In this document: positions 1-64,000 of the stretch, one piece after another | Numbering within the stretch: position 1 is the stretch's first letter | How the letters are laid out: each line of letters begins with the position of its first letter | Position numbers and translations under genes: made by a program | NCBI GenBank assembly: GCA_052034235.1 | Contig: JBPOIT010000012.1 | Location: 34,161-98,160 of the forward strand | Source of the DNA: Candidatus Levyibacteriota bacterium | GTDB lineage: Bacteria > Patescibacteriota > Microgenomatia > Levybacterales > UBA12049 | Length of the DNA stretch: 64,000 bases | Direction: 5' to 3' | Notes under the pieces: generated by a model | Database searches by the model: none | The model's input: only the letters and a program-made list of their open reading frames with translations | What the model was told of the DNA's origin: nothing

Positions 1-5
1 AAGGC

Positions 6-230
6 ATGGTAAACCCTGTTGAAATTATCGTACAAACACTTCAGGATCATATTAATTCCGATAATGCATTAGACGAGGCACATTCTCTGCTTGCTATGAG
101 AAGAGAACAGGGATTACGCCATCTGCTTGTCCCGTATGCAGAAGAACCTGATGATACGAATATCCGTACTGAAACAAACCGTTTACGAAAAACAAGGGTT
201 ATTAATCTTGCCGACAGTGGTTTCAATTAA
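6..230 (+). CDS. Possible 3' end of a gene starting upstream of the window (open from position 3 in this frame), or a spurious ORF overlapping the recJ terminus
   Basis: The frame is open from the window edge; I recognise no family and it overlaps the convergent recJ stop by 8 nt. Confidence 0.2.
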   Translation: MVNPVEIIVQTLQDHINSDNALDEAHSLLAMRREQGLRHLLVPYAEEPDDTNIRTETNRLRKTRVINLADSGFN

Positions 231-1899
231 TACGCAGCTTAATATCTCTAATCTTCAGTTGCAGCTTTGTATTTCCATTCCATGTATTTTCATCAAGCGT
301 GTAGGCAACATCTATTTTGTCACCGGTTTTTATATCACTTGCGAGCTCTCCCATGTTAAAGGCTATTGCTTCGAACGATTTCTTGTCTGATTTGAGCCAG
401 AGTTTGAGGTGAGTGTTTTCTTTGCCCATTACTCTGAAGTTTTCAATAGTGACTCCCCTGCTTGCAAATACTGGTTCTGGGTTTCCCATGCCAAACGGTG
501 CGAGCTGTTGGAGTGCGTCGTAAAGTTCTTGGTCCAAAACATCTAGCGGGACTTCACAATCGATTTTCAGTCTTCTTGTTAACGTATCACCGGTTAGTAA
601 TTTCTCGGCTTCTTTTTCTAAAAAAGCCTGCAGTGCTGGAAGTTTCGCAGTTTCAACAGTAAACCCAGCTGCCATCGGATGTCCACCGACATTTATCAAA
701 TGCTCACTCGCGCTTCTTAAAAATTCGATCATGTTAAATCCACTGACAGATCTGGCAGAGGCTTTACTTTCTTTCTCACCAATCGATAAAACAATTGCAG
801 GACGATAAAATTCTTCAACAAGTTTTCCGGCAACAAGTCCAATCACTCCTTGTGGATATTCTTCATGTCCAATGACTAACACATTTTTTAATATGGGCGC
901 TTTTCTTATCGCTTCTTTTGCATGATCTGCAGCTTTTCTCATGACATATTGCCGTTCTTTATTTGTCCCTTCTAACTGTTCTGCTAGCAGTTGCGCGCGT
1001 GTTATATTTTTTGTGCATAGAAGACGCAAACTATCCATTGCTGATTCGATCCGACCAGCAGCATTAAGTCTCGGCGCAATCACATAACCTATTTCATACA
1101 CGCTAAAAATATCCTTTTCTATTCCCGCCTGCTTATACAGTTCACGCAGACCGTGTCTTTTTGTTTGGGCTAATTTATCAAGTCCGTGTTTTACAATTGC
1201 TCGATTAGAACCGGTAAGCGGTACTAAATCTGCAACAGTTCCGAGTGCTGCCAGTTCAAGATGTAAATCTTCTTCAGCAGTATCTGGAACAAGTGTGTCA
1301 TGTTTGAATTCTTGAGATAAGAGGTACGCAACACCTGCACCGCAAAGATTGGTGGTATGCACAATTGCATATGCATCGGGAAGTTTTTCACCTATCGTAT
1401 GATGATCGGTAATAATAACATCAATACCTTTTTTATTGGCGAAATCGACAGCATCATTGGCAACAATTCCGTTATCAACAGTGATAATCAGTTTGGGATT
1501 TATTTTTGTTAACTCTTCGTTCTCAAGTGCCTTAGTCGAAAGTCCGTACCCTTCATCAATACGATTTGGAATAAATGGAATAACCGTTGCTCCCATACGA
1601 TGAAGTGTTTCCCACAAAATAGCACTGCCAGTTATACCGTCAACATCATAATCTCCAAAAACCACAATCTGTTCCTTGGTATCAATTGCTTTTCTGATTC
1701 GCTTGAGCGCTTTTGCAAGTTGTTTTTGATCAATCCCAACCGCTTCAGTCGTCACATCTTCAAGTCGAGGATTGAGAAAATTTTCAATATCTTTTTTACC
1801 AGTAAAGCCGCGGTTCTTCAAAAGTAATTGAATCAAAACGTCAACGTTGAATGTTGCAGTTTTTACTTTTAACTTATTAAGTGTTTCCCATTTCTTCAT
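223..1899 (-). CDS. recJ: Single-stranded-DNA-specific exonuclease RecJ (DHH/DHHA1 phosphoesterase)
   Basis: 558 aa with the DHH motif 'IDVIITDHHT', a DHHA1-like C-terminal region and a typical RecJ N-terminus and length. Confidence 0.88.
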   Translation of the reverse strand: MKKWETLNKLKVKTATFNVDVLIQLLLKNRGFTGKKDIENFLNPRLEDVTTEAVGIDQKQLAKALKRIRKAIDTKEQIVVFGDYDVDGITGSAILWETLHRMGATVIPFIPNRIDEGYGLSTKALENEELTKINPKLIITVDNGIVANDAVDFANKKGIDVIITDHHTIGEKLPDAYAIVHTTNLCGAGVAYLLSQEFKHDTLVPDTAEEDLHLELAALGTVADLVPLTGSNRAIVKHGLDKLAQTKRHGLRELYKQAGIEKDIFSVYEIGYVIAPRLNAAGRIESAMDSLRLLCTKNITRAQLLAEQLEGTNKERQYVMRKAADHAKEAIRKAPILKNVLVIGHEEYPQGVIGLVAGKLVEEFYRPAIVLSIGEKESKASARSVSGFNMIEFLRSASEHLINVGGHPMAAGFTVETAKLPALQAFLEKEAEKLLTGDTLTRRLKIDCEVPLDVLDQELYDALQQLAPFGMGNPEPVFASRGVTIENFRVMGKENTHLKLWLKSDKKSFEAIAFNMGELASDIKTGDKIDVAYTLDENTWNGNTKLQLKIRDIKLRIN

Positions 1900-1937
1900 A
1901 TATTTTTATCTAAAATGACGGCTGAGTTATTAAATTA

Positions 1938-1949
1938 TCTGATATACTA
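1938..1949 (+). promoter_or_regulatory. Extended -10 element (TGaTATACT) about 9 nt upstream of the cca ATG, suggesting a leaderless or near-leaderless transcript
   Basis: The TG-n-TATACT sequence sits at 1940-1948 and the ATG at 1958, with no Shine-Dalgarno sequence between them. Confidence 0.3.
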
Positions 1950-1957
1950 TACCATAT

Positions 1958-3322
1958 ATGCTAGACAAGATCCCAGATGACATAAGGCGTATCGCCCAAA
2001 AATTTATTGACAGCGGATTTGAAATATTTCTCGTCGGTGGATCTGTTCGTGATTTACTTGTCAGCCGCAATGTAAAAGATTGGGATTTTACAACCAATGC
2101 TACACCTGAAGAAATGTTAAAACTTTTTCCGGAAGGATTTTATGATAACGTTTTCGGCACGGTCGGTATTCCACTGAAACAACTTGAAGAAACTGAACAT
2201 GCAGGAATCGTTGAAGTGACAACCTATCGAACTGAAAAGGGCTATAAAGACAGACGCCATCCAGAATCGGTAGAATGGGGACAGACAATTGAGGAAGATC
2301 TTTCAAGACGAGATTTTACCATTAATGCAATGGCACTTGATATTTCTGCTCAAAAAGATCTTATTGATCCATATAATGGTCAGGAAGATTTAAAAAATAA
2401 TTTGATTAAAGCAGTTGGCGATGCGGATCTGCGGTTTAAGGAAGATGCACTTCGTTTGATGCGTGCAATTAGATTTGCAGCACAACTCGGATTTCAAATC
2501 GAAGAAAAAACGCTTGCTGCAATCACAAATGATGCAGCTCTTCTTTCGGAGATTGCCAAAGAGCGAGTACGTGATGAACTCATAAAGATACTGGCAAGTG
2601 ATTATCCATACGAGGGAATAATGCTTCTGAATAACACGGGTCTTCTTGCATTTATTTTGCCTGAATTGCTTGAAGGAATCGGTGTCTCCCAATCACGTCC
2701 TGGCAGACATCATAAAGACGATGTGTTTACACACAATGTCCTCTCACTTAAGTTTTGTACCTCAAGTGACCCAATTGTTCGTTTCGCAACACTTATCCAC
2801 GATGTTGGTAAACCAAGAGTAGCAAGTATTGATGACGAGGGTTATGTTATTTTTCATAATCATGAAATTGTCGGCTCTCGCATGGCATATGAAATTGCTG
2901 ACAGGTTGCGCTTTTCGAAAAAGGATCGTGGTAAGGTCGCAAAACTTATTCGCTGGCATATGTTTACTGTTGATGAACATATTACCGATAGCGCTGTCAG
3001 AAGATTTATCAGGAGAACTGGTGTTGAAAATGTAAAAGACATGATGGATTTAAGAGTTGGTGACCGACTAGGAGGTGGTACACAAACTGCCGAAAGTTGG
3101 AGGCTTAAATTATTTAAGAAACGTGTCGAAGAACAACTTGCACCAGAACCGTTCTCGATAAAAGATTTAGCGATAAACGGCAATGATGTTATGCAGGAAC
3201 TTCGTATTAAACCAAGTAGAAAAATTGGTGAAATTTTACAAAAACTTTTTGAAGAAGTTGATGAAGATTTAGAGAAGAATACGAAAGAATATTTACTTAA
3301 GAGAGTTAAGGAGATTCAATAA
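1958..3322 (+). CDS. cca: CCA-adding tRNA nucleotidyltransferase with HD domain
   Basis: The N-terminal 'LVGGSVRDLL' is the class II nucleotidyltransferase head, HD motifs ('HHKDD', 'LIHDVGK') lie in the middle, and the length is 454 aa. Confidence 0.85.
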   Translation: MLDKIPDDIRRIAQKFIDSGFEIFLVGGSVRDLLVSRNVKDWDFTTNATPEEMLKLFPEGFYDNVFGTVGIPLKQLEETEHAGIVEVTTYRTEKGYKDRRHPESVEWGQTIEEDLSRRDFTINAMALDISAQKDLIDPYNGQEDLKNNLIKAVGDADLRFKEDALRLMRAIRFAAQLGFQIEEKTLAAITNDAALLSEIAKERVRDELIKILASDYPYEGIMLLNNTGLLAFILPELLEGIGVSQSRPGRHHKDDVFTHNVLSLKFCTSSDPIVRFATLIHDVGKPRVASIDDEGYVIFHNHEIVGSRMAYEIADRLRFSKKDRGKVAKLIRWHMFTVDEHITDSAVRRFIRRTGVENVKDMMDLRVGDRLGGGTQTAESWRLKLFKKRVEEQLAPEPFSIKDLAINGNDVMQELRIKPSRKIGEILQKLFEEVDEDLEKNTKEYLLKRVKEIQ

Positions 3323-3324
3323 AC

Positions 3325-3750
3325 TTATTTTTTCTTCGCAGTAAGAACTGAGGCACAGAATGCACATCGTTTGGCTTCTTTTGGAACTTCACTCAAACAT
3401 TCAGGACATTTTTTCGTTGTTGGATCAAGTGTTTTCTGATTTTTCTGTGTTGCTGCAACCAATTTGTTCATTGGCGTGACAATGAAGAAGTAAACAACGG
3501 CTGCGTTGATAATGAAAGCGATTATGACATTGATAAAATCACCAACGAGAAATTTAGAATTGTTAAGAGTAAATGCAATTTGTGAAAAATCAGGTTGTCC
3601 ACCTATTGCAGCGATCAAAGGAGTAATAAGGTCTTTAACAAGTGCATTCACAACGGCTGTAAAAGAAGCACCGATTATGATACCAACTGCGAGGTCAACG
3701 GCGTTACCTTTAATGATAAATTGTTTAAAGCCCTGAATAGTTTCTTTCAT
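3325..3750 (-). CDS. mscL: Large-conductance mechanosensitive channel MscL with a C-terminal CxxC...CxxC zinc-ribbon extension
   Basis: The N-terminus 'FKQFIIKGNAVDLAVGIIIGASF' is canonical MscL TM1. The C-terminus 'CPECLSEVPKEAKRCAFCAS' has four Cys residues. Confidence 0.85.
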   Translation of the reverse strand: MKETIQGFKQFIIKGNAVDLAVGIIIGASFTAVVNALVKDLITPLIAAIGGQPDFSQIAFTLNNSKFLVGDFINVIIAFIINAAVVYFFIVTPMNKLVAATQKNQKTLDPTTKKCPECLSEVPKEAKRCAFCASVLTAKKK

Positions 3751-3826
3751 ATTTCAATTTGTATTATACCGTATTAAGCTCATCTGTCAATGATAAACTT
3801 CACTCATATCTGATATAATACGAGTT

Positions 3827-4279
3827 ATGACAAAACAAGCCTTACGAGACGAACTGAAACACGCGATGCTTTCGAAAAACACATCGAAAGTTTCTGCGAT
3901 CAGAATGGTCATATCAGCTCTCGGATACTACGAAATTGAAAAGGGCGGAGCTGGCTACGAAGCAACAGAAGAAGACGTGCAGGCTGTTGTCCAAAAAGAA
4001 GTGAAACAGCGACGTGACTCCATTGAACAATTTAAAGCAGCCGGACGTGATGAACTGGTTGAAAAAGAGGAAAAGGAATTAAAAATGCTCGAAGCCTATT
4101 TACCAGAACAAATGGGTGAAGAAGAAATTAAAAAACTCGTGAATGATGCGGTAGAAAAATCTGGTGCATCATCGCCTGCCGATATGGGCAAAGTCATGGG
4201 AGTTCTTATGCCTCACGTTAAAGGTAAAGCAGATGGCGGTTTGGTAAGTAAAATTGTCCGCGAAGCCCTCAGTAAATAA
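3827..4279 (+). CDS. GatB/YqeY domain protein
   Basis: 150 aa in a YqeY-like helical pattern ('LKHAMLSKNTSKVSAIRMVISAL'). Confidence 0.75.
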   Translation: MTKQALRDELKHAMLSKNTSKVSAIRMVISALGYYEIEKGGAGYEATEEDVQAVVQKEVKQRRDSIEQFKAAGRDELVEKEEKELKMLEAYLPEQMGEEEIKKLVNDAVEKSGASSPADMGKVMGVLMPHVKGKADGGLVSKIVREALSK

Positions 4280-4687
4280 TTATTTAAAAAACCCCTTCAA
4301 TTTCTGAACAAGTGATGTTTTTTGAGGCTGTACTTCAATAGATTGCGTCATTTGACCCTCCTTCACAGTTTGTCCTGTAATTTGCTCTAATTGTTCGGGA
4401 GTCACTTGCTCTCCATTTTGCGTCATAGTCATTATGTGCTGCATTTGCTCGGGTGTGACCTTAAGAGATTGTCCTTGTGCTGATGCAGCCTGCTGCATAA
4501 CACCGTTTTTAAACATATCCCGTATCGTCATATGCATAAGTTGATTTTGACTCGTTTTCGCAATCATTTCCTGAAGTTGCTGTGCATTTATATTCATTGC
4601 TTTCATCACAATCGTTTGAGCCTGGGGATTATTTTGTATAACTTCACCAAATGTTTTATCGAGGATGCCGTGCGGTTCATCAGCCAT
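4280..4687 (-). CDS. Hypothetical Gln-rich protein with internal 'VTPEQ(M/L)(Q/E)(H/Q)I' repeats; last gene of the secDF operon
   Basis: 135 aa, low complexity, no recognisable family. Its stop abuts the yqeY stop with zero spacer. Confidence 0.4.
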   Translation of the reverse strand: MADEPHGILDKTFGEVIQNNPQAQTIVMKAMNINAQQLQEMIAKTSQNQLMHMTIRDMFKNGVMQQAASAQGQSLKVTPEQMQHIMTMTQNGEQVTPEQLEQITGQTVKEGQMTQSIEVQPQKTSLVQKLKGFFK

Positions 4688-4699
4688 ATTCTTAGTATA

Positions 4700-5356
4700 T
4701 CATTTACGTTTTCTGCGCGCCTGTGGGAATGTATACAGTTTTTTTGCTTCTTCACGTGTTATTTTTTCAACGCTCATGATTGATGAGCCGAGAATTAAAA
4801 CACTCTCTGCTTCTTTGATTTTAGTAATTTTTGCCGTTTCTCTTTCAAATGAATAAGGATCAGAGAGTTCCAGTTCCTGAACATCATCATTAGGATCAAA
4901 CGAGGATCTTTTATATCTGCCAATATACGCACTTCCGTTTTGCAGCATTACCTTTACAACAGTTTGCGTCTGGACTTTAAAAAACGTATTCCAAAGTCTG
5001 CCAAATGGATACGACGCAACATTAAATACTTTTTCGTTTATAAAAAGGAAAAAACGGCTTTCGACAAGTTTGGCGAGTATAATTGCTAAAAGAACACTCA
5101 GCAGAATTTTTGTTGCCTCAAACCAGAGATTGGTAATTTCAATATGCTGCTGAAAAAGATAGTTAAACGCGGCAAAGATAAGTGCTGTTGTGTAGGTAAG
5201 AGCGACTGAAGCAATGACGCTTAATACGATAACGGTCAGGTCGGTTTTTCGTCTGTCAGGGATTTGATAATAGAATAATAAAACAGTTAATAACCCCGGG
5301 AGGAGGAAAAAAATGACATTTTGAAGATTTGCGACGTCGTAACCTAATGCTTCCAT
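4700..5356 (-). CDS. Hypothetical membrane protein (N-terminal TM helices, cytoplasmic C-terminal half, basic tail)
   Basis: 218 aa with hydrophobic segments; it sits in the operon 13 nt upstream of the next gene. Confidence 0.5.
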   Translation of the reverse strand: MEALGYDVANLQNVIFFLLPGLLTVLLFYYQIPDRRKTDLTVIVLSVIASVALTYTTALIFAAFNYLFQQHIEITNLWFEATKILLSVLLAIILAKLVESRFFLFINEKVFNVASYPFGRLWNTFFKVQTQTVVKVMLQNGSAYIGRYKRSSFDPNDDVQELELSDPYSFERETAKITKIKEAESVLILGSSIMSVEKITREEAKKLYTFPQARRKRK

Positions 5357-5359
5357 TTA

Positions 5360-5572
5360 CTATTTTTTCTTTCTGGAGGCAGGTTTTAGTTGAATATATT
5401 GTATCTGTCCACTTGGCATCGGAGTTCCCCATTTTCCTGAGGTAATTTTTCTTTCAGCTGGAGTCAGAGGGAATTCATAGTACCCGCCTTTAATTTGTAT
5501 TTTGGGCTCGATTGTATTTTTGGCTATACTCATACACCTATTATACCACGAGGAAACAATCAAACTGACCAC
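5360..5572 (-). CDS. Hypothetical small protein (70 aa, Lys-rich tail) immediately downstream of secF
   Basis: The ORF starts 6 nt after the secF stop. No family is recognised and the true start may be an internal Met. Confidence 0.3.
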   Translation of the reverse strand: MVSLIVSSWYNRCMSIAKNTIEPKIQIKGGYYEFPLTPAERKITSGKWGTPMPSGQIQYIQLKPASRKKK

Positions 5573-5577
5573 TCTTA

Positions 5578-6486
5578 CTATTTTCTTGCTTTACGTTTGG
5601 CATTGAGTTCCTGCCAGAGGACAAGAAGCGGTGCTGCATTGAAGATTGAGGAATACGTTCCACTGACAACTCCAATGATCATAGCAACGATAAACCATCT
5701 GATTGATTCTCCACCAAAGATAAGTAGGGTTAAAAGAACGAGAAAGGCAGTAAGTGACGTATTTAAGGAACGAACGAGTGTCTGAAGGATTGAATCATTT
5801 GCTATTTGCTCAAATGGTGCTTCGACATTTCGTTTCAAATTCTCACGGATTCTGTCAAAAACAACAATCGTATCATGAACTGAAAATCCAAGTCCTGTCA
5901 GAAGCGCTGTCACAAATAAACTATCGAGTTCAACTCCAGCAAAGTGTCCAAATAGCGAGAATAAACCGATAACAACTAATGCGTCATGAAGGAGTGCAAT
6001 AATTGCACACACACCAAATCTCCAACTACTGACCGGTTTTCTCACACCTCTAAATGACCAGGCAATGTAAAGGACAATAAGAAATGATGATATTGCTAAA
6101 GATTTCGCGGCATTGATTGTTGTCTCTTGGCCGATAATTGGTCCAATCGTCTCAAATCTTTCTTGTTTTACTGTAGTTGTCTTTGTTTTCAGTTCCTTAA
6201 GAAATGCAGCATTTTGTTTATCATCCATTGGTTTTGAACGGATGATAAGTTCTTTATCTGATTTTTGAATAGTTACAATTTCAACCTTTTGCTTTTCAAA
6301 CACATCCCTCACCTGTTCAACTGTTTGTTCATTAATTGTTTGAGGATAGAGAAGCGTCATTCGTGAACCACCGGTGAAATCGATTGAAAGTTTGAGACCC
6401 CAAAGTGCCAAGGAGATAAGCCCCGGGATAATAATCAGGAGTGAAAACGCAAAATACCAATTTTTCTTTCCAATAATATTTAACAT
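5578..6486 (-). CDS. secF: Protein translocase subunit SecF
   Basis: 302 aa with SecD/SecF-family TM topology and conserved motifs, adjacent to secD. Confidence 0.9.
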   Translation of the reverse strand: MLNIIGKKNWYFAFSLLIIIPGLISLALWGLKLSIDFTGGSRMTLLYPQTINEQTVEQVRDVFEKQKVEIVTIQKSDKELIIRSKPMDDKQNAAFLKELKTKTTTVKQERFETIGPIIGQETTINAAKSLAISSFLIVLYIAWSFRGVRKPVSSWRFGVCAIIALLHDALVVIGLFSLFGHFAGVELDSLFVTALLTGLGFSVHDTIVVFDRIRENLKRNVEAPFEQIANDSILQTLVRSLNTSLTAFLVLLTLLIFGGESIRWFIVAMIIGVVSGTYSSIFNAAPLLVLWQELNAKRKARK

Positions 6487-6489
6487 AGT

Positions 6490-7857
6490 TTAGTCTTTTT
6501 TATAAAACGCCTTTAATAAAACTCTAGTAACAAAAATGGCTGAGAACATAGAGATAAGTATACCTAATGCCAAGGTGAGAGCAAAGCCTCGAACAACACC
6601 TGTTCCAAAGTAAAACAATACTGCACTGGTAATTAAACTTGCAACGTTTGAGTCACGAATTGAGAGCCATGCTCTAGAAAAACCTAAATCTATTGCAGAA
6701 CTTCGTGATCTGCCTCTTCTGAGTTCTTCTTTTGTGCGCTCAAAAATAAGGATATTTGCATCAACAGCAATACCAACAGAAAGAATGAATCCTGCAATTC
6801 CAGCCAGTGTCAGTGTCACAGGGATGATCTTAAAGATCGCGAGTACAATCAGTGCATAAATTGTCAAAGCCAAACTGGCGATAAGCCCGAGTCTGCCGTA
6901 AAGCACTACCATGAAAACAACGATAACAAAAAAGCCTATTAATCCAGCAACCAAACTTTTTTCAACCGAGGCTTGACCGAGTGTTGCTCCGATACTTCGC
7001 TGCTCAAGAACTGAGAGTGAAACTGGGAGCGCACCGGCATTCAGCTGTACTTGCAGTGTTTTTGCCTCATCAGTTGTAAAGTTCCCACTAATTTCTCCTT
7101 GTCCTCCATAGATAGGACCGTTGACGACTGGTGCTGAAACCAACTGATCATCGAGCACAATTGCGAGCGGACGTCCGACATTTCGCTCAGTTATATCTCC
7201 AAATTTCTCGCCGCCTTCAGTTGTAAAGGTCAACTGCACAACAGGTTCTCCAGTCGTTGAATTAAACCCAACCACAGATTGTTTTAAATCTTCACCCGTC
7301 AAAGTTGTTTTCTTAGCATCAGGTCCAAGTGCAATTTGCAGATTGATTGGTACAGCAGATGTTGATGACAGTTTGGTTGGATCAATACCTGCTGAAGGAC
7401 TTGCTGTTTCTGGTATCTCCCAGAAAGATAATTTGGCTGTTTTTCCGACAAGCTGCACTGCCTGGTTTACATCAGTAATACCAGGAATTTCAACAATAAT
7501 ACGATAATCATTATTTATTTTTGACGTTTGGACGAGTGGTTCAGAAACGCCAAAGAAATTGATACGGCGTTCGATAACTTCTTTGGCTGAGTTTAACGCA
7601 TCTTCTCGCTGTCCTTGCGGAATATCCTGCATATCAGCTTTGAGCGTCACACTTGTACCTCCCTCAAGATCCAAACCTTTTCTGAAAGGCAATTCATGAT
7701 GCAGGTTAACTGCTTTGAATACAGGGTTGTTATTGATTGCAGGAATTTCTTGTTTGAAGAATGGAAGGTCAACTTTTATCGGTTGCGCAAGATTTATGGT
7801 CAGTGCTGCCAATGTGAGAAAAACAATGAAGACGAGCATCCAGTTTATTCGTTTCAT
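6490..7857 (-). CDS. secD: Protein translocase subunit SecD
   Basis: 455 aa with an N-terminal TM segment, a periplasmic domain and a C-terminal 6-TM SecDF core. Confidence 0.9.
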   Translation of the reverse strand: MKRINWMLVFIVFLTLAALTINLAQPIKVDLPFFKQEIPAINNNPVFKAVNLHHELPFRKGLDLEGGTSVTLKADMQDIPQGQREDALNSAKEVIERRINFFGVSEPLVQTSKINNDYRIIVEIPGITDVNQAVQLVGKTAKLSFWEIPETASPSAGIDPTKLSSTSAVPINLQIALGPDAKKTTLTGEDLKQSVVGFNSTTGEPVVQLTFTTEGGEKFGDITERNVGRPLAIVLDDQLVSAPVVNGPIYGGQGEISGNFTTDEAKTLQVQLNAGALPVSLSVLEQRSIGATLGQASVEKSLVAGLIGFFVIVVFMVVLYGRLGLIASLALTIYALIVLAIFKIIPVTLTLAGIAGFILSVGIAVDANILIFERTKEELRRGRSRSSAIDLGFSRAWLSIRDSNVASLITSAVLFYFGTGVVRGFALTLALGILISMFSAIFVTRVLLKAFYKKD

Positions 7858-8432
7858 GAAGTGAGCATAGCCTCCTCATCGCCAATAAGCATCACTCGTG
7901 ATCCCATAAGTATACCAGCCAAAAAAGGATCGTTACGCTGCTTTCTGAATTTGAATTCTTCCTCAGTCATAGCTGTGTAATTAATTTCAGTTCCAAGTCT
8001 CATCTCTTCGTTTCTTACCAAAACAGCTAGCTCAGGAAGCACAACGGTACCTACGATTATCAAATCAACATCTTCAGGAGATTCTTTTATTCGACGTGCA
8101 AATTTGCCTGAAAACATGGTGTATTTTATTTTTCCAAGTTTTACCTTGTTCTCAATAATTGCAGCACCGAGTCCGATGGTTTTGACGCCAATTCGAATGA
8201 GGTCAAAATAAAATGGATAATCTTTGGAAAGGGAATAATACACACGATTCGCACGAGGTTCTCTATTGAGAATGCCTTTTTTTTCAAGAAGAATCAGCTC
8301 ACGTCTGACTGCGTTTATTTCTTCTTCTGTCTTTCGCACGCATTCACGAACATGATACATCTCTCCGGGCTGAGTAAGAAATACGTGTAAAAGTTTAACG
8401 CGGGTTTTTGATGTAATAAGATCTGCAAACAT
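7854..8432 (-). CDS. Predicted winged-helix DNA-binding protein with uncharacterised C-terminal domain, translationally coupled to secD
   Basis: The N-terminal ~70 aa resemble a wHTH ('KLLHVFLTQPGEMYHVRECVRK...ILLEKKGIL'). The stop overlaps the secD start. Confidence 0.4.
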   Translation of the reverse strand: MFADLITSKTRVKLLHVFLTQPGEMYHVRECVRKTEEEINAVRRELILLEKKGILNREPRANRVYYSLSKDYPFYFDLIRIGVKTIGLGAAIIENKVKLGKIKYTMFSGKFARRIKESPEDVDLIIVGTVVLPELAVLVRNEEMRLGTEINYTAMTEEEFKFRKQRNDPFLAGILMGSRVMLIGDEEAMLTS

Positions 8433-8495
8433 AGCCCTAATAGAATCTTTGCCGATTATAGCAAAAATGTACTCAGTTTGAATAGAGGAAATACG

Positions 8496-9662
8496 CTACT
8501 TAACTGTTACGTCTGAGGCAGATGCTTTCAGGGTAAACCAGATATTTCCTTTATTAAACATTATTTCCTTGCCACTTTCGTCGTAAAGCATCGTTCTGCT
8601 TTCTCGATCAGCTTTTTTCCATGTACCATTTACTTCTTTTCCATCCATAAAGATTGAAGCCTTCCCAGTACCCTTTGTTCCATAGAGCATATGGAGATTA
8701 CCTTCGTAGCCATCGTTTGCTTGTGATTCTTTCATAAAAAGGACAACGACATTTTTAGCGGTAAGCTGTTTTTTTGTATTTCTGTCGAGATGAGCTTCTC
8801 CTCCATTTTCACGCTTGTAGAGGTTTTGTTCAGTATCATAAACCCAGTCAACAGCATACGCATCGTTATTCCATTCTATTCTGACATTTTGACTTGCAGG
8901 ACGACTACCTGCTGCGACGTCATCTTTAAATTTGTATGCTACGAAGTCTTTATCCCAAGAATCCCCATCTTTATCAACATCAGTTATTCCTCGTTCTTTG
9001 GCAACTTCCCATAATTTCGTTGTTACAGAGTACATCGTATGTTCTGTAGCTACTTCACGACCCAGGCGACTTTGATCTCTTCTGAATGTTGGGAACCCAA
9101 TTGAGAACTGGCTTAAGTCGTTATAACCATTCCAGCCGTAATCACCTATCTGTCCAAGTGCATTTGCAGGGCCTGGGGTATTTGCACCGCCTACATGTGT
9201 GTACAATGGGTAAGCACCGTATTCTGAAATATAATCAAGGTAATAGGTACGAGCAGATCGAACTGGCCCGACGATACCTGCATCCTGACAGTGAAAGACC
9301 AGGAGGAAACGAGTTATGCCCCCTTCTGCAACTGCTTCATAAACTGTATCTGCAAACGATAGTCCTGACTGTGGACGTGCATCAGTTGAGTTTTCAACCA
9401 TGACTCCAAGTGGTCTATGTTTTTCCCACCAAGCTTTTTGATCAGCAGGATACTTTACACCTGTAAGTGGACAGCTCTCAGTTTTTTCTCCTTCAAAAGT
9501 GAGTGCTTCGTAATCATTGGCTGTTTTGCCTGCAAGAGGATTTCCTTGTTTACCCCCGCTGAGGTTGAGCGCTGAGGATTGTTGCGAAAAGAGAAAGTAC
9601 GAAATGCCGGTTGTAGCAAGATAGACAACGAGTGCGATGATTATTTGGACAGGTTTACTCAT
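8496..9662 (-). CDS. Secreted/membrane-anchored DUF3048 (YerB-like) protein
   Basis: An N-terminal TM segment is followed by motifs 'RPLGVMVENSTDARPQSGLSFADTVYEAVAEGGITRF' and 'GPVRSARTYY', typical of DUF3048. Confidence 0.55.
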   Translation of the reverse strand: MSKPVQIIIALVVYLATTGISYFLFSQQSSALNLSGGKQGNPLAGKTANDYEALTFEGEKTESCPLTGVKYPADQKAWWEKHRPLGVMVENSTDARPQSGLSFADTVYEAVAEGGITRFLLVFHCQDAGIVGPVRSARTYYLDYISEYGAYPLYTHVGGANTPGPANALGQIGDYGWNGYNDLSQFSIGFPTFRRDQSRLGREVATEHTMYSVTTKLWEVAKERGITDVDKDGDSWDKDFVAYKFKDDVAAGSRPASQNVRIEWNNDAYAVDWVYDTEQNLYKRENGGEAHLDRNTKKQLTAKNVVVLFMKESQANDGYEGNLHMLYGTKGTGKASIFMDGKEVNGTWKKADRESRTMLYDESGKEIMFNKGNIWFTLKASASDVTVK

Positions 9663-9670
9663 TACTTATA

Positions 9671-10132
9671 TTAATGGATACTTTGCTCACGGGCAATTTG
9701 AAGAGAGCGTTTTTCCTCATCAGATAACTCATGATCAAGGCCCTTTCCTTTTTTAACCCGCTTTGCATACCATCTCGTTCCTGATCTTGAGTAGAGCGCT
9801 GTGATGACGACCCCGGTGTCTTGTGCATCTAAGAGCGCGAGTATAAAACTCTGATCCCCTCCAGTGTCTTTGAACGGATTAAACCGTAACAGACCGATCT
9901 TTTGGACGTGGAACTGTTGATGTTTTTCTATTGTATCACACCTGCTGATTAGTAGATCAATATCCTTTTTGGCAATCTGCAAACCTCTGGTCAAATTTGT
10001 CAGGACTTCTTCAAGTGTTTTTTTATTCGCTCCTTCGGTCAACATGTCGTAATGTCTCTTCATTCGGAAGAAATAGTAACTTAATGCTGCTAACCAAAGA
10101 GTAAGAATAATGATAATTATTGTTGTAAACAT
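9671..10132 (-). CDS. DUF4446 family protein
   Basis: An N-terminal TM segment and the motif 'RFNPFKDTGGDQSFILALLDAQDTGVVITALYSR' match the DUF4446 pattern. Confidence 0.55.
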   Translation of the reverse strand: MFTTIIIIILTLWLAALSYYFFRMKRHYDMLTEGANKKTLEEVLTNLTRGLQIAKKDIDLLISRCDTIEKHQQFHVQKIGLLRFNPFKDTGGDQSFILALLDAQDTGVVITALYSRSGTRWYAKRVKKGKGLDHELSDEEKRSLQIAREQSIH

Positions 10133-10199
10133 GTGCGTGGTTTCGTGTTATTTTCGACGTTTTTTTGCAATGCTGATCAGTCTGTACCATATTAGCCTC

Positions 10200-10227
10200 T
10201 TGACAGCCTCAGTGTCAATAGTGTAAT
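10200..10227 (+). promoter_or_regulatory. Candidate sigma70-like promoter TTGACA-N16-TGTAAT, 12 nt upstream of the ATG at 10240
   Basis: The -35 TTGACA is at 10200-10205 and the -10 TGTAAT at 10222-10227, with no SD before the ATG. Confidence 0.35.
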
Positions 10228-10239
10228 CTAGGCACACTC

Positions 10240-10527
10240 ATGCCTAAAAGGAAAAAGACACGTAAGCAAAAAACAATGGCGGATGTAAGGCGCCAAACGG
10301 ATCAAAACGTTACGTATACTACTGCCACTATTGAGCCAAAAACTCAATTGCCGCAGGAGCATGTAGCAATGACACAGCCACTTCATCAACCAGTCCGCCA
10401 AACAGTTCAGCGAAATATTATAACTGCTGATTATCATTACCTCGGGAGAGATCTTACGAAAACATTGGTATTAACTGGGATTATCATAATCATTCAGCTT
10501 GCACTTAAATTTGGAATCGGTATGTAA
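10240..10527 (+). CDS. Hypothetical small protein with a highly basic N-terminus and a C-terminal TM helix
   Basis: 95 aa, 'MPKRKKTRKQK...' followed by 'LVLTGIIIIIQLALKF'. It sits downstream of the candidate promoter. Confidence 0.35.
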   Translation: MPKRKKTRKQKTMADVRRQTDQNVTYTTATIEPKTQLPQEHVAMTQPLHQPVRQTVQRNIITADYHYLGRDLTKTLVLTGIIIIIQLALKFGIGM

Positions 10528-10637
10528 CAGAGGGCTTTGCCTCTTTAAAACAATACATACATTTTATGAGGAATAACGATTTAGCTATTGAAACCCCACT
10601 CCGTAAGTAATGCGGTGTGAAAGGAGGTGATTATATT

Positions 10638-10781
10638 ATGGCATCAATGTATTGTGTAAAATGTCGTGCTAAGAAAGAAGTTAGTGACCCAGAAAAGGTT
10701 ACTATGAAAAACGGAAAGCCAGCACTGAAGGCAAAATGTCCAGATTGTGGTACAGGTATGTACAAAATTGGCTCAAAATAA
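10638..10781 (+). CDS. Small zinc-ribbon protein (DUF5679-like, CxxC...CxxC), 47 aa; not in the supplied ORF track
   Basis: Translation is MASMYCVKCRAKKEVSDPEKVTMKNGKPALKAKCPDCGTGMYKIGSK. A strong SD AAGGAGGTGA lies 8 nt upstream and a terminator follows. Confidence 0.7.
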   Translation: MASMYCVKCRAKKEVSDPEKVTMKNGKPALKAKCPDCGTGMYKIGSK

Positions 10782-10835
10782 AACCGTTACTCTCCTTGAA
10801 GATATATAAAAAAACTTCAAGGAACACGATGAAAA

Positions 10836-10868
10836 AACCCCGCTGCAAGGCGGGGTTTTTCTTTTTTG
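10836..10868 (+). terminator. Rho-independent terminator (CCCCGC-TGCAAG-GCGGGG stem followed by a T-run)
   Basis: The sequence 'aaaccccgctgcaaggcggggtttttctttttt' sits directly after the DUF5679 gene. Confidence 0.75.
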
Positions 10869-10908
10869 CTTGACCTCTTTTCATGCAAATGAAACAATAA
10901 ATACAGCT

Positions 10909-12513
10909 ATGTTTCATGCAATCGTTAAAGCATTCAGAGCAGTAGACGCATTCTTAACCGTGTGTGAGAATTATACTGAGCAGCGGATATGGAACGGGAA
11001 ATTTATTTATGATTTGAAGTTTCTTACTGCGACAAAGAATCTCGAGCTGCAGGAAGTCTCAGAAAAGAAAACCAAAGCACTCCAGGCATCAAGTAGTTAT
11101 ATCGCATTCATAGCGCATCTTAAAAAGATTCAGGCATTCCTGCTGCGTCACCCGCTTCTTTCTGATCCGCTCATCTTGATAACTGAGAATCTGCGGTTTT
11201 GCAGTAAATATTTCGCACATTATCTCATTATCATCATCAGTGGACTTGCTTCTTCATATCTGCTTCTCATGACATTTCGCTTCGCTCCGGCTTCATTTGT
11301 GGGATTATCGCTGCCGCTACTTTATATAAACCATTTATTCCTTTCATGCTTTTTTATCTTTATTGAAAACAAAGAACAGGGAGCTCCCCTTTCACTTAGT
11401 GGCATATTCAGTAGTCTCAAACAATCGCTAGCCGCAAATACCTTTATTTTTCTGCTTCAGAATTCACTCCTTATTATTGCAGGAGTTTTTATTTTGAGTG
11501 TTTCTTATCTTATGAATATGTTCTTTTCCACACCGGAAACTATTTGGTATACGTCATTTTTCTATCTGCTGCCTATTGTGGCTGTCTGTTTGGTACTCGG
11601 AGTCATGTTATATTTTGCAGAAATCATTCTTGCCTTCTGTTATCCGTTTATCCTTCATGAGAAGAAAACTGCCCATCATGCGCTGAAGCAAAGTATACAT
11701 GCATTTCATACCAACCCGCGCTATTCACTCTATTTCTATCTTCTTCTAAGCCTCGTCTCAATACTCTTTCTCGTCAATATAACGACCAGGACATATGAAG
11801 GTGGATTTATTGTGGCAGCACTGTTTATCAGTCATGCATTTTTGTTTTTGGGTTTTATCGTGCGACGCAACTATTTTGAGAAGGAACAAGCACTTGCGCA
11901 TGAAGTCTTTTCAGAAAATTCATTTCAATTTACAAAGCTGGCGTTGATAATAGGCGTTTTTTCCTACTTTTCAGCAGGAGCACTTTTTGTAAAATTGCAG
12001 CCTGAAGTGCTCAACTATCTTGAAGATCTCCGTCCAACACTTGCAGAATCTTATCAGTATGCAACGTATACAAATAAAACGGCAGGATTTCGTATCAATT
12101 ATCCTCAGTCGTGGACGCTCTATACATGGAGTGAGACTTCAGCAAGTATCGTTACCAATGCCACTGGAACGACGGTAGGAAGTGTTAAAGTAAATGTTGA
12201 CGTACGAACAGTTGAAGATTCACCTTTTGAAGCATTTTATCTGGCAAACCCCGGACTCATCAATTATGATACCGAAACGGGAAATGCAGAAACAAAAATT
12301 TCAAATACAACGATCAACAAGCTCAACGCCGTTAAGTATATAGCTTTGAATAATGATACAGGCAAACTGGAATTCCAAACACATTATCTTATTAAAAACG
12401 GTGATGTCATCTACGATATCGCGCTCCTAACATACAAAAAAGAAACTGAAGAAGCATATATGGAAATTTATGAACTGATGGTTAAGAGTTTTACGATTCC
12501 GTCTCAAGAGTAG
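10909..12513 (+). CDS. Hypothetical polytopic membrane protein with a C-terminal extracytoplasmic domain
   Basis: A long hydrophobic core spans roughly 150-380 aa. I place the start at the first in-frame ATG (10909) rather than the TTG at 10870. Confidence 0.55.
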   Translation: MFHAIVKAFRAVDAFLTVCENYTEQRIWNGKFIYDLKFLTATKNLELQEVSEKKTKALQASSSYIAFIAHLKKIQAFLLRHPLLSDPLILITENLRFCSKYFAHYLIIIISGLASSYLLLMTFRFAPASFVGLSLPLLYINHLFLSCFFIFIENKEQGAPLSLSGIFSSLKQSLAANTFIFLLQNSLLIIAGVFILSVSYLMNMFFSTPETIWYTSFFYLLPIVAVCLVLGVMLYFAEIILAFCYPFILHEKKTAHHALKQSIHAFHTNPRYSLYFYLLLSLVSILFLVNITTRTYEGGFIVAALFISHAFLFLGFIVRRNYFEKEQALAHEVFSENSFQFTKLALIIGVFSYFSAGALFVKLQPEVLNYLEDLRPTLAESYQYATYTNKTAGFRINYPQSWTLYTWSETSASIVTNATGTTVGSVKVNVDVRTVEDSPFEAFYLANPGLINYDTETGNAETKISNTTINKLNAVKYIALNNDTGKLEFQTHYLIKNGDVIYDIALLTYKKETEEAYMEIYELMVKSFTIPSQE

Positions 12514-13039
12514 AAGGTCCAATAATGATATCTGGATTTGCCCGCCCGCGCTCGTCTGTATCCATTCCGTACCCTTCAAGCCATACATCAGGCAGTACAA
12601 ATCCTACGTATTCAGGTTCATACACGGCTTCACGTTTTGACGATTTGGAAATCAAGACACATGATTTGACAGATGCAGCTCCACGTTCTGTAAAGAGTTC
12701 TGCCAGATACCCCAAACTCACACCAGTGTCAAACACATCATCAACGAGTAAAATATGTTTGTCCTTTGGATCAAAATCAATATCATGAACAAGTTTAGGC
12801 TCTTTTGATGATTCAGTTCCCGTGACATAAGTGCGTAGTGTAATAAAACACAACCGTTGGTGTGTACAGTTCGCTTGGTACAACGCCCGTTCCAAATCAG
12901 CTGTAAAGACATGTGCTCCTTTGAGAATGCTGACGAGCATAAAGGGCTGCTTTTTATAATCTATGCTAATACGTGAAGCGAGCTCTTTCACTTTTTGGGC
13001 AATGTCTTCTGCTTTAACCAGTATTTTTTGCTCTGTCAT
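12491..13039 (-). CDS. hpt: Hypoxanthine(-guanine) phosphoribosyltransferase
   Basis: 182 aa with the PRPP-binding motif 'ILLVDDVFDTGVS'. Confidence 0.85.
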   Translation of the reverse strand: MTEQKILVKAEDIAQKVKELASRISIDYKKQPFMLVSILKGAHVFTADLERALYQANCTHQRLCFITLRTYVTGTESSKEPKLVHDIDFDPKDKHILLVDDVFDTGVSLGYLAELFTERGAASVKSCVLISKSSKREAVYEPEYVGFVLPDVWLEGYGMDTDERGRANPDIIIGPSTLETES

Positions 13040-14607
13040 GGGGTCTCTGTTCTTTCTGTGTAGGGAACGAGTTTAAACACTTTCACCACTGAAACATCTG
13101 ATTCTTTTATGATAGCCGCTCTTCCAAATGCTGCCACATCAAATAATGGATGGCCAAGCGGTTTGCAATGTATTTCTTCACAGACTACAAGAAGCTGCCC
13201 CGTGACAGTTTTACGCTGAGGATCGTTGATCGGATTATCAAGCTGCACAGGTTTATACCCCAGAATATCCAAATAATATCTGTAGGCATGATCTGAATTC
13301 CCACCAGAAATTAAAGCAAAATTATACGGTTTATCCTCGGTTTGTTTTATCACAAATTCTGCAATTTTTTTCACCTGATCACGCTGTCTATTGGGTTCAT
13401 TTTGAAATTTATGATGCGAAAGCAAAAAGCCAAACATACCTAAAAAGATAACCATACTTACCGTTATGCCGATAAAGTGCCGTTTTTTTGCAGTGCCAAT
13501 ATCATATATTCGGGAGAGCAAATTACCCGTCAGAAGAAACGGCAGCGGGAAAATAAACGTGAAAAGATAATCATAGACTTCCTTCTTATAAAAGCCGAAA
13601 AAGAATACGCCCAGAAAAAGCCACATCGCAAGAAGCATGGTGACAAATTTATTTTTGGTGAGAAACAGATACACAATTGAGGCAATTGCAATGACCATCG
13701 CGAGTAGTCCCCAGAATTGCAACGTAAGCAGTGGTACCTGCATAAATCTGTCAGGTGTTGGGAAGTCTACAAGAAGACGTGCAAAGATGCGGAAAAAGAC
13801 ATCGGAAATCGTTCCAAAAAAGGTGCCTCCTACTTCTGATTCTTTGGTTAAGGTATCGCCAAAAATGAATTTGCTAATTGCCCGAGTATTTTGAAATTCG
13901 TGACGGAATTCAAATGCGATAAATGGTGAAAAGCCAATCAAAAATCCGGCAAAAACAAACACATAATGTCTGAGTGTTTCAAGCACTTTTATTCTGGTAT
14001 TCATGAGCCACTCGGCAAAGAAGATATAGAAAAAGATACTAACGGCAAGAAAGAGCGAAAGATAATGCAGCTGCATACAAATTCCAAGTAAAAAGCCACT
14101 GAAAACGAAATACTTCCACGGTCGAGCAGAAGCAATGCCCTTAAAGACCATGTAAAGCGTCAGAAGTGAGAAAAACGGCAACACGTTAGGATTCCATGAC
14201 GAGTGTGAATAGTTAATAACTAGCGGAGAAACTGCGTAGAGTCCAGCCGCAAAAAGTCCAGCCCGTGTATCAAAAAACTTCTTTCCAACGAAATAGATAA
14301 GAAGTACAGCCGCTGTACTAAAAAGCGCAACCATGATTGCAGGTCCCACGGGATCAAGTTTAAAGAGCCACAGAAACGGCGTGATCATATAATAATACGC
14401 CGGTCCCATAAAGAAGTCTCCAGCCGAGGAACGAGGCCCCAGAAGTGTAAAATCGCCTTCAAGAATACTTTTGGCGACAAGGACATCTCTCCCCTCATCT
14501 CCGAGAAATGTCATATAGTCCGAAATTCGATAAAGCCGCATAAACGCAGCCAAAAGCAAAATCCCCCCCAACAAAACCCATGAAAGCTTCTTATTCATAA
14601 CAAACAA
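13036..14607 (-). CDS. GT-C family membrane glycosyltransferase (GT39/PMT- or ArnT-like, polyprenol-phosphate sugar dependent)
   Basis: 523 aa and polytopic. The first extracytoplasmic loop carries the 'R..ISDYMTFLGDEGRD' DE motif typical of the PMT_2/GT39/GT83 families. Confidence 0.72.
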   Translation of the reverse strand: MFVMNKKLSWVLLGGILLLAAFMRLYRISDYMTFLGDEGRDVLVAKSILEGDFTLLGPRSSAGDFFMGPAYYYMITPFLWLFKLDPVGPAIMVALFSTAAVLLIYFVGKKFFDTRAGLFAAGLYAVSPLVINYSHSSWNPNVLPFFSLLTLYMVFKGIASARPWKYFVFSGFLLGICMQLHYLSLFLAVSIFFYIFFAEWLMNTRIKVLETLRHYVFVFAGFLIGFSPFIAFEFRHEFQNTRAISKFIFGDTLTKESEVGGTFFGTISDVFFRIFARLLVDFPTPDRFMQVPLLTLQFWGLLAMVIAIASIVYLFLTKNKFVTMLLAMWLFLGVFFFGFYKKEVYDYLFTFIFPLPFLLTGNLLSRIYDIGTAKKRHFIGITVSMVIFLGMFGFLLSHHKFQNEPNRQRDQVKKIAEFVIKQTEDKPYNFALISGGNSDHAYRYYLDILGYKPVQLDNPINDPQRKTVTGQLLVVCEEIHCKPLGHPLFDVAAFGRAAIIKESDVSVVKVFKLVPYTERTETP

Positions 14608-14659
14608 CTACCACCCATTTTAATATAACTGTGGAGGATATACAATCGAAAGCGGTGTA

Positions 14660-17401
14660 CTAATACACGTATGCGGAGAGATCTGTTGTAGACCAGGTTG
14701 GACCTGTTGTCCAGTTGCTTGGTAGCGTTGTCAGATTTGTTTCTTGACTCCCAACACTTGTTCCACCAGATGCTTTATCTCTGAAGCGCACTATGCCGCG
14801 GTTTCTGGGACTGAGAACAGCAATCCAGTAGTTTGTTCCTTGTGTTATGGTTGTAGTCGGAAGCGTCAATATATTCCAACTGCCTTCTACTGTATTTGTG
14901 ATTTCAGCTTGCGAGAGAAGCGTTCCTGGGTTACCATTGTTGTCTGTATAGATACCCACCCGAACGCGAGTTGCAGCATTATCGTTATTGAGATAGAGAG
15001 CAATTGTATTTGCAGTACCTGATGTGAGAGCAGTGTACTTGAATGCTTCAGCTGAACCTGCACCGTTTGAGTCTTGATATGCTTCAAGTGTATCATTACC
15101 CACGAGTACTGTCGGGAGTGGTCCATCGGGGGTCATATTGACATACATTGAAAAGAGCTGATTTGTCATCGTCGGATTATTTGGAAAGCTTAATGGCCAG
15201 GCTCCAAAGTTTTGAGCATAATACGCTCCAATATTCTGCTCTGATGTTGTAATGTATAAATTATTCACATCATCACTTGAGGCGTTTGTGTTATACATTA
15301 ACCAATACGATGTTAGTGGACTAAAGGAGGCCGTAATGGGAAGTGTATTCCAGCTATTTGCTGTTAGCGTTCCTACAGTTGTTTCAGCAATCTTCGTTCC
15401 TGGCTTGCCATTTGCTTTGGTAGTATATATCGCCATTTGATACTCATTATTCGGTGAAGTATCTATATCTCCTACATACGCCGAGATACTCTCAACCGTT
15501 CCTCCAACAGGTCCTACAGTAAATTTTGTTCCGTTCATGACGTTCCGATTATGACTATCTTCAAATTCTCCGGGTGTCGGATAACCGATTGGTTGGGAAT
15601 ACTGCTTAATTCCGAAATGTACGGTTGTGTTTGCAGTCAGTGGAACTAAGACAGGATTGGTTGTTACCGCTGTATAGCCATTCGGCATCGTAAGTGTGAC
15701 GGTATAATTGCCGACTGGAAGAGCTGACAACTCATATGCTCCTGTTGTGTTTGTATTTACCGTTTGGCTTCCATCTCCTATAAGAATGACTTCAGCTCCC
15801 TCATATCCATTTTCTCCACTATCTTGAAATCCATTTTGGTTAATATCAACATACACACTTCCATTGATGACATACGTTGGGACAGATGTTGGAGTAGGTG
15901 TATCTGTCAGCGTTGGAGTTGGGGTATCCGTTGGTGAAGGGGTGGGCGTGTCTGTAGGGGTCGGTGTTGCTTGTAATTTCCATAGCTTCCATTCTTGCTC
16001 CCAGCCACAAGATTCGCAATTTGTACTAAATAATAACGAGTTATCAAATACGGTGTTTGGGGTGGGATAATTTGAACTGTTTCCTGGATTTAAATCTGCA
16101 ACAATTGAGGTTCCATTTGCAGTACCATCACTTTGCCAAATTTCAGTTCCATGCACACCATCATCTGCGCTGAAATAAATTGTAGTACCAAATACAATAG
16201 GTCTATTAAAATTAGGGAATGCATTATTTCCCGGATAGACATCTTTCACCATGCTGACTCCTGTACCATCAGTTTTCCAAAGTTCATAACCATGACTGTC
16301 ATCTCTAGCTGTAAAATACAAATTATTTCCCATAGAAGCAGTTACTTGAGGAATAGGCATTTGAAGCTGCGTTATTTGTACAGTCCCTGCTGCTGTACCA
16401 TCAGTTTTCCAAAGCGATGAACCTTGGCCATTACAATTGTTTACAAAAATGACATTATTATTTGAAAATCCTAGTACAAATGCAGCTGAATATTGAGTGC
16501 ATGGGTTGACATCAGCAACCATGGTTGTACCTGTTTCGGTTCCATCACTCTGCCACACTTCTTGTCCGTGTATTCCATCATTGGCTGTAAAGTATAATCG
16601 GTTATCGATGTCTTTTAACTCACTGTCACCTGTTGCTGAACCAAGCGTATTGAGGTTAATAAATGAATTCGCGCTGCCTGGATTAATATCCTGGACAATA
16701 TATGTGCCGGCCTCAGTTCCATCACTGCGCCATAATTCTTCGCCATTAATCGGGTCAGAACCGATAAAATACGCAACACCATTGAGTGTTGTCCCTGGAT
16801 TGTTGACTATCCGAACATCACTTATTTGATATGTGCCGGCCTCAGTTCCATCACTACGCCATAAATGAATTGAAGGATTACCGTTCGAACCCGTGTTTAC
16901 ATTAAATATAGTAGTATTGTTTATTGCAGTTAATAAAGGTTCGCCTGAGCTGATGCCTGCTGACGGATTAACAGCTGTAACCCGAACAGTCCCTTCAGAT
17001 GTACCGTCACTTTTCCAAAGTTGTTGTGTCCATCCGTCCGCGGTCATAAAAAAAAGCGTTCCATTGACGTCAGTCAATGAAACTGGTCCCTGAGTGCCAG
17101 GAAAAGATTTTACCATTGTGGTACCGGTCTCTGTTCCATCGCTCTTCCAAAGATTACATCCGGTTCCATCGTTCGCTCCAAAAAACACAAGATTGCCTGC
17201 ATGTACCACACCGAATTTAACGGCTGAGGGACATCGTGTAAGGGTTGGTGATATAGATGTAGTGGTTGCTGCAATCGTGACTGAAGTGGGAGTAACTAAA
17301 GAATAAATAATAGCAGCCAAAACTAAAGATAAAGTGCGAAATATAATCTTATTTTTTTTTATTCTGAATGCATTCATTACTGTAAAAAATAATAGTATCA
17401 T
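14660..17401 (-). CDS. Large secreted ELWxxDGT-repeat protein with a Pro/Thr linker, Cna-B/SdrD-B-like domain and two C-terminal ~150-aa beta-sandwich-like repeats
   Basis: A signal/TM N-terminus is followed by 8 copies of the '(E)LW(K/R/Q)(S/T)DGTxxGT' motif and the linker 'TPTPTDTPTPSPTDTPTPTLTDTPTPTSVPT'. A domain 'VDINQNGFQDSGENGYEGAEVIL...GAYELSALPVGNYTV' and duplicated C-terminal modules follow. Confidence 0.8.
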   Translation of the reverse strand: MILLFFTVMNAFRIKKNKIIFRTLSLVLAAIIYSLVTPTSVTIAATTTSISPTLTRCPSAVKFGVVHAGNLVFFGANDGTGCNLWKSDGTETGTTMVKSFPGTQGPVSLTDVNGTLFFMTADGWTQQLWKSDGTSEGTVRVTAVNPSAGISSGEPLLTAINNTTIFNVNTGSNGNPSIHLWRSDGTEAGTYQISDVRIVNNPGTTLNGVAYFIGSDPINGEELWRSDGTEAGTYIVQDINPGSANSFINLNTLGSATGDSELKDIDNRLYFTANDGIHGQEVWQSDGTETGTTMVADVNPCTQYSAAFVLGFSNNNVIFVNNCNGQGSSLWKTDGTAAGTVQITQLQMPIPQVTASMGNNLYFTARDDSHGYELWKTDGTGVSMVKDVYPGNNAFPNFNRPIVFGTTIYFSADDGVHGTEIWQSDGTANGTSIVADLNPGNSSNYPTPNTVFDNSLLFSTNCESCGWEQEWKLWKLQATPTPTDTPTPSPTDTPTPTLTDTPTPTSVPTYVINGSVYVDINQNGFQDSGENGYEGAEVILIGDGSQTVNTNTTGAYELSALPVGNYTVTLTMPNGYTAVTTNPVLVPLTANTTVHFGIKQYSQPIGYPTPGEFEDSHNRNVMNGTKFTVGPVGGTVESISAYVGDIDTSPNNEYQMAIYTTKANGKPGTKIAETTVGTLTANSWNTLPITASFSPLTSYWLMYNTNASSDDVNNLYITTSEQNIGAYYAQNFGAWPLSFPNNPTMTNQLFSMYVNMTPDGPLPTVLVGNDTLEAYQDSNGAGSAEAFKYTALTSGTANTIALYLNNDNAATRVRVGIYTDNNGNPGTLLSQAEITNTVEGSWNILTLPTTTITQGTNYWIAVLSPRNRGIVRFRDKASGGTSVGSQETNLTTLPSNWTTGPTWSTTDLSAYVY
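15900..15995 (-). repeat. Imperfect tandem DNA repeat encoding a (T/D/S)PTPT Pro/Thr linker
   Basis: The plus strand reads as iterated GGNGTNGG units (the antisense GVGV ORF 15864-16070 is an artefact of this). Confidence 0.6.
16066..17164 (-). repeat. Eight tandem ELWxxDGT protein repeats (coding)
   Basis: A ~45-aa periodicity of LWxSDGTxxGT motifs runs within the CDS 14660-17401. Confidence 0.6.
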
Positions 17402-17552
17402 TGATGACTTGCGTTGTAAAGATGACGCATTACATCATCTAAAATCTTGATGAACACTATTAGTTATCTCAGATAAAAAGACTTCTCTATATGAGCGAGG
17501 GTTAAGCCCAAACAAACTACTAGTTCTTAATAAAACTCCTACATGGCCAGGA

Positions 17553-17732
17553 ATGACCGGTAAGGAAGACTTAATAATCATCAACACTGAACTACTCCCT
17601 GTTCTTGGAGCGAAAGCTGAGGTTTATAATAATAAAATCGAAAAATTAAACAAAAATGAAAATTACCAATTAGCCATAAACCAAGATGGAGTTCTTATCT
17701 ACAGAAAAAAATCTTTTACCTTAAGCGAATAA
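17553..17732 (+). CDS. Unannotated 59-aa ORF in the 344-bp intergenic region (hypothetical; may be spurious)
   Basis: Translation is MTGKEDLIIINTELLPVLGAKAEVYNNKIEKLNKNENYQLAINQDGVLIYRKKSFTLSE. It is opposite in orientation to both flanking genes, with no SD. Confidence 0.2.
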   Translation: MTGKEDLIIINTELLPVLGAKAEVYNNKIEKLNKNENYQLAINQDGVLIYRKKSFTLSE

Positions 17733-17745
17733 CCAACCATTTACA

Positions 17746-19515
17746 CTAATTACCTTCTATAATAAATGTTCTCTTTTGTATATTCATTTTTATTGGTTCG
17801 TTGTTTTTAATGTTATTTACAAGAAAAGCGTTATGGGGATTTAGTTGATGGGCTTTATTTGCTGCATTAAGAGCTACCTGTTTATTGTTTTGTTTGTATT
17901 CTGAAAGTGCAAAGAGTAACCATAACTCTGAGTCATTTGGATAATCCTTTACTGCTGCGCGCATGAAATCTGTGGGGACGGGTGTATTTTCATAGAAAAT
18001 CATCATCGAAGCGTATCCTTTGTATGTATTGATTTGGTGTTTATGCGGATAAAAGGCGTTATATGATTTTGCCTTAAGTGCCTTTTCAAAATAGACTTTT
18101 GCTTCTTTTGGCTTTTCTGTTTCGGAATAGACAATTGCTAGATTGAGCAGATTAATTTCGTTCGGCCTAAAACTGATTGATTTCAGATAATGAATACGTG
18201 CTTGTTCATACCCTTTTCTACTTCCATATTCTGCACCCAAACTATTTTCTACAGCAAAATTATTTGATACCAGACTGTCTTGCGTGTGTAATATGATTCC
18301 GTTTTGCCAATCGGTGTTTCTGATCATCGTCCGTGTTCCAAATAATATCAGAACCATTATCGCAAATAGTACCGCAATGTGTTTAAGAGAAGGAAACCTC
18401 GTAAGTAAATATGTAGATGCAATGCCAAGCATCCCTAACATGCCGATCATTGTAAAATAAAACCATCGATCTCCAACTGTCATATCAAGAGGAAAAATGT
18501 TTGCATGGAAGAAAAGTCCTATGATAAACCATGTTAAAAAGAATAACCAGGGTTTAAAGTATTTATTCTCATTCTTGAATAAAAAGTTTGCAAACCCAAT
18601 TACCACACTGAAGAATACGGTATCTACTATCAGAGGGAATATAAATGTCTGAAAATCTATTGATGTGATTACCCAATGCTGCATATATGAAAGCTCCATT
18701 GGATAAAAAAAAGTCTTTACATAGTAAAAGAGTATAAGTGGAAGTGTCATAAATCGTTCCGCAAGAGTGGCATCAGCAATCGGCGCTAAAGGACGATCCG
18801 CTAGTCCTACCTGTCCGATAAAAAAACGTATACACAGATAAATTACAAAAGTTATCAGTGACCCTATGAAAAGTTTTGAAAAGTATTTTTTCTTAAATAG
18901 CCATGCATATAACACTGCGACGAAAATAAAAAGTATTCCTGTCTCCTTTGTGAGAAGTGTCAGAAAAAATGACACAAAAATAACAGCAAAGAGCTTATTG
19001 GTTACTTTTTCTTTTAATAAAAGAACGAGTGGGATTATGCCAAAGAGGAAGAAGATAGGATTCACAGATTGAGCAATATAAGAAACAGATTCCACATTCA
19101 TGGGATGAATGAGAAAAGCGACTGTTACAAAAAAGGCAATCCATGGTGTTAAAAATTTGCGAAAGAAAATGTAAACAAATCCAACACAAACAATATGAAG
19201 CAGTATCTGCACAAAATGATAGAAAAATGCATTCGTTGTAAACATCGAATAAAGCAGTGAGAAATACGCAGCGGGAACTGGACGATATTGCCCAACCGTA
19301 TTAAATGCATTAACCCCAAACCATGAACCTACATTTACTATATGTGTTTGAAGATTATTAATAATATAAAGCTTATCGTCAGCAACAAACTCATTGAAAA
19401 GCATGTTGGCAAATACAACAAGTCCAATTACGAGAATCAGATGCAAAGCTTTAAAGGTTGTTAGCGGAACAAAGAGGCTCTTCAAAGAAAATTCATCCTC
19501 ATTACTCTGCGGCAT
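17746..19515 (-). CDS. TMTC-like GT-C membrane glycosyltransferase (DUF1736-type 'FV.DD' motif) with C-terminal TPR repeats
   Basis: 589 aa. The first loop carries 'NEFVADDKLYIINN', about 10 TM helices follow, and the C-terminal ~170 aa are TPR-like ('YEQARIHYLKSISFRPNE', 'YFEKALKAKSYNAF', 'ALNAANKAHQLNPHNA'). Confidence 0.65.
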   Translation of the reverse strand: MPQSNEDEFSLKSLFVPLTTFKALHLILVIGLVVFANMLFNEFVADDKLYIINNLQTHIVNVGSWFGVNAFNTVGQYRPVPAAYFSLLYSMFTTNAFFYHFVQILLHIVCVGFVYIFFRKFLTPWIAFFVTVAFLIHPMNVESVSYIAQSVNPIFFLFGIIPLVLLLKEKVTNKLFAVIFVSFFLTLLTKETGILFIFVAVLYAWLFKKKYFSKLFIGSLITFVIYLCIRFFIGQVGLADRPLAPIADATLAERFMTLPLILFYYVKTFFYPMELSYMQHWVITSIDFQTFIFPLIVDTVFFSVVIGFANFLFKNENKYFKPWLFFLTWFIIGLFFHANIFPLDMTVGDRWFYFTMIGMLGMLGIASTYLLTRFPSLKHIAVLFAIMVLILFGTRTMIRNTDWQNGIILHTQDSLVSNNFAVENSLGAEYGSRKGYEQARIHYLKSISFRPNEINLLNLAIVYSETEKPKEAKVYFEKALKAKSYNAFYPHKHQINTYKGYASMMIFYENTPVPTDFMRAAVKDYPNDSELWLLFALSEYKQNNKQVALNAANKAHQLNPHNAFLVNNIKNNEPIKMNIQKRTFIIEGN

Positions 19516-19564
19516 AGACCTATTCTATATAAAAAAGGTGTGTATATAAACAGTGGGGGTTAGG

Positions 19565-20749
19565 TTAGGCTTCTACGGCGTGTTTGTCTTTTATGTAGTG
19601 GGTTTTCCAGATTATTTTGTTGTAGATGAAATAGTTAAACGGCAGGACGATAAAGAGGATGGTTGGGAAAAGGATGACCAGAGATGTGAGTATCGAATGA
19701 CCGAGGATGTCGACTCTTGGACCGTAGAAATGGACTGCTAAATAGGTCATGAGTGCCTGAAGGCCGATTGAGAGAATTGATGTAAAATTAAATTTGAAAA
19801 GTCTTCTCAGAAAACTCCCCTTCTCCTTTATGTGTTTTGTATCCTTAAACGTCCAGACATTGTTCAGTAAAAAGTTTGAAAGAATGGCAGTTTCTGCACC
19901 GAGTAGGGTCGCGACAAACTGCATGTGTTCAAGCCCGAGAAAACGAATGGAAAGATACGTCGTAATAAACTGAACAATAAAACCTGTGCCACCAACAAAC
20001 AGAAACTTCACAAAACGCTTTTTTTCCTCAAGCCGGAGTCTCACGACAACGTAAAGTGAATCAAATAAATCTTTCGAGGTAATTTTACTTGACCCTTCTG
20101 TTCGTTCATAAAATTTAATTGGCACCTCTTTCACTTTGGCGTGCATACTCATGACATCATGCAGGATGTGCAGCTTGTATGCATAATATTTTGAATAGAG
20201 ATTTTCAAGATCAACACGGCGAAGGAATGATGATTTTGTTAACTTAAACCCTGAAGTCATATCATGAACTGACATTCTGCCCCACACAAGCCTCGTAAAC
20301 AAACTTCCGGCAACGTAACTCAAAAACTTTCGATGAAGCCCCCACTCTTTGGGGATACTCCCGCCTTTAACGTAACGACTGCCGATGACACAATCTGCGC
20401 CCGAGTCCAACGCCTCAATGAGTCTTGGGATATCATTTGGATCATGTTGAAAGTCTGCATCAAATTCAACAATAGCATCTGCTCCAAGTTCGTTCATCGC
20501 ATACCTCATCGCTCGAGCATATGCAGCTCCCAAACCCTCTTTATTTCCCTCAAGTAAATGGAGATTTTTGTGGTCTTTGGCAAAGTGTTTGATGACATCT
20601 GCAGTTCCGTCAGGAGACTTATCATCTGCAACGAGGATGTGCATTTCATGGTTTTTAATCTTTGGAAAAACTTCATCCTCAAGCGTAGGAATCATCTTCT
20701 CCATGTTCACTTTTTCGTTGTAAGTTGGTAATATTACGACTATTTTCAT
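19565..20749 (-). CDS. GT2 polyprenol-phosphate sugar synthase (Dpm1/ArnC-like) fused to a C-terminal GtrA-like membrane domain
   Basis: 'IVVILPTYNEKVNMEKM...VADDKSPDGT' is the GT2 DPM1-like head and 'FVKFLFVGGTGFIVQF...' is a GtrA-like 4-TM tail. Confidence 0.75.
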   Translation of the reverse strand: MKIVVILPTYNEKVNMEKMIPTLEDEVFPKIKNHEMHILVADDKSPDGTADVIKHFAKDHKNLHLLEGNKEGLGAAYARAMRYAMNELGADAIVEFDADFQHDPNDIPRLIEALDSGADCVIGSRYVKGGSIPKEWGLHRKFLSYVAGSLFTRLVWGRMSVHDMTSGFKLTKSSFLRRVDLENLYSKYYAYKLHILHDVMSMHAKVKEVPIKFYERTEGSSKITSKDLFDSLYVVVRLRLEEKKRFVKFLFVGGTGFIVQFITTYLSIRFLGLEHMQFVATLLGAETAILSNFLLNNVWTFKDTKHIKEKGSFLRRLFKFNFTSILSIGLQALMTYLAVHFYGPRVDILGHSILTSLVILFPTILFIVLPFNYFIYNKIIWKTHYIKDKHAVEA

Positions 20750-21711
20750 AATGCTCTGACGTATTCAATCGTTTTTTGCAGGCCTTCTTCGAGCGAATGC
20801 GTTGGTGCCCACTGGAGCAGCGTTTGTGCTTTTGTAATATCTGGCTTTCGTTTCAGCGGATCATCTTCTGGAAGCTTTTCGTTCATGACAATCTCACTTG
20901 AAGAATTTGTCAGCTGTTTTACCAGTTTAGCATATTCAAGAACTGTGCGTTCTTCCGGAACACCTAAATTGATAATTTCCCCCCGGGCTTTTTCATAAAA
21001 CATAAGCCTCATTAACCCTTCTACTAAATCATCAACATAACAAAGCGATCGTGTTTGAGAGCCATCGCCGAAGACAGTAATTGGCTGATTTGAGAGCGCT
21101 TCTGTTATGAAATTAATTATCATTCTTTGATCTTCGCGAAGCATTCGTGGACCATAGGTATTAAAAATTCTGGCGATTCGCACATTCACATTCTTTTCCC
21201 TCCCAAAGTATGCAGTAATAGTCTCTCCAAAGCGTTTTGCTTCGTCATAGACAGAGCGTGGACCTGTCGTTGAGACATTACCGCGGTATTCTTCCTTCTG
21301 AGGATGCTCAAGCGGATCTCCGTACGTTTCAGACGTGGATGCAAACAAAAAGGAGGCACTATCTCTTTCAGCAAGTTTTAACAGTTCAAGTGTTCCGACG
21401 GTATTAACCATCATTGTTTCCATAGGAAGTGCGTGATAACTGATTGGGCTATGATGATTTGGCGATGCAGGTGAGGCAAGATGAAAAATTGCATTAATCT
21501 GTGGCAGTCTGTCTGCAACCATATCAAGAGGTTTTGTCACATCATGTTCTATAAAATGAAGCTGAGGATTATCAAACAGTTGAATGAGGTTTTCTTTTTT
21601 TCCTGTGAGCAGATTATCTATGCAAAAGACGTCATGTTTGTCTTGAATTAAGCGCGCGCAAAGATGCGAACCTATAAAACCAGCCCCACCGGCGACAACA
21701 ATATTGGCCAT
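20746..21711 (-). CDS. UDP-glucuronate decarboxylase (UDP-xylose synthase)-like NAD-dependent epimerase/dehydratase
   Basis: The motifs 'IVVAGGAGFIGSHLCARL', 'CIDNLLTGKKEN' and YxxxK ('YDEAKRF') match the UXS1 pattern, and the gene is adjacent to ugd. Confidence 0.7.
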   Translation of the reverse strand: MANIVVAGGAGFIGSHLCARLIQDKHDVFCIDNLLTGKKENLIQLFDNPQLHFIEHDVTKPLDMVADRLPQINAIFHLASPASPNHHSPISYHALPMETMMVNTVGTLELLKLAERDSASFLFASTSETYGDPLEHPQKEEYRGNVSTTGPRSVYDEAKRFGETITAYFGREKNVNVRIARIFNTYGPRMLREDQRMIINFITEALSNQPITVFGDGSQTRSLCYVDDLVEGLMRLMFYEKARGEIINLGVPEERTVLEYAKLVKQLTNSSSEIVMNEKLPEDDPLKRKPDITKAQTLLQWAPTHSLEEGLQKTIEYVRAL

Positions 21712-21761
21712 GGTTGTATGATACTAAACTTGAGGCTTTAATGGAAGAGTGAGTATAAAAA

Positions 21762-22733
21762 CTATCTATTTACCTTTTCGCGTTTGAGGTCTGATTTGAC
21801 CATCATTTCGACAAGTTCTTTGAAGCTTGTTTTTGGTTCCCAGCCAAGTTCATTTTTGGCTTTACTATAGTCACCAATGAGATAATCAACTTCTGCAGGT
21901 CTTATGAATTTAGGCTGGTCTGAGATAACGTACTCTTCCCAGTTCGTAATTCCTGCTGCTTTGAAAGCAAGTTTGGTAAATTCTTCAACAGAATGTGTTT
22001 CACCCGTTGAGATGACATAATCTTCTGGTTTTTCCTGCTGCAGCATCAGCCACATCGCTTCAACATAATCACCTGAGAAACCCCAGTCCCGCTTCGCTGA
22101 CATGTTACCTAGTTCTAATTTCTTTTGCTTGCCAAGCTTAATGCGTGCAACTGCGTTGGTAATCTTGCGAGTGACAAATTCAATACCTCGTCGTGGAGAT
22201 TCATGGTTGAATAAGATACCAGAGCATGCAAACATATCGTAACTTTCACGGTAGTTTAATGTGATGTAGTGACCGTATACTTTGGCAACACCGTATGGAC
22301 TTCGTGGATAAAAACGTGTTGTTTCTTTTTGAGGCGTTTCTGTCACTTTACCAAACATCTCAGAACTTGATGCTTGATAGAATTTGATTCGTGGATTAAC
22401 CTTTCTGATTGCTTCGAGAACTCGTGTAACACCAAGTGCTGTAAATTCGCCTGTGAGAACTGGCTGATCAAAAGAAGTTTGGACAAAAGACATAGCAGCG
22501 AGGTTATAGACCTCATCCGGCTCAGCGACTTCAATTGCTTGTGTCATTGAGGATGAATCAAGCAGATCCGCTGATAATAATTCAACATCATGTTGAATAT
22601 GACTGATATTTTCGATATTTGGTGTACTTAAACGTCTGACGGTACCAAAAACTTTATATCCTTTTTTAAGTAAAAGTTCTGCCAAATATGATCCGTCTTG
22701 TCCTGTGATTCCTGTAATAAGTGCTCGTTTCAT
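21762..22733 (-). CDS. gmd: GDP-mannose 4,6-dehydratase
   Basis: '[27 protein letters not shown]' is the canonical Gmd N-terminus; the length is 323 aa. Confidence 0.9.
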
Positions 22734-22750
22734 AATGTTATTTACCTATT

Positions 22751-23695
22751 CTAAACGATCTTTCGCCAATAGTCCAGTATGTCTTGTAATGTCTGTTCAA
22801 ACGGAATTTCAGGTTTCCATCCTGTGAGGTTTTGGAACTTCGTGCTGTCACAAACAATCTCCGGAACATCAATCGGACGAAATCTTTCAGGGTCAGGTCT
22901 GACTTCAATTTTTGCTGTTGAGAATGAAAGGAGTGTTTGCAGCATGTCATCAATCCTTCGAGAAATACCTGAACCAATGTTATACACATCCCCCTTCTCA
23001 CCTTTTTCAACAACGAGCTGGTATGCTTTTACCATATCCCGCACGTCTGTAAAATCACGCTTGGCTTCCAGATTCCCCACAAATAAGACGGGATTATTTT
23101 TTCCTTTTTCAATTTCAGCAATTTGTTTGGCAAATGATGATAAAACAAATGATTCCTTTTGGCCTGGTCCAATATGATTAAACGGTCTTACTCTCACAAT
23201 ATTCATTCTATAAGCCAAGCGGTATTGTAAACCCAAATAGTCCTGCGCTATTTTGGAAACAGCATACGGATTTACCGGACGAAGGTCTGTTGTTTCATCA
23301 ATTGGTAAATCTTCAGGTCGTATGACACCATACACTTCTGCTGTTGAAACGACAAGCACTCTGGTTTGAACAAGTTCAAATTTTCTGAGGGCTTCGAGGA
23401 TAGTTAATTCGCTCATGATATTATTGGTAATCGTTTCGGCAGGAGCTTTGAAACTTTCAGCAGCAGATGGAAGCCCAGCTAAATGATAAATAGCATCAGG
23501 TTTGTAGGTTTGGATCAGTGTATCAACAGCTTCCTGATCAAGCAGATTTACTTTTTCAAGCTGAACTCCACTTGGAAAGTCTCCGTGATCCGAACGATGT
23601 GTACCGATGATTTCAAACGCATTTTGGGAAAGTAAATTATTGGTGAGGTGTTTGCCAACAAAGCCTGTGGCGCCGGTAATGAGAATTCTTTTCAT
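22751..23695 (-). CDS. NAD-dependent sugar epimerase/reductase, GDP-6-deoxy-D-mannose reductase (Rmd)-like by context
   Basis: It has the SDR Rossmann motif 'ILITGATGFVGKHL', the YxxxK motif 'YAVSKIAQ', and sits immediately downstream of gmd. Confidence 0.55.
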   Translation of the reverse strand: MKRILITGATGFVGKHLTNNLLSQNAFEIIGTHRSDHGDFPSGVQLEKVNLLDQEAVDTLIQTYKPDAIYHLAGLPSAAESFKAPAETITNNIMSELTILEALRKFELVQTRVLVVSTAEVYGVIRPEDLPIDETTDLRPVNPYAVSKIAQDYLGLQYRLAYRMNIVRVRPFNHIGPGQKESFVLSSFAKQIAEIEKGKNNPVLFVGNLEAKRDFTDVRDMVKAYQLVVEKGEKGDVYNIGSGISRRIDDMLQTLLSFSTAKIEVRPDPERFRPIDVPEIVCDSTKFQNLTGWKPEIPFEQTLQDILDYWRKIV

Positions 23696-25024
23696 TTATC
23701 GTCCTACTCCAACATAGGTGAAACCAAGCGCTTTTGCTTTTTCAGGCTCGTAAATATTTCGTCCGTCAATCAGATATGGTGTTTTAAGCAGTGTCTTTAT
23801 CTTCACAAGATCAAGCTGTTTAAATTCGTTCCATTCAGTCACGACGATAAGTAAATCTGCATCTTTTGCAGCTGCATAGGCATCGTTTACAAAGTGTACA
23901 TTATTTTCATCCTTCAAAATTCTCTTCCCGTTTTCAAGAGCTATTGGATCAAAACTCTTTATTTTTGCGCCCAATCCAAGAAGCTCACGGATAATAATAA
24001 CCGAAGGAGCATCTCTCATGTCATCAGTATCAGGTTTAAAGGAAAGCCCCAAAACACCAATTGTCTTGCCATTCATATCTTCACCCAAGAGCTTCTTTGC
24101 TTTTTTAACAATACCCATTATCGCATCTTTATTTACCTGTTCAACTTCTTTTAAGATGCCAAAGTTGTAGCCGTAGTCATTTGCGATCGCGATAAGCGCT
24201 TTAACATCTTTCGGAAAACAACTCCCCCCGTACCCTGCTCCTGGATTGAGAAATGCTGTTCCAATTCGCTTATCCATACCCATTGCTTCAAGCACATCAA
24301 TACCGTTGGCACCTGTCAGTTCTGAAAGTTGCGCGATTGCGTTGGCAAATGAAATCTTTACTGAAAGAAACGCATTGGATGCGTACTTCACCATTTCTGC
24401 CGTCTCAATGTTGCATAGGAATAATCCTCCTTCACGACTTTCTCCTTTTATCGTTGTCATGAGGGGTTTGTGTAGTTCGACAAGTTTTTCTTCCGCTTTT
24501 TTGGATTCGGTACCGATAACAATTCTATCTGGATATCTTGTATCTGATATTGCTTGTCCTTCTCGTAAAAACTCTGGAACAGATGCAATATCAAACTGCG
24601 CATCTTCTGGCTTTACCTTGGTCATGAGTTCCTTTACTTTACGATTTGTTCCAACAGGTACGGTACTTTTAACATTCACCACTGTGTAACCATTGAGATG
24701 TTTTCCGACTTGCTCAGCAACTTCATAGACTACTCTTAGGTCTGCTTCACCTGTTGGTTTTGGAGGTGTACCCACTGCGATAAACACAACATCGGATTCT
24801 TTAACTGCTGGTGAATAATCAAGCGTAAACAAAAGTCTGCCTGCATCTACATTGCGTTTAACAAGTTCTTCAAGACCAGGTTCATAAATTGGAATGATGC
24901 CTTTTTTGAGGTTATTTACTTTTTCAGGCGTGTGTCCGATTACCCAAACAGTATTGCCGAGGTCTGCAAAAACCGCTGCTGATACCAAACCTACATAACC
25001 ATGTCCTACAAATGTAATTGTCAT
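23696..25024 (-). CDS. ugd: UDP-glucose 6-dehydrogenase
   Basis: The N-terminus 'ITFVGHGYVGLVSAAVFA', the catalytic-Cys region 'GGSCFPKD' and the 442-aa length match the UDP-glucose/GDP-mannose dehydrogenase family. Confidence 0.8.
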   Translation of the reverse strand: MTITFVGHGYVGLVSAAVFADLGNTVWVIGHTPEKVNNLKKGIIPIYEPGLEELVKRNVDAGRLLFTLDYSPAVKESDVVFIAVGTPPKPTGEADLRVVYEVAEQVGKHLNGYTVVNVKSTVPVGTNRKVKELMTKVKPEDAQFDIASVPEFLREGQAISDTRYPDRIVIGTESKKAEEKLVELHKPLMTTIKGESREGGLFLCNIETAEMVKYASNAFLSVKISFANAIAQLSELTGANGIDVLEAMGMDKRIGTAFLNPGAGYGGSCFPKDVKALIAIANDYGYNFGILKEVEQVNKDAIMGIVKKAKKLLGEDMNGKTIGVLGLSFKPDTDDMRDAPSVIIIRELLGLGAKIKSFDPIALENGKRILKDENNVHFVNDAYAAAKDADLLIVVTEWNEFKQLDLVKIKTLLKTPYLIDGRNIYEPEKAKALGFTYVGVGR

Positions 25025-25040
25025 AAAAATTTTTGAGGTT

Positions 25041-25922
25041 TTATTCCTTGGCTTTAAATTCTCTTAGGGATTCCTCAAAACCCTTCATACTGACTCCAAG
25101 GTTTTTTATTTTATCATTATTTAATGTTAAATTAAATGGCCTCTGTGCACGATCTTTAAAGAATTCGTCACGGGTCGTCTTGCTGATAAGGCTCTTATCA
25201 TAACCGAAGATCTCAGCAATCGCAAGTGCAGCAGCGTAAGGTGTCAAACTTTGACTCCCCACCACATGATAGATGCCACGTGCGTCAGCTTCAATAAGTT
25301 TTCCAAGAGCGAGCGCTATGTCATCAAGATAGGTCGGTGTCATAAGATGATCGGTGACACCGGCAATTGGAAGACCTGCTGCGAGTCTGTCTTTCATCGC
25401 ATGATAAAAGTCTTTTTTCTGAGCAAACGGTTGCTCTTGAAATGGATACGCTATGCGGACGATGAGATACGGAATACCTGCATTTCTCACAACCTCTTCA
25501 CCGTCAAATTTTGTCTGGGCATACCAATCGATAGGATTAGGTTTGTCGTCTTCTTTATAACCGCTGCCTTCAGGAAGGGAGCCGTCAAAAACAAAATCAG
25601 TTGAAATATAGATAATCTTTTTATTTGAAACCTTTGCTGCTTCAACCACATTTTTTGTGCCTAAGACATTTATTTTATAAGCAGCACCTTCTTCTCCAAG
25701 CGGCTTATCTTTTTCGCAGCCATCAACATCTGCTTTAGCAGCTAAATGTAAAACCCAGCCGTGTTCAGTATCATCTCTGATTGCAGAAAGGGTTGAAGCA
25801 TCAGTGATGTCAGCGCCTGTCTCAAGACTCAAATTGTCAAAAGAATAGTGTGGCAAAAGTGCAACAATACGTGACCCCACAAGCCCTGTAATGCCAATAC
25901 CAAATATGTTTGTTTTATTCAT
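25041..25922 (-). CDS. rfbD: dTDP-4-dehydrorhamnose reductase
   Basis: RmlD substrate-binding pattern 'NPIDWYAQTKFDGEEVV'; 293 aa; within the rml cluster. Confidence 0.7.
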   Translation of the reverse strand: MNKTNIFGIGITGLVGSRIVALLPHYSFDNLSLETGADITDASTLSAIRDDTEHGWVLHLAAKADVDGCEKDKPLGEEGAAYKINVLGTKNVVEAAKVSNKKIIYISTDFVFDGSLPEGSGYKEDDKPNPIDWYAQTKFDGEEVVRNAGIPYLIVRIAYPFQEQPFAQKKDFYHAMKDRLAAGLPIAGVTDHLMTPTYLDDIALALGKLIEADARGIYHVVGSQSLTPYAAALAIAEIFGYDKSLISKTTRDEFFKDRAQRPFNLTLNNDKIKNLGVSMKGFEESLREFKAKE

Positions 25923-25924
25923 AG

Positions 25925-26476
25925 TTATATCTTACCTTCTCGCTGTAGTTTATCATAGAGCAACAGAGCAGCAACATGGAGTGAAACAAACATTTCTCCA
26001 GATTGTACTTTTGCCAATACTTGTTCAAACGGTAGTTTGAGAACTTCAATTTCCTCATCATCGTCAAGCTCCGTGTTACCCTCTGTTATACCTGTTGCAA
26101 CGAACACATAGTTTTTGGAATTCATGTTCGCTGAAAGTTCCCATGTCGCAAGTAATTTCCACTTTTGAGCAGTTAACCCAGTTTCCTCTTTTAATTCTCT
26201 CTTTGCTGATTCCAAAGGATCAGTGTCATTCTCAATGTTTCCTGCAACAAGCTCAATCAGTTCTTTCCCAAACGCATCCCTGTACTGTTTTTCAAGATAC
26301 AATTCACCATTTTCAGTGAAAGGCAAAATGGTAACAACTGAATTTCTTTCAATAAAATCTTTGGTGAATGTTTTTCCCTTGCGCTTTATTACTTTTCGCT
26401 TTAGCCTAAAATACTTTGCTTCATAGACTGTTTCTTCAGAAAGCAGTTCCGATTTATTTTCCGTATTGTCTGTCAT
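25925..26476 (-). CDS. NUDIX hydrolase (nucleotide-sugar or ADP-ribose pyrophosphatase-like)
   Basis: The Nudix box is 'GNIENDTDPLESAKRELKEETGL'. I chose the start at 26476 (MTDNTENK...), which overlaps the rmlB 3' end by 23 nt. Confidence 0.75.
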   Translation of the reverse strand: MTDNTENKSELLSEETVYEAKYFRLKRKVIKRKGKTFTKDFIERNSVVTILPFTENGELYLEKQYRDAFGKELIELVAGNIENDTDPLESAKRELKEETGLTAQKWKLLATWELSANMNSKNYVFVATGITEGNTELDDDEEIEVLKLPFEQVLAKVQSGEMFVSLHVAALLLYDKLQREGKI

Positions 26477-27464
26477 AATACTCCTTATACTCACCTGATT
26501 TGACCCGCTGCCACCAATCTGTATTTTCTTTGTACCATGCAACTGTTTTCTCCAAGTATTCATCAAAATTATGCTGAGGCTCCCAACCGAGTTCTTTTTT
26601 TATCTTGGACCAATCAACATCATAACGTCTGTCATGGCCGGGTCTGTCTTTGACATATTCAATAAAACTTTCATCCTTGCCTAGGAGTTTGAGCAGCTTT
26701 TTTGCAATTTCGATATTTGGATAGAGTTCAGTCATACCACCAACCAAATACGTTTCACCTATTTTCCCTTTTTGCAAAACCGCATCAATCGCCCGTGCAT
26801 GGTCATCAACATACAACCAATCTCTGACGTACAAACCATCACCGTATACCGGGATTTTTTTACCTTCAAGGACATTGGTAATAGCAAGCGGAATGAATTT
26901 TTCCGGAAACATATATGGGCCGAAATTATTGGAACAATTGGTTATGGTGATAGGAAGACCATAGGTAGTATAGTAGGCACGTACTAAATGATCAGACCCA
27001 GCTTTACTTGCAGCGTAAGGACTTCGGGGATTATAACTCGTTTTTTCATTAAATTTATTTGGGTCTTCAAGTGAAAGTGCTCCAAAAACTTCATCCGTTG
27101 AGACATGGTGAAAACGCTGTATATTATTTTTCAAAGCTGCATCAAGGAGTACTTGTGTGCCGACGACATTGGTGGTGACAAAAACTGCTGGACCTGTTAT
27201 CGAGCGGTCGACATGTGTTTCTGCGGCGAAATGAACAACAGTATCTATTCCCTGCATTGCGTTATTGACAGTCTCAACATCTGTGATATCACCTTGGATA
27301 AACGAATATTTGGGATTACTTTCGACGGTGCTGAGATTTTCCAGATTACCCGCATACGTCAATTTGTCAAAGTTGATAATGCTGTCATCCGGATGATTTT
27401 TGAGCCAATAGAGGATAAAATTAGAGCCGATAAACCCCGCTCCGCCGGTCACTAGTAATTTCAT
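26454..27464 (-). CDS. rfbB: dTDP-glucose 4,6-dehydratase
   Basis: Motifs 'LLVTGGAGFIGSNFI' and 'YAASKAGSDHLVRAY' in a 336-aa protein. Confidence 0.9.
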   Translation of the reverse strand: MKLLVTGGAGFIGSNFILYWLKNHPDDSIINFDKLTYAGNLENLSTVESNPKYSFIQGDITDVETVNNAMQGIDTVVHFAAETHVDRSITGPAVFVTTNVVGTQVLLDAALKNNIQRFHHVSTDEVFGALSLEDPNKFNEKTSYNPRSPYAASKAGSDHLVRAYYTTYGLPITITNCSNNFGPYMFPEKFIPLAITNVLEGKKIPVYGDGLYVRDWLYVDDHARAIDAVLQKGKIGETYLVGGMTELYPNIEIAKKLLKLLGKDESFIEYVKDRPGHDRRYDVDWSKIKKELGWEPQHNFDEYLEKTVAWYKENTDWWQRVKSGEYKEYYDRQYGK

Positions 27465-27471
27465 TCACTAA

Positions 27472-27915
27472 TTATTTTACGACACCTTGTTCAAGTTCTT
27501 CTTGTGAATATTCAACTTGTTCGTCTTTAAGCGTAGGATCATAGGCTGGATCTGGATAGTTAATAAGCCATGCTTCTTCCGTGCCTATATTTTCAAGTCC
27601 AGTAGCAGCATTTTTTGGAATAAACATTCTTTGAGGTTCTGCAGCGTCAAGGATCGTTTCTGTCTTTTCCCAAGCAGTTCCGTTATGCTCATAGGTCGTA
27701 ATTTTCATCTTTCCCTTGAGTGCTACGTATCGAGCTGCACGAACTCTGTGGAGATGATAACCTTTGAATGCACCGGGAAGAGCAGCAGTGAGATATACTT
27801 CAGTTTTCTCGTTGGTGTCTTTATCTTTGTAGAGTTCAATCAAATGACCATTCACATTTTTTGAATGATCATATGTTGTTACTTCCTTAGCGGGTTCAAC
27901 CCGAACAGTTGACAT
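27472..27915 (-). CDS. Cupin-fold dTDP-sugar epimerase/isomerase (RmlC- or FdtA/WxcM-like)
   Basis: 147-aa cupin with the metal/active-site-like motif 'KGYHLHR', placed between rmlB and rmlA. Confidence 0.5.
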   Translation of the reverse strand: MSTVRVEPAKEVTTYDHSKNVNGHLIELYKDKDTNEKTEVYLTAALPGAFKGYHLHRVRAARYVALKGKMKITTYEHNGTAWEKTETILDAAEPQRMFIPKNAATGLENIGTEEAWLINYPDPAYDPTLKDEQVEYSQEELEQGVVK

Positions 27916-27974
27916 TGTATCTTAATATATTACTTGCAAACAAGTTTTTTCGCAATATGGAAATTACTATTCCC

Positions 27975-28718
27975 CTAAAGCTCAATGGCTTTTGTCTCAG
28001 TTTTTTTCACCTTCCAATAACTGTTGGTTTCAAAAAGACTGTCAAACGTCCCTGCATCACTCCAAAATCCATCAAGATTTGCCCAACTTAACTTACCCGA
28101 TTCGATATATATATTATTGACATCAGTTATTTCCAGCTGACCTCTTTCTGAAGGTTCAAGCTTTTTAATGTAACTGAAGACTTTTTCGTCATAGATATAA
28201 AGTCCTGTTACCGCCATATCACTTTTGGGATGTTTTGGTTTTTCTTCAATACCTACTACTTTATTTGAATCTTCTTTATCAAACTCGGCAACACCGAATC
28301 TATATGGATCACGAACTTTTTTGAGGAAAACCACAGAGCCGTCTTTAAAATCTTGTACTGTTTGTGAAATATCTGCGTCCGTTGTGTTGTCCCCTAAAAT
28401 AACGGCAATCGGTCCGCCGTCGGCAAAGTCTTCAGCAAGCGCCAGTGCGTCTGCAATACCTCCATCAGGTTTTTCTTGATAGGAATATTCTAAATGCGTT
28501 ACTCCAAGTTCTTTGCCGTTTTTAAGCACTCCTAGAAAATCTCCAACATGAGGACCACTGGTAACGAGCATGATATCTGTGATGCCTGCTTTAACGAGGG
28601 TTGAAATAGGATAATAAATCATGGGCATGTCATACACAGGAAGCAAATGCTTGTTGGTGACATGTGTAAGAGGATATAATCTTGTTCCGAGTCCGCCTGC
28701 TAAAACAACGCCTTTCAT
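27975..28718 (-). CDS. rfbA: Glucose-1-phosphate thymidylyltransferase-like sugar nucleotidyltransferase (short form)
   Basis: 'VVLAGGLGTRLYPLTHVTNKHLLPVYDMPMIYYPI' is the RmlA signature; 247 aa with no C-terminal extension. Confidence 0.8.
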   Translation of the reverse strand: MKGVVLAGGLGTRLYPLTHVTNKHLLPVYDMPMIYYPISTLVKAGITDIMLVTSGPHVGDFLGVLKNGKELGVTHLEYSYQEKPDGGIADALALAEDFADGGPIAVILGDNTTDADISQTVQDFKDGSVVFLKKVRDPYRFGVAEFDKEDSNKVVGIEEKPKHPKSDMAVTGLYIYDEKVFSYIKKLEPSERGQLEITDVNNIYIESGKLSWANLDGFWSDAGTFDSLFETNSYWKVKKTETKAIEL

Positions 28719-28775
28719 GTTATTGTCCTGATATTATACTATACAAATTACAAAATCAACTCTCTAAATGAGGAG

Positions 28776-29711
28776 TTATTTTTGCACTTTTAACTTAGCT
28801 AGTGCACGTTTGTGCAGTATATCTATGCCTTTATAAATTGTCTTTTGTACAAACGCAGGATACGTTTCACTATAGTTCTTTTTGAAAAAAATTCTCATAG
28901 CTTCAAATCTGGCAGCTTGTACTCGTTTTTTACCTTCAAGATTTGCGGTTGTTATATTTTGTGATTTTTTCTTTATACCGCTTGAAGCACCGCCAATATG
29001 CATAATACTTACTTCACCAACATAATAAATTTTGTAGCCGAGTTTTCTTATGTCATAACAGAACTGCAGATCTTCACCATAAAAGAAATAATCTTCATCC
29101 CACCATCCTATTTTCTCTCCAATTTCTCTTCTAACCAGGAGAAATGCACCTTCTACTGCATCCACTTCATGTGTTGTCCGCATATCCTTCCACCCCTGCG
29201 TGTACCCGGCAAATAATCGACTTTTAGGAAATACCCGCTGCAAACCTGAAAAGTAGGCAAACGCATTCCAGGGAGTTGGGAAACCCCGATGCGAATTAAA
29301 ATCCATCTCACCATCTTTATTAATAAGCTTACAAGACGAAGCACCCGCTTCTTTATGTGCATCCATAAATTCGACCATGTACGTGAGGGTTTTGGGATAA
29401 ACAATTGTGTCGGGATTCAGAAAAAGTATATATCTCCCGGTTGCATAAGGGAGACCTTTGTTATTGCCTGCTGCAAAACCAATATTGCCGCCATTATCAA
29501 TGGGCTGAAAGACTTTAATTTTTGTGTGTTTTTTGTATCCTTCAAATGCAGCAAATGAGCCGTCTGTTGATGCGTTGTCTGTAACGATAACCTCATAATT
29601 TCCTGATGCAACTTCCTTTGGATAATGTTCTTCGATAGAACGAATAGCATCAAGGGTAATCTCTTTTGTATTGTAGGACAGGATGATGATTGATAAATCA
29701 GCTTGCTGCAT
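28776..29711 (-). CDS. Glycosyltransferase family 2
   Basis: 'LSIIILSYNTKEITLDAIRSI', the DxD-like 'VTDNASTDGS' and the 311-aa length fit GT2. Confidence 0.8.
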   Translation of the reverse strand: MQQADLSIIILSYNTKEITLDAIRSIEEHYPKEVASGNYEVIVTDNASTDGSFAAFEGYKKHTKIKVFQPIDNGGNIGFAAGNNKGLPYATGRYILFLNPDTIVYPKTLTYMVEFMDAHKEAGASSCKLINKDGEMDFNSHRGFPTPWNAFAYFSGLQRVFPKSRLFAGYTQGWKDMRTTHEVDAVEGAFLLVRREIGEKIGWWDEDYFFYGEDLQFCYDIRKLGYKIYYVGEVSIMHIGGASSGIKKKSQNITTANLEGKKRVQAARFEAMRIFFKKNYSETYPAFVQKTIYKGIDILHKRALAKLKVQK

Positions 29712-29714
29712 ACG

Positions 29715-30044
29715 TTATAGAACAAAATACGTGATTGCGAAACCGAAGAGGCCGAAGATTGCATACTCAGCAGCTATTTTTACTGTAAGTGAATGGTGAA
29801 TAAATTGATGCAAGATAGACCAAAAGAAATATATTCCTGTGAGAAGTAAGACAATCATTAACTGCATTGATCTATCTGCTGAAGCAAGAAACACTAACAC
29901 CAAACCAGTTACTTGTAGCACAGCAAGCGCTGCATAATACCAGATATGTTTTCGAATTTTTGCTTGAAAAGTTAAATGCTCCACTAGAGTAATTATATAC
30001 CTTATCCTGCAACTGAAACAACCTGAAGTATTACTGTGATACAA
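29715..30044 (-). CDS. Hypothetical small membrane protein (2-3 TM helices), possibly GtrA-like
   Basis: It is hydrophobic and sits between GT2 genes, but the start is uncertain. Confidence 0.3.
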   Translation of the reverse strand: MYHSNTSGCFSCRIRYIITLVEHLTFQAKIRKHIWYYAALAVLQVTGLVLVFLASADRSMQLMIVLLLTGIYFFWSILHQFIHHSLTVKIAAEYAIFGLFGFAITYFVL

Positions 30045-30052
30045 TAAAGACG

Positions 30053-30973
30053 ATGAAGAATGTTGCTGTCGTTACCGTTAATTACAATACTGCAGAGGAC
30101 ACTAAATCGTTCATTGAGTCCTTCGAGAAACTGAATACCCAGGGTCTCACCATGCAAATCATTATCGTTGATAATGGTTCAAAAGAAATATTTACACTTC
30201 CCGAAAAAGCGAAAAAAGAATCATTAACACTCATACGATCAGAGGAAAATACAGGGTTTTCGGGAGGGTTTAACATTGGTATCAAAGAAGCACTCGGCAA
30301 AGGTGTCGACTACGTGCTTATCGTTAACAACGACACGCTTATGCAGAGGGATATGGTTTTGGAATTACTTGAAGTTCTTAATAGTAAACCGGAAATCGGT
30401 GTCACCGCACCTAAGATTTACTTCTCAAAAGGTCATGAATTCCATAAAGACAGATATAAAAAAGAAGATTTGGGAAAAGTGTTTTGGTTTGCGGGCGGAT
30501 ATACTGATTGGAATAACGTCCAAAGTATCCATCGCGGTGTTGACGAAGTTGACCATGGACAATATGACACAGTTGAGAAAATTGCATTTGCTTCAGGCTG
30601 CTGCATGATGTTTAAACGGGAAGTACTCGAAAAAGTAGGATTTTTTGACGACAGATATTTTCTTTATTACGAAGATGCCGATCTCAATGAACGCATCAAC
30701 CGAGCAGGTTACGACGTCTACTACGTCCCTACAGCCGTACTGACACACGTCAATGCTGCATCATCCGGTGGTGCAGGCAATGTTTTGCAGGATTATTTCA
30801 TTACACGTAACAAAATGCTCTTCGGAATGACATATGCACCACTTCGCACAAGAGCAGCTCTTATCAGAGAAAGTATCAGACTTCTCAGAACTGGAAGGCC
30901 TTTTCAGAAAAAAGCCATACGAGATTATTATTTGAGGAAATTTAATAAAGGAACGTTTTTTGATACCCGCTAA
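30053..30973 (+). CDS. Glycosyltransferase family 2
   Basis: 'VAVVTVNYNTAEDTKSFIES' and 'IVDNGSKE' fit GT2. Confidence 0.8.
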   Translation: MKNVAVVTVNYNTAEDTKSFIESFEKLNTQGLTMQIIIVDNGSKEIFTLPEKAKKESLTLIRSEENTGFSGGFNIGIKEALGKGVDYVLIVNNDTLMQRDMVLELLEVLNSKPEIGVTAPKIYFSKGHEFHKDRYKKEDLGKVFWFAGGYTDWNNVQSIHRGVDEVDHGQYDTVEKIAFASGCCMMFKREVLEKVGFFDDRYFLYYEDADLNERINRAGYDVYYVPTAVLTHVNAASSGGAGNVLQDYFITRNKMLFGMTYAPLRTRAALIRESIRLLRTGRPFQKKAIRDYYLRKFNKGTFFDTR

Positions 30974-31851
30974 ATCCCGTCCAGCGCTTTTTGATATGTC
31001 TCCATAAGGTATGCATTTTTAGTCATGTTACCGATTGTCAGTAATAAATTGGCTTTTATAACAAGCATGCTTTTCATAATCGCATATTCTCTTTTTGAAC
31101 GATGTTTTTGATAAAAATATAAAAGATTTTTGTAGATATTAACAATAGCAAATGTTTTATTTGAACTCCCCTGATCTTTATGCAAAACAAATGCATTTGG
31201 GAAGAAATAAACCGCATATCCTGATTGAGACGCGCGGTAACAAAGCTCCATATCTTCAATATACATAAATATCTTTTCATCAAATCCGCCGAGTCTTTTA
31301 AAGACTTCTTTTCGAATCAGCAGCATACCACCCTTTACCCAATCAACTTTTTTGACCTGTTTTGGACTTTTATCAAGTAAGCCTAACTTATGACCTCCAA
31401 TCAGCAAAAGAAATGCAGGCCAAAGTGTATAAAACGTTCCGGCACAGGGTTGAAGTGTCCCATCAAAATTTTTCATCTGACCCCCCAAAATCGAAGCCTC
31501 ACTATGTGTTGCGAGGAAATGAGCCATTTCAAAAATACTTTTGTCTTTTACGACTGTATCGTTATTGAGAAAGAGAATATATTCACCAATTGAGGCTTGT
31601 GCGCCTTTATTACATCCAGCAGCAAAACCTGCATTGGAATCATTGGCTATCACCTGCACGTTTTTATACTGTTTCGTTGTTATTTCCTGATTTAACACGT
31701 CAACTGAATCATCCTGAGAATCATTGTCAACAATAATGAGTTCAATTTTATCCTGAGCGAATTCCTGAGCAAATTGCTCAAAAAGCGACGTCATGCACGC
31801 AAGCGTCAATTCTTTCTTTTTATAATTGAGTGTCACTATCGAAATAACCAT
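30970..31851 (-). CDS. Glycosyltransferase family 2
   Basis: 'ISIVTLNYKKKELTLACMTSL', 'IVDNDSQDDS' and 'MYIEDMELCYR' fit GT2. Confidence 0.8.
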   Translation of the reverse strand: MVISIVTLNYKKKELTLACMTSLFEQFAQEFAQDKIELIIVDNDSQDDSVDVLNQEITTKQYKNVQVIANDSNAGFAAGCNKGAQASIGEYILFLNNDTVVKDKSIFEMAHFLATHSEASILGGQMKNFDGTLQPCAGTFYTLWPAFLLLIGGHKLGLLDKSPKQVKKVDWVKGGMLLIRKEVFKRLGGFDEKIFMYIEDMELCYRASQSGYAVYFFPNAFVLHKDQGSSNKTFAIVNIYKNLLYFYQKHRSKREYAIMKSMLVIKANLLLTIGNMTKNAYLMETYQKALDGI

Positions 31852-31857
31852 AAAGTG

Positions 31858-32781
31858 TTAGAGGACATGTCCCCGCTGAAGGATCATTATCGCAAATAGT
31901 ATCATCAGTAAAAAGGCTATATGGTCAGTATTATGAGCAACAAGCCTCGCAATCTTTTTGCGTTCAATAATGACTGCATCAAGAAGAAGTACCATGATAA
32001 GTAGCCCGATGATACCATAGGCAATCTGTTGGGTGAACTTTTCACTGTTCACAAGCGGCTCTGTTGTTAAACCTGCGGCGTTTGCCTGAGCGATTGGTAT
32101 CGGCTGATTTGGAACATCCTCTTCAACAACAGCCGGGACACCTGAATTAGACGCACTTGCATCAGCAATTTGCTGTCCATCTGAACTTGACTCAGTTCCA
32201 AACATTTCAACAACCAGTACTGTCTCTGAGCCAGTCAGACTCCCTGTTGAGATAGCAAATCCAATGTCTGAGTAATTTGGCGACATGATATTCTCACGAT
32301 GCGTCGGGCTTGCCATCCAGGCTTCAACAACTTCAGGAGCTGTGGTAAAACCGCGAGCTAAATTTTCACCTGCGTATAGATATTCATACCCTGCACCTCT
32401 TATGAAATACCACGGAGTCGTTCCATCAGGCCCAATATGCGCCCAGAAATTTTTAGCAAACATATATTTTGCCTTGGCTGCAGCTGCCGTTTCGAGTTCT
32501 GTATTCATCGTTAAAGCCTTAAGCCCTTTTTCCGCACGTTTTTTATTGGTGAGTTCAAGTAATTCTTCTTTAGAGATATTTGCTGTTATGCCAAGAACTG
32601 AAGGGTAGGTCGATTGAACGGATTTTAGGAAAAACGTCGAGGTAATAATAAGTAAAATTAGAACAAGAAGTGTCTGTTCATGCAGTAAACGTGGCCTATG
32701 GTTATTGGATTCATGAGGCACCAAATAATGCCGTATGTGGTGCAGGAAATGTTTCATACTCGATTTAGTATAGCATCTCAT
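31858..32781 (-). CDS. CAP (SCP/PR-1/YkwD-like) domain protein with N-terminal TM anchor and C-terminal TM helix
   Basis: The CAP-like core 'HIGPDGTTPWYFIRGAGYEYLYAGENLARGF...AWMASPTHRENIM' is flanked by hydrophobic N- and C-termini. Confidence 0.7.
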   Translation of the reverse strand: MRCYTKSSMKHFLHHIRHYLVPHESNNHRPRLLHEQTLLVLILLIITSTFFLKSVQSTYPSVLGITANISKEELLELTNKKRAEKGLKALTMNTELETAAAAKAKYMFAKNFWAHIGPDGTTPWYFIRGAGYEYLYAGENLARGFTTAPEVVEAWMASPTHRENIMSPNYSDIGFAISTGSLTGSETVLVVEMFGTESSSDGQQIADASASNSGVPAVVEEDVPNQPIPIAQANAAGLTTEPLVNSEKFTQQIAYGIIGLLIMVLLLDAVIIERKKIARLVAHNTDHIAFLLMILFAIMILQRGHVL

Positions 32782-32834
32782 GAATATCTTTTAATATAGT
32801 AAGATGCAAACACGAGTGGTTTCACATAAGCTTT

Positions 32835-33170
32835 TTATTGATATACCGCATCAACCTGTTCACCAACTTTTTTGCCGTTTACGGGGACTTTGAGAAGAAA
32901 TCCAAGTGTGTTGGCAATGGTGATTCCAACACGAAGCCCGGTAAATGATCCTGGACCAGGATATACCTCAATTCCAGTAAGATCTTTTAAGGTCAAATTA
33001 TGTTCCTCAAGTAACGCTTCAGCCATGGGCAGTACGACTTGGGCTTTTCTATGATCAGGAATTTGTTTTTTTATAAACTCCTTCTCATCAAGCTTTAAAC
33101 TAACAATGATTTCTTTATTGTTGGAGGTATCTATATAAATAATCTTTTCTTTGCTATGTTCTTCTTTCAT
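32835..33170 (-). CDS. tsaB: tRNA threonylcarbamoyladenosine biosynthesis protein TsaB, truncated single-domain form (112 aa)
   Basis: Motifs 'IIYIDTSNNKEIIVSL' and 'GIEVYPGPGSFTGLRVGITIANTLGF'. I placed the ATG at 33170, which overlaps the TGA of tsaC (ATGA). Confidence 0.65.
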   Translation of the reverse strand: MKEEHSKEKIIYIDTSNNKEIIVSLKLDEKEFIKKQIPDHRKAQVVLPMAEALLEEHNLTLKDLTGIEVYPGPGSFTGLRVGITIANTLGFLLKVPVNGKKVGEQVDAVYQ

Positions 33171-33748
33171 AATTTTATTGTTACTGATCCTTGACGTAGC
33201 ACGTTCCATGGAGTGACAGTGCAGTCAATAACTGTTGAGGCAAGTTTTGTATGGCATTCACCAGGGACAACATAATCGACTAACTTTGTCAGTTCAGGGT
33301 TGAGATCTTCAAACTCGTAAGGTGTTTTCTCTCCACTGAAGTTTGCAGAAGGTCCAAGTAAAGGAACACCAACACCGCTTATAAGCTCTAGTGTCGTCAA
33401 ATGATCAGGCACTCGCACACCAAGAGTCGTTGTCCCTCCACGAATAAGGTTTGAGACATTCTGAATTTTGCTTTGTAGAACAATTGTTAACCCACCAGGC
33501 CAATATGGTTTGACTAATTTATCAACGACGTCTTCCGGCACTGTTTCAAGATAAGGTTCAGCCATATTTAAACTGGAGATAAGTACTGAGGTCGCCTGCG
33601 ACTCTGGCCGTTTCCTGATAGAAAACAAACGCTTTACAGCTTTTTCATCATCCATCCGACAGCCGATACCAAAAGCGGTATCTGTTGGGAAAATAACTAT
33701 CCCTCCTGCCTTAAGTACCTTAATAGCTTGTTGAATATCATCTTTCAT
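33167..33748 (-). CDS. tsaC: L-threonylcarbamoyladenylate synthase (YrdC/Sua5 domain)
   Basis: 'GGIVIFPTDTAFGIGC' and 'GGTTTLGVRVPDH' in a 193-aa protein. Confidence 0.85.
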   Translation of the reverse strand: MKDDIQQAIKVLKAGGIVIFPTDTAFGIGCRMDDEKAVKRLFSIRKRPESQATSVLISSLNMAEPYLETVPEDVVDKLVKPYWPGGLTIVLQSKIQNVSNLIRGGTTTLGVRVPDHLTTLELISGVGVPLLGPSANFSGEKTPYEFEDLNPELTKLVDYVVPGECHTKLASTVIDCTVTPWNVLRQGSVTIKL

Positions 33749-33750
33749 CG

Positions 33751-34206
33751 TTATTTAAAAATAATTCTTCTCTGATCATCTTTGAGATACTCAAACTCAA
33801 TAGAGATAGTCTTTTTCGGGAGATGATGATCAATTTTCTCCGGCCACTCTATAACGACAATATTCTCAGGGTCGTTTATTATCTCAAGCAACCCTAATCC
33901 TTCAACATCTTTTTCAGTTTCAACACGATACAAATCGACATGGTAAAAATGCCCATATGTTCTCATAATAATAAACGTTGGAGATATAATTTTTTTCTCA
34001 ATCCCTAACCCTCTAGCCAAACCTTGCACAAAGGTTGTTTTCCCTGAGCCTAAATCACCATGCAGTGCAAGGACTGACCCTTTTTTAAGATTTTTGGCAT
34101 AATCAAAAGCCAGTGTTTGGGTTTCTTCAAAACTATTGGTAAGAATTCTTTTTTCTGTCATTTTTGTTTCAAGTTGATTAAAGCATTTTTCGCTTTTTAA
34201 TGACAA
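33751..34206 (-). CDS. tsaE: tRNA t6A biosynthesis ATPase TsaE (YjeE)
   Basis: Walker A 'LHGDLGSGKTTFVQGLARGLGI' in a 151-aa protein. Confidence 0.85.
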   Translation of the reverse strand: MSLKSEKCFNQLETKMTEKRILTNSFEETQTLAFDYAKNLKKGSVLALHGDLGSGKTTFVQGLARGLGIEKKIISPTFIIMRTYGHFYHVDLYRVETEKDVEGLGLLEIINDPENIVVIEWPEKIDHHLPKKTISIEFEYLKDDQRRIIFK

Positions 34207-35035
34207 CTAGTATACCACAGGCGATACAAAAAACTGTGCCTGAGACCAAAATAAGATACGGCGGAGCTACTGCGCTTTTAACCATAACCGTTTCTTTAGG
34301 CTTTTGCGAAAGAGTAGCTTTTAATTTTGTCGTTGCAGATCTTGATGAAACCCCAAGAATTGCTGTTGGTATGCTACTTATTTGAGGAAGCTTAGCTGAT
34401 ATCTGCGGTGATTTTATCTTTTTTACGCTGCTCTCTCCTTCGATTTTAACAGTTGAGGGTTTTGGCGTTGGAAGTTTTGTCGGTGTCGGGATTTTTGTAG
34501 GGGTAGGCGTTCTCGTTGGTGTTGGCTCTTTCACAGGTGTTGGTGTATTTTCAGGTATAGCTGTGGGTATTGGAGCGAGTATCGAATTTGTATTGGTTGC
34601 CGATTTTGAAGGATTTTGAAACACAACCCATGCTGAGCCCCCGTTATTTTGTCTTCCTGCGCTTTGTCCTGTTTGCGGAGCTGGTAAATTTTCAGAACTT
34701 CCATATGCGATTTCATCATGGATGTTGGCTTCATCTGCTTTTGAAACAAGCTTTATGATATCTTTACTGTTATTAAGCTTTGATCCCCACTCAAATGCGA
34801 CGTATCCTCCGGGCTCTATCTGTCCACTGAGATCTAGTTTATTTGTGGCAGAACTATCCCGAAAGCTGTACACATCGAGAATTACGATTTCTGCAGCGTC
34901 ATTGTAAAGTTCAATCCAGTCATCGGAACCACTTGAGTAAAATTCATTTATCCAGATCTTGGCCGATGCTTCAGTTGGCAAAGAAAAAAACACAAACAGC
35001 AAGACACAAAGAATAGGCAGAAAATTCTTAAACAT
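34178..35035 (-). CDS. Secreted lamin-tail-domain (LTD) protein with a Pro/Thr linker and C-terminal TM anchor
   Basis: A signal peptide is followed by the LTD signature 'IWINEFYSSGSDDWIELYN' and the PT-rich linker 'TPTPVKEPTPTRTPTPTKIPTPTKLPTPKPS'. The C-terminus is the TM segment 'YLILVSGTVFCIACGILVVIKKRK'. Confidence 0.65.
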   Translation of the reverse strand: MFKNFLPILCVLLFVFFSLPTEASAKIWINEFYSSGSDDWIELYNDAAEIVILDVYSFRDSSATNKLDLSGQIEPGGYVAFEWGSKLNNSKDIIKLVSKADEANIHDEIAYGSSENLPAPQTGQSAGRQNNGGSAWVVFQNPSKSATNTNSILAPIPTAIPENTPTPVKEPTPTRTPTPTKIPTPTKLPTPKPSTVKIEGESSVKKIKSPQISAKLPQISSIPTAILGVSSRSATTKLKATLSQKPKETVMVKSAVAPPYLILVSGTVFCIACGILVVIKKRKML

Positions 35036-35104
35036 GTATATATTTATCTAATAATATAATAGTAGCAAAGTTAGGGAAAATAATAAATAACTTTCATTGG
35101 ATAA

Positions 35105-36310
35105 CTAGTAGTTAATATGGAGATAAAGGGTATTGAGGCCTAAATCGGGATGTACAACTTTTACGTAACGTAAACGGCAGCCATTTCCTCCTGTGTAACT
35201 TCCCTGATACAACGTTCCAGGCTTGACTGCTTTGACTTCAAATGATGACCCAATAATATCAATGCCGTTATGAAAGCTGTAAATTTGTCCGACATAAGAA
35301 TTTCTGACTGCCCACGTGCTGCCATAACCTTGTGTCATTTTAATTGGACCACTAATCGGCCATTCCCAATCACCTGAAGGATTAAATGGATCACCATCAC
35401 TGCTTCCACATGAAGAACCAGAACAATTTTCAGAGTCTATTCCTTTGAGATACCCAAAGGGATTTGCAGTGCTTCCTGATTTATTGACAATAAAATGTAA
35501 ATGCGCTCCTCCTGAATTACAGGAAGGTCCAGGAATAACACTTGCAATTCGTTCTCCCTGTGCAACTTGGCGTACTTGCGTTTCATTTCCCCCACCAGCA
35601 ACGATGTTTTGGATAGCTTCATATTCCGCACGCGCGTTTGCTAACAATTGCTGATAATTCTTTTCCTGACCTTTTGTATCTGCGAGTAACTTTTCCTTAT
35701 TTTTTTTGTCACTATCAAGCTGTTTCGTGTATTCTTCAAGCTGCACTTTTAGTGCTTCAATTTTTATCTTTTTCGTTTCGAGAATATTTTTTTGATTTTC
35801 ATAATCATTTTTCGCCTGCTGGGTATCATAAAGTAAACGTTTGTCATGTGCCTGGACAACTTTTATGTAATTAATTCGTGAAATAACTTCACCGATGTCA
35901 TCTGACGTCAAAATCAGTTGTAATGGATCAACATTCCCTGTTTTATAGGTAGCAACAATTCTGTTTATGAGCACCTTGCTCACATTATCAAGCGAACCTT
36001 CGAGGTTGGTCATTCTTTTGGAAGCAGAATCTATATCAAGTGTAATATCAGTGATTTCTTGTTGCGTCGCGTTCATTCGATACTCAGTAAGTGTAATTTG
36101 ATTATCCATCACTCCTATTTGTGAAGCGAGTGAATTTCCTTGGTTACGAAGTTCAGTTACCTTACTTTCAAGTTCCTGAATTTTACCCTGGAGTTCACTT
36201 AATTTTGAAGGACTATTTGTTTGCGCGAAGACAGCGACACTGTAGAAACCAAAAAGTAATACAAGTGTACAGAAGAAGAGTATAAATGATTTTTTTTGAA
36301 CTCGGATCAT
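35105..36310 (-). CDS. M23 family metallopeptidase with N-terminal coiled-coil region
   Basis: The C-terminal 'FHNGIDIIGS' and 'HLHFIV' motifs mark the M23 domain and the N-terminus is a long heptad-rich region. Confidence 0.75.
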   Translation of the reverse strand: MIRVQKKSFILFFCTLVLLFGFYSVAVFAQTNSPSKLSELQGKIQELESKVTELRNQGNSLASQIGVMDNQITLTEYRMNATQQEITDITLDIDSASKRMTNLEGSLDNVSKVLINRIVATYKTGNVDPLQLILTSDDIGEVISRINYIKVVQAHDKRLLYDTQQAKNDYENQKNILETKKIKIEALKVQLEEYTKQLDSDKKNKEKLLADTKGQEKNYQQLLANARAEYEAIQNIVAGGGNETQVRQVAQGERIASVIPGPSCNSGGAHLHFIVNKSGSTANPFGYLKGIDSENCSGSSCGSSDGDPFNPSGDWEWPISGPIKMTQGYGSTWAVRNSYVGQIYSFHNGIDIIGSSFEVKAVKPGTLYQGSYTGGNGCRLRYVKVVHPDLGLNTLYLHINY

Positions 36311-36400
36311 AGGCAGAGCCGCATTGTAGCGGGTTCCATTTTACTACACCTGGTGGATAATACCAACCGTTTAAGCAAAATACCAGTTGTAATGCGTAGT

Positions 36401-37315
36401 TTACTTAAGATAACGAAGGACTGCAAGCGAGCTGGCAAGCATTCCAAGAATGATTGCGATAATAAGCTCAACTGCCAACAGTTCAACCAGAAAGAGTGGA
36501 TTGACAGGTACAAGTGGAATTCCTTTTTGGAATGATTCAATAGCAGGCGTCGCATAAAGAAGCGCACCTGATGCAATAAGCCAGCCCAATACTGTTCCGC
36601 CTATTCCATACAAAACGCCTTCCAGAATAAACGGTTTTCTAATATACCAATTGGTAGCAGAAAGTAATTTCATAATTTCAATTTCATCACGTTTTTGGGA
36701 AACCTTAAAGCCGATCACTGTCATCATAATGAAGACAGAGACCATGGCAAGCACAATGATAAGGATAAATCCTACCATACGAACGCCATTGGTAAGTGAC
36801 GTTAATGTGGATACAACATCTTCAAGGTAAATAACTGTCTCAATATAAGGCGATGCCTTGAGTGATTCTGAAATCGGTTTAAGATCTTCAATTTGATAAG
36901 TTGAGACCTCAATCGATTCAGGCAAAATACTTTCACTGACAAACTCTCGAAGCAGTGGATCGTCTTTGTTCTGCTCGTTATACAGTTTTACTGCATCTTG
37001 CTTGGAAACAAATTTGACACTCGCAACTTTCCCTGTTGCCACAAGTGATTGTTGTACTGCGGTGATATCTTGTTCTGATGCTTCTTCTTTAAAGAAAGCA
37101 ACAACTTGCGGTTTGGATTCAAAATATTGAATAGCGACTGATGAACCAAAAACAATAAATGCGAATACGGAAATGGCAACAATGGTCAGCATCATAATAA
37201 AAATTGAAGCCATAGCCTGATAGGGCGTTCTACGGATATGTTTCATGGTTGTTTTAACTGCACTCATATTACTTGGCTTTTTCCTCCTTTTTTTCACGCG
37301 CTGCGCCTGGGGCAA
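36401..37315 (-). CDS. ftsX: Cell division permease FtsX
   Basis: It has a 4-TM topology with a large extracytoplasmic loop and is adjacent to ftsE. Confidence 0.8.
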   Translation of the reverse strand: MPQAQRVKKRRKKPSNMSAVKTTMKHIRRTPYQAMASIFIMMLTIVAISVFAFIVFGSSVAIQYFESKPQVVAFFKEEASEQDITAVQQSLVATGKVASVKFVSKQDAVKLYNEQNKDDPLLREFVSESILPESIEVSTYQIEDLKPISESLKASPYIETVIYLEDVVSTLTSLTNGVRMVGFILIIVLAMVSVFIMMTVIGFKVSQKRDEIEIMKLLSATNWYIRKPFILEGVLYGIGGTVLGWLIASGALLYATPAIESFQKGIPLVPVNPLFLVELLAVELIIAIILGMLASSLAVLRYLK

Positions 37316-37979
37316 CAGGTGTTTCGTCTTTCACTAATTTTCCTTTCTCAAGTCCGATAACACGTTTTAATAAGCTGTTCACAATATCTGTATTATGTGT
37401 CGCCATAATAACTGTCGTTCCGGCTTTATTAATATCCTGAAGAAGTTTTACAATTTCCCAAGAGGTTGTATTATCCAAATTACCTGTCGGCTCATCTGCA
37501 AGCAAAATCTCAGGAGAAAAAGCGAGTGCTCTCGCAATAGCTGCACGCTGCAACTCTCCACCTGAAAGTTGTACTGGAAATTTATCACGGTGTTCTAAAA
37601 TGCCAACTTGCCCAAGGAGTTCTTCAACACGACGCTCTATCTCTTCATGGGGTGTGTTAAATACTTCAAGCGGAAAAGCGATATTTTCGTAAATAGTCCT
37701 GTCTCTAAATAATTTAAGATCCTGAAAAACAACTCCTATACTTTTTCTTAAATGCGGGACTCTTTTGTCAGGAAGATTGACTAAATCCCATTCACCGATA
37801 TGAATCGACCCATCTGTTGGTACCATATCACGAATTAAGAGACGGAAGAGTGTTGTTTTTCCAGAACCAGAAGGTCCCACAATAAAGACGAAATCGCCTC
37901 GCTCTATTGAAAAACTCACATCCTCAAGCGCGGCATTTCCTATCCCGAATTTTTTGGTTACATTTTGAAGACGAATCAT
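37269..37979 (-). CDS. ftsE: Cell division ATP-binding protein FtsE
   Basis: It carries the ABC motifs 'GPSGSGKTTL', 'LSGGELQRAAIARAL' and 'ILLADEPTGNLD'. Confidence 0.9.
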   Translation of the reverse strand: MIRLQNVTKKFGIGNAALEDVSFSIERGDFVFIVGPSGSGKTTLFRLLIRDMVPTDGSIHIGEWDLVNLPDKRVPHLRKSIGVVFQDLKLFRDRTIYENIAFPLEVFNTPHEEIERRVEELLGQVGILEHRDKFPVQLSGGELQRAAIARALAFSPEILLADEPTGNLDNTTSWEIVKLLQDINKAGTTVIMATHNTDIVNSLLKRVIGLEKGKLVKDETPVAPGAAREKKEEKAK

Positions 37980-38476
37980 AATACCTCAACTTTACCGACA
38001 TCCATTAACCACCCAGCGTGTTGCGCGGTTTGCGTAGCACCCCATACTTTGACCTTTTTCCCTACAAATTCTGACAAATCAACTGTTGATGAAGTCATGT
38101 AGACATTTTGACTTTCTCCACCTGGACGAACGAGATGATATTGGCCTTCTCCTTCAATTCCTCCTTTTTCAACAGTTCCATCAGCTGTGTCTTTAAAAGC
38201 ACTTGTATCAGTAACACCATAGGTTTTACCTTTTTCAACTGAACTCACTTTTGGAAGAGGGATTATTTGTTTACCAGAGCCTGCTGAAATCTGGCTTAAA
38301 CCAAATCCAGTGCTAACTCCCAAAACCGCAACACCCAACAAGAGTGCTATCAGCTTTGTGGGAAATGATGACGATGTTGTTGTCTCAGTAAAGCTGTGCA
38401 TAACTGGCGCATTGGCAGGACTGCTTTTCGGAGCTGAACTCGTCGCGTTACTTGTAGGGACAGGTTTATTCTCCAT
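37976..38476 (-). CDS. Hypothetical membrane-anchored secreted protein, first gene of the ftsEX operon
   Basis: A Ser/Thr/Pro-rich N-terminus precedes one TM segment. The stop overlaps the ftsE start. Confidence 0.45.
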   Translation of the reverse strand: MENKPVPTSNATSSAPKSSPANAPVMHSFTETTTSSSFPTKLIALLLGVAVLGVSTGFGLSQISAGSGKQIIPLPKVSSVEKGKTYGVTDTSAFKDTADGTVEKGGIEGEGQYHLVRPGGESQNVYMTSSTVDLSEFVGKKVKVWGATQTAQHAGWLMDVGKVEVL

Positions 38477-38606
38477 AGCACAGGTATCCTAACCTAAAGG
38501 ATAAAGGTCAAGTTTAGTAAAGCATATTTTTTGCCTTTTGGCAACTCTTGACAAGCATGGTACTATATTGTAGAGTTCTCATTGCTCAACACTTGATTAA
38601 ACTATC

Positions 38607-39260
38607 ATGTTTGGTATTCAGAAGTTAGACTTACTTATCGGCTTTTACATCACCTGTGTGCTTCTTTCCGAACTAATGGGAGCAAAAACCGTACCTCTTT
38701 TTTCGATTGGATCATTTAATGTTAACGGCACAGTGTCTCTGCTTGTACTCCCTCTTATTTACTCGATAAACGACGTCGTTGTTGAAGTCTACGGTAAAGA
38801 ACGCGCAAAAAGCTTAATCAGAACAAGCCTTGTGATGATCTTTTTTATCCTCATTTACGCACTCATTGCGACATCCTTGCCGCCAAGCACCAGGTTTAAA
38901 CCAACCGAGGCTGCATACGATACAATCTTTGGCTTATCAGCAAGGTTTGCGGCAGCAAGTCTCATTGCTTTCATCGTCAGTGAGTTTCTTGATGTGTACA
39001 TATTCTCCAAAGTTCGACAAAAACTCGGAAAAGGAAAACTATGGCTCAGAACAAACGTCTCAAATTTTGTTTCCCAATTTATAGATGTCGCGATCTTTAT
39101 GATTTTGGCATTCTATGCATTTGACCTGTCTGCTGCTGAAAACTTCAGCTTTATTGCAGGAATCGCTATCCCCTATTATCTGCTGAGATGTTTTATGTCT
39201 GTTATTGAAACACCTTTTGTTTATGTCGGCGTAAAGTGGTTAAAAAAAGAAAATAAATGA
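38607..39260 (+). CDS. COG1738/YhhQ-family transporter (7-deazapurine queuosine-precursor transporter family)
   Basis: Motifs 'LVLPLIYSINDVVVEVYGKERAKSLI' and 'ASLIAFIVSEFLDVYIFSKVRQ' align with E. coli YhhQ ('FIFLATDLTVRIFGAPLARRII', 'ASFMAYALGQILDVHVFNRLRQ'). Confidence 0.8.
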   Translation: MFGIQKLDLLIGFYITCVLLSELMGAKTVPLFSIGSFNVNGTVSLLVLPLIYSINDVVVEVYGKERAKSLIRTSLVMIFFILIYALIATSLPPSTRFKPTEAAYDTIFGLSARFAAASLIAFIVSEFLDVYIFSKVRQKLGKGKLWLRTNVSNFVSQFIDVAIFMILAFYAFDLSAAENFSFIAGIAIPYYLLRCFMSVIETPFVYVGVKWLKKENK

Positions 39261-39781
39261 AAGTAATCTTGCTTTATGTTTCCTCTATCGATGGGAAAAT
39301 AACCAAATGGGGACAAAAACGTATCCATTTATGGACATCTCCTGAAGATGCCACGTATTTCCGCAGCACTGTTGAAAAAAAGAAACTTCTTGTCATGGGC
39401 AGCAGCACCTTTGATACGGTACACCCTCAACCTGAAAAAGGTATTTTACGTCTGGTTGTCACAAGAAACCCTGAGACATATAAATCATATGCTGTGCCAG
39501 GCCAATTGGAATTTATAAATAGTACACCGACAAAACTTGTTGAAAAACTTACCAATGAAGGTTATAAAGAAATGCTTCTCGTGAGTGGAAAAACGTTATC
39601 AACTGAATTCCTCAAGAAAAAACTTGTTGATGAATTATGGCTCACAATCGAGCCAAAAATATTTGGAAACGGTGACGGAATGGTTCATGATGAAAAACTG
39701 GACATTCAATTAAAAGTAGTAACAGTGCAGAAATTGAATGCTAACGGAACACTTCTAGTAAAATATAAAATTGAACGATGA
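39257..39781 (+). CDS. RibD C-terminal domain / dihydrofolate-reductase-family NADPH reductase
   Basis: 'MKVILLYVSSIDGKITKWGQ...' and 'LLVMGSSTFDTV' fit the PF01872-like pattern. An ATGA overlap joins it to the upstream gene. Confidence 0.75.
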   Translation: MKVILLYVSSIDGKITKWGQKRIHLWTSPEDATYFRSTVEKKKLLVMGSSTFDTVHPQPEKGILRLVVTRNPETYKSYAVPGQLEFINSTPTKLVEKLTNEGYKEMLLVSGKTLSTEFLKKKLVDELWLTIEPKIFGNGDGMVHDEKLDIQLKVVTVQKLNANGTLLVKYKIER

Positions 39782-40542
39782 TTGTTACAGCTTACAAAAC
39801 ACATAAAATTCAACCCGGAGAAAAAATAGAGGCTATCCTTGATCGGTACTTACCAACACTTGAAGAAAACAGTATTGTTGCTATCGCCTCAAAAATTGTA
39901 GGAATCTGCGAAGGTCGCGTTGTGAAAATTGTTTCTGAAGACAATAAAGACGAACAAAAAACTGAACTCGCAATGACAGAGGCAGATTTTTATTTGCCCC
40001 GCGAATTTAATCAATACGGGTTTATGATCACTATTAACAGAAATGTCATGGTCGCCTCAGCAGGTATTGACGAATCAAATAGCGACGGAGCATTTTCATT
40101 ATGGCCGAAGGATCCACAACTGAGTGCAAACACTATTCACGAATACTTATGCCGTAAACATAATAAAACGCATATCGGTGTCATTCTGACTGACAGTAAA
40201 CTCACGCCGCTCAGATGGGGTGTCACTGGCATTGCGATTGCATACAGCGGCTTTTCGGCACTCAATAGTTATATTGGCAAACCAGATATTTTTGGCAGAC
40301 CAATGAAGGCAGAACAAGCAAACATTGCAGATTCTATCGCAACAGCCGCAGTTGTAGAAATGGGAGAAGGCGATGAGCAACAACCTTTAGCTGTCATCAC
40401 TGATGCAAAATTCGTCAATTTTCAAGAGAGAAACCCCACTCTAGAAGAATTACAAAGTCTTAACATCAATCTGGAAGATGACGTGTATGCATCACTCCTT
40501 ACATCAGTGGCCTGGAAAAAAGGAACAAAAACAAGAGAATAA
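39778..40542 (+). CDS. CofE-like gamma-glutamyl ligase (F420-0:gamma-glutamyl ligase family)
   Basis: 'IVAIASKIVGICEGRVV', 'ASAGIDESNSDG', 'IGVILTDSKLTPLRWGVTGIAIAYSG' and 'IADSIATAAVVEMGEGDEQQPLAVI' match the CofE pattern. An ATGA overlap joins it to the upstream gene. Confidence 0.75.
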   Translation: MIVTAYKTHKIQPGEKIEAILDRYLPTLEENSIVAIASKIVGICEGRVVKIVSEDNKDEQKTELAMTEADFYLPREFNQYGFMITINRNVMVASAGIDESNSDGAFSLWPKDPQLSANTIHEYLCRKHNKTHIGVILTDSKLTPLRWGVTGIAIAYSGFSALNSYIGKPDIFGRPMKAEQANIADSIATAAVVEMGEGDEQQPLAVITDAKFVNFQERNPTLEELQSLNINLEDDVYASLLTSVAWKKGTKTRE

Positions 40543-40544
40543 GC

Positions 40545-41051
40545 CTATTCTGCCTGGGTATCTGATGAGGTTGCTGGGGCACAACTAAATGCGGTTACTG
40601 CTTGATTACTTGACTTTTTATCCTCCAAAATCAGCACATTCCCTTGTCCTTCCGGATTGTTGGCACAAAATGCCTGAGGAACACTTAATTGCACGACAAC
40701 AGAGCCATTTGGTGCGATTGTTCCGTAACCACCTTCTGTTATTGAAGCGCCATCAAGACCGGTAATAACTGATGACCAATCCAAGGGATCGGATTTAGGA
40801 TTGGTAATTTTTATATCGCAGAAATAATTTTCTCCAACAAGGTTACAGCCCTGACTTGGACCGACAGCAGCAGATTCAACCGTTTCAGCTTCTTTTGGTA
40901 AATCAAGACTGTGTGCAGGAGGTGCAGTTTGCCGCGTTGCAAAGACATAAAGACCGACACCACTACATATTAAAAGGATACTAATAACAAACAGCCAGTG
41001 TTTTTTTACTGTAGAAACTTTCTTGGATTTGGTACTTTTTACTTTTGCCAT
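40545..41051 (-). CDS. Hypothetical membrane-anchored secreted protein
   Basis: Basic N-terminus 'MAKVKSTKSKK', one TM segment and a Cys-containing extracytoplasmic domain. I chose the internal Met start. Confidence 0.45.
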   Translation of the reverse strand: MAKVKSTKSKKVSTVKKHWLFVISILLICSGVGLYVFATRQTAPPAHSLDLPKEAETVESAAVGPSQGCNLVGENYFCDIKITNPKSDPLDWSSVITGLDGASITEGGYGTIAPNGSVVVQLSVPQAFCANNPEGQGNVLILEDKKSSNQAVTAFSCAPATSSDTQAE

Positions 41052-41128
41052 AAAATACTCTCTCCTATGAGGATAAATAGTTTTCATATGACTTGTCAAT
41101 CAGGATTTTTAAAATGAAGCTAATGACT

Positions 41129-42133
41129 TTAGAGTGTTCGGAGTTCTTCTTGAATAAACATATCTATTTCCCCATCTAACACGCCACCTGTATTACTTGT
41201 TTCGACATTTGTTCGTAAGTCTTTTACCATTTGGTATGGATGGAGAACATACGAGCGGATTTGGTTTCCCCAACCTGGAGTTTTATAGCCGCCCTTGAGC
41301 ACAGCTTCTTCTTTTTTACGTTCTTCTTCTTTTATCGCCCAGAGTTTGGCGCGAAGCAATTTCATTGCGAAATCACGATTTTGAACTTGAGATCTCTCGA
41401 CTGAAGTTGTAACAACAATTCCTGAAGGTTTATGTTTAATGCGAACTGCGGTTGAAACTTTATTCACATTTTGTCCACCATGACCCCCAGAACGGAATGC
41501 TTCAAATTCGATGTCGTCGTCTCTGATTTCAACAGTATTATCCTGATCAAGCTCAGGAAGCACTTCAAGCATAGCAAACGACGTCTGGCGAAGCTTATCA
41601 GCATTAAAAGGAGATTGGCGGACTAAGCGATGAACTCCAGCCTCGTGTTTTAAATTACCATACGCATATTTTCCCTGAACCGCAAGCGTGATACTTTTAA
41701 GTCCTGCTTCTTCACCAGGGGTTTGCTCAATTGTTTCATAAGACCAGCCCTTTTTTTCAAAATATCTTGTGTACATGCGAAAGAGCATTTCTGCCCAATC
41801 CATCGCTTCGGTACCGCCTTGTCCTGAATGAATTGCCAGAATTGCATTTGACTTATCATTGGGGCCTGAATAAAACATGAGCGTTTCGAGTTTTTTAAGT
41901 AATTGTGCTGCTTCGCCAAGTTCACCTTCTTCAACCCACATTTGCAAAAGCTCTATTTCATCAACCTCTTTTTGCAAATCAGACATTTCCTTCATTTTCT
42001 GAGCTGCAGTCTGATGATCATCCCAAAATCCTGCTTGCATTGATTCTGCTTCCAACTCTCGTATCTTTTTTTTATTTTGGTCGACATTCACACGCTCAAC
42101 CAATTTCTGTACTCTAGTTTTAACATCATCCAT
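41129..42133 (-). CDS. prfB: Peptide chain release factor 2 (no programmed +1 frameshift evident)
   Basis: It has the GGQ motif 'SGGHGGQNVNKVSTAV' and the SPF tripeptide 'RQSPFNA'. The ORF is continuous over 334 aa. Confidence 0.85.
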   Translation of the reverse strand: MDDVKTRVQKLVERVNVDQNKKKIRELEAESMQAGFWDDHQTAAQKMKEMSDLQKEVDEIELLQMWVEEGELGEAAQLLKKLETLMFYSGPNDKSNAILAIHSGQGGTEAMDWAEMLFRMYTRYFEKKGWSYETIEQTPGEEAGLKSITLAVQGKYAYGNLKHEAGVHRLVRQSPFNADKLRQTSFAMLEVLPELDQDNTVEIRDDDIEFEAFRSGGHGGQNVNKVSTAVRIKHKPSGIVVTTSVERSQVQNRDFAMKLLRAKLWAIKEEERKKEEAVLKGGYKTPGWGNQIRSYVLHPYQMVKDLRTNVETSNTGGVLDGEIDMFIQEELRTL

Positions 42134-42139
42134 ACTTTT

Positions 42140-42496
42140 TTACTCCTTATCGTTCACCGATTGTAACACATGATCAGCCTGCTCTTTTATAAACTCATGC
42201 ACAAATTGAATGTCATTGGGGATTTTTTGCACACGTGAGACTGTCTCGACAACATCACCAAGGGTAATTTCCAAAGCTTGCTTTTGAATGTTTGCAATGT
42301 GCCCTAAAACGTCAGAACCTATTTTATCGGTAATCTCTTCTGCCCGATTACTACTTGCTCCAAGCACGTCAGACTGCAGATTAAACGTCGCAAAGAGATT
42401 ATTTTTTACCGGCTCAGCATAACGCGACAGCATAAAAACACTCCCAAATATAATGAGTATGAGAAAAATATTTTTCAGGACAGCAAATTTACCCAT
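42140..42496 (-). CDS. Hypothetical small protein with N-terminal TM helix
   Basis: 118 aa, located 6 nt upstream of prfB on the same strand. Confidence 0.4.
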   Translation of the reverse strand: MGKFAVLKNIFLILIIFGSVFMLSRYAEPVKNNLFATFNLQSDVLGASSNRAEEITDKIGSDVLGHIANIQKQALEITLGDVVETVSRVQKIPNDIQFVHEFIKEQADHVLQSVNDKE

Positions 42497-42527
42497 TTCG
42501 CATATTATACCTCATCCAATCTCAAGC

Positions 42528-42557
42528 TTGACACCCGCATAAGAAATAGCTTATAAT
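42528..42557 (+). promoter_or_regulatory. Candidate sigma70-like promoter TTGACA-N18-TATAAT ending 5 nt before the purF ATG (leaderless-type start)
   Basis: The -35 TTGACA is at 42528-42533, the -10 TATAAT at 42552-42557 and the ATG at 42563, with no SD. Confidence 0.45.
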
Positions 42558-42562
42558 TTATT

Positions 42563-44689
42563 ATGAACTTCCATTACACGAAAGAGAAGTGCGGTGTAGT
42601 TGGAGTATGGACCATTGAAAAAGATGCTCCCTATCTAGCACGCCGCGGAATAATTTCCCTCCAACATCGCGGCCAAGAAGGCGCAGGACTCAGCGTGTTA
42701 ACCCCCCAAAAAGACATTGTTACCCATAAAGGCATGGGACTCATCCCTAACGTATTAACTGAAGAAGCAATGACTCAATTAGGATCAAGTAATTTTGCAA
42801 TTGCCCAAAATAGATACGGCACATCAGGAAGCGGCAATGTCAAAAATGCCCAGCCTATAGAGCGAAAGCATGGAGACCTACAAATGTCACTCGGACATAA
42901 CGGAAATATCCCAGATGACCTCCCACTCCTCCGCAAAAAAGCAGGCGACCACAGTAAACAAATCAGCGACACATCACTCATGGCAACACTCATTATGAAA
43001 GAACGCATGACCAGCGACAGTTGGGAAGAAGCGCTCGTTAAAGTTTTGCCAATGTTCAAAGGAGCGTTTTGCAATATCATTCTCACCAATGAACCATCTA
43101 TCTATGCAATGCGCGATCCTTTCGGCATTCGCCCATTATGTTTGGGCAAATTTGAAGACGGTTGGATAATAGCATCAGAATCTGTGTCTCTGGATTCAAC
43201 TGGAGCAGAATTTGTCAGAGATATTATGCCAGGTGAAATAATTAAAATCGATGCCAAGGGTAAGCTCACTTCATTCTTTTATGGAGAACCCAAAAAAGCG
43301 CAACATTGTATCTTCGAATACATTTATTTTGCCAGGCCTGACAGTTTCTTAAATGGAAGACGCGTTAGAGCGGGACGTGAAGAGTCGGGAAGACTGCTCG
43401 CAAAACGAATTCGCGAAAAAGGACTCAAACCAGATGTCGTTATTCCAACATTTGACTCCGGATATGCTGCTGCAAAAGGCTGTGCTGAAGAACTTGGTAT
43501 CCCAATGGTCGATGCAATCACAACAAGCCATTATGTTGGCAGAACCTTTATTCAACCGGGACAATCAAATCGCATCGCTGCGGTAAACGGCAAACACAAT
43601 ATCGTTCCTGATGAAGTGTATGGAAAAAAGATTGTAATTGTTGATGATTCAGCAGTCAGACTCACAACAAGTACACGACTTGCCAGAGGATTTCGTGAAG
43701 CAGGTGTTGCAGAAATATACATGGGCTTTGCCAGTCCTCCAGTTGTCGAACAATGTGATTTAGGGATTGATATGCGGACAAAAAAAGAGTTGCCGGCAGC
43801 CAAATTTATCAAAATGCCATTTGAAAAAATTGAAAAGAAAGTTGCAGAACACGTTGATGCAGACGCAGTCGTCTATCTTCCAATCGAAGAAACCGCTCAA
43901 GCATTTGGCGGTGTCAAAGAAGATTACTACTACTTCCCCTTCGGTGGACCTCATCCAATAAGAGGAATACAGCCAGTCTTTCCTAAAATGAAAAAGCAAC
44001 TCAGTGATAAACCAAAAATTGCAATCTTTATTTCAGGCAAAGGAACTTTTTTGCCAGATATCTTTGAATCAATTAAAAAAAGAGAAATGCATGCCGAGAT
44101 AGTAGATGTTATTTGTAATAAGCCCGATGCTCTTGGACTCGAAAAAGCTAAAAAGTATAACGCTCAAACGACCGTACTTCCCTATGTTAATAAATTTAAA
44201 GATAAAACATTACGAGAGACTTACGATAAAAACCTGATAGCACATCTTAAAAAAGTTAAACCTGATATCATACTCTTATCTGGCTGGCAAATGATTTTAA
44301 GTGAAGCATTTTTGAATGCAGCTCAAGAAATGGAAATCCCTGTTATCAATCACCACCCAGGGCTTCTGACAAGTGATACTTCAGAAGAAGTCGCAACTTC
44401 CAGAGGAAGTATTCCTGTTCTTAGAGGTGGAAGTGTTTGGAAAGATGCTTTTGAAAAGAAACTTCCTGTTTCAGGTATTACCGTGCATCAAGTCTTACCT
44501 GGTGATGGATTTGATGTCGGACCAGTTATTCTTAAAGGAGAAGTACGGATAAAAAAGGATGATACGTTTGAAAGTTGGAGAAAAAAAATGGATGAAATAG
44601 AACATCTCCTCCTGCCTGCAGCACTCAAACGGGTACTGCATGTTATGAAATCAGGAATTGATACCAGTCATGGTAAATATCCCTGGTAG
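42563..44689 (+). CDS. purF: Amidophosphoribosyltransferase fused to a C-terminal GAR formyltransferase (PurF-PurN fusion)
   Basis: The N-terminus has a 9-aa propeptide then 'CGVVGVW' (Ntn Cys) and the PRTase motif 'IVIVDDSAVRLTTS'. The C-terminal ~230 aa, from about 44009, read 'KPKIAIFISGKG', 'VINHHPGLL' and 'GITVHQVLPGDGFDVGPVI' (PurN Asn/His/Asp triad). Confidence 0.85.
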   Translation: MNFHYTKEKCGVVGVWTIEKDAPYLARRGIISLQHRGQEGAGLSVLTPQKDIVTHKGMGLIPNVLTEEAMTQLGSSNFAIAQNRYGTSGSGNVKNAQPIERKHGDLQMSLGHNGNIPDDLPLLRKKAGDHSKQISDTSLMATLIMKERMTSDSWEEALVKVLPMFKGAFCNIILTNEPSIYAMRDPFGIRPLCLGKFEDGWIIASESVSLDSTGAEFVRDIMPGEIIKIDAKGKLTSFFYGEPKKAQHCIFEYIYFARPDSFLNGRRVRAGREESGRLLAKRIREKGLKPDVVIPTFDSGYAAAKGCAEELGIPMVDAITTSHYVGRTFIQPGQSNRIAAVNGKHNIVPDEVYGKKIVIVDDSAVRLTTSTRLARGFREAGVAEIYMGFASPPVVEQCDLGIDMRTKKELPAAKFIKMPFEKIEKKVAEHVDADAVVYLPIEETAQAFGGVKEDYYYFPFGGPHPIRGIQPVFPKMKKQLSDKPKIAIFISGKGTFLPDIFESIKKREMHAEIVDVICNKPDALGLEKAKKYNAQTTVLPYVNKFKDKTLRETYDKNLIAHLKKVKPDIILLSGWQMILSEAFLNAAQEMEIPVINHHPGLLTSDTSEEVATSRGSIPVLRGGSVWKDAFEKKLPVSGITVHQVLPGDGFDVGPVILKGEVRIKKDDTFESWRKKMDEIEHLLLPAALKRVLHVMKSGIDTSHGKYPW

Positions 44690-44706
44690 ATTATAAAATA
44701 GGTATT

Positions 44707-45981
44707 ATGGATAAAAAGAATGTGTTAATCATCGCATCTGGAGGCCGTGAACATGCTCTCGGCTGGAAACTTAAACAATCCGAAAAGGTGGGTAAGATTT
44801 ATTTCGCACCGGGAAATGCCGGCACCGCCAAAATTGGTATTAACACAGATATCGCAGCGCTTGATTTTGCCTCACAAATCGAATTTGCAAAAACTCACGA
44901 TATTGCACTCACCATTGCAGGCCCTGATGATATTTTGGCAGCTGGAGTTGTTGATGCATTTCAAAATGCCGGACTGAAAATTTTTGGTCCTTCAAAAGCT
45001 GCTGCACAAATTGAAGCATCAAAGGCATTTGCAAAAGACCTTATGCAAACAGAAGGTATCCCAACCGCAAAATACCAAACGTTTACTGATGCAGAAAAAG
45101 CAAAAGCATATATCAAAGAACAAGGAGCACCGATTGTTATTAAGGCAAGCGGCTTGGCACTTGGCAAAGGTGTTGTTGTAGCAATGACTCTTGAAGAAGC
45201 TGAGAAAGCAATTGAAGATGCAATGGTTACAAAAGTATTCGGAGATGCAGGATCTGAAGTTGTCATTGAAGAATTTCTACAGGGTCCTGAAGTTTCGATT
45301 CACGCCTTTTCAGACGGAGAAAACGTAGCACTCTACCCAGCTTCTCGTGATCATAAACCAATTTTCGAAGACAACAAAGGCCCCAACACAGGTGGCATGG
45401 GAACTATTGCTCCACTTCCTGAGATCTCCTCTGAGCAACTTGAAACTATAAAAAAGACAATTGTACTTCCGGCAATTGAAGGTATGAAGAAAAGAGGTAT
45501 ACCATTTGTTGGTACACTTTACCCCGGGCTTATGATGACAAAGGACGGTCCAAAAGTTATTGAATTTAATTGCAGATTTGGTGATCCAGAATTTGAATCA
45601 TACATGCGGCTTCTTAAAACAGATATCTATGACATTTTGGTCGCTTGTGTTGACGGAACACTTGCAGATCTTACGATTGAATGGCACGATCAATTCGCTT
45701 GCTGTATCATACTTGCATCAGCTGGCTATCCTGCTAGTTCACAAAAAGGTATTGCTATACAAGGACTCGAAACTGTATCTGGAGATGTTGTTGTTTTCCA
45801 TTTGGGAACCAAACAGGACGGCGAAAATATCGTCACAAATGGCGGGAGAGTTATTGGCGTAACCGCTGTTGGTAACACACTTGATGAAGCACTTGATAAA
45901 GCATATAGTGCAATTGGAGAGAACGGCATTCATTTTGAGGGAATGCAATATAGAAAAGATATAGGAAGGGTTACTGTATAA
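44707..45981 (+). CDS. purD: Phosphoribosylamine--glycine ligase
   Basis: 'VLIIASGGREHALGWKL' and 'FAPGNAG' in a 424-aa ATP-grasp protein. Confidence 0.9.
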   Translation: MDKKNVLIIASGGREHALGWKLKQSEKVGKIYFAPGNAGTAKIGINTDIAALDFASQIEFAKTHDIALTIAGPDDILAAGVVDAFQNAGLKIFGPSKAAAQIEASKAFAKDLMQTEGIPTAKYQTFTDAEKAKAYIKEQGAPIVIKASGLALGKGVVVAMTLEEAEKAIEDAMVTKVFGDAGSEVVIEEFLQGPEVSIHAFSDGENVALYPASRDHKPIFEDNKGPNTGGMGTIAPLPEISSEQLETIKKTIVLPAIEGMKKRGIPFVGTLYPGLMMTKDGPKVIEFNCRFGDPEFESYMRLLKTDIYDILVACVDGTLADLTIEWHDQFACCIILASAGYPASSQKGIAIQGLETVSGDVVVFHLGTKQDGENIVTNGGRVIGVTAVGNTLDEALDKAYSAIGENGIHFEGMQYRKDIGRVTV

Positions 45982-45982
45982 G

Positions 45983-48958
45983 ATGACGACACGGATAGAA
46001 ATTGGCGCAACTGTTTTTGATACGAGAGCTGCCGCGCGAGTTAAAAAGTTTCAATCACTCGGCTACAAACAGATCTCAACTCTTTGGATTTTCGATGTCT
46101 ATACTATCGATAAGAATTTTACTCAGACGCAACTTGAAGACATCGCTTCAAGACTTGCAAATCCTCTGACCCAAAACTTCGCCATTGTAAATGGTTCAAC
46201 AAAACCTGCCACAAAGAAATTCGCCTTTGCTATAGAAATTGGTTTTCTCCCGGGCGTTACCGATAATGTTGCCCATACAACAAAGGAGATAATTGAAGAC
46301 GGATTAAAAACAAAATTCGCCGAAACTGAAGGCGTCTACACTTCACAAGTCACATTTGTTGACGGCAAACTAACAGCCGAGGAGGCAGATCAAATTGCAG
46401 CATCACTTTATAATCCACTGATTCAAAGAGCTCATGTCAAAACATATGCTCAATTTATAAAAGACAACGGCATGGATGTTATTGTTCCACAGGTAAAACT
46501 TTCTGCAAAACCAAATATCTCTGATGTAAATCTGAATGTCTCAGATGAAGAACTTACTGTTATCGGTAAACAAGGAATAGCAAATGCAGATGGAACAAGA
46601 CGCGGACCACTCGCGCTTGACTTAACGTACATGAAAACCATTCAAGCATATTTCAAAAAGCTGGGACGAAATCCTACTGATATTGAAATTGAATCAATAG
46701 GCCAAACGTGGTCTGAGCATTGCAAACACACAATTTTTGCAGATCCACTTGATGAATTGAAAGACGGATTATTTAAGACATATATTAAAGGTGCTACTGA
46801 GTTGATACGAAAGAAAAAATCTGCCAAAGGCGGATCCGGTGATTTTTGTATTTCTGTTTTTACTGATAACTCAGGAGGTATTGCACTTGATGAGACATAC
46901 ATGGTGACACATAAAGTCGAAACACATAACAGTCCGTCAGCACTTGATCCATTTGGCGGTGCAATTACTGGTATCGTCGGCGTGAATCGTGACACCATCG
47001 GATTTGGAATGGGCGCAAAACCTGTTGCGAATTTTTACGGTTATTGCTTTGCAGATCCTCGAGTTGATATCCCGCTTTTTAGAGATCAAAAACTCACAAA
47101 TAAAATGCTCTCGTCGTCAAGAATTATGAACGGTGTTATTGATGGTGTGAATGCAGGAGGTAACCAATCAGGAATTCCAACGCCGTTGGGTTTTGTTTAT
47201 TTTGATGAACGTTATCGCGGGAAACCACTTGTCATTGTTGGAACAGTTGGACTCATACCACGAAAAATAAAAACAAAACTATCACATGTTAAAAAAGCGA
47301 AACCCGGTGATTTAATAGTTATAATCGGCGGACGTGTTGGAAAAGACGGCATCCATGGTGCAACGTTTTCATCAGAGGCGCTTGATAGTGGAAGTCCAGC
47401 AGCAGCGGTCCAAATCGGCGATCCGATTACACAGAAAAAATTAAGTGATGCAATCGTAAAAGAAGCGCGCGACATGCTTTTATATAACAGCATAACTGAT
47501 AATGGCGCCGGTGGACTTTCCTGCTCTGTCGCCGAAATGGCTAAAGAATCAGGTGGAGCAAAAGTCGAACTTGAAAAAGTACCACTGAAATATCCTGGAC
47601 TTGATCCTTGGGAAATTTGGGTTTCGGAATCACAAGAACGAATGACATTGGCAATACCAAAAACCAAATGGAAGAAGTTTTTAGAACTCATGACACGACG
47701 AGGAGTCGAAGCAACAGTTATTGGTGAATTTACAAAAACAGAAAAATGCGTTGTCACCTTTAACGGCAAAACAATTATGGATATGGATATGACATTTCTT
47801 CATGACGGTCTACCTGCTAAACAATTAACAACAACCTATGTCAAACCACTTTTTGAAGAGACATCTGTACCCGAAGAAAAATCATTAACAAACTCTCTGA
47901 GTGAAATGCTAAGCAGATTAAATATCACCAGTTTTGAATTTATATCACAACAATATGATCACATTGTCCAAGGGAATGCGGTTCTCGGGCCACTCCAGGG
48001 AAGAGGACGTGTGAATGCTGAAACAGCAGTTATTCGTCCAGTTCTTGATTCAAATAAAGGTGTTGTTCTGTCTCAAGCACTCTACCCTACGTACTCTGAA
48101 ATTGATCCATATAATATGTCTGCCAGTGCAATTGATAGTGCAATCAGACAGGCAGTTGCAGCAGGCGCTGACCCCGACAAACTGGCACTGCTTGATAACT
48201 TCTGCTGGTGCAGCAGCAACGATCCTGAAAGACTAGGCCAGTTAAAACTAGCTGTCAAAGCATGTTTCGATTATGCAGTTGCATACGGTACTCCATATAT
48301 TTCCGGCAAAGATAGTATGTTTAATGACTTTAAAGGGTATGATGAAAATGGAAAACCAATCGCTATTTCAATCCCGCCAACACTTCTTATTTCAAGTATT
48401 GGTGTTATACCCGACATTACAAAAGTCGTGTCACTCGATGCAAAAGTTCCTGGCGATTTAGTGTATATTCTCGGTGAAACATTTGAAGAACTCGCAGGGT
48501 CAGAATATTTCCAGTTGAAAAATGCGATAAGTAACGCAGTACCCAAAGTTGATCCGCGAAAAAATAAACTTATGTATGATGCATTTTATCAAGCAGTCCA
48601 AAAAAATCTCATCGCATCAAGTATCAGTATTGGACGGGGTGGTATTGCAACAGCTCTTGCCAAAAAAGCAATCGGCGGACAACTGGGACTTTCAGTAAGT
48701 CTACAAAATTTACCAGGACAAATAAGTCGTGATGATTTTGCACTCTATTCTGAAAGCCAAGGAAGAATACTTGTAACTATTGCAAAAGAAAAGAAAACCG
48801 CATTTGAAAAAGCTTTTGCTGGAATGAGTTTTCTACAGATTGGAAGTGTAACCAAAGAGCAACTAGTAGCTGTTAAAGGATTAGGTGGAATTGAAATAAT
48901 AAATCTCGATCTAAAAAAAGCAACTGATTCATATAGAAAAACATTTAAGGATTATTAA
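45983..48958 (+). CDS. purL: FGAM synthase large subunit with two N-terminal PurS-like modules (PurS-PurS-PurL fusion)
   Basis: 991 aa. Residues 1-80 and ~85-170 each look like PurS ('GATVFDTRAAARVKKFQSLGY...'). The remainder is the PurL AIRS/AIRS_C duplication ('GGAITGIVGVNRD', 'SGKDSMFN'). Confidence 0.85.
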   Translation: MTTRIEIGATVFDTRAAARVKKFQSLGYKQISTLWIFDVYTIDKNFTQTQLEDIASRLANPLTQNFAIVNGSTKPATKKFAFAIEIGFLPGVTDNVAHTTKEIIEDGLKTKFAETEGVYTSQVTFVDGKLTAEEADQIAASLYNPLIQRAHVKTYAQFIKDNGMDVIVPQVKLSAKPNISDVNLNVSDEELTVIGKQGIANADGTRRGPLALDLTYMKTIQAYFKKLGRNPTDIEIESIGQTWSEHCKHTIFADPLDELKDGLFKTYIKGATELIRKKKSAKGGSGDFCISVFTDNSGGIALDETYMVTHKVETHNSPSALDPFGGAITGIVGVNRDTIGFGMGAKPVANFYGYCFADPRVDIPLFRDQKLTNKMLSSSRIMNGVIDGVNAGGNQSGIPTPLGFVYFDERYRGKPLVIVGTVGLIPRKIKTKLSHVKKAKPGDLIVIIGGRVGKDGIHGATFSSEALDSGSPAAAVQIGDPITQKKLSDAIVKEARDMLLYNSITDNGAGGLSCSVAEMAKESGGAKVELEKVPLKYPGLDPWEIWVSESQERMTLAIPKTKWKKFLELMTRRGVEATVIGEFTKTEKCVVTFNGKTIMDMDMTFLHDGLPAKQLTTTYVKPLFEETSVPEEKSLTNSLSEMLSRLNITSFEFISQQYDHIVQGNAVLGPLQGRGRVNAETAVIRPVLDSNKGVVLSQALYPTYSEIDPYNMSASAIDSAIRQAVAAGADPDKLALLDNFCWCSSNDPERLGQLKLAVKACFDYAVAYGTPYISGKDSMFNDFKGYDENGKPIAISIPPTLLISSIGVIPDITKVVSLDAKVPGDLVYILGETFEELAGSEYFQLKNAISNAVPKVDPRKNKLMYDAFYQAVQKNLIASSISIGRGGIATALAKKAIGGQLGLSVSLQNLPGQISRDDFALYSESQGRILVTIAKEKKTAFEKAFAGMSFLQIGSVTKEQLVAVKGLGGIEIINLDLKKATDSYRKTFKDY

Positions 48959-48960
48959 GT

Positions 48961-49764
48961 ATGAAAATAAAACCAAAAGCACTTATATTTTCAGGATACG
49001 GATTAAATTCAGAAGAAGAAACAGCTTATGGATTTGAAATGGCTGGAGCAACTGCTGACATTGTACATATCAATGATGTCATCGACGGCACATACAAACT
49101 AAAAAATTATCAGATCCTTTCGTTTCCCGGTGGATTCGCATACGGTGATGATACTGGTTCAGGAAATGCGTATGCCAATAAAATAAAAAATCATCTTTGG
49201 GAAGAAGTTAAAACGTTTATAGAAAGAGACACATTGGTAATCGGTATCTGTAACGGTTGCCAGATTGTTAATAATTTAGGCCTCGTTCCGGCATTTGAAA
49301 AACAGTATGGAGAGCGTCAGGTTGCCTTGCAGCATAATGAATCAGCTCGTCTTGTGTGCAGATGGATTGACATGAAAGTAACAGCCAAAACACCATGGCT
49401 TACCGGTATTGAAACACTTTCGCTACCAATTGCTCATGGAGAAGGAAAATTCTATACCTCCACAGAAAACTTAAAAAAACTTCATGCTAATAAACAAATT
49501 GCACTTCAGTATGTCACAGGTCCTATGAGTACTTATCTGGATTTACCTGCAAATCCTAACGGTGCAATTGATGATATCGCTGGTATAATTGATGAGACTG
49601 GTAAAATATTAGGACTTATGCCGCATCCAGAACGAGGCATGTTCTTTAGTCAAATGCCAAATTGGCCGGTACAAAAAGAAGAACTCTTAAGACAGAATAA
49701 AAAACTGCCAAAAGAGGGACCGGGTTTGCAACTGCTTAAGAATGCTGTACAATACTTTAGCTGA
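48961..49764 (+). CDS. purQ: FGAM synthase glutamine amidotransferase subunit
   Basis: 'ALIFSGYGLNSEEE', the catalytic 'GICNGCQ' and 'HPER' in a 267-aa protein. Confidence 0.9.
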   Translation: MKIKPKALIFSGYGLNSEEETAYGFEMAGATADIVHINDVIDGTYKLKNYQILSFPGGFAYGDDTGSGNAYANKIKNHLWEEVKTFIERDTLVIGICNGCQIVNNLGLVPAFEKQYGERQVALQHNESARLVCRWIDMKVTAKTPWLTGIETLSLPIAHGEGKFYTSTENLKKLHANKQIALQYVTGPMSTYLDLPANPNGAIDDIAGIIDETGKILGLMPHPERGMFFSQMPNWPVQKEELLRQNKKLPKEGPGLQLLKNAVQYFS

Positions 49765-49766
49765 AT

Positions 49767-50792
49767 ATGAATAATAAAAAGTATACAATCGCAACACTTG
49801 GAAGTCATTCATCTTTGCAAATATTAAAAGGCGCTAAAGATGAAGGTTTTCAAACGCTTATTATTTCAACACCTGAAACTGAAGCATTTTATAAAACATT
49901 TCCGTTTATTGATGAACATATAATTATTCCAAAATTTTCAGAATTTTCAACGATTGAAAAAACACTCATTGAAAAAAATGTGATTGTTATCCCCCATGGT
50001 TCGTTTGTTGCATACCTCGGCTCAGAAAAAAATAAAACAATGAAAGCTATGTATTTCGGAAATAAAAGTGTTCTTGATTGGGAAGAAGACAGACAAAAGC
50101 AACGAGAATGGTTAACAGAAGCAAAGATAAATGTGCCGGAGCAGTTTGACTTAAGCGATGAAAAGAAAAGACCAATTCAATATCCAATTATTGTTAAGTC
50201 ATATGGAGCAGCTGGTGGCAAAGGATATTTCTACGCCAGAGACCGAAAAGACTTCGACGCAAAAATGGAAACGTTTGGAAAGAAAAAATATGTTATTCAG
50301 GAATACATAATCGGCGTTCCACTGTATGTCCATTTCTTTTATTCACCACTTACTGACAAACTTGAAATTATGAGTATGGATAAAAGGTACGAAACAAACG
50401 TCGACTCACTTGGTAGAATTCCACTTGAAGGACAAAAAGGACTTGTTATCGAACCTTCATATGTCGTTGTTGGTAACAGTAGTCTTGTTCTCCGTGAAGG
50501 GATGCTGACAGAAGCTTACAATATGGGCAGACGAGTAATCGATGCCTCAAAAAAACTTATCGACAAACGCGGCATGTTCGGCCCATTCTGCGTGGAAACA
50601 ATCATCACACCAGACCAGCGATTCTATGTCATGGAAATTTCCTGTAGAATTGTTGCAGGAACCAATCTCTTTACCTATGGATCTCCCTATTCATGGCTCT
50701 ATTATGATGAACCAATGAGTACAGGACGAAGAATCGCCAGAGAAATAAAAAATGCTATTGCTGATAATACCCTGCCCCAAGTATTAGACTGA
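49767..50792 (+). CDS. purP: 5-formaminoimidazole-4-carboxamide ribonucleotide (FAICAR) synthetase, archaeal-type formate-dependent PurP
   Basis: 'IATLGSHSSLQILKGAKDEGF', 'HGSFVAYLG', 'YFGN', 'HFFYSPL', 'MDKRYETN' and 'MGRRVIDASKKL...MFGPFCVE' closely track the M. jannaschii PurP family (DUF1246/DUF1297). Confidence 0.85.
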   Translation: MNNKKYTIATLGSHSSLQILKGAKDEGFQTLIISTPETEAFYKTFPFIDEHIIIPKFSEFSTIEKTLIEKNVIVIPHGSFVAYLGSEKNKTMKAMYFGNKSVLDWEEDRQKQREWLTEAKINVPEQFDLSDEKKRPIQYPIIVKSYGAAGGKGYFYARDRKDFDAKMETFGKKKYVIQEYIIGVPLYVHFFYSPLTDKLEIMSMDKRYETNVDSLGRIPLEGQKGLVIEPSYVVVGNSSLVLREGMLTEAYNMGRRVIDASKKLIDKRGMFGPFCVETIITPDQRFYVMEISCRIVAGTNLFTYGSPYSWLYYDEPMSTGRRIAREIKNAIADNTLPQVLD

Positions 50793-50793
50793 C

Positions 50794-52341
50794 ATGACAA
50801 ATAGTAAAACAACACATAAAACATCATACGCACTCATCAGTGTTTTTGACAAAGCAGGAATTCTCGACTTAGCAAAAACATTTGTAGAGAAGAATATTAA
50901 AATAATTTCAACCGGTGGTACTGCTAAATACCTTAAAGAAAATAACATTGACATAATCCCCATTGAAGATATAACCAAAATGCCTGAGAGTTTTGATGGA
51001 AGAATGAAGACAATCAGTTTTGAAATCGCATCAGGAATACTCTATGACAGACACAACACGTCGCATCAAGAACAAGCAGAAAAATTACAAACTCCTCACA
51101 TCGATTATATCGTTTGCAATTTTTATGATTTCTGGAAAAAACCAGGGATTGAAATGATTGATGTCGGCGGCCCAACAATGGTTCGTGCAGCTGCAAAAAA
51201 TTATCAAAGCGTCACAGTGCTGGTAAACCCTGACGACTACAGTGTCGTTATAGAAGAAATTAAAACCAAAGGACAACCAAGTGAAGAACTTCGTAAAGTA
51301 CTCGCAGGAACAGCTTTTTCCTACGTTGCAGAATATGACGCACTGATTGCAAATTATTTTCAAAAAGACGTCGATAGTGCAGATTGGTTCATTTCACTGC
51401 GAAACGGTAAGCGCCTGCGTTACGGAGAAAATCCTCATCAACAGGGCGAATTTTTTAAAGATCTTGAAGATACAGATGCGCTCGGACTTGGCAATTATGA
51501 AATGCTCCAGGGAAAAGAAATTTCATACAGCAATTATCTCGATTTAGACGGCGGTCTTCAGGCACTTTCCTGTATCGGACAAGAAAAACCAGCATGTGTT
51601 ATCTTAAAACACACCAACCCATGCGGCGCTGCACTTGGGAAAGATTTGAAAGACGCATTTCATAAAGCATGGTTTGAAGGAGATCCACTTGCTGCATTTG
51701 GTGGCATCATTTTCTTTAACAGACCTGTTGATGGAAAACTTGCAGAATATATGTTGGCTGATCGAAAGTTTTTTGAAATCATCGCCGCACCTGAATTTAC
51801 AAAAGAAGCACGAGATTTATTTAAAATAAAACCCAATTTGCGTCTTCTAGAAAACAAAGCACTGAGTAAACCTCAATTAGAGCCATATAGAGAAATTAAA
51901 AGAGTTCGGGGAGGATTTCTTGTACAAGACACTGATGTCAAAGTTCTTGATAAAAAAGCATTAAATGTTGTGACAAAGAAAAAACCAACCTCATCACAAA
52001 TTGAAGATATGCTTTTTGCCTGGGAAATCTCACGGGTTAGTAAATCAAATTGTGTGGTTGCTGTAAAAGACGGAGTGCTTCTCGCATCGGGAGTTGGACA
52101 ACAAGATAGAAAGCGCTGTTGTGAATTATGTGTTAGTAAAGCCCTTAAACCATTAACTGGAGCTGTCGCAGCAACCGACGGCTTTTTTCCTTTCAGAGAT
52201 GGACCTGATGTCTTGATCAAAGCGGGAGTGACTGCCATAATTCAACCAGGCGGCTCAATTAGAGATCAGGAAACAATTGACGCCTGTAACGAAGCAGGAA
52301 TAACCATGATCATGACAGGTGTCAGAGCATTTAAACATTAA
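50794..52341 (+). CDS. purH: Bifunctional AICAR transformylase / IMP cyclohydrolase
   Basis: 515 aa. The MGS-like N-terminus is 'ALISVFDKAGILDLAKTFVEKNIKIISTGGTAKYL' and the AICARFT domain carries 'VVAVKDGVLLASGVGQQDR'. Confidence 0.85.
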   Translation: MTNSKTTHKTSYALISVFDKAGILDLAKTFVEKNIKIISTGGTAKYLKENNIDIIPIEDITKMPESFDGRMKTISFEIASGILYDRHNTSHQEQAEKLQTPHIDYIVCNFYDFWKKPGIEMIDVGGPTMVRAAAKNYQSVTVLVNPDDYSVVIEEIKTKGQPSEELRKVLAGTAFSYVAEYDALIANYFQKDVDSADWFISLRNGKRLRYGENPHQQGEFFKDLEDTDALGLGNYEMLQGKEISYSNYLDLDGGLQALSCIGQEKPACVILKHTNPCGAALGKDLKDAFHKAWFEGDPLAAFGGIIFFNRPVDGKLAEYMLADRKFFEIIAAPEFTKEARDLFKIKPNLRLLENKALSKPQLEPYREIKRVRGGFLVQDTDVKVLDKKALNVVTKKKPTSSQIEDMLFAWEISRVSKSNCVVAVKDGVLLASGVGQQDRKRCCELCVSKALKPLTGAVAATDGFFPFRDGPDVLIKAGVTAIIQPGGSIRDQETIDACNEAGITMIMTGVRAFKH

Positions 52342-53432
52342 TGGATACAAAGCAAATTACCATAGCAACACTCGGAAGTCATTCAGCACTTGAGGTATGT
52401 CGAGGGGCAAAGGATGAAGGATTTAAAAATGTCGTTGTCTGCCAAAAAGGTCGTGAGGCAACTTATGCCAAATATTACAAAACAAACGGCTCAACAGGTT
52501 GTGTTGATGATGTCATCCTCGTTGATTCATTTAAAGATGTCTTAAAACCGGAAATCCAAAAACAGCTCATCGACCGCAACAGTATATTTATCCCCAATAG
52601 ATCTTTTGAAGTGTATATCAATGACTACAACGCAATTGAAAATGATTTTAAAGTCAAAATGTACGGCAATAAAAAAATTCTTCGAATTGAAGAACGAGGT
52701 TTCAAACCAAACCAATATGATCTTTTAGATGCAGCACGCATTCGTTATCCAAAACAATTTTCAGATCCAAAAGACATTGATTGTGTCTGTCTTGTAAAAG
52801 TGCTTGAACAAGAAAGAGGATTTGAAAGAGCATTTTTTATCGTTGATAGTTTTGAAGATTTCAAAAAACAAACTGATGAAAAAATCAGTAAAGGTATTTT
52901 CACTGAGGAACAATTAGGTAAAGCAGTTATAGAAGAATTCATCGTTGGTGTTCAAGTTAATTTTAATTATTACTATTCCCCGATTCATGATCGTTTGGAA
53001 CTGCTTGGAACTGATACCAGACGACAAACAAATTTTGAAGGCATAACCAAACTTCCTGTTGTGTATCAGGAAGAAGTACTCAAAAAAATGTCAATCAAAT
53101 ATGAAGAAGCAAGTCATACAGCTGTGACAGTTCTTGAATCACTGCTTGAACCGGTTTTTGAAATCGGTGAACGATTTGTAAAAGCATCAAAAGAACTTTC
53201 CTCACCTGGCGTCATCGGTCCATTTGCACTGCAATCATTTATCATCCCCGGTCCTCCAAAAAAAGATATCGTCGTCATCGATGTCTCGCCTCGCTATCCA
53301 GGATCTCCAGGCATTACGGCAACACCTTACAGCGGTTATCTTTTTGGAAAGTCGGTCAATGTCGGAAAGCGCATTGCTATGGAAATCAAAGAAGCAGTAG
53401 AATTAAAGAGACTTGATGAAATAATTTCATAA
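52341..53432 (+). CDS. Second, more divergent PurP-family ATP-grasp paralogue
   Basis: The N-terminus 'ITIATLGSHSALEVCRGAKDEGF' and C-terminus 'IGPFALQSFI', 'GKRIAMEIKEA' mark the PurP family. The middle is more divergent than in the 49767 copy. Confidence 0.75.
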   Translation: MDTKQITIATLGSHSALEVCRGAKDEGFKNVVVCQKGREATYAKYYKTNGSTGCVDDVILVDSFKDVLKPEIQKQLIDRNSIFIPNRSFEVYINDYNAIENDFKVKMYGNKKILRIEERGFKPNQYDLLDAARIRYPKQFSDPKDIDCVCLVKVLEQERGFERAFFIVDSFEDFKKQTDEKISKGIFTEEQLGKAVIEEFIVGVQVNFNYYYSPIHDRLELLGTDTRRQTNFEGITKLPVVYQEEVLKKMSIKYEEASHTAVTVLESLLEPVFEIGERFVKASKELSSPGVIGPFALQSFIIPGPPKKDIVVIDVSPRYPGSPGITATPYSGYLFGKSVNVGKRIAMEIKEAVELKRLDEIIS

Positions 53433-53433
53433 T

Positions 53434-54828
53434 ATGAGTGACCAAAAATTACCTTTTTCAGAACTAACAGCAATCTCGCCACTTGATGGACGTTATCGGT
53501 CACGTGTTGAAGAACTCGCACCCGTTGTCTCGGAATATGCCCTCATCAAATTTCGCATGGAAATCGAAATTACATATTTACTCGCACTATCTGAAGCAGA
53601 GGTGACACGACCATTTACTGATGATGAAAAACAATTGCTCCAAACAATTCTTAACGACACTAGTTTTGAAAGTATTGAAAAAGTAAAAGAAACAGAGAAC
53701 CAAACACGACATGACGTTAAAGCAATGGAGAGAACGCTTCGTTCATTACTTGAAAACACCTCACTTAAAGATCAAATTGAAATGATTCATATCGGACTCA
53801 CATCCGAGGATATTAATAATATCGCTTATCGATTGATACTCACACGCGGAACAGCTGTTGTTTTACATACCCTTGAAGAACTGATTGATGAGTTGGTAAC
53901 TCGTTCAAAAGAGTTCCGCTCAGTTCCCATGCTTGCCCGAACGCATGGACAACCAGCAGTCCCAACAACAGTCGGGAAAGAACTTTCAACCTTTGCAATT
54001 CGTCTTAATAGACAAGTGAGAAAATTACAAAAGCAAAAACTAACAGGAAAGTTAAACGGTGCGGTTGGTAGTTTTAATGCCTTACAATATGTCTTCCCTA
54101 AAACAGACTGGCCAGCATTTTCTGAAAAGTTTATTTCATCGTTTGGACTAACTCCAAATCTTTTTACAACACAAATAAATCAATATGATGATGTTATCGA
54201 GTATCTACAAATCATCCATAGAATTAACGGCATACTGATCGATTTTAATCAGGACATGTGGAGATATATCAGTGATGAATGGTTTGTCCAGGTTGCGAAA
54301 AAAGGAGAAGTCGGATCATCAACAATGCCGCAAAAAGTTAATCCAATTGATTTTGAAAATGCTGAAGGAAACTTGGGAATTGCTAATGGCATTATCGAAT
54401 CAATGTCCAGAAAACTGGTTATTTCAAGACTGCAAAGAGATTTATCAGACAGTACAACCATTAGAAACTACGGATCAATTCTTGCGTATGGGCTCGTAGG
54501 ATATAAAAGTATTCTAACCGGACTTGGACGAGTAAATCCAAATGTTGAAAAAATCTCACAGGAATTAAACAAAGAATGGGCCATTTTAGGTGAAGGTGTT
54601 CAAACACTTTTACGAAAAGTAGGAGTTGAAGATCCATATTCACTCATTTCATCTTTAACACGTGGTGAGAAAGTTGATGCAAAGCAGTGGACAGAGTGGG
54701 TTAAAAATCTTCCGGTTGCTGATGAAACAAAAACAATCTTACAAAATCTGACGCCCGAAACATATATCGGTTTGGCTCCAGAACTTACTGATAAAGCACT
54801 TGCAGAGATTGAAGAATCGAGAAAATAA
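53434..54828 (+). CDS. purB: Adenylosuccinate lyase
   Basis: It has the fumarate-lyase signature 'GSSTMPQKVNPIDFENAEGN' and is 464 aa. Confidence 0.9.
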   Translation: MSDQKLPFSELTAISPLDGRYRSRVEELAPVVSEYALIKFRMEIEITYLLALSEAEVTRPFTDDEKQLLQTILNDTSFESIEKVKETENQTRHDVKAMERTLRSLLENTSLKDQIEMIHIGLTSEDINNIAYRLILTRGTAVVLHTLEELIDELVTRSKEFRSVPMLARTHGQPAVPTTVGKELSTFAIRLNRQVRKLQKQKLTGKLNGAVGSFNALQYVFPKTDWPAFSEKFISSFGLTPNLFTTQINQYDDVIEYLQIIHRINGILIDFNQDMWRYISDEWFVQVAKKGEVGSSTMPQKVNPIDFENAEGNLGIANGIIESMSRKLVISRLQRDLSDSTTIRNYGSILAYGLVGYKSILTGLGRVNPNVEKISQELNKEWAILGEGVQTLLRKVGVEDPYSLISSLTRGEKVDAKQWTEWVKNLPVADETKTILQNLTPETYIGLAPELTDKALAEIEESRK

Positions 54829-55959
54829 GTGATGAAAAATCGAATTGGCATTGTTGGCGGTGGACAATTAGGAATAATGTTAACAGATGCTGCAAAAAAA
54901 TTAGGTTTTTCTGTCACCGTCATCGACCCCACTCCAAATAGCCCAGCAGGACAAGTTGCAGATCAACAAATCACAGCGCATTTTACTGATGAAAATGCAA
55001 TTAGAAAACTTGGCGAAGAATCTGACTTTTTAACATTTGAAATTGAGCTGGCCAACGCAAAAATCCTTGATGAACTTTCAGAACAAGGTTTGCAAATAAA
55101 TCCCTCTGCAAAAACATTAACGCTTATTAAAGATAAATTGGAACAAAAGAAATTTCTCCGCAAAAACGGAATTCCTGTTACTGATTTTGTAGGAGTCGAA
55201 ACCATAGATGACATAATTATTGCCGGACGTGAATTTGGCTATCCGTTTTTACTTAAAGCGCGTTTTGACGCATACGACGGAAGGGGCAATGCGCTCGTAA
55301 AAGAAGAAGCTCAAATTCAAGATGCATTTAATGGATTAGGAGGTAAATATTTATACGTAGAAAAATTTGTACCATTCATGAAAGAATTGGCTATAAATGT
55401 CGCTCGTAACAATAAAAATGAAATACTTTCTTATCCAGTTGTAGAAACCGTCCACAAAAATAATATCTGTCATATTGTTACAGCACCTGCACCCGTAAAT
55501 GATCTTGTAAAAGAACAAGCTAAAAAGTTTGGCGAAGAAACAATGAAACACCTGGGGGGTGCAGGGGTATTTGGAATTGAAATGTTTTTAACGGAAGAAG
55601 GAAATGTACTACTAAACGAAATCGCACCACGTGTTCATAATTCAGGACATTACACAATTGAAGCATGTCAAACATCACAATTTGAACAACATATACGCGC
55701 AGTAACCGGCATGCCCCTCGGATCAACTGAAATGATTGTTCCGGCAGCGGTGATGATCAATATTCTCGGCGAACGAAATGGAAAAGCAGAACCAAAAGGT
55801 ATTCAAGAAGCAGAAGCTATCACTGGTGTGAAAGTGCATATCTATGGTAAAATGGAAACACGAATTGAACGTAAAATGGGTCATCTGACAGCAGTCGCTG
55901 ATACTGTGGAAGAAGCAATGCAAAACGCTAAAAAAGCACGAGATCTAATAACTATATGA
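54829..55959 (+). CDS. purK: N5-carboxyaminoimidazole ribonucleotide synthase (ATP-grasp)
   Basis: '[29 protein letters not shown]' plus the ATP-grasp core. It is upstream of, and overlaps by 4 nt, purE. Confidence 0.8.
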
Positions 55960-56480
55960 GCAAAATTATTGTAGGAATTATCATGGGATCAGATAGCGAT
56001 TTGCCTGTTATGCAGGATGCAGCGACGATGCTTACAGAATTTGGCATCACGTCCGAAGTTACAATCGTTTCTGCACATAGAACACCAGATAGAATGTATG
56101 AATATGCAAAAGATGCAGAAGCACGCGGAATGAAAGTAATCATTGCAGGAGCTGGCGGTTCAGCACATTTACCAGGAATGGTTGCGTCCCTTACTTCCCT
56201 TCCCGTCATCGGCGTCCCGATCAAAACAAAATCACTTGACGGACTTGATTCATTACTCTCAATAGTCCAAATGCCCCCCGGAATTCCCGTTGCAACTGTT
56301 GCCGTAAACGGCGCAAAAAATGCAGGCCTACTTGCTGCAAGAATTATTGGTCTTTCACATGAAGAAATCTCAGACAAAGTAAAAGTCTATCAAAAAGAAT
56401 TAGAAACGTCAGTTCTAGAGAAAGTCGATAAACTTGCAGATAATGGTTTTAAAAACTATCTCCTAGAGATGAAGAAATAA
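55956..56480 (+). CDS. purE: N5-CAIR mutase
   Basis: '[16 protein letters not shown]', '[17 protein letters not shown]' and 'PVIGVPI' in a 174-aa protein. Confidence 0.9.
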
Positions 56481-56482
56481 TT

Positions 56483-57457
56483 ATGATTAGATCGCAGACA
56501 ATCCTTTCCGCACTGCCTCACGTACTTAAAACTATCGACCTACCAAACCTCGGAAAAAAATATCAGGGAAAAGTTCGTGATTTTTATTTATCTGGTGATA
56601 AACGGGTCACAATTACAACAGATAGACAATCTGCATTTGATCTCGTCCTTGGACACATTCCGTTTAAAGGAGCAGTACTTAATCAATTAGCTGCATTTTG
56701 GTTTGAAAAAACCAAACATATTGTTCCCAATCATGTCATCAGTGTCCCTGACCCAAATGTCCTTGTTTCCAAACAATGTAAAAACTTTCCAATAGAAATA
56801 GTCGTTCGGGGATACCTCACCGGGGTTGCCAATACATCAATTTGGTATTCATACGAAAAAGGTGAACGAACAATTTATGGTATGGAATTTCCGGATGGAA
56901 TGCATAAAAATCAAAAATTACCAATACCAATTATCACACCAACAACACATCCAGAAGCAGGCAGTGATAAACATGATGAACGGTTAACTCGGGATGAAAT
57001 TATCAATCAAAAAATTGTTGACCCAAAACTCTACGAGCGGGCTGAACAGGCGGCTTTGAAATTATTTGATTTCGGCAGTAAATGGTGTCTCAAACACGGA
57101 CTGATTCTTGTTGATACAAAATATGAATTTGGATTATATAACGGAGAACTAACACTTATTGATGAAATCCATACACCTGACAGTTCTCGCTTTTGGATTG
57201 CAGATACGTACGAGAAAAGAATCGCCAAAGGTTTGGAGCCAGAAAATTATGACAAGGAGTTTATTAGACTGTGGTACACAAAACGTGTAAATCCGTACAA
57301 AGATAAAATTCCCCCAATGACTGAAGATCTCATCGTACAAGTTGCTAAACGTTATATTGGCGCATATGAAAAACTCACTGAGAAAAAATTCAAACCGTTT
57401 CAGTATCCAATTGAAACCCGCATCAAACAAAACCTCAAAAAAGCTGCTATCATATAA
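56483..57457 (+). CDS. purC: SAICAR synthetase (long, eukaryote/yeast-like form)
   Basis: 324 aa carrying 'YQGKVRDFY', 'TTDRQSAFD' and 'ILVDTKYEFG'. Confidence 0.85.
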   Translation: MIRSQTILSALPHVLKTIDLPNLGKKYQGKVRDFYLSGDKRVTITTDRQSAFDLVLGHIPFKGAVLNQLAAFWFEKTKHIVPNHVISVPDPNVLVSKQCKNFPIEIVVRGYLTGVANTSIWYSYEKGERTIYGMEFPDGMHKNQKLPIPIITPTTHPEAGSDKHDERLTRDEIINQKIVDPKLYERAEQAALKLFDFGSKWCLKHGLILVDTKYEFGLYNGELTLIDEIHTPDSSRFWIADTYEKRIAKGLEPENYDKEFIRLWYTKRVNPYKDKIPPMTEDLIVQVAKRYIGAYEKLTEKKFKPFQYPIETRIKQNLKKAAII

Positions 57458-57462
57458 TTCTT

Positions 57463-58314
57463 ATGCTACTCCCCGCTTGGCTTCTTTTTGCGATTTTACA
57501 AGGTTTGACATCAAACGCATTTAATTTTTTCAGCAGGTATATCCTCAGAGGAAATGATGACGGGACTGCTTTTGCATGGCTTATGCAACTTATCCGTTTT
57601 ACCTTTTTTATTGTCTATGCAATACTTTTTGATTGGAGACTCGTTATCAGTTTTGAATCGATAGCAACCCTTCTCGTACTCGGCATTACCGAAACAATTG
57701 GCATATATTTCTATATGAAAATGCATACCCATAGCGAACTTTCAATCTCGACCATTCTCTCACGAACAAGAATGCTTTGGGTTCCGCTTTTTGCATTTTT
57801 GATAATTGGTGAGATTCTCAAACCAATTGAATATCTTGGCATTGCAATTCTTTTTATAGGAGTTTCAATAGTGAGTTCTCCGAAGAAAATGTTCGTTGAT
57901 AAAGGAGCACTCTATGCAAATGCATCATCTGTTGTTATAGCTCTTAATATTGTCATTTATAAGCTTTCAATGTCTTATGCTTCGGATCCAATAATACTTG
58001 CAGCTCTTGGTTTTCCGTCAATATTTATTCTTCCATTTTTTATGAGAAATGCGAGAAAAAGAATTGCTATAAATATCAAAGCAAGTCTGGGAATAAAACT
58101 TTTGGCAATCGGTTTTAATATTATTTCAATGTTCTTTTTTGCACTCGCCATGCAAACAGGAGAAGCAAGTAAAGTAAACGCCGTCTATCAGGGGATGCTT
58201 GTGTTCGCGGTCGTTGCAGGAATTGTATTTCTTAATGAACGAAAAGACATTCCGAAGAAAATTATCGGTACAGCGGTAACTGTTATAGGAGTTGTTTTGT
58301 TAAGCTTATATTAA
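57463..58314 (+). CDS. DMT-superfamily (EamA-like) 10-TM transporter, paralogue 1
   Basis: 283 aa and polytopic, about 40% identical to the adjacent gene ('NAFNFFSRYILRGNDDGTAFAWL' vs 'NAFNFFTRFVLKGDDDPIAYAWL'). Confidence 0.65.
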   Translation: MLLPAWLLFAILQGLTSNAFNFFSRYILRGNDDGTAFAWLMQLIRFTFFIVYAILFDWRLVISFESIATLLVLGITETIGIYFYMKMHTHSELSISTILSRTRMLWVPLFAFLIIGEILKPIEYLGIAILFIGVSIVSSPKKMFVDKGALYANASSVVIALNIVIYKLSMSYASDPIILAALGFPSIFILPFFMRNARKRIAINIKASLGIKLLAIGFNIISMFFFALAMQTGEASKVNAVYQGMLVFAVVAGIVFLNERKDIPKKIIGTAVTVIGVVLLSLY

Positions 58315-58316
58315 CT

Positions 58317-59168
58317 ATGTTTATCTTTACTTCTTGGTTCATTTTGGCGGCACTTGCAGGCTTTGCGTCAAACGCGTTTAACTTCTTTACACGTTTTGTT
58401 CTCAAGGGCGATGATGACCCAATAGCTTATGCTTGGCTATATGAAACAGTAAGATTTTTTGTTTTTGCAGTGCTCGCAATTTTTGATTATCGGCTTATTA
58501 TTACACCTCAATCAATTTTCTTTTTACTCGGTATTGGCGTTGCTGAATGGATTTCTATGTATTTTTACATGAAGATGCATTCATATACGCACTTGTCCAT
58601 TTCAACTATTGTTTCGAGGACACGGTTGATTTGGGTGGCAATTCTCGCAATTGTTATTGTTGGAGAAAGTCTCATAATGCATGAGTTTTTGGGAATTATT
58701 ATTATCTTTTTGGGACTCAGTATTGTTGTCTCACCAAAAAAACTTACCACAGATAAAGGATTAATTTATGCAAATCTTGCAGCATTTTTAATTGCCATTG
58801 ATATTATTTTTATCAAATTAGCTCTCCCCTATGCATCAAATTCAGTCATCAATGCTGCGATGTCACTTCCAGGTATGCTTTTGTTTCCTCTTTTTATGAA
58901 ACATCCTGTCAAACGAATTGCGCCCACATTAAAACGTAATTTTCGAATTAAAATGGTGGCAATTGGTTTTAATTGTCTAAGTGTGTTCCTGTTTGCACTT
59001 GCCATACGACTTGGAGACACAAGTAAAGTAACAGCAATTTATCAAAGCATGATGGTCGTATCAGTTATCACTGGTATCATTTTTCTTAACGAGCGAAAAG
59101 ACATTGGGAAAAAACTTATCGGCACTGTCGTCACACTTTTCGGTGTAGTACTCTTAACTGTACTCTAA
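58317..59168 (+). CDS. DMT-superfamily (EamA-like) transporter, paralogue 2 (tandem duplicate)
   Basis: See paralogue 1; it has the same length (283 aa) and a 2-nt intergenic gap. Confidence 0.65.
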   Translation: MFIFTSWFILAALAGFASNAFNFFTRFVLKGDDDPIAYAWLYETVRFFVFAVLAIFDYRLIITPQSIFFLLGIGVAEWISMYFYMKMHSYTHLSISTIVSRTRLIWVAILAIVIVGESLIMHEFLGIIIIFLGLSIVVSPKKLTTDKGLIYANLAAFLIAIDIIFIKLALPYASNSVINAAMSLPGMLLFPLFMKHPVKRIAPTLKRNFRIKMVAIGFNCLSVFLFALAIRLGDTSKVTAIYQSMMVVSVITGIIFLNERKDIGKKLIGTVVTLFGVVLLTVL

Positions 59169-59211
59169 TAGCTAAAAATGCTATAATATAAGCTAGTTTA
59201 GACACGCTGTT

Positions 59212-60321
59212 ATGGCTATTAAAAAAATCACCTATTCAGAAGTCGGAGACAATTACGACACAAAAGATCCTATTAAAATCCACGCACAAAAGGCTGCAGC
59301 ACTTACTGGTAAAAATCTGATGACACATGGTTTTGAAGAACTTTCTGATTCTCGCGGTGAATCAGCTTATGTCTGGAAACAGGGAAGTGTTTATATGGCA
59401 GCAGTTGCCGAACAATTGGGTACCAAAAATCTAGTCGCTGATGAAACACGAAAAATAACTGGTAAAACATATTACGATATTATTGCAAAAGACACCGTCG
59501 CAACGATCATCAATGATCTGACAACAGTTGGTGCACAACCGCTTGTAATTCACGCATACTGGGCAATCGAAAACAATGACTGGCTTGCTGATGAAGAACG
59601 TATGACTGATCTTATCAATGGATGGAAACAGGCATGTGATTTAGCAGGAGCATCATGGGGTGGCGGTGAAACACCTACGCTTAAAGGAATTATTACGCCA
59701 AATACCGTCGCGTTAGGCGGATCAGCAATTGGACTTATCTCAAAGAAAAAGCGCTATCTCCGCGATAAAAATATCAAAGACGGAGACCAGATTCTTTTTC
59801 TCAAAAGTAACGGTATTAATGCCAACGGTCTTTCTCTCTCAAGAGCTGTTGCAAAAAACCTCCCGAAGGGCTATGCTACCAAACTTTCAACTGGTGAAAT
59901 ATACGGCGAAGCGATTTTAACTCCCACCAACATTTACGCCAAACTTATCCAGGATCTTTTGGATAACGACATAGAACTTCATTATATTTCAAATATCACG
60001 GGACATGGCCTCCGAAAACTTATGCGTGCAAGACAAAATTTCACCTACGTGGTAGAAAAACTGTTTGATCCACAGGAATTATTCAACTTCATGCAAAAAC
60101 ATGCCAACCTCAGCGACTATGAGATGTATGACGAATTTAATATGGGACAAGATTATGCACTCATCTTACCTGAGAAAGATATTAAAAAAGCACAAGCAAT
60201 TGTAAAAAAACACAAATTTGAAAGCCTCCACGCAGGACATGTCGAAAAAGGCCCACGACAAGTCATCCTCAAATCGAAAAACATATCCTTCGAAGGAGAA
60301 CGCCTCCAAGTCCGCATTTAA
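59212..60321 (+). CDS. purM: AIR synthase-family protein, most likely phosphoribosylformylglycinamidine cyclo-ligase PurM (divergent)
   Basis: PurM-like blocks 'KDTVATIINDLTTVGAQPL' (cf. IGIDLVAMCVNDL..GAEPL), 'GGGETPTLKG' (GGETAEMPG), 'SNGINANGLSLSR' and 'NITGHG'. It is the only step-5 candidate in the pur cluster. Confidence 0.6.
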   Translation: MAIKKITYSEVGDNYDTKDPIKIHAQKAAALTGKNLMTHGFEELSDSRGESAYVWKQGSVYMAAVAEQLGTKNLVADETRKITGKTYYDIIAKDTVATIINDLTTVGAQPLVIHAYWAIENNDWLADEERMTDLINGWKQACDLAGASWGGGETPTLKGIITPNTVALGGSAIGLISKKKRYLRDKNIKDGDQILFLKSNGINANGLSLSRAVAKNLPKGYATKLSTGEIYGEAILTPTNIYAKLIQDLLDNDIELHYISNITGHGLRKLMRARQNFTYVVEKLFDPQELFNFMQKHANLSDYEMYDEFNMGQDYALILPEKDIKKAQAIVKKHKFESLHAGHVEKGPRQVILKSKNISFEGERLQVRI

Positions 60322-60528
60322 CCCTACCAATTATTGTATGAATTATGTAAGAAGATTTTATTTTCTTGTGTGATGTGGATCACAGTGGTGAGAAAATATT
60401 TTGAAAAGGTTGATAAATCAACGCAAAGTGCACACATTTTGATAACATTAAATCCATATTAAAAGAAATACATCATTGACAGAATTGTAAGAAGCCGGTA
60501 AGCTTAAATCAAGCGGAACAAGTACCAA

Positions 60529-62388
60529 TTGTACCGCTGTTATTCTTGTTTCTGCATTTATAAAAACATGGTGAAAATTGTCGGAATCGCACAAAAAGAT
60601 AAAGAATTTTTCCTCTATTTCTCTTATACAAAAGGGCCGCATAGTTATTTCAAAGGAATTCCAAGCCGTGACGGATTTAAATTTGACGGACCAGCCAAAT
60701 ATATCATCGTCACTGATGAAAAAAAACGCGAAGAAAAGAAACACGAATGGAAAAACCTGCGCGTAGCGAAAGACAAAGAATCCTTCTTTATTACCTATAG
60801 ACCAGATGGAAAAACATTACCTTTAAATACTGCTAGCTCAGGAGATTTGATCAGGTGGAAAAAGAAAGGCAAAATAGATGACGTAAAAGAAGTTGGAGCA
60901 CTTGTACCTGATTTTAAATTTAAAAACAAACATGTCTTGTATTTTGGAGAGAAAGTTATTAAAGCGGCATTCTCAGGAGATCTGAATACATGGAAAGTAC
61001 AAGATGAACCCATACTAACACCACGTAGTGACTTTTTTGATGATGGAGATTTGGAAGTTGGTAATGCATTTGAAGTCCATGGACATATCATGCTTGTCTA
61101 TTACGTCAAGAAAAAAGTAAAGGGTAAGCCACGTTTCCAAGTTGGTGTTTGTTTCCTTGATAAAAAAGATCCCACTAAAGTTACATGGCGTGCACATAAG
61201 CCGCTTTGGGAACAACCAGAAGAATTTCATAACGACAACCTCAAGCCACTGGGTGTAGCAGCAACAGACAATGAAGTCATTCTCTATTGGATAGTCGGTG
61301 AACATAATGTCTATGCTGTTTCATGTCCGTTGCCAGGACACCATGTGGATTTAAAAGATAAATTCCATGAGACGATTATCAAAAAGTTTGGACACAACCC
61401 AATTCTTACACCAAACACGGATAACAAATGGGAATCTCGGGCGACATTTAACAGTGCAGCGGTATATGAAGACGGCCGTGTTCATTTCTTATACAGAGCA
61501 CTTGGCGATACTGATTTGTCTGTTTTGGGTTACGCGACAAGTAAAGACGGCTTCACAATTGATGAACGATCAGACGAACCATGTTATTTCCCGCGCGAGC
61601 CATTTGAAACGCCTGGTGGACACAGGTTTGGAAAATTTGCAGATCACTTTGCATCCGGAGGCGGTTATGGCGGCATTGAAGACCCACGTATTACAAGAGT
61701 CGGTGATGAGATGGTTTTGACCTATGTCGCGTTTGATGGAGCAAATCCTCCACGCGCTGCTATGAGTACAATAAAGGTTGATGATTTCCTCAAACGAAAA
61801 TGGGATCAATGGACACAAGCCAAGCTCATCTCAGCACCTGGCATGGTAAACAAAAGTGCTGTTGCCTTCCCTGAGAAGATAAACGGTAAATATGTGATGC
61901 TTCATAGAGTGTATCCAAATATTCTGATCGACTATCTTGATGATCTGAAATTCGATAAATATCTCCAAGGTCATCATTTTATCCCACCAAGAAAGAGATT
62001 CTGGGATAGTAAAAAAGTAGGAGCAGGCGCTCCTCCAATGCGTACTAAAGACGGATGGCTGTTGATTTATCAATCAGTTGGTTATCAGGATCCAGGCAGA
62101 TACAAGATTGGTGCAATGATGCTTGATATCAATAATCCAAGCAAAGTGCTCTACCGCTCAAGAAAACCAATTATTGCGCCAGACGAACCATACGAAAATA
62201 ATGGCTTTAAAGCTGGCGTTGTTTATCCATGTGGCGCCGTTATCAAAGATGAGAATTTATTTGTTTATTATGGCGGTGCTGATTCATTCCTTTGCGGCGC
62301 ATCACAAAATCTTGATAAATTCCTCTATCAGCTCAAAAATGATCAAGAGCCTACCATGAAACGAGTTTTTGTACCCTCTTTGAACTAA
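60529..62388 (+). CDS. GH130-like (DUF377) beta-propeller glycoside hydrolase/phosphorylase-family protein with an extra N-terminal domain
   Basis: The C-terminal half has 'HNPILTPN', 'FNSAAVYEDGRVHFLYRALG', 'GGIEDPRITRVGDEMVLTYVAFDG' and 'GWLLIYQSVG'. The start may be the Met at 60571. Confidence 0.65.
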   Translation: MYRCYSCFCIYKNMVKIVGIAQKDKEFFLYFSYTKGPHSYFKGIPSRDGFKFDGPAKYIIVTDEKKREEKKHEWKNLRVAKDKESFFITYRPDGKTLPLNTASSGDLIRWKKKGKIDDVKEVGALVPDFKFKNKHVLYFGEKVIKAAFSGDLNTWKVQDEPILTPRSDFFDDGDLEVGNAFEVHGHIMLVYYVKKKVKGKPRFQVGVCFLDKKDPTKVTWRAHKPLWEQPEEFHNDNLKPLGVAATDNEVILYWIVGEHNVYAVSCPLPGHHVDLKDKFHETIIKKFGHNPILTPNTDNKWESRATFNSAAVYEDGRVHFLYRALGDTDLSVLGYATSKDGFTIDERSDEPCYFPREPFETPGGHRFGKFADHFASGGGYGGIEDPRITRVGDEMVLTYVAFDGANPPRAAMSTIKVDDFLKRKWDQWTQAKLISAPGMVNKSAVAFPEKINGKYVMLHRVYPNILIDYLDDLKFDKYLQGHHFIPPRKRFWDSKKVGAGAPPMRTKDGWLLIYQSVGYQDPGRYKIGAMMLDINNPSKVLYRSRKPIIAPDEPYENNGFKAGVVYPCGAVIKDENLFVYYGGADSFLCGASQNLDKFLYQLKNDQEPTMKRVFVPSLN

Positions 62389-62455
62389 GATTGTAGAAAC
62401 TAGAATAGGCTTGTGGTACTTGTGATTTTCAATAGACACGTGATACCATTAATAT

Positions 62456-64000
62456 ATGGTTAAGCTTCAGCGCCATCCTAATAATCCAATACTTTCTCCT
62501 CTTCCTGATTTAGCCTGGGAACATGACGGTGCCTTTAATGGAAGTGTTGTCGAACATGACGGTGTATTTCACATGGTTTATAGAGCTCTCTCTTCCACAA
62601 AAAAACAAGCAGGTATTGATATGCGTGTTTCAACAGTTGGCTATGCAGAAAGCAGCGATGGCGTTCAATTTGGTACACACAAACAACTCATAGTGCCCAC
62701 TGAAGACTGGGAACTTTTTGGGGTTGAAGATCCACGTATAACGTATTTTGAAGGTTCGTATTATATATTTTATACAGCATTATCGGTCTATCCTTTTAGC
62801 GCCTACGGGATTAAAACCGCAGTCGCCAAAACAACAGATTTCAAAACATTTGAAAAACACCCAGTTTCAACCTTTAACGCAAAAGCAATGGCACTTTTTC
62901 CTGAAAGAATAAACGGTAAAATTGCCGCTCTCATAACGATTAATACTGATATGCCGCCAGCAAAAATTTGCTTGGCACTTTTTGACCATGAAGAAGATAT
63001 ATGGTCACATCATTATTGGGAAGACTGGTATGAAAATGCCAACGAACACACATTGCATTTATTGAGAGATATGACTGATCAGATAGAACTAGGTTCTACT
63101 CCTGTCAAAACCAAAGACGGATGGCTGGTTATCTATTCCTATATAGGAAACTATATGTCAAACAACAAACACTTTGGCATTGAAGCAGTACTACTTGATT
63201 TGGATGATCCTCGAAAAATAATTGGTAGAACTGAATACTCACTCATTTCACCTGAGAAAGATTATGAACTTTATGGTGATGTACCGAACGTTATTTTTCC
63301 ATCAGGAGCTCTTATTAATGGCAATCAATTGCATGTCTATTATGGTGCAGCAGATACACGAGTAGGACTCGCAACATGTAACATAAATGAACTGCTGAAC
63401 GAACTGACTGTGAACAAACCTGTCGTTAAACCAAATATTGCGTCCCCTCATAAATTCACACGTTTTCCAGGAAATCCGATCCTAGAGCCAATACTTGAGC
63501 TGCCGTGGCAAGCACAAGCAGTTTTCAATCCTGCAACAATTTACGAGGATGGAAAAATACATATTCTTTACCGAGCTCAATCAATGGATGGAACATCAGT
63601 CATGGGGTATGCAGTAAGTAAAGACGGCTTACATATAGACGAAAATCTTGATTACCCTATTTATACTCCAAGAGAACCCTTTGAACAAAAATTACATCAG
63701 ATTGGAAATTCTGGATGTGAAGATCCCAGAATTACAAAAATCGGTGATAGAATTTATATGACCTACACCGCTTACGATGGCAAAACACCACCGAGAGTGG
63801 CTCTGACATCGATTGCTATCACAGACTTTTTAAACAGAGACTGGCATTGGGATCGACCGAAATTGATATCGCCAGCTGGCGTTGATGATAAAGATGCCTG
63901 TATCGTACAAGGTAAAAAAGAAGGCACATATCTCGCATTCCATAGACTCAGTGATGCAATTTGGCTACAGGTAAGTAATACGCTTGATTTTTCTGAACAA
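62456..64000 (+). CDS. Tandem multi-domain GH130-like (DUF377) protein, 3' end outside the window
   Basis: The frame is open from ATG 62456 to the window edge (>514 aa). It has two full GH130-like units ('HPNNPILSP...GVEDPRITYFEGSYYIFYTA' and 'FPGNPILEP...GCEDPRITKIGDRIYMTYTAYDG'). It is not in the supplied ORF track. Confidence 0.65.
   Translation, partial: MVKLQRHPNNPILSPLPDLAWEHDGAFNGSVVEHDGVFHMVYRALSSTKKQAGIDMRVSTVGYAESSDGVQFGTHKQLIVPTEDWELFGVEDPRITYFEGSYYIFYTALSVYPFSAYGIKTAVAKTTDFKTFEKHPVSTFNAKAMALFPERINGKIAALITINTDMPPAKICLALFDHEEDIWSHHYWEDWYENANEHTLHLLRDMTDQIELGSTPVKTKDGWLVIYSYIGNYMSNNKHFGIEAVLLDLDDPRKIIGRTEYSLISPEKDYELYGDVPNVIFPSGALINGNQLHVYYGAADTRVGLATCNINELLNELTVNKPVVKPNIASPHKFTRFPGNPILEPILELPWQAQAVFNPATIYEDGKIHILYRAQSMDGTSVMGYAVSKDGLHIDENLDYPIYTPREPFEQKLHQIGNSGCEDPRITKIGDRIYMTYTAYDGKTPPRVALTSIAITDFLNRDWHWDRPKLISPAGVDDKDACIVQGKKEGTYLAFHRLSDAIWLQVSNTLDFSEQ

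Follow-up and report, generated by a model that had tools for sequence, protein, structure and literature searches.

The window, a stretch of 64,000 nucleotides from an uncultured CPR bacterium that resembles Microgenomates/Levybacteria, judging by the names attached to its homologues, contains a block of genes at 13036-31851, which are presented here together with one gene from each side of the block.

10870-12513, plus strand: multi-transmembrane (TM) protein with a C-terminal PsbP-like domain (PsbP_2, E 1e-6)
13036-14607, minus strand: GT39-like PMT_2 GT-C glycosyltransferase, 523 aa (Pfam PMT_2, PF13231, E 6e-15)
14660-17401, minus strand: secreted surface protein (ELW protein), 913 aa (TIGR04534, E 6.5e-103)
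17746-19515, minus strand: TMTC-like GT-C glycosyltransferase, 589 aa, with ~11 TM helices followed by ~5 TPR hairpins, predicted to be extracytoplasmic
19565-20749, minus strand: polyprenyl-phosphate-sugar synthase of the archaeal DPMS type, GT2 plus a 4-TM GtrA/DPMS domain (PF00535, E 3e-25; PF04138, E 1e-15)
20746-21711, minus strand: UDP-glucuronate decarboxylase (UDP-xylose synthase, UXS1-like; human UXS1 structures E 3e-90, versus 3e-21 for ArnA)
21762-22733, minus strand: GDP-mannose 4,6-dehydratase, Gmd (TIGR01472, 434 bits, above the 415-bit cutoff)
22751-23695, minus strand: GDP-6-deoxy-D-lyxo-4-hexulose reductase, Rmd-type (Rmd structure 2pk3, E 9.4e-82)
23696-25024, minus strand: UDP-glucose 6-dehydrogenase (three UDPG_MGDP_dh Pfam domains; TIGR03026, 435 bits, above the 190-bit cutoff)
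25041-28718, minus strand: dTDP-6-deoxyhexose block of five genes, given in the next five lines
25041-25922, minus strand: RmlD-like reductase (below the equivalog cutoff)
25925 to ~26452 or 26566, minus strand: NUDIX hydrolase, the start probably being that near 26452
26454-27464, minus strand: RmlB (479 bits, versus a 365-bit cutoff)
27472-27915, minus strand: FdtA-like cupin, 147 aa, in the RmlC position
27975-28718, minus strand: RmlA-like nucleotidyltransferase (below the equivalog cutoff)
28776-29711, minus strand: soluble GT2 glycosyltransferase (PF00535)
29715-30044: hydrophobic open reading frame, 109 aa
30053-30973, plus strand: soluble GT2 glycosyltransferase (PF00535)
30970-31851, minus strand: soluble GT2 glycosyltransferase (PF00535)
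34178-35035, minus strand: second PT-linker surface protein (LTD, E 1e-6, under the Pfam cutoff)

All of the genes listed in a preliminary description of this DNA were recovered at their coordinates, including the NUDIX hydrolase, the three GT2s, and the LTD protein with its PT-rich stalk, and the co-orientation described there holds for 17 of the 18 genes, the GT2 at 30053-30973 being the exception. The gene at 10870-12513, which is convergent with the PMT_2 gene, has counterparts in the same position in the related genomes L079 (51% identical) and L081 (26% identical), and the product of this conserved neighbour is a possible accessory component.

Among the genes of the three activated-sugar routes proposed previously, Gmd, UDP-glucose dehydrogenase, and RmlB all exceed their cutoffs, and the Rmd-type and UXS1-like genes have clear structural matches. 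The genes at 21762-22733 and 22751-23695 together form a predicted GDP-D-rhamnose route, and the UDP-xylose synthase has an orthologue in the same position in L010 (75% identical). In the dTDP route, the RmlA-like and RmlD-like members fall below cutoff, and as the RmlC position is held by a cupin that matches neither PF00908 nor any NCBIfam model, dTDP-L-rhamnose is only a likely product. The order of the genes in this block is repeated in L079 and L083. The three soluble GT2s have partial similarity to the rhamnosyltransferase family, including partial matches to TIGR01556 (E 4e-22 and 5e-20) that both fall below cutoff; the similarity is weakest in the first of them (28776-29711), which is kept in L079.

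The synthase shares the two-part architecture of the Dol-P-Man synthase of Pyrococcus furiosus (PDB 5mlz), which its residues 1-343 match over the full length (E 1e-43), bearing out its earlier description as Dpm1-like, while the matches to other GT2 references, such as ArnC (1e-9), GtrB (5e-5), and the PgfS NCBIfam model (E 7e-13), are weaker. In contrast with the archaeal gene, however, the synthase gene is translationally coupled to that of the UDP-xylose synthase, its start overlapping the stop of the latter by 4 nt, and the donor sugar may thus not be mannose.

In the PMT_2 enzyme, the FLGDEGRD motif (D37-E38) is invariant across 29 orthologues, and this loop-1 DE motif is predicted to be extracytoplasmic. 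The protein matches PF13231 alone in Pfam, with no match to PF02366 or PMT_4TMC, and its family profile recovers yeast Pmt2 only weakly (E 0.034). It also differs from the actinobacterial Ppm1/Pmt and fungal PMT (GT39) systems in the lack of a MIR domain and the presence of a distinct, conserved C-terminal domain of ~120 aa with two invariant cysteines. The view that the locus combines two very different GT-C families is supported by the profile-profile comparison of the PMT_2 and TMTC-like families (A1 versus A2), which share the GT-C fold and reach a probability of only 9.8%, and acidic loop-1 motifs are retained in both enzymes, DE in the former and FV.DD in the latter (D47 invariant, D46 nearly so).

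The eukaryotic TMTC1-4 enzymes (CAZy GT105) are protein O-mannosyltransferases specific to cadherins and protocadherins, the human enzymes glycosylating cadherins. When the TPR enzyme was aligned with human TMTC3 by hhalign, the match covered the whole membrane domain (99.2% probability, E 2.9e-19), whereas PMT_2, used as a specificity control, reached 1.8%; the TPR enzyme is, on this profile evidence, a true homologue of TMTC, as had been suggested. The resemblance extends to the layout, in which a GT-C domain of ~11 TM helices precedes TPRs that are predicted to be non-cytoplasmic, and to the FV.DD, YRP, HPxxxE.V, KETG, and VA(D/E)RxxY motifs (alignment in PMC7801869). Full-length prokaryotic homologues of TMTC are mentioned in the literature, but are uncharacterised (PMC7801869). 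The bacterial enzyme differs in having ~5 TPR hairpins, rather than eight or more, and in the bacterial family neither the RxD motif nor the D of the metal-binding DW motif is conserved; the Pfam DUF1736 model, put forward as a check in the preliminary description, matches none of the 34 aligned members, including the window protein. The family is also multicopy: three to eight members were detected in each genome, many of them arranged in tandem and many beside putative substrate genes. In the paralogue tree, the window enzyme groups with L002_10001, itself followed by the gene of a PT/SdrD_B protein.

The ELW protein consists, in order, of a signal peptide, a propeller head of eight ELWxxDGT repeats, a PT linker (residues 478-509, nt 15875-15970), an SdrD_B beta-sandwich (residues 515-582, E 3.8e-12), and a C-terminal region that resembles choice-of-anchor-R models only weakly; the match to NF041539 (5.8e-7) lies slightly below the 30-bit cutoff. 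The linker is present as reported previously, with a length of 32 residues, rather than 31. The head, for which no CPR homologues were found, aligns over ~45% of its length with ELW proteins from other phyla only, and looks foreign in origin, with a local GC of 0.434, versus about 0.39. A gap of 344 nt separates this gene from that of the TMTC-like enzyme, of which the ELW protein is a candidate, and probably the actual, target. The second PT-linker protein, 3 kb away, has a signal peptide, a lamin-tail domain, a PT-rich stalk, and a C-terminal TM anchor.

Comparison with five related genomes (L079, L081, L082, L083, and L010) reveals a conserved unit, in which nucleotide-sugar genes, present as the complete block in L079 and L083 and in part in L081, L082, and L010, are followed by the DPMS-type synthase and then PMT_2, in a housekeeping neighbourhood beside SecDF. 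The PMT_2 enzyme is very highly conserved (55-80% identity), and so is its pairing with the synthase. As the two genes are directly adjacent in three of the five relatives, with neither the TPR enzyme nor the ELW protein, the genes at 14608-19564 look like an insertion. In L081, the same slot holds a secreted 541-aa protein, and in L010 (JBGTMH01), it contains two TMTC-like genes and a 913-aa PT/SdrD_B protein, an independent occurrence of the order synthase, TMTC-like, PT/SdrD_B protein, PMT_2. Among 77 loci with TMTC-like paralogues, a PMT_2 orthologue was nearby in none, and the synthase in five.

TMTC1-4 act on adhesion domains with a beta-sandwich fold, and the bacterial TMTC-like genes adjoin genes of beta-sandwich surface proteins. 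When the neighbours of 97 TMTC-like genes were compared with random non-adjacent genes of the same loci, CarboxypepD_reg was found in 13 of the 137 adjacent genes, SdrD_B in eight, and Big_1 in seven, versus at most one each in the 137 random genes. The PT plus SdrD_B module occurs in 5/144 adjacent and 3/826 non-adjacent genes (Fisher p = 0.0026), in line with the link to PT-linker proteins proposed earlier, and PT linkers alone are marginally enriched (7/144 versus 16/826, p = 0.066), although these counts are not independent events, as adjacent and non-adjacent genes share the same 10-kb loci and belong to related genomes. The module lies downstream of the TMTC-like gene in L002, L013, and L063, and is adjacent in L010 and L039, while, of ten other large genes downstream on the same strand, six code for surface proteins of the Kelch, PKD, or CarboxypepD_reg kind. 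Genes of large secreted proteins with beta-propellers or beta-sandwiches, including those with PT linkers and SdrD_B domains, thus show a significant tendency to follow the paralogues, which supports the interpretation of the TMTC-like gene and the surface-protein gene downstream of it as a putative enzyme-plus-substrate cassette.

Given this, the block may be a cell-envelope glycosylation locus built of two layers, an ancestral synthase/PMT_2 unit and an inserted TMTC-like/ELW cassette, a reading to which we assign about an even chance. In the conserved layer, cytoplasmic enzymes would supply nucleotide sugars to the adjacent Pyrococcus-DPMS-type GT2, which would load a monosaccharide onto polyprenyl phosphate, and the lipid-linked sugar, once flipped across the membrane, would be moved by PMT_2 to an acceptor outside. 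In the layer inserted at 14608-19564, the TMTC-like enzyme, with its catalytic loops and TPR domain at the outer face, may draw on the same kind of lipid-linked sugar and O-glycosylate the ELW protein encoded directly downstream, either on its PT linker or on the SdrD_B beta-sandwich next to it, the choice of substrate being made by the TPR domain. The rhamnose routes and three soluble GT2s point to a glycan more complex than this scheme covers, and the window offers no means by which they and the xylose route would feed the PMT/TMTC-type transfer of a single sugar. Also counting against this reading are the roughly 85% of TMTC-like paralogues that lack an obvious surface-protein neighbour, the presence of the synthase at only five of the 77 loci, the unconserved RxD and DW positions, and the lack of a DUF1736 match.

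It is possible, if rather unlikely, that the synthase and one or both of the GT-Cs instead add side-chain sugars to a rhamnose-containing wall polysaccharide or a teichoic-acid-like polymer, itself the product of the Rml and Gmd/Rmd routes together with the three GT2s, with the ELW protein a mere neighbour, by analogy with the side-chain addition of streptococcal GacI/GacL or SccN, and with CsbB/YfhO. Conservation beside the synthase/PMT_2 pair extends to two rhamnose routes and three GT2s of rhamnosyltransferase type, and the fold of PMT_2, whose orthologues are labelled ArnT-like by JGI, resembles those of ArnT, ALG12, and AftA no less than those of the PMTs. The very high conservation of this enzyme and the SecDF-side context would also suit a role in wall building, and the streptococcal SCC rhamnopolysaccharide is decorated by a GT-A and a GT-C (bioRxiv 10.1101/2024.05.05.592596). 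This would leave unexplained, however, the TPR protein-binding domains and the position of the TMTC-like genes upstream of surface-protein genes, and the window ORFs covered by domain scans or by synteny gave no sign of a priming phosphoglycosyltransferase, a Wzx/ABC exporter, a polymerase, or an LCP ligase. Polymer decoration could hold for PMT_2 while the two-layer reading holds for the TMTC-like enzyme.

The TMTC-like enzymes might also act with broad specificity on many secreted proteins with PT- or ST-rich linkers, the paralogues differing by sugar or linkage, rather than substrate, and the ELW gene having arrived beside one of them at random, at a site where insertions are frequent and variable, so that its adjacency would be incidental. 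The genome-to-genome variation in what separates the synthase from PMT_2, the seemingly foreign ELW head, and the PT linker of the LTD protein are consistent with this, as is the fact that most of the paralogues adjoin unrelated genes, those of RecA and ribosomal protein S10 among them. The significant enrichment of beta-sandwich and SdrD_B domains over same-locus controls argues otherwise, however, as do the recurrence of the association with different heads (ELW, PD40, Kelch, CarboxypepD_reg) across several branches of the tree of paralogues and the independent order in JBGTMH01, and we regard this account as decidedly unlikely. A self-contained system of both GT-Cs, the synthase, and the three sugar routes dedicated to the ELW protein, as originally proposed, is very improbable, despite the contiguous, mostly co-oriented genes with short intergenic gaps and the same order in L010, given the synthase/PMT_2 pairs that stand alone in three relatives, the absence of PMT_2 from all 77 paralogue loci, the lack of CPR homologues of the ELW head, the 344-nt gap, and the absence of oligosaccharide export machinery from the locus.

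The nearest parallels to the two-layer reading are found in monoderm hosts, as here, in the streptococcal Pgf (PgfS/PgfM1/PgfE/PgfM2, with Cnm/WapA) and GtrB/PgtC2 systems, where a GT-A makes a polyprenyl-phosphate sugar and outward-loop GT-Cs O-glycosylate Ser/Thr-rich regions of surface proteins (PMC5856776; bioRxiv 10.1101/2024.05.05.592596). Pgf also uses two GT-C enzymes, although the streptococcal families are of the YfhO/PgfM types, with no TPR domain, whereas those of the CPR locus are TMTC-like and PMT_2, and the synthase that accompanies them resembles archaeal DPMS in type and carries a fused 4-TM domain. The Gtr/Arn-type systems (GtrA/GtrB/GtrC, ArnC/ArnT, GacI/GacL, CsbB/YfhO) act on O-antigen, lipid A, or wall polymers, in contrast with the CPR locus, which has a decarboxylase of the UXS type, rather than the ArnA type, and no aminotransferase or formyltransferase; lipid A synthesis is not known from the CPR bacteria. 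The kind of system envisaged here is already known, and it is the pairing of a TMTC-like enzyme with a surface protein in a CPR block that is unstudied.

The genes named in the preliminary description were all recovered by ORF listing and Pfam/NCBIfam scans, and the best reading of the locus, from homology and gene context, on which the functional statements made here rest, is that it is layered, with a probable conserved core for lipid-linked-monosaccharide glycosylation and an inserted cassette formed by a TMTC-like enzyme and a surface protein. An identical segment is present on a 10.7-kb contig of run SRR34217540, and the near homologues of both membrane enzymes are found almost entirely in metagenome bins named Levybacteria, Roizmanbacteria, Microgenomates, or Patescibacteria, which places the window in a CPR (Microgenomates) genome. 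Scans for tRNAs and Rfam families gave no match of use for this placement. The features of the locus are as follows.

Features of the glycosylation locus (window coordinates, strand)
13036-14607 (-): PMT_2, a GT39-like GT-C membrane enzyme
14660-17401 (-): ELW protein, a secreted surface protein of 913 aa with eight ELWxxDGT repeats, a 32-residue PT linker (478-509), and an SdrD_B domain
17746-19515 (-): TMTC-like GT-C enzyme with C-terminal TPRs
19565-20749 (-): synthase, a predicted polyprenyl-phosphate-sugar synthase
20746-21711 (-): UXS, a UDP-xylose synthase
among the sugar genes: UDP-Glc dehydrogenase
among the sugar genes: Gmd and an Rmd-type reductase (2pk3, E 9e-82), a probable GDP-D-rhamnose route
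among the sugar genes: dTDP block of RmlA-like, RmlB, RmlD-like, and NUDIX genes
34178-35035 (-): LTD protein, a second surface protein with a PT linker

The UXS is a true UDP-xylose synthase (human UXS1, E 3e-90, versus 3e-21 for ArnA). The dTDP-rhamnose route proposed at first is likely: RmlB scores above its cutoff, the RmlA-like and RmlD-like genes fall below the equivalog cutoffs, and the position of RmlC is occupied by a 147-aa FdtA-like cupin that matches no RmlC model (PF00908 included). The orientation of the block is likewise less uniform than supposed, with one of the three GT2 genes lying on the plus strand. The longest intergenic gap of the block, 344 nt at 17402-17745, separates the TMTC-like and ELW genes and, according to the Logan gene calls, contains an oppositely oriented ORF of 59 aa. 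This gap might hold a promoter of the ELW gene's own, a point on which consensus scans were uninformative. Promoter and terminator scans over 12400-21000 returned chance levels (21 against 22.4 expected, and 9 against 6.7), and are therefore uninformative on operon structure.

The layering emerges from the comparison with five related loci, in all of which, as in the window, the synthase and PMT_2 genes either adjoin each other or have one to three inserted genes between them. The synthase, with its GtrA-like module, thus shows the conserved linkage to a GT-C enzyme expected of a three-component (GT2/GtrA/GT-C) system for extracytoplasmic glycosylation. In the closest relative (L079), where PMT_2 is 80% identical, the same sugar-nucleotide block is followed by UXS, the synthase, and then immediately by PMT_2, beyond which lie a multi-TM/PsbP-like protein, DUF5679, DUF4446, DUF3048, and SecDF, as in the window, and this locus has no TPR enzyme, ELW protein, or HPRT. 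The synthase directly adjoins PMT_2 in two further loci (L082 and L083). In L081, the intervening slot (5321-6946) holds a 541-aa secreted protein, which carries a signal peptide and repeated motifs of the S.DG type but neither a PT linker nor a Pfam match, while L010 (assembly JBGTMH01) combines a UXS of 75% and a synthase of 61% identity with two TMTC-like genes, a 913-aa PT-linker/SdrD_B protein, and a PMT_2 N-terminus of 70% identity. The synteny of these loci therefore identifies the synthase and PMT_2 as a conserved unit and the gap between them as a variable slot, which seems to collect genes for secreted proteins. The segment 14608-19564 of the window is an insertion into this slot, and DNA alignment of its boundaries with L079 revealed no recognisable repeats or scars.

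An HPRT-like phosphoribosyltransferase gene (12491-13039, minus strand), which overlaps the end of PMT_2, is missing at the syntenic position in L079, L081, L082, and L083, and so represents a second lineage-specific insertion at the locus. The gene convergent with PMT_2 (10870-12513, plus strand) encodes a multi-TM protein of 547 aa whose C-terminal domain is PsbP-like. Counterparts occupy this position in L079 (51% identity) and L081 (26%), and L083 has a protein of comparable length there. The protein may belong to the glycosylation core as an accessory component.

The synthase combines a GT2 domain (PF00535) with a C-terminal GtrA/DPMS transmembrane domain (PF04138). Both domains of the supposed fusion of a Dpm1-like GT2 to GtrA are thus present, but the arrangement corresponds to the known archaeal DPMS architecture, with residues 1-343 aligning with the Dol-P-Man synthase of Pyrococcus furiosus (5mlz, E 1e-43), far more strongly than with ArnC (1e-9) or GtrB (5e-5). 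On this homology, mannose would be the donor sugar and GDP-mannose the putative substrate, which stays a best guess because the start codon of the synthase overlaps the stop codon of UXS.

The membrane partner of the synthase is 55-80% identical among its orthologues across the Microgenomates. PMT_2 shares with the PMT type an acidic DE motif in loop 1 and the GT-C fold, and the FLGDEGRD motif is invariant, but PF13231 is its sole Pfam match, and neither PMT (PF02366) nor PMT_4TMC matches the window protein. Some orthologues carry a precomputed PF02366 match. A PDB sequence search with PMT_2 returned no match, and its family profile retrieved yeast Pmt2 alone (E 0.034). As modelled, the fold and motifs of PMT_2 do not discriminate between protein Ser/Thr and other classes of acceptor.

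The main rival to the layered reading is the decoration of a rhamnose-containing wall polymer, which is possible for PMT_2 and would also account for the presence of two rhamnose routes and of three GT2s. No exporter, priming transferase, or polymerase was found among the window genes examined, which therefore do not demonstrate the self-contained system that had been proposed, whichever model is adopted. A lipid A acceptor, as for ArnT, was set aside on biological rather than structural grounds; no LPS synthesis is known from CPR bacteria.

The second membrane enzyme belongs to a different GT-C type, as the preliminary description had proposed. It has a GT-C fold membrane domain, with TPR_1, TPR_2, and related Pfam matches at residues 454-563, C-terminal to the last transmembrane helix, and ten helices across residues 406-570 of its AlphaFold model; the models of both membrane enzymes are good (pLDDT 87.6 and 85.8). 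The model suggests 11 transmembrane segments, with all the motif-bearing loops and the TPRs on one outer side, which is the topology proposed for the TMTCs. When the membrane domain of human TMTC3 (residues 4-426) was rebuilt from the alignment in the supplement of PMC7801869, the family profile of the TMTC-like enzyme aligned with it at 99.2% (hhalign, E 2.9e-19, 363 columns), versus only 1.8% for the PMT_2 family profile used as a control, and the two CPR families reached only 9.8% profile against profile.

The published TMTC motifs DD, YRP, HPxxxE, KETG, and (D/E)RxxY are retained in the CPR family, and are represented in the window enzyme by D46-D47, Y77-R78-P79, K190-E191-T192, and D349-R350-W-F-Y353. 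Six positions, D47 (in FV.DD), R78, P79, E191, D349, and Y353, are invariant across 34 TMTC-like sequences. The M3 RxD motif is absent after HPxxxE, and the M5 DW motif is replaced by QHW at 279-281 of the window protein, with the D not kept across the family. The DUF1736 model (PF08409), by which the enzyme was at first expected to be recognised, gave no match, even with E <= 1 allowed, to the 34 aligned family members, the window protein among them, and the Pfam model PMT_2 matched 19 of the 34. By homology, the enzyme is a putative protein O-mannosyltransferase that would use polyprenyl-phosphate-mannose.

A scan of species-representative genomes recovered 262 TMTC-like relatives, from which 77 loci with 97 TMTC-like genes were kept. 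The membrane domain alone retrieved 781 clusters (50% identity) at E <= 1e-30. Between three and eight copies, often in tandem, are found per genome (seven assemblies with several loci). A PMT_2 orthologue or an ELW-like protein is found in none of the 77 loci, and a synthase in five.

The neighbours of the TMTC-like genes are not random. In aggregate Pfam scans, the 137 adjacent genes included CarboxypepD_reg (13), SdrD_B (8), Big_1 (7), and PKD_4 (6) domains, against at most one each of the first three and three PKD_4 among 137 random non-adjacent genes of the same loci. Modules homologous to the PT-linker/SdrD_B segment of the ELW protein adjoin TMTC-like genes in L002, L010, L013, L039, and L063, in every locus but L010 as the next co-oriented gene downstream. 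Of ten more large genes that lie downstream in the same orientation, six code for surface proteins with Kelch, PKD, CarboxypepD_reg, or Big_1 domains. The module is found in 5 of 144 adjacent versus 3 of 826 other genes (p = 0.0026), and in this respect the co-occurrence anticipated with PT-linker proteins holds for the TMTC-like genes; both enrichment comparisons draw on genes of related genomes, with phylogeny ignored. The stalk recurs with differing heads (ELW, PD40, Kelch, and transthyretin-like), and in a neighbour-joining tree the window enzyme groups with L002_10001, which is itself followed by a PT/SdrD_B protein.

The ELW head has homologues only outside the CPR (34-42% identity over ~45% of the length), and the GC content of the window, ~39% overall, is highest over the stretch that holds it. 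A reciprocal search from the ELW protein recovered only propeller-domain homologues, all in other phyla. Other recurring neighbours include the DUF4012 proteins that follow TMTC-like genes in L023 (15188-17203) and L078 (11635-13497), and a PilB-type T2SSE ATPase that follows one in L021; substrates in pilus or envelope assembly may be indicated by these neighbours. A CAP-domain protein (cysteine-rich secretory protein family; 31858-32781, minus strand) directly follows the glycosylation block of the window, and in L074 (4596-5318) a CAP-domain protein with a PT linker adjoins a TMTC-like gene.

Elsewhere in the window, the t6A genes TsaE and Sua5 are found at 33167-34206, and a division-associated PcsB-like coiled-coil/M23 protein, FtsX, and FtsE lie just past the LTD protein (35105-37979, minus strand). 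An almost complete operon for de novo purine biosynthesis occupies 42563-60321 (plus strand), with a 708-aa PurF-PurN-like fusion (amidotransferase, PRTase, and formyltransferase domains), PurD, a large FGAM synthase with a separate glutaminase subunit, PurH, PurB, PurK, PurC, two copies of the archaeal-type PurP (DUF1246/DUF1297), and two EamA transporters within the block. De novo nucleotide synthesis is not known from most CPR genomes, so this operon is unusual. A GH130 domain (beta-mannoside phosphorylase family) is found in the C-terminal half of a 619-aa protein (60529-62388, plus strand), which has an N-terminal extension of ~300 aa and may be relevant to the mannose metabolism of this genome.

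In the layered reading, the synthase and PMT_2 would constitute the lipid-linked-monosaccharide glycosylation core, and the TMTC-like enzyme of the inserted cassette would modify the surface protein with which it is paired. In streptococci (PMC5856776; bioRxiv 10.1101/2024.05.05.592596), and also in actinobacteria, it is established that a GT-A enzyme makes a polyprenyl-phosphate sugar, which GT-C enzymes then transfer to Ser/Thr-rich regions on the outer side of the membrane, and this kind of system is therefore already known. The novelty lies in the enzyme family, in the expansion of this family in the CPR, and in the surface proteins, of beta-sandwich or beta-propeller type, with which it is paired, a pairing that echoes the relationship between TMTCs and cadherins. 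Prokaryotic TMTC homologues receive only a passing mention (PMC7801869), and a literature search found no paper linking CPR/Patescibacteria with GT-C or O-mannosyltransferase enzymes.

CPR bacteria are generally regarded as attached to the cells of a host, and very little of their envelope chemistry has been described. The conserved pair of a DPMS-type synthase and PMT_2 points to a core step of envelope glycosylation in the Microgenomates, and the expansion of TMTC-like genes beside adhesin-like genes to glycosylated, fast-evolving surface proteins. A bolder proposal, which is possible but on balance doubtful, is that the TMTC-like paralogues of the Microgenomates are dedicated O-glycosyltransferases encoded beside their own substrates, with the TPR domain recognising the beta-sandwich/PT-linker stalk of the downstream adhesin-like protein. 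Substrate choice by the animal TMTCs is still not understood, and bacterial homologues beside candidate substrates would offer tractable models. If the pairs were indeed dedicated, they would be the prokaryotic equivalent of the domain-specific cadherin O-mannosylation carried out by animal TMTCs, and possibly related to it in evolution, and would provide natural enzyme-substrate pairs for the study of how TMTCs choose their targets.

Follow-up and report, generated by a model that had tools for sequence, protein, structure and literature searches.

A predicted propeller-headed ELWxxDGT protein, possibly adhesin-like, within a glycosylation gene cluster of a Microgenomates bacterium

In Streptococcus mutans, Pgf proteins add glycan to the Thr-rich region of Cnm, an accessory adhesin, and so shield it against proteolysis (PMC5856776). 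Eukaryotic O-mannosyltransferases of the TMTC type are recognised by the motifs M1-M7 (DD, SHKSYRP, RxD, KE(T/Q)xxT, DW, PxxP and ERxxY), a DUF1736 loop and C-terminal TPRs (PMC7801869). The ELWxxDGT proteins share a tandem repeat of ~47 aa with the consensus GxLFFxAxDGxxGxELWKSDGTxxGTxxVKDIxPG. Their repeat family, already named by NCBI and JGI, returned more than 8000 matches in a word-index search that was capped at 8000, and its proteins can also carry the T9SS C-terminal domain PF18962, cadherin, PKD, fn3 or DUF4082 (PF13313) domains. The locus described here touches all of these systems. It was found in a window of 64,000 nucleotides, the whole stretch of DNA analysed, and its central gene is a single open reading frame whose product was divided as follows.

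14660..17401, minus strand: ELWxxDGT repeat protein, whole ORF of 913 aa plus stop, with an ATG start (ORF listing, TIGR04534)
17267..17401, minus strand: N-terminal export signal, aa 1-45 (Kyte-Doolittle windows)
15971..17221, minus strand: predicted beta-propeller head, aa ~61-477 (repeat profiles, AF2, Foldseek)
15875..15970, minus strand: Pro/Thr linker, aa 478-509 (composition)
15602..15874, minus strand: SdrD_B / Cna-B-type beta-sandwich stalk, aa 510-600 (Pfam, PDB alignment)
15122..15601, minus strand: C-terminal module A, aa ~601-760, predicted CBM-like jelly roll of the choice-of-anchor R / DUF4082 class (model and fold matches)
14663..15121, minus strand: C-terminal module B, aa ~761-913, apparently a diverged duplicate of module A

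The search with TIGR04534 (ELWxxDGT_rpt, NCBIfam) that the sequence-only reading had proposed gave 336.7 bits (E=6.5e-103; cut-off 65) in eight stretches, a match far beyond chance. Over the repeat region, identity to thousands of TIGR04534 members was 33-42%. Judged by these matches, the protein is a further member of a known curated family with thousands of annotated proteins, and not a new family. The eight units that had been counted by eye were all present, with W[KRQ][ST]DGT at aa 85, 129, 181, 224, 283, 331, 375 and 422 (spacing 43-59 aa). A repeat HMM built from homologues placed eight full units at aa 84-467 and a partial unit at aa 64-80. A degenerate ninth blade, which had been overlooked, is truncated (aa 447-477, ...SLLFSTNCESCGWEQEWKLWKLQ); the Cys-containing segment noticed earlier is NCESCGW, which holds C462 and C465.

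Structure prediction of the array, likewise proposed beforehand, produced a coherent propeller model (AF2, pLDDT 83.1, pTM 0.84). Its strand list contains 34 strand elements, corresponding to eight four-stranded blades, in one of which the last strand is short, and one three-stranded blade; ring closure and blade number were read off this predicted list and not off coordinates. The head is thus predicted to fold as a beta-propeller of about nine blades, eight canonical and one degenerate. Foldseek returned 658 PDB matches at E<=1e-3 (best E 6e-10, prob 1.00), and the top ones, including the sortilin Vps10p domain, LRP6, prolyl oligopeptidase, BamB and Ika8, were all propellers; this likeness is generic to propellers of 6-10 blades. 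The propeller-like array of the sequence-only reading therefore gained support from both methods. By sequence, a PDB search with the whole protein found only the SdrD B domain and low-complexity matches to the linker; neither the repeats nor the C-terminal modules had a match. The literature search found no paper naming 'ELWxxDGT' or 'TIGR04534', so the description of the repeats as functionally uncharacterised still holds. For a very large extracellular family in which the searches turned up no paper and no solved structure, this confidently modelled single propeller (about 450 aa) offers a handy minimal construct with which to begin structure determination and the screening of ligands.

Behind the head, the linker reported earlier was found at aa 478-509. 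Its sequence, ATPTPTDTPTPSPTDTPTPTLTDTPTPTSVPT, contains 14 Thr and 10 Pro among 32 residues (Ser+Thr 50%), and the adjoining genes make it a candidate O-glycosylation tract. In the stalk, Pfam SdrD_B (PF17210) matched aa 515-582 at 46.8 bits (E=3.8e-12; gathering threshold 29.7), and the domain aligned (E=3.7e-9) to 10ps_A, a solved B domain of SdrD, with its DINQNGFQD loop opposite DTNKNGIQD of SdrD. Both results confirmed the proposed SdrD-B/Cna-B-like stalk.

The duplication at the C-terminus was also real: modules A and B, each of ~155 aa, are 26% identical over 81 aa (pairwise E=3e-5). Module A was modelled at pLDDT >90 and its fold matched CBM-like jelly rolls, a similarity that does not prove glycan binding by either module. 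The choice-of-anchor R model NF041539 scored 29.6 bits over the whole protein, in two stretches with the best at aa 776-907, against a cut-off of 30; homologues with 55-58% identity over both modules scored 34.8 (P0145), 35.1 (P0122) and 28.5 (P0146). The DUF4082 search that had been recommended gave a mixed result. Module B showed an affinity to PF13313 (E=0.0048), but its 17.3 bits lay under the gathering threshold of 28.4, and no Pfam model matched module A. Because the relatives P0121-P0123 carry precomputed PF13313 even though module B falls short of it, the tie to DUF4082 is, as far as these profiles indicate, one of remote homology. The two modules, predicted beta-sandwiches, are homologous to tandem modules of proteins that either exceed the NF041539 cut-off or bear PF13313. 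Literature on 'DUF4082' yielded two incidental mentions only. The segment aa 596-913 found 2822 cluster representatives at E<=1e-3, and elsewhere the pair is fused to Vgb-lyase-like, PQQ/BamB-like and Kelch/GlxA-like oxidase propellers and to Ig-like arrays; this distribution marks it as a mobile extracellular cassette.

At the N-terminus, basic RIKKNK is followed by a hydrophobic stretch at aa ~18-46 and then by TIAA and TTT, between which a cleavage site is inferred. This is the sole hydrophobic stretch of the protein (Kyte-Doolittle >1.5 only at window starts aa 18-28), and hydropathy windows found no second membrane segment in the rest. The composition points to a Sec signal peptide or a signal anchor. 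The protein ends in ...TTDLSAYVY with no hydrophobic segment there, and no LPXTG, SLH, PEP-CTERM or T9SS sorting domain was recognised anywhere in it; it could simply be released rather than held on the surface. We rejected membership of the MSCRAMMs, since there is neither LPXTG nor a C-terminal hydrophobic segment and the full-length models stayed far under their cut-offs: NF012181 gave 34.8 bits (cut-off 2500) and NF000535 gave 25.4 bits, both on the B domain only, where cut-offs of the SdrC/SdrD-type models are 1700-2500. An autotransporter was rejected as well, the defining domains being missing in Pfam and NCBIfam searches.

The gene had been described as embedded in a glycosylation locus, and the annotation of its neighbours agreed.

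20746..25024, minus strand: sugar-nucleotide genes, namely three epimerase/dehydratase genes (one GDP-mannose 4,6-dehydratase-like) and a UDP-glucose/GDP-mannose dehydrogenase
19565..20749, minus strand: GT2 and GtrA fusion, 394 aa (PF00535 and PF04138)
17746..19515, minus strand: upstream neighbour, 589 aa, multi-TM PMT_2-like GT-C with C-terminal TPRs (TPR matches; PMT_2 E=0.01)
13036..14607, minus strand: downstream neighbour, 523 aa, PMT_2-family GT-C glycosyltransferase (PF13231, E=6.1e-15)

All of them lie on the same strand, in the order sugar-nucleotide genes, GT2-GtrA, TPR-bearing GT-C, ELWxxDGT gene and PMT_2 GT-C. The GT2-GtrA protein, with sub-threshold matches to AglJ, PpgS and PgfS, is a candidate polyprenyl-phosphate-sugar synthase. 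The same cluster exists at a syntenic locus (L110), where the flanking genes are 57-61% identical and the ELWxxDGT gene is missing.

Taken together, we slightly favour the view that the gene product is a Sec-exported, extracellular, modular binding protein of adhesin-like type, made by a Microgenomates (CPR/Patescibacteria) bacterium. The propeller would be the ligand-binding head and the SdrD_B domain a spacer stiffened by calcium. Both jelly rolls may bind glycan, either gripping a target polysaccharide or retaining the protein at the envelope of the cell that makes it; the latter role is proposed because no covalent anchor was recognised. Outside the membrane, the flanking GT-C enzymes would O-glycosylate the Thr-rich tether, and perhaps also the beta-sandwich domains, using a polyprenyl-phosphate sugar supplied by GT2-GtrA. 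Large exported binding proteins are the natural candidates when CPR/Patescibacteria attach to a host or substrate, and this one is accompanied by plausible glycosylation machinery.

A secreted enzyme, in which a catalytic propeller works on a polymer or small molecule outside the cell while the CBM-like modules target a polysaccharide substrate, is a less probable explanation, to which we would give perhaps one chance in a handful. It draws on the closest relatives of the cassette, which sit on propellers that belong to families of enzymes: GlxA-like radical copper oxidase/Kelch (P0144, P0149, P0152), Vgb-lyase-like (P0145) and PQQ/BamB-like (P0147, P0148, P0150). However, searches of Pfam, NCBIfam and PDB linked the propeller here to no catalytic family, and the Foldseek likeness, as said, is of a general kind. 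Moreover, in an alignment of 41 homologous sequences the family-conserved L, W, D, G, T and F recur at the same place in each repeat, a pattern to be expected of structural residues and not of a single active site.

A structural role in the envelope or an association with an S-layer, the protein forming or decorating a surface lattice, is rather improbable. Export, Thr-richness, probable glycosylation and the adjacent glycosylation genes would fit it, as would the sub-threshold match of the GT2-GtrA neighbour to the archaeal S-layer glycosyltransferase AglJ. Yet Pfam and NCBIfam searches at E<=1 gave no SLH, other S-layer or lattice-forming match, and the absence of the gene from the syntenic relative is unlike a core envelope component. 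The sequence-only reading had offered an adhesin or an S-layer-associated protein; its first half is a reasonable though unproven inference, and its second half found no domain to stand on.

That the gene is a decaying or newly acquired passenger without present function, or an assembly chimera, seems hardly credible: its absence from L110 and its GC content (0.41-0.46 in the segments past the signal region and 0.57 in the linker, against 0.39 for the window) would agree with such an origin, but the 913-codon ORF is unbroken, every domain is complete, two of them modelled confidently, and three assemblies concur. An assembly artefact is excluded because the gene is found again in two further, independent assemblies. 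Over the 2742-nt ORF these depart from the window at 6 nt, five of the six at codon position 3, and the ORF is better conserved than its flanks. The repeats also survived re-translation. We conclude that the 913-residue protein is a genuine exported product of a tiny, uncultured Microgenomates/CPR bacterium. Its size had been overstated: 'giant' is too strong for 913 aa, and the largest ORF of the window is not this one, since PurL at 45983..48958 on the plus strand has 991 aa. The relatives of this PurL assign the window to Microgenomates (CPR). Promoter-like sites around the gene showed no excess (8 versus 9.8±3.0 in shuffles), while all four terminator-like sites (2.1±1.3 in shuffles) lay within the ORF. 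A tandem-repeat check of the DNA gave no sign that the linker or the protein repeats are recent DNA-level duplications, and tRNA and Rfam scans of the window found no matches and so offered no taxonomic marker.

In the upstream TPR-bearing GT-C, the TMTC-type motifs present are DD46-47, YRP77-79 and KET190-192, together with the C-terminal TPRs, and GDRW349-351 is an uncertain DW. RxD and ERxxY were not evident, Pfam gave no DUF1736 match, and PMT_2 stayed below its gathering score (E=0.01). Homologues bear the JGI name 'protein O-mannosyl-transferase', and PF13231 is precomputed in many of them. In 7 of 19 loci such a homologue lies directly upstream of a gene for a large Thr-rich protein of SdrD_B/CarboxypepD_reg type (5 of 17 once the two discovery cases are set aside), and in the other 12 of the 19 the adjoining surface-protein gene is missing. 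A strict pairing with the choice-of-anchor R cassette or the ELWxxDGT repeats was rejected, as in none of 18 metagenome loci with TPR-GT-C homologues could phmmer detect either; what stands is the looser association with SdrD_B/CarboxypepD_reg-type proteins. Because 12 of 19 loci are without the surface-protein gene and the cluster can exist without the ELWxxDGT gene, adjacency leaves an enzyme-substrate relation unproven.

Tentatively, and with appreciably less confidence than in the exported binding protein itself, we hypothesize that TPR-GT-C proteins of Patescibacteria are dedicated domain-directed O-glycosyltransferases for downstream SdrD_B/CarboxypepD_reg-type proteins. The ELWxxDGT protein would be one of these substrates, a glycosylated protein by which an ultra-small episymbiont attaches to a host or substrate, and its gene an accessory insertion in the conserved glycosylation cluster. 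If this is true, these enzymes correspond in bacteria to the eukaryotic O-mannosylation of TMTC-cadherin and TMEM260-IPT type. The recurrent pairing of a TPR-bearing PMT_2-like glycosyltransferase with an SdrD_B/CarboxypepD_reg-type gene is the more general lead: should these be enzyme-substrate pairs, the bacterial origins of domain-specific protein O-mannosylation would be open to direct test.

Compared with known systems, the protein shares with its ELWxxDGT relatives the extracellular multi-domain context and, with some of them, DUF4082-type tails. It differs in having a single propeller of eight canonical repeats and a degenerate ninth, where the relatives listed have 11-19 motif copies, and in a tail composed of a Pro/Thr linker, SdrD_B and tandem choice-of-anchor-R-like modules with no C-terminal sorting domain. 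Its host belongs to Microgenomates/CPR, whereas the named relatives come from Planctomycetota, Myxococcota, Cyanobacteria, Actinomycetota and others. With the staphylococcal MSCRAMMs of SdrD and Cna type it has in common the layout of an N-terminal head followed by a B-type stalk with a D-x-N-x-N-G-x-x-D loop; the head, however, is a propeller instead of a DEv-IgG A domain, and there is a single B domain with neither SD repeats nor an LPXTG anchor. Like TMTC1-4 and TMEM260, the upstream GT-C joins a multi-TM N-terminus of the GT-C/PMT clan to TPRs, and DD of the first loop, YRP of SHKSYRP and KET of KE(T/Q)xxT follow in the order of the TMTCs; its gene is associated with beta-sandwich-domain proteins, as TMTCs are with cadherins. 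The differences from Pgf/Cnm are the phylum, the adhesin fold, the missing LPXTG and glycosylation inferred from genes alone, as well as the C-terminal TPR on one GT-C, a feature that the available part of the source does not describe for PgfM1/M2 (PMC5856776). The S. mutans locus (pgfS-pgfM1-pgfE-pgfM2) has a gene for a Thr-rich surface protein beside same-strand GT2, PMT_2 membrane-protein and epimerase genes, as here, and the glycosylation genes can be kept without the adhesin gene, just as L110 compares with the window (PMC5856776). By this analogy, the gene order suggests an O-glycosylated, Cnm/Pgf-like adhesin arrangement.

The open reading frame (ORF) at 14660-17401 on the minus strand was recovered from the ORF listing of the window with exactly the coordinates first claimed; it starts with ATG and encodes 913 aa. 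The sequence-only reading had called it the largest in the window, which was wrong, as PurL (45983-48958, plus strand, 991 aa) is larger. The eight ELWxxDGT units described there were found both as eight copies of the motif W[KRQ][ST]DGT (aa 85, 129, 181, 224, 283, 331, 375 and 422; spacing 43-59 residues) and as eight stretches in the NCBIfam profile search with TIGR04534 (ELWxxDGT_rpt; E = 6.5e-103). With a score of 336.7 bits, where the curated cut-off is 65 bits, the repeats are real, far beyond chance. The remaining architecture held as well: the Cys-containing segment is NCESCGW (C462 and C465), the PT linker is a 32-residue Pro/Thr stretch (aa 478-509), and the SdrD-B/Cna-B-like stalk is an SdrD_B domain at aa 515-582 (46.8 bits versus 29.7), which can be aligned with 10ps_A, the solved B domain of SdrD, its D-x-N-x-N-G-x-x-D loop included. 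The duplicated C-terminal modules, A (aa ~601-760) and B (aa ~761-913), are mutually related (26% identity over 81 aa, pairwise E = 3e-5). A terminator-like hairpin (11-bp stem, then T8) lies within the coding region at 17058-17083 (minus strand), in propeller blade 2 at about aa 107-115, and may be due to chance (4 such sites versus 2.1±1.3 expected).

The repeats had been predicted to form a beta-propeller-like array, and this is supported by structure prediction. The AlphaFold2 model of aa 30-480 was confident and all-beta (mean pLDDT 83.1, pTM 0.84), and Foldseek against the PDB retrieved propellers only (E down to 6e-10, probability 1.00), including sortilin Vps10p (10 blades, TMq 0.52-0.56), LRP6, prolyl oligopeptidases, BamB and the designed 8-blade Ika8. 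Because all matches were propellers, the objection that the array has no coherent fold fails against the propeller reading. When model strands were mapped onto the sequence, the LW strand was the third in each four-stranded blade. The repeat consensus of the family, from an alignment with 40 homologues, is GxLFFxAxDGxxGxELWKSDGTxxGTxxVKDIxPG. Nine strand groups were counted, the last of which (aa 447-477, TPNTVF / SLLFSTN / WKLWKLQ) is made of three strands instead of four and is without the SDGT turn. An HMM trained on 250 repeats from homologues detected a partial unit at aa 64-80 and then eight full units at aa 84-467, which independently gives the same count of nine. Ring closure, and the origin of the outer strand missing from the ninth blade, are read from the strand list rather than from coordinates and stay provisional.

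At least 8000 candidate relatives of the whole protein were found by word-index search. The matches listed, ranked by summed score and thus favoring long arrays, cover only the N-terminal 40-54% of the protein at 33-42% identity and have 11-19 motif copies versus eight here. NCBI or JGI gives many of them the name 'ELWxxDGT repeat protein', and their hosts include Planctomycetota, Myxococcota, Cyanobacteria, Actinomycetota, Acidobacteriota and others. Their tails comprise T9SS CTDs, cadherin, PKD, fn3, Calx-beta and DUF5980 domains, with a DUF4082 tail in 6 of 120. Given these varied tails and the wide phylum spread, the ELWxxDGT propeller is a widespread extracellular head module. The repeats had been described as functionally uncharacterised, and a literature search for 'ELWxxDGT' or 'TIGR04534' found no paper, nor did a PDB sequence search find a matching solved structure. 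The protein adds one more example to a family that is known but unstudied and should not surprise a specialist; its domain combination is also of a kind already seen, ELWxxDGT repeats occurring with DUF4082-type tails in other proteins. Its value is as a minimal single-propeller representative for structure and ligand work.

DUF4082 matched module B weakly (E = 0.0048) and did not match module A, and NF041539 (choice-of-anchor R) scored 29.6 bits against the protein, 0.4 bit under its cut-off, which was passed by two tail homologues, P0145 and P0122. For aa 596-913, word-index search found 23 relatives, while exhaustive HMMER over 1.84 billion cluster representatives retrieved 2822 of them at E<=1e-3, of which 1671 reached E<=1e-10. 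The nearest, P0121, P0145 and P0146, are 55-58% identical across both modules. In relatives, the module accompanies Vgb-lyase-like propellers, PQQ/BamB-like propellers, Kelch/GlxA-type copper radical oxidases, and arrays of CarboxypepD_reg/SdrD_B and Ig-like domains, so it is an accessory module that has been shuffled among extracellular proteins, often placed behind a propeller. In the AlphaFold2 model of aa 498-913 (pLDDT 73.1), module A exceeded 90 and module B was mostly 76-92; the SdrD_B part was poor because the alignment held no homologues for it. A glycan-binding role of the two modules is suggested only at the level of fold. The loci of the closest cassette relatives (55-56% identity), L083 (P0145, on a 1.12-Mb contig) and L084 (P0146), have a GC of 0.54-0.58 versus 0.39 in the window, which hints that the cassette moved between distant lineages.

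The only hydrophobic stretch (aa ~18-46, after RIKKNK and before TIAA|TTT) is, judged from its sequence, a Sec signal peptide or signal anchor. The C-terminus has no hydrophobic segment and no LPXTG. The window PurL is 67-72% identical to PurL of Levybacteria, Gottesmanbacteria and Roizmanbacteria MAGs, which places the window in a Microgenomates (CPR/Patescibacteria) genome; tRNA and Rfam scans of the window gave no match. As had been proposed, the gene is embedded in a glycosylation locus, with GT2+GtrA, TPR-GT-C and PMT_2 GT-C genes on the same strand.

Minus-strand cluster, 25024 down to 12491, in gene order
Gene 1, UDP-glucose/GDP-mannose dehydrogenase
Genes 2-4, three epimerase/dehydratase genes
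Gene 5, GT2+GtrA fusion
Gene 6, 17746-19515 (-), 589-aa multi-TM protein with C-terminal TPRs (TPR-GT-C)
Gene 7, 14660-17401 (-), the ELWxxDGT repeat protein
Gene 8, 13036-14607 (-), PMT_2 GT-C glycosyltransferase
Gene 9, 12491-13039 (-), HPRT

The HPRT and PMT_2 genes overlap by 4 nt (13036-13039), suggesting that purine-salvage HPRT is translationally coupled to the glycosylation cluster. Beside the cluster, a 547-aa protein (10870-12513, plus strand) has C-terminal PsbP_2 (aa 394-542) as its only family match and an N-terminal part that looks mostly hydrophobic. The TPR-GT-C homologue in L085 is directly followed downstream by the gene for a 197-aa PsbP-like protein (7226-7816); exported proteins of the PsbP-like type may be a further recurrent neighbor or substrate. 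PurL has a sub-threshold match at aa 3-69 to NF005019, a 74-position phosphoribosylformylglycinamidine synthase model, and its N-terminus may be a fused PurS. It lies within a long same-strand ORF run (42563-60321, plus strand) that, judged by PurL, the one gene checked, may be a purine-biosynthesis operon. CPR genomes usually lack de novo nucleotide synthesis, and such an operon would be unusual there.

In its N-terminal part, the 589-aa protein matched PMT_2 weakly (E = 0.01; 6.4e-4 in an orthologue). Many homologues of ~580 aa exist, often with precomputed PF13231, and many are named 'protein O-mannosyl-transferase' by JGI. DD46-47, YRP77-79 and KET190-192 occur in the order of motifs M1, M2 and M4 of the eukaryotic TMTC O-mannosyltransferases (PMC7801869). 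Since neither the RxD nor the ERxxY motif is evident and DUF1736 gave no match, the protein is best described as TMTC-like in architecture and probably not a TMTC. In L106 (4286-13755; ERZ25039480 contig_6007), at least five or six genes for TPR-bearing membrane proteins of ~570-670 aa, paralogues of window 17746-19515, form a tandem array, one with TMEM260_N, PMT_2 and TPR Pfam matches; this points to expansion of a TMTC/TMEM260-like enzyme family within one genome.

P0146 combines the tandem tail of the ELWxxDGT repeat protein with a different head, and directly upstream of it lies a gene homologous over its full length to that of the 589-aa protein (28% identity, E = 8e-64). Among 19 loci with TPR-GT-C homologues, window included, a large Thr-rich SdrD_B/CarboxypepD_reg-type (or He_PIG/Ig) protein is encoded directly downstream on the same strand in 7 (5 of 17 once the two discovery cases are set aside).

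Downstream surface-protein gene present: window, L084, L088, L094, L103, L111, L112/113
Downstream surface-protein gene absent: L085, L086, L090/91, L092, L098, L100, L104, L105, L106, L107, L108/109, L110

Elsewhere in these loci, genes of this kind are rare, and the association therefore seems non-random, in a small sample with kinship uncontrolled. None of the 18 metagenome loci (L085-L102) had a detectable ELWxxDGT or cassette gene; what the paired proteins have in common is the type of beta-sandwich stalk rather than the propeller. L110 (1-11758; GC 0.35), from a relative, is syntenic with window 8496-21711 (GT2-GtrA 61%, PMT_2 57%, DUF4446 60% and DUF3048 61% identical); in it, PMT_2 comes directly after two TPR-GT-C genes in tandem. 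By tblastn, the ELWxxDGT, HPRT and 547-aa PsbP_2 genes had no counterpart in L110. Thus, the stretch from the TPR-GT-C gene to DUF4446 varies, and the ELWxxDGT gene is an accessory to a cluster that is itself conserved.

In sum, the gene lies inside a GT2/GT-C cluster and encodes an exported protein of several domains: a propeller head, a PT tether, an SdrD_B domain and two CBM-like modules. The propeller would bind a ligand, the SdrD_B domain would be a Ca-stiffened spacer, and the C-terminal modules would bind glycan, either of the cell's own envelope, as a non-covalent anchor, or of a target polymer. The flanking GT-C enzymes would O-glycosylate the Thr-rich tether, and perhaps also the beta-sandwich domains, from a polyprenyl-phosphate sugar made by GT2-GtrA. 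Enzyme propellers share this tail, and the protein might instead be a secreted enzyme with a catalytic propeller and CBM-like targeting modules, which we consider unlikely. That it is a structural envelope or S-layer component is more improbable still. A decaying or newly acquired non-functional passenger, or an assembly chimera, is scarcely credible: two independent public assemblies carry the gene with only 6 of 2742 ORF positions different (5 at third codon positions) and flanks 99.3% and 98.6% identical to the window, so that an assembly or frameshift artefact is ruled out. Returning to the glycosylated binding protein, we tentatively hypothesized that TPR-bearing TMTC-like GT-C enzymes in Patescibacteria could be dedicated O-glycosyltransferases of downstream beta-sandwich surface proteins, with this protein as one substrate. 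The protein offers an entry point to the possible pairing of TMTC-like glycosyltransferases with beta-sandwich surface proteins in this group.

The layout, a head followed by a B-type stalk, is that of MSCRAMMs, but the protein is not one, and NCBIfam MSCRAMM models scored far under their cut-offs. The accessory position of the ELWxxDGT gene in its cluster mirrors Streptococcus mutans, where the accessory adhesin gene cnm adjoins core genes, namely the GT2 gene pgfS, pgfM1/M2 for PMT_2-type membrane proteins and the epimerase gene pgfE, and the pgf genes modify Cnm and shield it from proteolysis (PMC5856776).

Follow-up and report, generated by a model that had tools for sequence, protein, structure and literature searches.

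Lactobacilli and other folate auxotrophs classically salvage intact folate with a carrier of the ECF FolT or FBT family together with FolA and FolC. Patescibacteria, whose genomes are tiny, are believed to rely on other cells for the majority of their cofactors; to our knowledge, their means of acquiring folate has not been described. In a 2007 comparative-genomics survey, many folate-requiring bacteria then had no candidate folate carriers, and polyglutamylation was presented as a retention device (PMC1971073). A CofE-like ligase acting on folate has also been known since 2007, when Chlamydia FolC2 (CT611) was validated (PMC1971073). This CofE homologue complements E. coli folC (PMC1971073, PMC4161248) and is encoded within the cluster folB-folKP-folA-folC2 (PMC4161248). 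Among membrane transporters of the PF02592 family, the characterized members carry preQ0/preQ1 or queuine (PMC5372724, PMC11130926).

We find three consecutive genes, here called T, R, and L, on the + strand of a 64-kb stretch of DNA (the window). These genes and the features around them are as follows, each with the evidence for its assignment.

38548 to 38576, + strand: promoter-like site within the 130 nt that separate T from the preceding gene (TTGACA, 17 nt, TAGAGT; consensus scan)
38607 to 39260, + strand: T, a membrane transporter of the YhhQ/QPTR family (PF02592), 217 aa (Pfam, NCBIfam, neighbors of relatives)
39257 to 39260, + strand: 4-nt ATGA overlap of the T stop codon and the R start codon (sequence read directly)
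39257 to 39781, + strand: R, a small NADPH-type reductase of the DHFR superfamily, Thermotoga maritima DHFR-like, 174 aa (Pfam, PDB match, AlphaFold)
39778 to 39781, + strand: 4-nt ATGA overlap of the R stop codon and the L start codon (sequence read directly)
39778 to 40542, + strand: L, a CofE-fold gamma-glutamyl ligase of the FolC2-like (folate) branch, 254 aa (Pfam, TIGR04132, synteny)
42563 to 44689, + strand: PurF-PurN fusion heading the adjacent purine operon; outside the T-R-L operon and given for context only (Pfam, NCBIfam)

The gene structure is established: the original prediction had described three genes chained by ATGA overlaps, and both junctions and all coordinates were confirmed in the sequence. 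Its domain calls (PF02592, PF01872, and PF01996) are all above the Pfam gathering scores. The promoter-like site has 10 of 12 consensus matches and is a weak candidate, with 12 such sites in the region against 7.2 expected. The PurF-PurN fusion matches Pfam GATase_6/7, Pribosyltran, and Formyl_trans_N, as well as NCBIfam purF and PurN. Its PurN domain forms the C-terminal part, with the N-H-D motif intact in the translation, and the fusion is a folate-dependent client enzyme. PurH is encoded at 50794 to 52341 of the same window. Both of the folate-dependent domains expected there, PurN and PurH, were found.

We propose that T-R-L is probably a single, translationally coupled operon for the salvage of an external folate-type (pteroyl) compound. 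T would import this compound, which might be folic acid or dihydrofolate, possibly pteroate. R would reduce its pterin ring with NADPH, and L would add one or more gamma-linked glutamates, making the cofactor usable and trapping it in the cell. The product would supply the PurN domain and PurH, which carry out the folate-dependent steps of the purine operon next door. Uptake of a folate-type compound followed by its reduction and gamma-glutamylation formed the core of the original prediction, and gene context supports it. The idea that noncanonical parts provide folate for purine synthesis is likewise supported: the L family occurs amid folate genes, R resembles Thermotoga DHFR, and PurN and PurH are present. 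Within the literature covered, which was incomplete, we found no description of the trio or of a folate role for PF02592, and we know of no PF02592 member tied to folate by experiment or structure. The novelty claimed for the trio stands to that extent but does not reach the ligase, given the CofE-like folate ligase of Chlamydia (FolC2, 2007; PMC1971073). Two of the three parts, R and L, are already known kinds of unconventional folate enzymes.

L matches Pfam F420_ligase (PF01996) over residues 7-208 (9.2e-36). On TIGR04132, "putative folate metabolism gamma-glutamate ligase," it scores 266.5 bits, under the cutoff of 350, in a full-length alignment (1-248 versus 1-241/241). This is about twice its score on the CofE model TIGR01916 (120.1 bits, under the cutoff of 180.65), and other CofE models give 103-115 bits against cutoffs of 274-304. 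The TIGR04132 scores of L orthologues that belong to de novo folate operons (264-278 bits) are likewise under the cutoff. Judged by sequence, L is a divergent, separate branch of the FolC2-type family. It is predicted to add gamma-linked glutamate to a folate-type compound, and might supply either the first or later glutamates. JGI already applies a TIGR04132-type name to these Patescibacteria ligases, and NCBIfam models the family.

We surveyed 80 species-representative ligase loci. Neighbors of the ligase include canonical FolA (7 loci), FolP (7), ThyA (9), GlyA (9), PurF-PurN (6), and a PabC-like protein (4). In 28 of the 80 loci, FolA, FolP, PabC-like, ThyA, GlyA, or R lies within 6 kb of the ligase, and about 65 loci are without T and R. 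Canonical FolC was seen neither in the window nor in the related loci, which were read to at most about 10 kb on each side.

R scores higher on Pfam RibD_C (PF01872; 5e-18) than on DHFR_1 (PF00186; 7.8e-8, 32.6 bits, gathering score 25). Its best PDB sequence match is T. maritima DHFR (TmDHFR; 1CZ3), aligned end to end with 36% identity (E 1.2e-26). The AlphaFold model of R (pLDDT 95) has 1CZ3 as its top fold match (TM 0.87/0.92, rmsd 2.1 Å), and the next match in the structure search has E 3e-13. Among 128 family members, R residues W26, D31, T51, G111, and T130 are 96-100% conserved, and F35 is the majority residue (70%). We take W26, D31, F35, T51, G111, and T130 to be the equivalents of W22, D27, F31, T46, G96, and T113 in E. 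coli DHFR, which are catalytic and pterin/NADPH-site residues. JGI names the R family dihydrofolate reductase. By its sequence and predicted fold, R is a Thermotoga-type member of the DHFR superfamily, and we infer that it acts on a folate-type pterin.

The original prediction had allowed that R might be a genuine riboflavin-pathway RibD fragment. Riboflavin reductase models score far under their cutoffs on R, at 18-38 bits against 150-274 (TIGR00227, 38 versus 150; TIGR01508, 31 versus 186; TIGR00326, 20 versus 156). Neither the window nor the set of recurrent neighbors in approximately 160 related loci includes rib genes. A RibD identity is ruled out by these scores, by the nearest structure (1CZ3), and by this context.

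DHFR Arg57 (R57 in E. coli, R58 in T. maritima) binds the glutamate tail of folate via its alpha-carboxylate. The R family has no invariant basic residue at positions 55-66, and R of the window has K61 at the Arg57 position in the HMMER alignment. R directly follows T in 34 loci, versus 5 for canonical FolA. R and canonical FolA never occur together in the 80 ligase loci, but both are present in locus L116, and probably in L127. In L116, canonical folA and thyA flank the trio, an arrangement that weakens a strict replacement of FolA by R. The proposal that the trio comprises nonorthologous stand-ins fits the folate context, but R is not a strict substitute for canonical DHFR. The missing Arg57 equivalent in the family and the coexistence with canonical FolA both count against the folate-salvage reading and make the predicted substrate of R tentative. 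The R family is also found in unrelated contexts in other bacteria.

T matches Pfam Vut_1 (PF02592; 1.8e-40, 139 bits). It scores 125.9 bits on TIGR00697, "queuosine precursor transporter," above the cutoff of 50.95, and 60.5 bits on the E. coli-type model NF008406, below the cutoff of 252. Its identity to E. coli YhhQ is 26% over 140 aa. About 1,500 proteins related to T were retrieved, some of them named "queuosine precursor transporter" by their sources.

An independent survey, seeded on similarity to T alone, yielded 80 T loci. In the 62 evaluable metagenome loci, we observe T-R-L (14), T-R (20), T-L (15), T with canonical FolA (5), or none of these (8). R, L, or canonical FolA therefore directly adjoins T in 54 of the 62. 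At least two of the loci with canonical FolA (L110 and L142) lie within full tmk-dcd-thyA-T-folA-glyA runs. Across the 80 T loci, R and L form the sole large neighbor clusters around T, no queuosine (Q)-pathway family was recognized among the smaller recurrent clusters, and searches seeded with Tgt and QueA of E. coli gave no match. T or R never shares a locus with FolP in either the ligase loci or the T loci. When the Tgt and QueA seeds were searched against 1.34 Mb of related-locus DNA, tgt was found in two Wildermuthbacteria ligase loci only (L030 and L070). We considered a functional link between tgt and the ligase there and judged the proximity to be lineage synteny, as an opposite-strand gene separates the two and T is absent from both loci.

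With Rfam at gathering thresholds, the whole window contains only tRNAs and no preQ1, THF, or other riboswitch. Likewise, no riboswitch was detected around the start of T (38300-38800, E ≤ 10) or in 14 T loci. Such absence is no regulatory evidence either way on the substrate of T. From gene context only, T is predicted to carry a folate- or pteroate-type compound. The novel element is thus the predicted folate/pteroate specificity of a QPTR subfamily that databases name "queuosine precursor transporter."

The trio recurs in other Patescibacteria with different flanks (L004, L028, L033, L075, L077, L085, and L171), mostly with the same 4-nt overlaps, and R is just 38-48% identical. The T/R overlap is also present in L004, L033, L077, L085, and L171, and the R/L overlap is kept in L004, L028, L033, L041, and L075. 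Exact copies of all three proteins are present in NCBI, ENA, and Logan records. Labels of the nearest related loci are mostly Levybacteria and other Microgenomates, and the host is placed by these labels only. The arrangement exceeds chance, both because it recurs with differing flanks and a diverged R and because the independent T-seeded survey places R, L, or canonical FolA beside T so often. Conservation of the trio as a unit in relatives, which the original prediction had proposed to check, is observed in other Patescibacteria.

In the window, T-R-L occupies a slot between FtsX-FtsE-hyp166 and PrfB-hyp118-PurF-PurN. The same slot holds a complete folP-folB-folE-pabCB-folK-L operon in L003 and L016, variants of this operon in L002 (rearranged) and L001, and folP-L in L005, L007, and L017. 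In L085, FtsX-FtsE and PrfB-PurF-PurN likewise flank a T-R-L-GATase run, and the synteny of the ligase, PrfB, and PurF-PurN is kept in L001-L003, L016, L085, and L171-L173. L of the window shares 62-70% identity with its orthologues in the slot, which end de novo folate operons or follow folP. Because this ligase terminates a de novo folate operon at the slot in sister genomes, T and R look like an alternative supply line for it, established after the loss, or in place, of folate biosynthesis.

The exchanged genes also lend themselves to a different explanation of T. The sister-genome cassette in whose place T-R stands encodes FolE (GTP cyclohydrolase I), an enzyme that also catalyzes the first step toward preQ0. 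A cell that lost FolE would have to take up Q precursors as well. T might then be an ordinary importer of preQ0, preQ1, or queuine, with R and L being folate enzymes that merely share its operon; FolE loss removes both folate and preQ0 synthesis, and the two salvage functions could have been gathered in one place. This would agree with the TIGR00697 score of T, the database names of its relatives, and the presence of Tgt in some Patescibacteria (L030 and L070), as well as with the 7-deazaguanines carried by all characterized family members (PMC5372724, PMC11130926). We nevertheless regard it as unlikely. In 54 of the 62 evaluable loci, close relatives of T adjoin R, L, or canonical FolA, and they do so in several arrangements, including thyA-T-folA-glyA operons. 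Q-pathway genes are neither recurrent neighbors nor matched by the Tgt/QueA seeds in the 80 T loci. The window and 14 T loci are without a preQ1 riboswitch, T shares just 26% identity with E. coli YhhQ and falls far under the cutoff of the E. coli-type model, and its 4-nt overlaps with R or L point to stoichiometric co-expression. A 7-deazapurine role for the whole module, offered as an alternative in the original prediction, gained no positive support; T alone could still import a Q precursor.

The module might instead import, reduce, and glutamylate another pterin- or deazapurine-like molecule, an undescribed cofactor or metabolite, and share only ancestry with folate enzymes. R, with no conserved Arg57 equivalent and with canonical FolA also present in L116, would suit such a role, as would the score of L under the FolC2-type cutoff and the unexplained genes that adjoin the ligase in other Patescibacteria (Pro_CA_2 in 10 loci and a CTP_transf_like gene in 7). 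We consider this improbable, as orthologous ligases 62-70% identical to L stand at the end of complete de novo folate operons in the same slot, and the recurrent neighbors are folate or thymidylate genes, with nothing positive for another cofactor. In a conventional reading, L would be CofE in F420 biosynthesis and R an F420- or flavin-pathway reductase (e.g., a RibD-type pyrimidine reductase). In its favor, Pfam assigns L to F420_ligase and R to RibD_C; L has more than 2,000 relatives, some of which NCBI calls "coenzyme F420-0:L-glutamate ligase"; and its only PDB relatives are CofE structures (2G9I/2PHN/7ULD, E 3e-18), the best being A. fulgidus CofE. However, CofE models give L 103-120 bits (cutoffs, 181-304), compared with 266.5 from the folate-type model, riboflavin reductase models fall far short on R, and the nearest structure to R is a true DHFR. 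The original prediction had noted that nothing else in the window suggests F420 biosynthesis, and indeed no F420 genes were found there. cofC/D/G/H, fbiC, and rib genes are absent from both the window and the recurrent neighbors in approximately 160 related loci, where folate genes occur instead. We rejected L as an F420 ligase on model scores and gene context; the F420/riboflavin reading is very improbable and close to refuted.

Folate salvage by T-R-L thus remains our preferred reading, and it can be extended to a more specific proposal, for and against which we see the balance as even. A subfamily of QPTR/YhhQ (PF02592) would have switched from 7-deazaguanines to pteridines and would be the missing folate/pteroate importer of Patescibacteria, with R as the dedicated reductase of the imported oxidized compound. 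R would then be distinct from the housekeeping FolA and could coexist with it. Its substrate may be without a glutamate tail, feeding the CofE-like ligase in place of FolP. T-R would be a portable replacement for all of the de novo steps that precede the ligase.

If this is true, a family believed to be specific for Q precursors gains a second, chemically related substrate class, and many hundreds of database entries need renaming. Sister genomes would also show a clean swap from biosynthesis to salvage at one chromosomal slot. If T carries Q precursors, the remainder is an ordinary pair of known unconventional folate enzymes. The prediction for T is directly testable with existing E. coli complementation assays.

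Each component can be compared with a described counterpart. T shares the Pfam and TIGR families of the QPTR/YhhQ transporters (preQ0/preQ1 in E. coli, queuine in C. trachomatis), with detectable homology and a similar length (217 aa versus 221 aa for E. coli YhhQ). It differs from E. coli YhhQ in its 26% identity, its 60 bits against a 252-bit cutoff, and its setting without Q-gene neighbors or a preQ1 riboswitch. In contrast to the known QPTR members, its neighbors are DHFR-type reductases and a folate ligase. R is like TmDHFR (PDB 1CZ3/1D1G) in its 36% end-to-end identity (E 1e-26 to 8e-35), its predicted fold (TM 0.87/0.92), and its presumed equivalents of W22, D27, F31, T46, G96, and T113. 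It departs from TmDHFR at the position of R58, which is Lys in R and not conserved in the R family, in scoring higher on RibD_C than on DHFR_1, and in coexisting with canonical FolA in at least one locus.

L has the same fold and Pfam family as Chlamydia FolC2 (CT611; COG1478/TIGR04132), which replaces FolC. Its best curated model is one built for the FolC2 group, which serves as a stand-in for a direct comparison with CT611. Like CT611, L and its orthologues lie within or end folate gene clusters. Both ligases occur in small-genome organisms, with the absence of F420 known for Chlamydia and presumed for the host of L. Unlike FolC2, L scores 266.5 bits against a 350-bit cutoff and is preceded in the window by a transporter and a reductase rather than by biosynthetic genes. 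CofE of archaea and actinobacteria shares the fold and is the only solved relative of L, but L falls under all CofE cutoffs and has a folate rather than an F420 gene context.

As a whole, the trio parallels classical intact-folate salvage, in which monoglutamate uptake, reduction, and polyglutamylation serve use and retention (PMC1971073). For its carrier family, no folate link was found in the literature, of which coverage was incomplete. The trio further differs from the classical route in that all three proteins come from other families and their genes form one overlapping operon.

We find open reading frames (ORFs) for the three genes exactly where the original prediction placed them, all on one strand, and both of the ATGA overlaps by which it held them to be coupled are present in the sequence.

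38607-39260, +: transporter T, 217-amino acid (aa) ORF
39257-39781, +: reductase R, 174-aa ORF
39778-40542, +: ligase L, 254-aa ORF
39257-39260 and 39778-39781, +: ATGA start/stop overlaps, T with R and R with L
Upstream of T, inside a 130-nt gap: consensus-like promoter match, TTGACA-17-TAGAGT

The gene 3' of L is convergent and begins 2 nt past the L stop codon; thus, T, R, and L form a single unit. The proposed domain calls also hold in Pfam, all above gathering scores: Vut_1 in T, RibD_C and DHFR_1 in R, and F420_ligase in L. The G+C content is 37-43% along the whole window. The nearest loci carry mainly Levybacteria, Roizmanbacteria, and other Patescibacteria labels, and the source thus probably belongs to this group; several organism labels (e.g., “uncultured Gammaproteobacteria”) were judged unreliable and left unused.

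L matches the NCBIfam model TIGR04132 (“putative folate metabolism gamma-glutamate ligase”) over its full length with 266.5 bits and the NCBIfam CofE models with 103-120 bits, each score lying under its curated cutoff. Its family has more than 2,000 relatives. Many Patescibacteria members are named in JGI with the TIGR04132 name or as DHFS/FPGS, and some relatives in NCBI as “coenzyme F420-0:L-glutamate ligase.” A CofE homolog that serves folate is already known: Chlamydia CT611 (FolC2, COG1478) sits within the chlamydial folate cluster and complements an E. coli folC mutant (PMC1971073, PMC4161248). We surveyed 80 ligase loci from species-representative genomes, classifying neighbors and running Pfam on representatives. 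The neighbors include Dcd and Tmk (14 loci each), ThyA and GlyA (9 each), T and R (8 each), canonical FolA and FolP (7 each), PurF-PurN (6), and PabC-like proteins (4). Two further neighbors, found in other Patescibacteria, have no obvious folate role: a 147-aa Pro_CA_2 “putative carbonic anhydrase” gene precedes the ligase in 10 loci, often with dcd and tmk (e.g., L021, L050, L059, L062, and L076), and a 141-aa cytidylyltransferase/FAD-synthetase-like gene (CTP_transf_like) follows it in 7 (e.g., L032, L049, L051, L064, and L070).

The flanks of the window's operon recur in seven related loci, with FtsX-FtsE and a 166-aa protein upstream and PrfB and a 118-aa protein downstream, all on the reverse strand. 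In the four loci with longer folate cassettes (L001-L003 and L016), PurF-PurN and PurD come next, and flank identities are 54-78% for most proteins and 28-36% for the 118-aa protein. The slot between the flanks holds either biosynthetic genes or T-R.

Gene content of the ligase slot in the window and related loci
Window: T-R-L
L085: T-R-L plus an extra GATase gene; flanks FtsX-FtsE and PrfB-PurF-PurN
L171: T-R-L; upstream SecA in place of FtsEX
L003, L016: folP-folB-folE-(pabC-pabB, folK)-L
L002: same genes as L003 and L016; pabA and pabB on the opposite strand
L001: folP-folE-folK-L
L005, L007, L017: folP-L

Ligases of the biosynthetic operons score 264-278 bits on TIGR04132, equal to L of the window. 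Together with the slot synteny, this makes a strong contextual case for L as the folate glutamyl ligase of this lineage, and suggests that T-R occupies the position otherwise taken by biosynthetic genes. The two small flanking proteins (37976-38476 and 42140-42496, both −) have no Pfam match and keep their synteny across relatives. The first overlaps the FtsE start and may be an FtsEX-associated factor; the second adjoins PrfB.

R is predicted to be a DHFR-type pterin-ring reductase, based on sequence and structure matches, residues, model scores, and names. Among solved structures, Thermotoga maritima DHFR (1CZ3/1D1G) is closest to it in sequence (E = 1.2e-26, end-to-end, 36% identity), whereas E is no better than 4e-4 for 2AZN, an archaeal riboflavin reductase. 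An AlphaFold model of R (49 homologs; pLDDT 95) superposes on 1CZ3 with TM scores of 0.87/0.92 and an rmsd of 2.1 Å, with riboflavin reductases and Rv2671 well behind. Riboflavin models score far under their cutoffs on R, and JGI names the family dihydrofolate reductase. When aligned with the E. coli and T. maritima enzymes, equivalents of W22, D27, T46, G96, and T113 are 96-100% conserved in the R family, and that of F31 is the majority residue. In E. coli DHFR, R57 is the arginine that binds the folate glutamate; no conserved equivalent was found in the R-family alignment. Members of the family are also present elsewhere among bacteria, where their gene contexts are unrelated.

T passes the broad TIGR00697 “queuosine precursor transporter” model; on the E. 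coli-type model its score is 60, where the cutoff is 252, and it shares 26% identity over 140 aa with E. coli YhhQ. Characterized members of this family carry preQ0/preQ1 (E. coli) or queuine (C. trachomatis), in papers that do not mention folate (PMC5372724, PMC11130926, PMC11570991). A search of metagenome contigs seeded on aligned T proteins alone, independent of R and L, recovered 80 loci from the subfamily nearest the window T (56-78% identity). Among the 62 in which 450 bp or more follow T, the arrangement is T-R-L in 14, T-R in 20 (10 of these contigs stop short of a possible L), T-L in 15, T beside canonical FolA in 5, and none of these partners in 8. A full tmk-dcd-thyA-T-folA-glyA run is seen in two T-FolA loci (L110 and L142), and part of it in the remaining three, whose contigs are short. 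Among the eight, one has a different RibD_C protein adjoining T, and another has folA and thyA no more than 2 kb away. R and L are the sole large neighbor clusters around T, and genes 5' of T differ between loci, making T the first gene of the unit. Three further look-ups found T-R-L or T-L adjoining PrfB and PurF-PurN.

In L116 (positions 1-10636 of a 311-kb metagenome contig), which holds both R and canonical FolA, the trio lies between divergent folA and convergent thyA, with glyA close by. In this island, glyA, guaA, guaB, and folA share a strand and are followed by T-R-L and, beyond it, by Nudix, HIT, thyA, dcd, and tmk genes; the Nudix gene beside the ligase could encode a FolQ-like pyrophosphatase.

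Taken as a whole, T-R-L is moderately likely to be a folate-type salvage module, with functions assigned from homology and gene context. That T is instead a true importer of queuosine (Q) precursors seems unlikely. FolE also catalyzes the first step of preQ0 synthesis, and Tgt genes in two Wildermuthbacteria loci (L030, 257-1375; L070, 3423-4592; 39-40% identity to E. coli Tgt) show that some Patescibacteria possess Tgt. A need for Q salvage is thus plausible where a FolE-containing cassette has been displaced. These tgt genes lie ~1.2 kb upstream of a CofE-like ligase, with an opposite-strand gene between, which we judge to be lineage synteny. However, Q import leaves unexplained both the 4-nt overlaps of T with DHFR-type or ligase genes in nearly all loci and its placement inside thyA-folA operons. 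E. coli Tgt and QueA seeds had zero matches in T loci, no Q-pathway family recurred among T-locus neighbors, and Rfam detected no riboswitch of any kind upstream of T in the window and 14 T loci.

Service to an undescribed pterin-like cofactor is more doubtful still. The missing Arg57 equivalent, the coexistence of R with FolA, and the unexplained ligase neighbors in other lineages would fit it, but nothing positive indicates such a cofactor. Model scores and gene context bring an F420 or riboflavin function close to refutation.

In the salvage module that we favor, T would bring in a folate-type compound, R would reduce its pterin ring, and L would add gamma-glutamates, so that the cofactor is both activated and retained; polyglutamylation is an established retention device (PMC1971073). 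Gene context, ligase synteny, and the DHFR-like R support the import-reduction-glutamylation idea. In the simplest reading, the imported compound is folic acid or dihydrofolate and L serves as FPGS; the T-FolA pairs fit this, as does the finding that R and FolA never co-occur in the ligase loci. Import of pteroate also fits, with R yielding dihydropteroate, L acting as DHFS, and a housekeeping FolA elsewhere: de novo folate operons also lack DHFR, the genes that supply dihydropteroate are exactly those replaced by T-R, and R both lacks the glutamate-binding arginine and is able to coexist with FolA.

The product would supply PurH and the PurN domain, which both depend on folate, are encoded in the adjacent purine operon, and were originally noted in the window. 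A PurF-PurN fusion (amidophosphoribosyltransferase-GAR transformylase; 42563-44689, +, 708 aa) heads this operon and is kept in L001-L003, L016, L085, and L171-L173, with both halves somewhat under NCBI equivalog cutoffs. The bifunctional PurH (50794-52341, +) is normal and stands between two PurP-like paralogs (49767-50792 and 52341-53432, +) of the archaeal-type formate- and ATP-dependent FAICAR synthetase family (DUF1246/DUF1297), which score 379 and 289 bits against cutoffs of ~556-580. Folate-independent and folate-dependent routes for one purine step therefore adjoin, an arrangement that may point to an uncertain supply of folate. Between PurC and PurM, the purine operon also contains two EamA-family transporter genes in tandem (57463-58314 and 58317-59168, +). 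The first 33 kb of the window hold housekeeping genes (RecJ, CCA-adding enzyme, MscL, and SecDF) and a long series of nucleotide-sugar and glycosyltransferase genes. No Rfam family, tRNA included, reaches its gathering score in the whole 64-kb window.

In the literature searched, we found no description of the trio as a unit, as had been supposed, nor of a folate link for PF02592 or of biosynthesis and salvage alternating at one locus. The claim of non-orthologous parts needs qualification, since two of the three had been described and annotated before. L is related to Chlamydia FolC2 but divergent, and the curated cutoff places it outside that equivalog. R is a relative of the Thermotoga-type DHFR, from a family without the conserved glutamate-binding arginine. 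T belongs to PF02592, as do QPTR/YhhQ transporters, but stands in a non-Q gene context. As a whole, T-R-L follows the same logic as classical salvage of intact folate.
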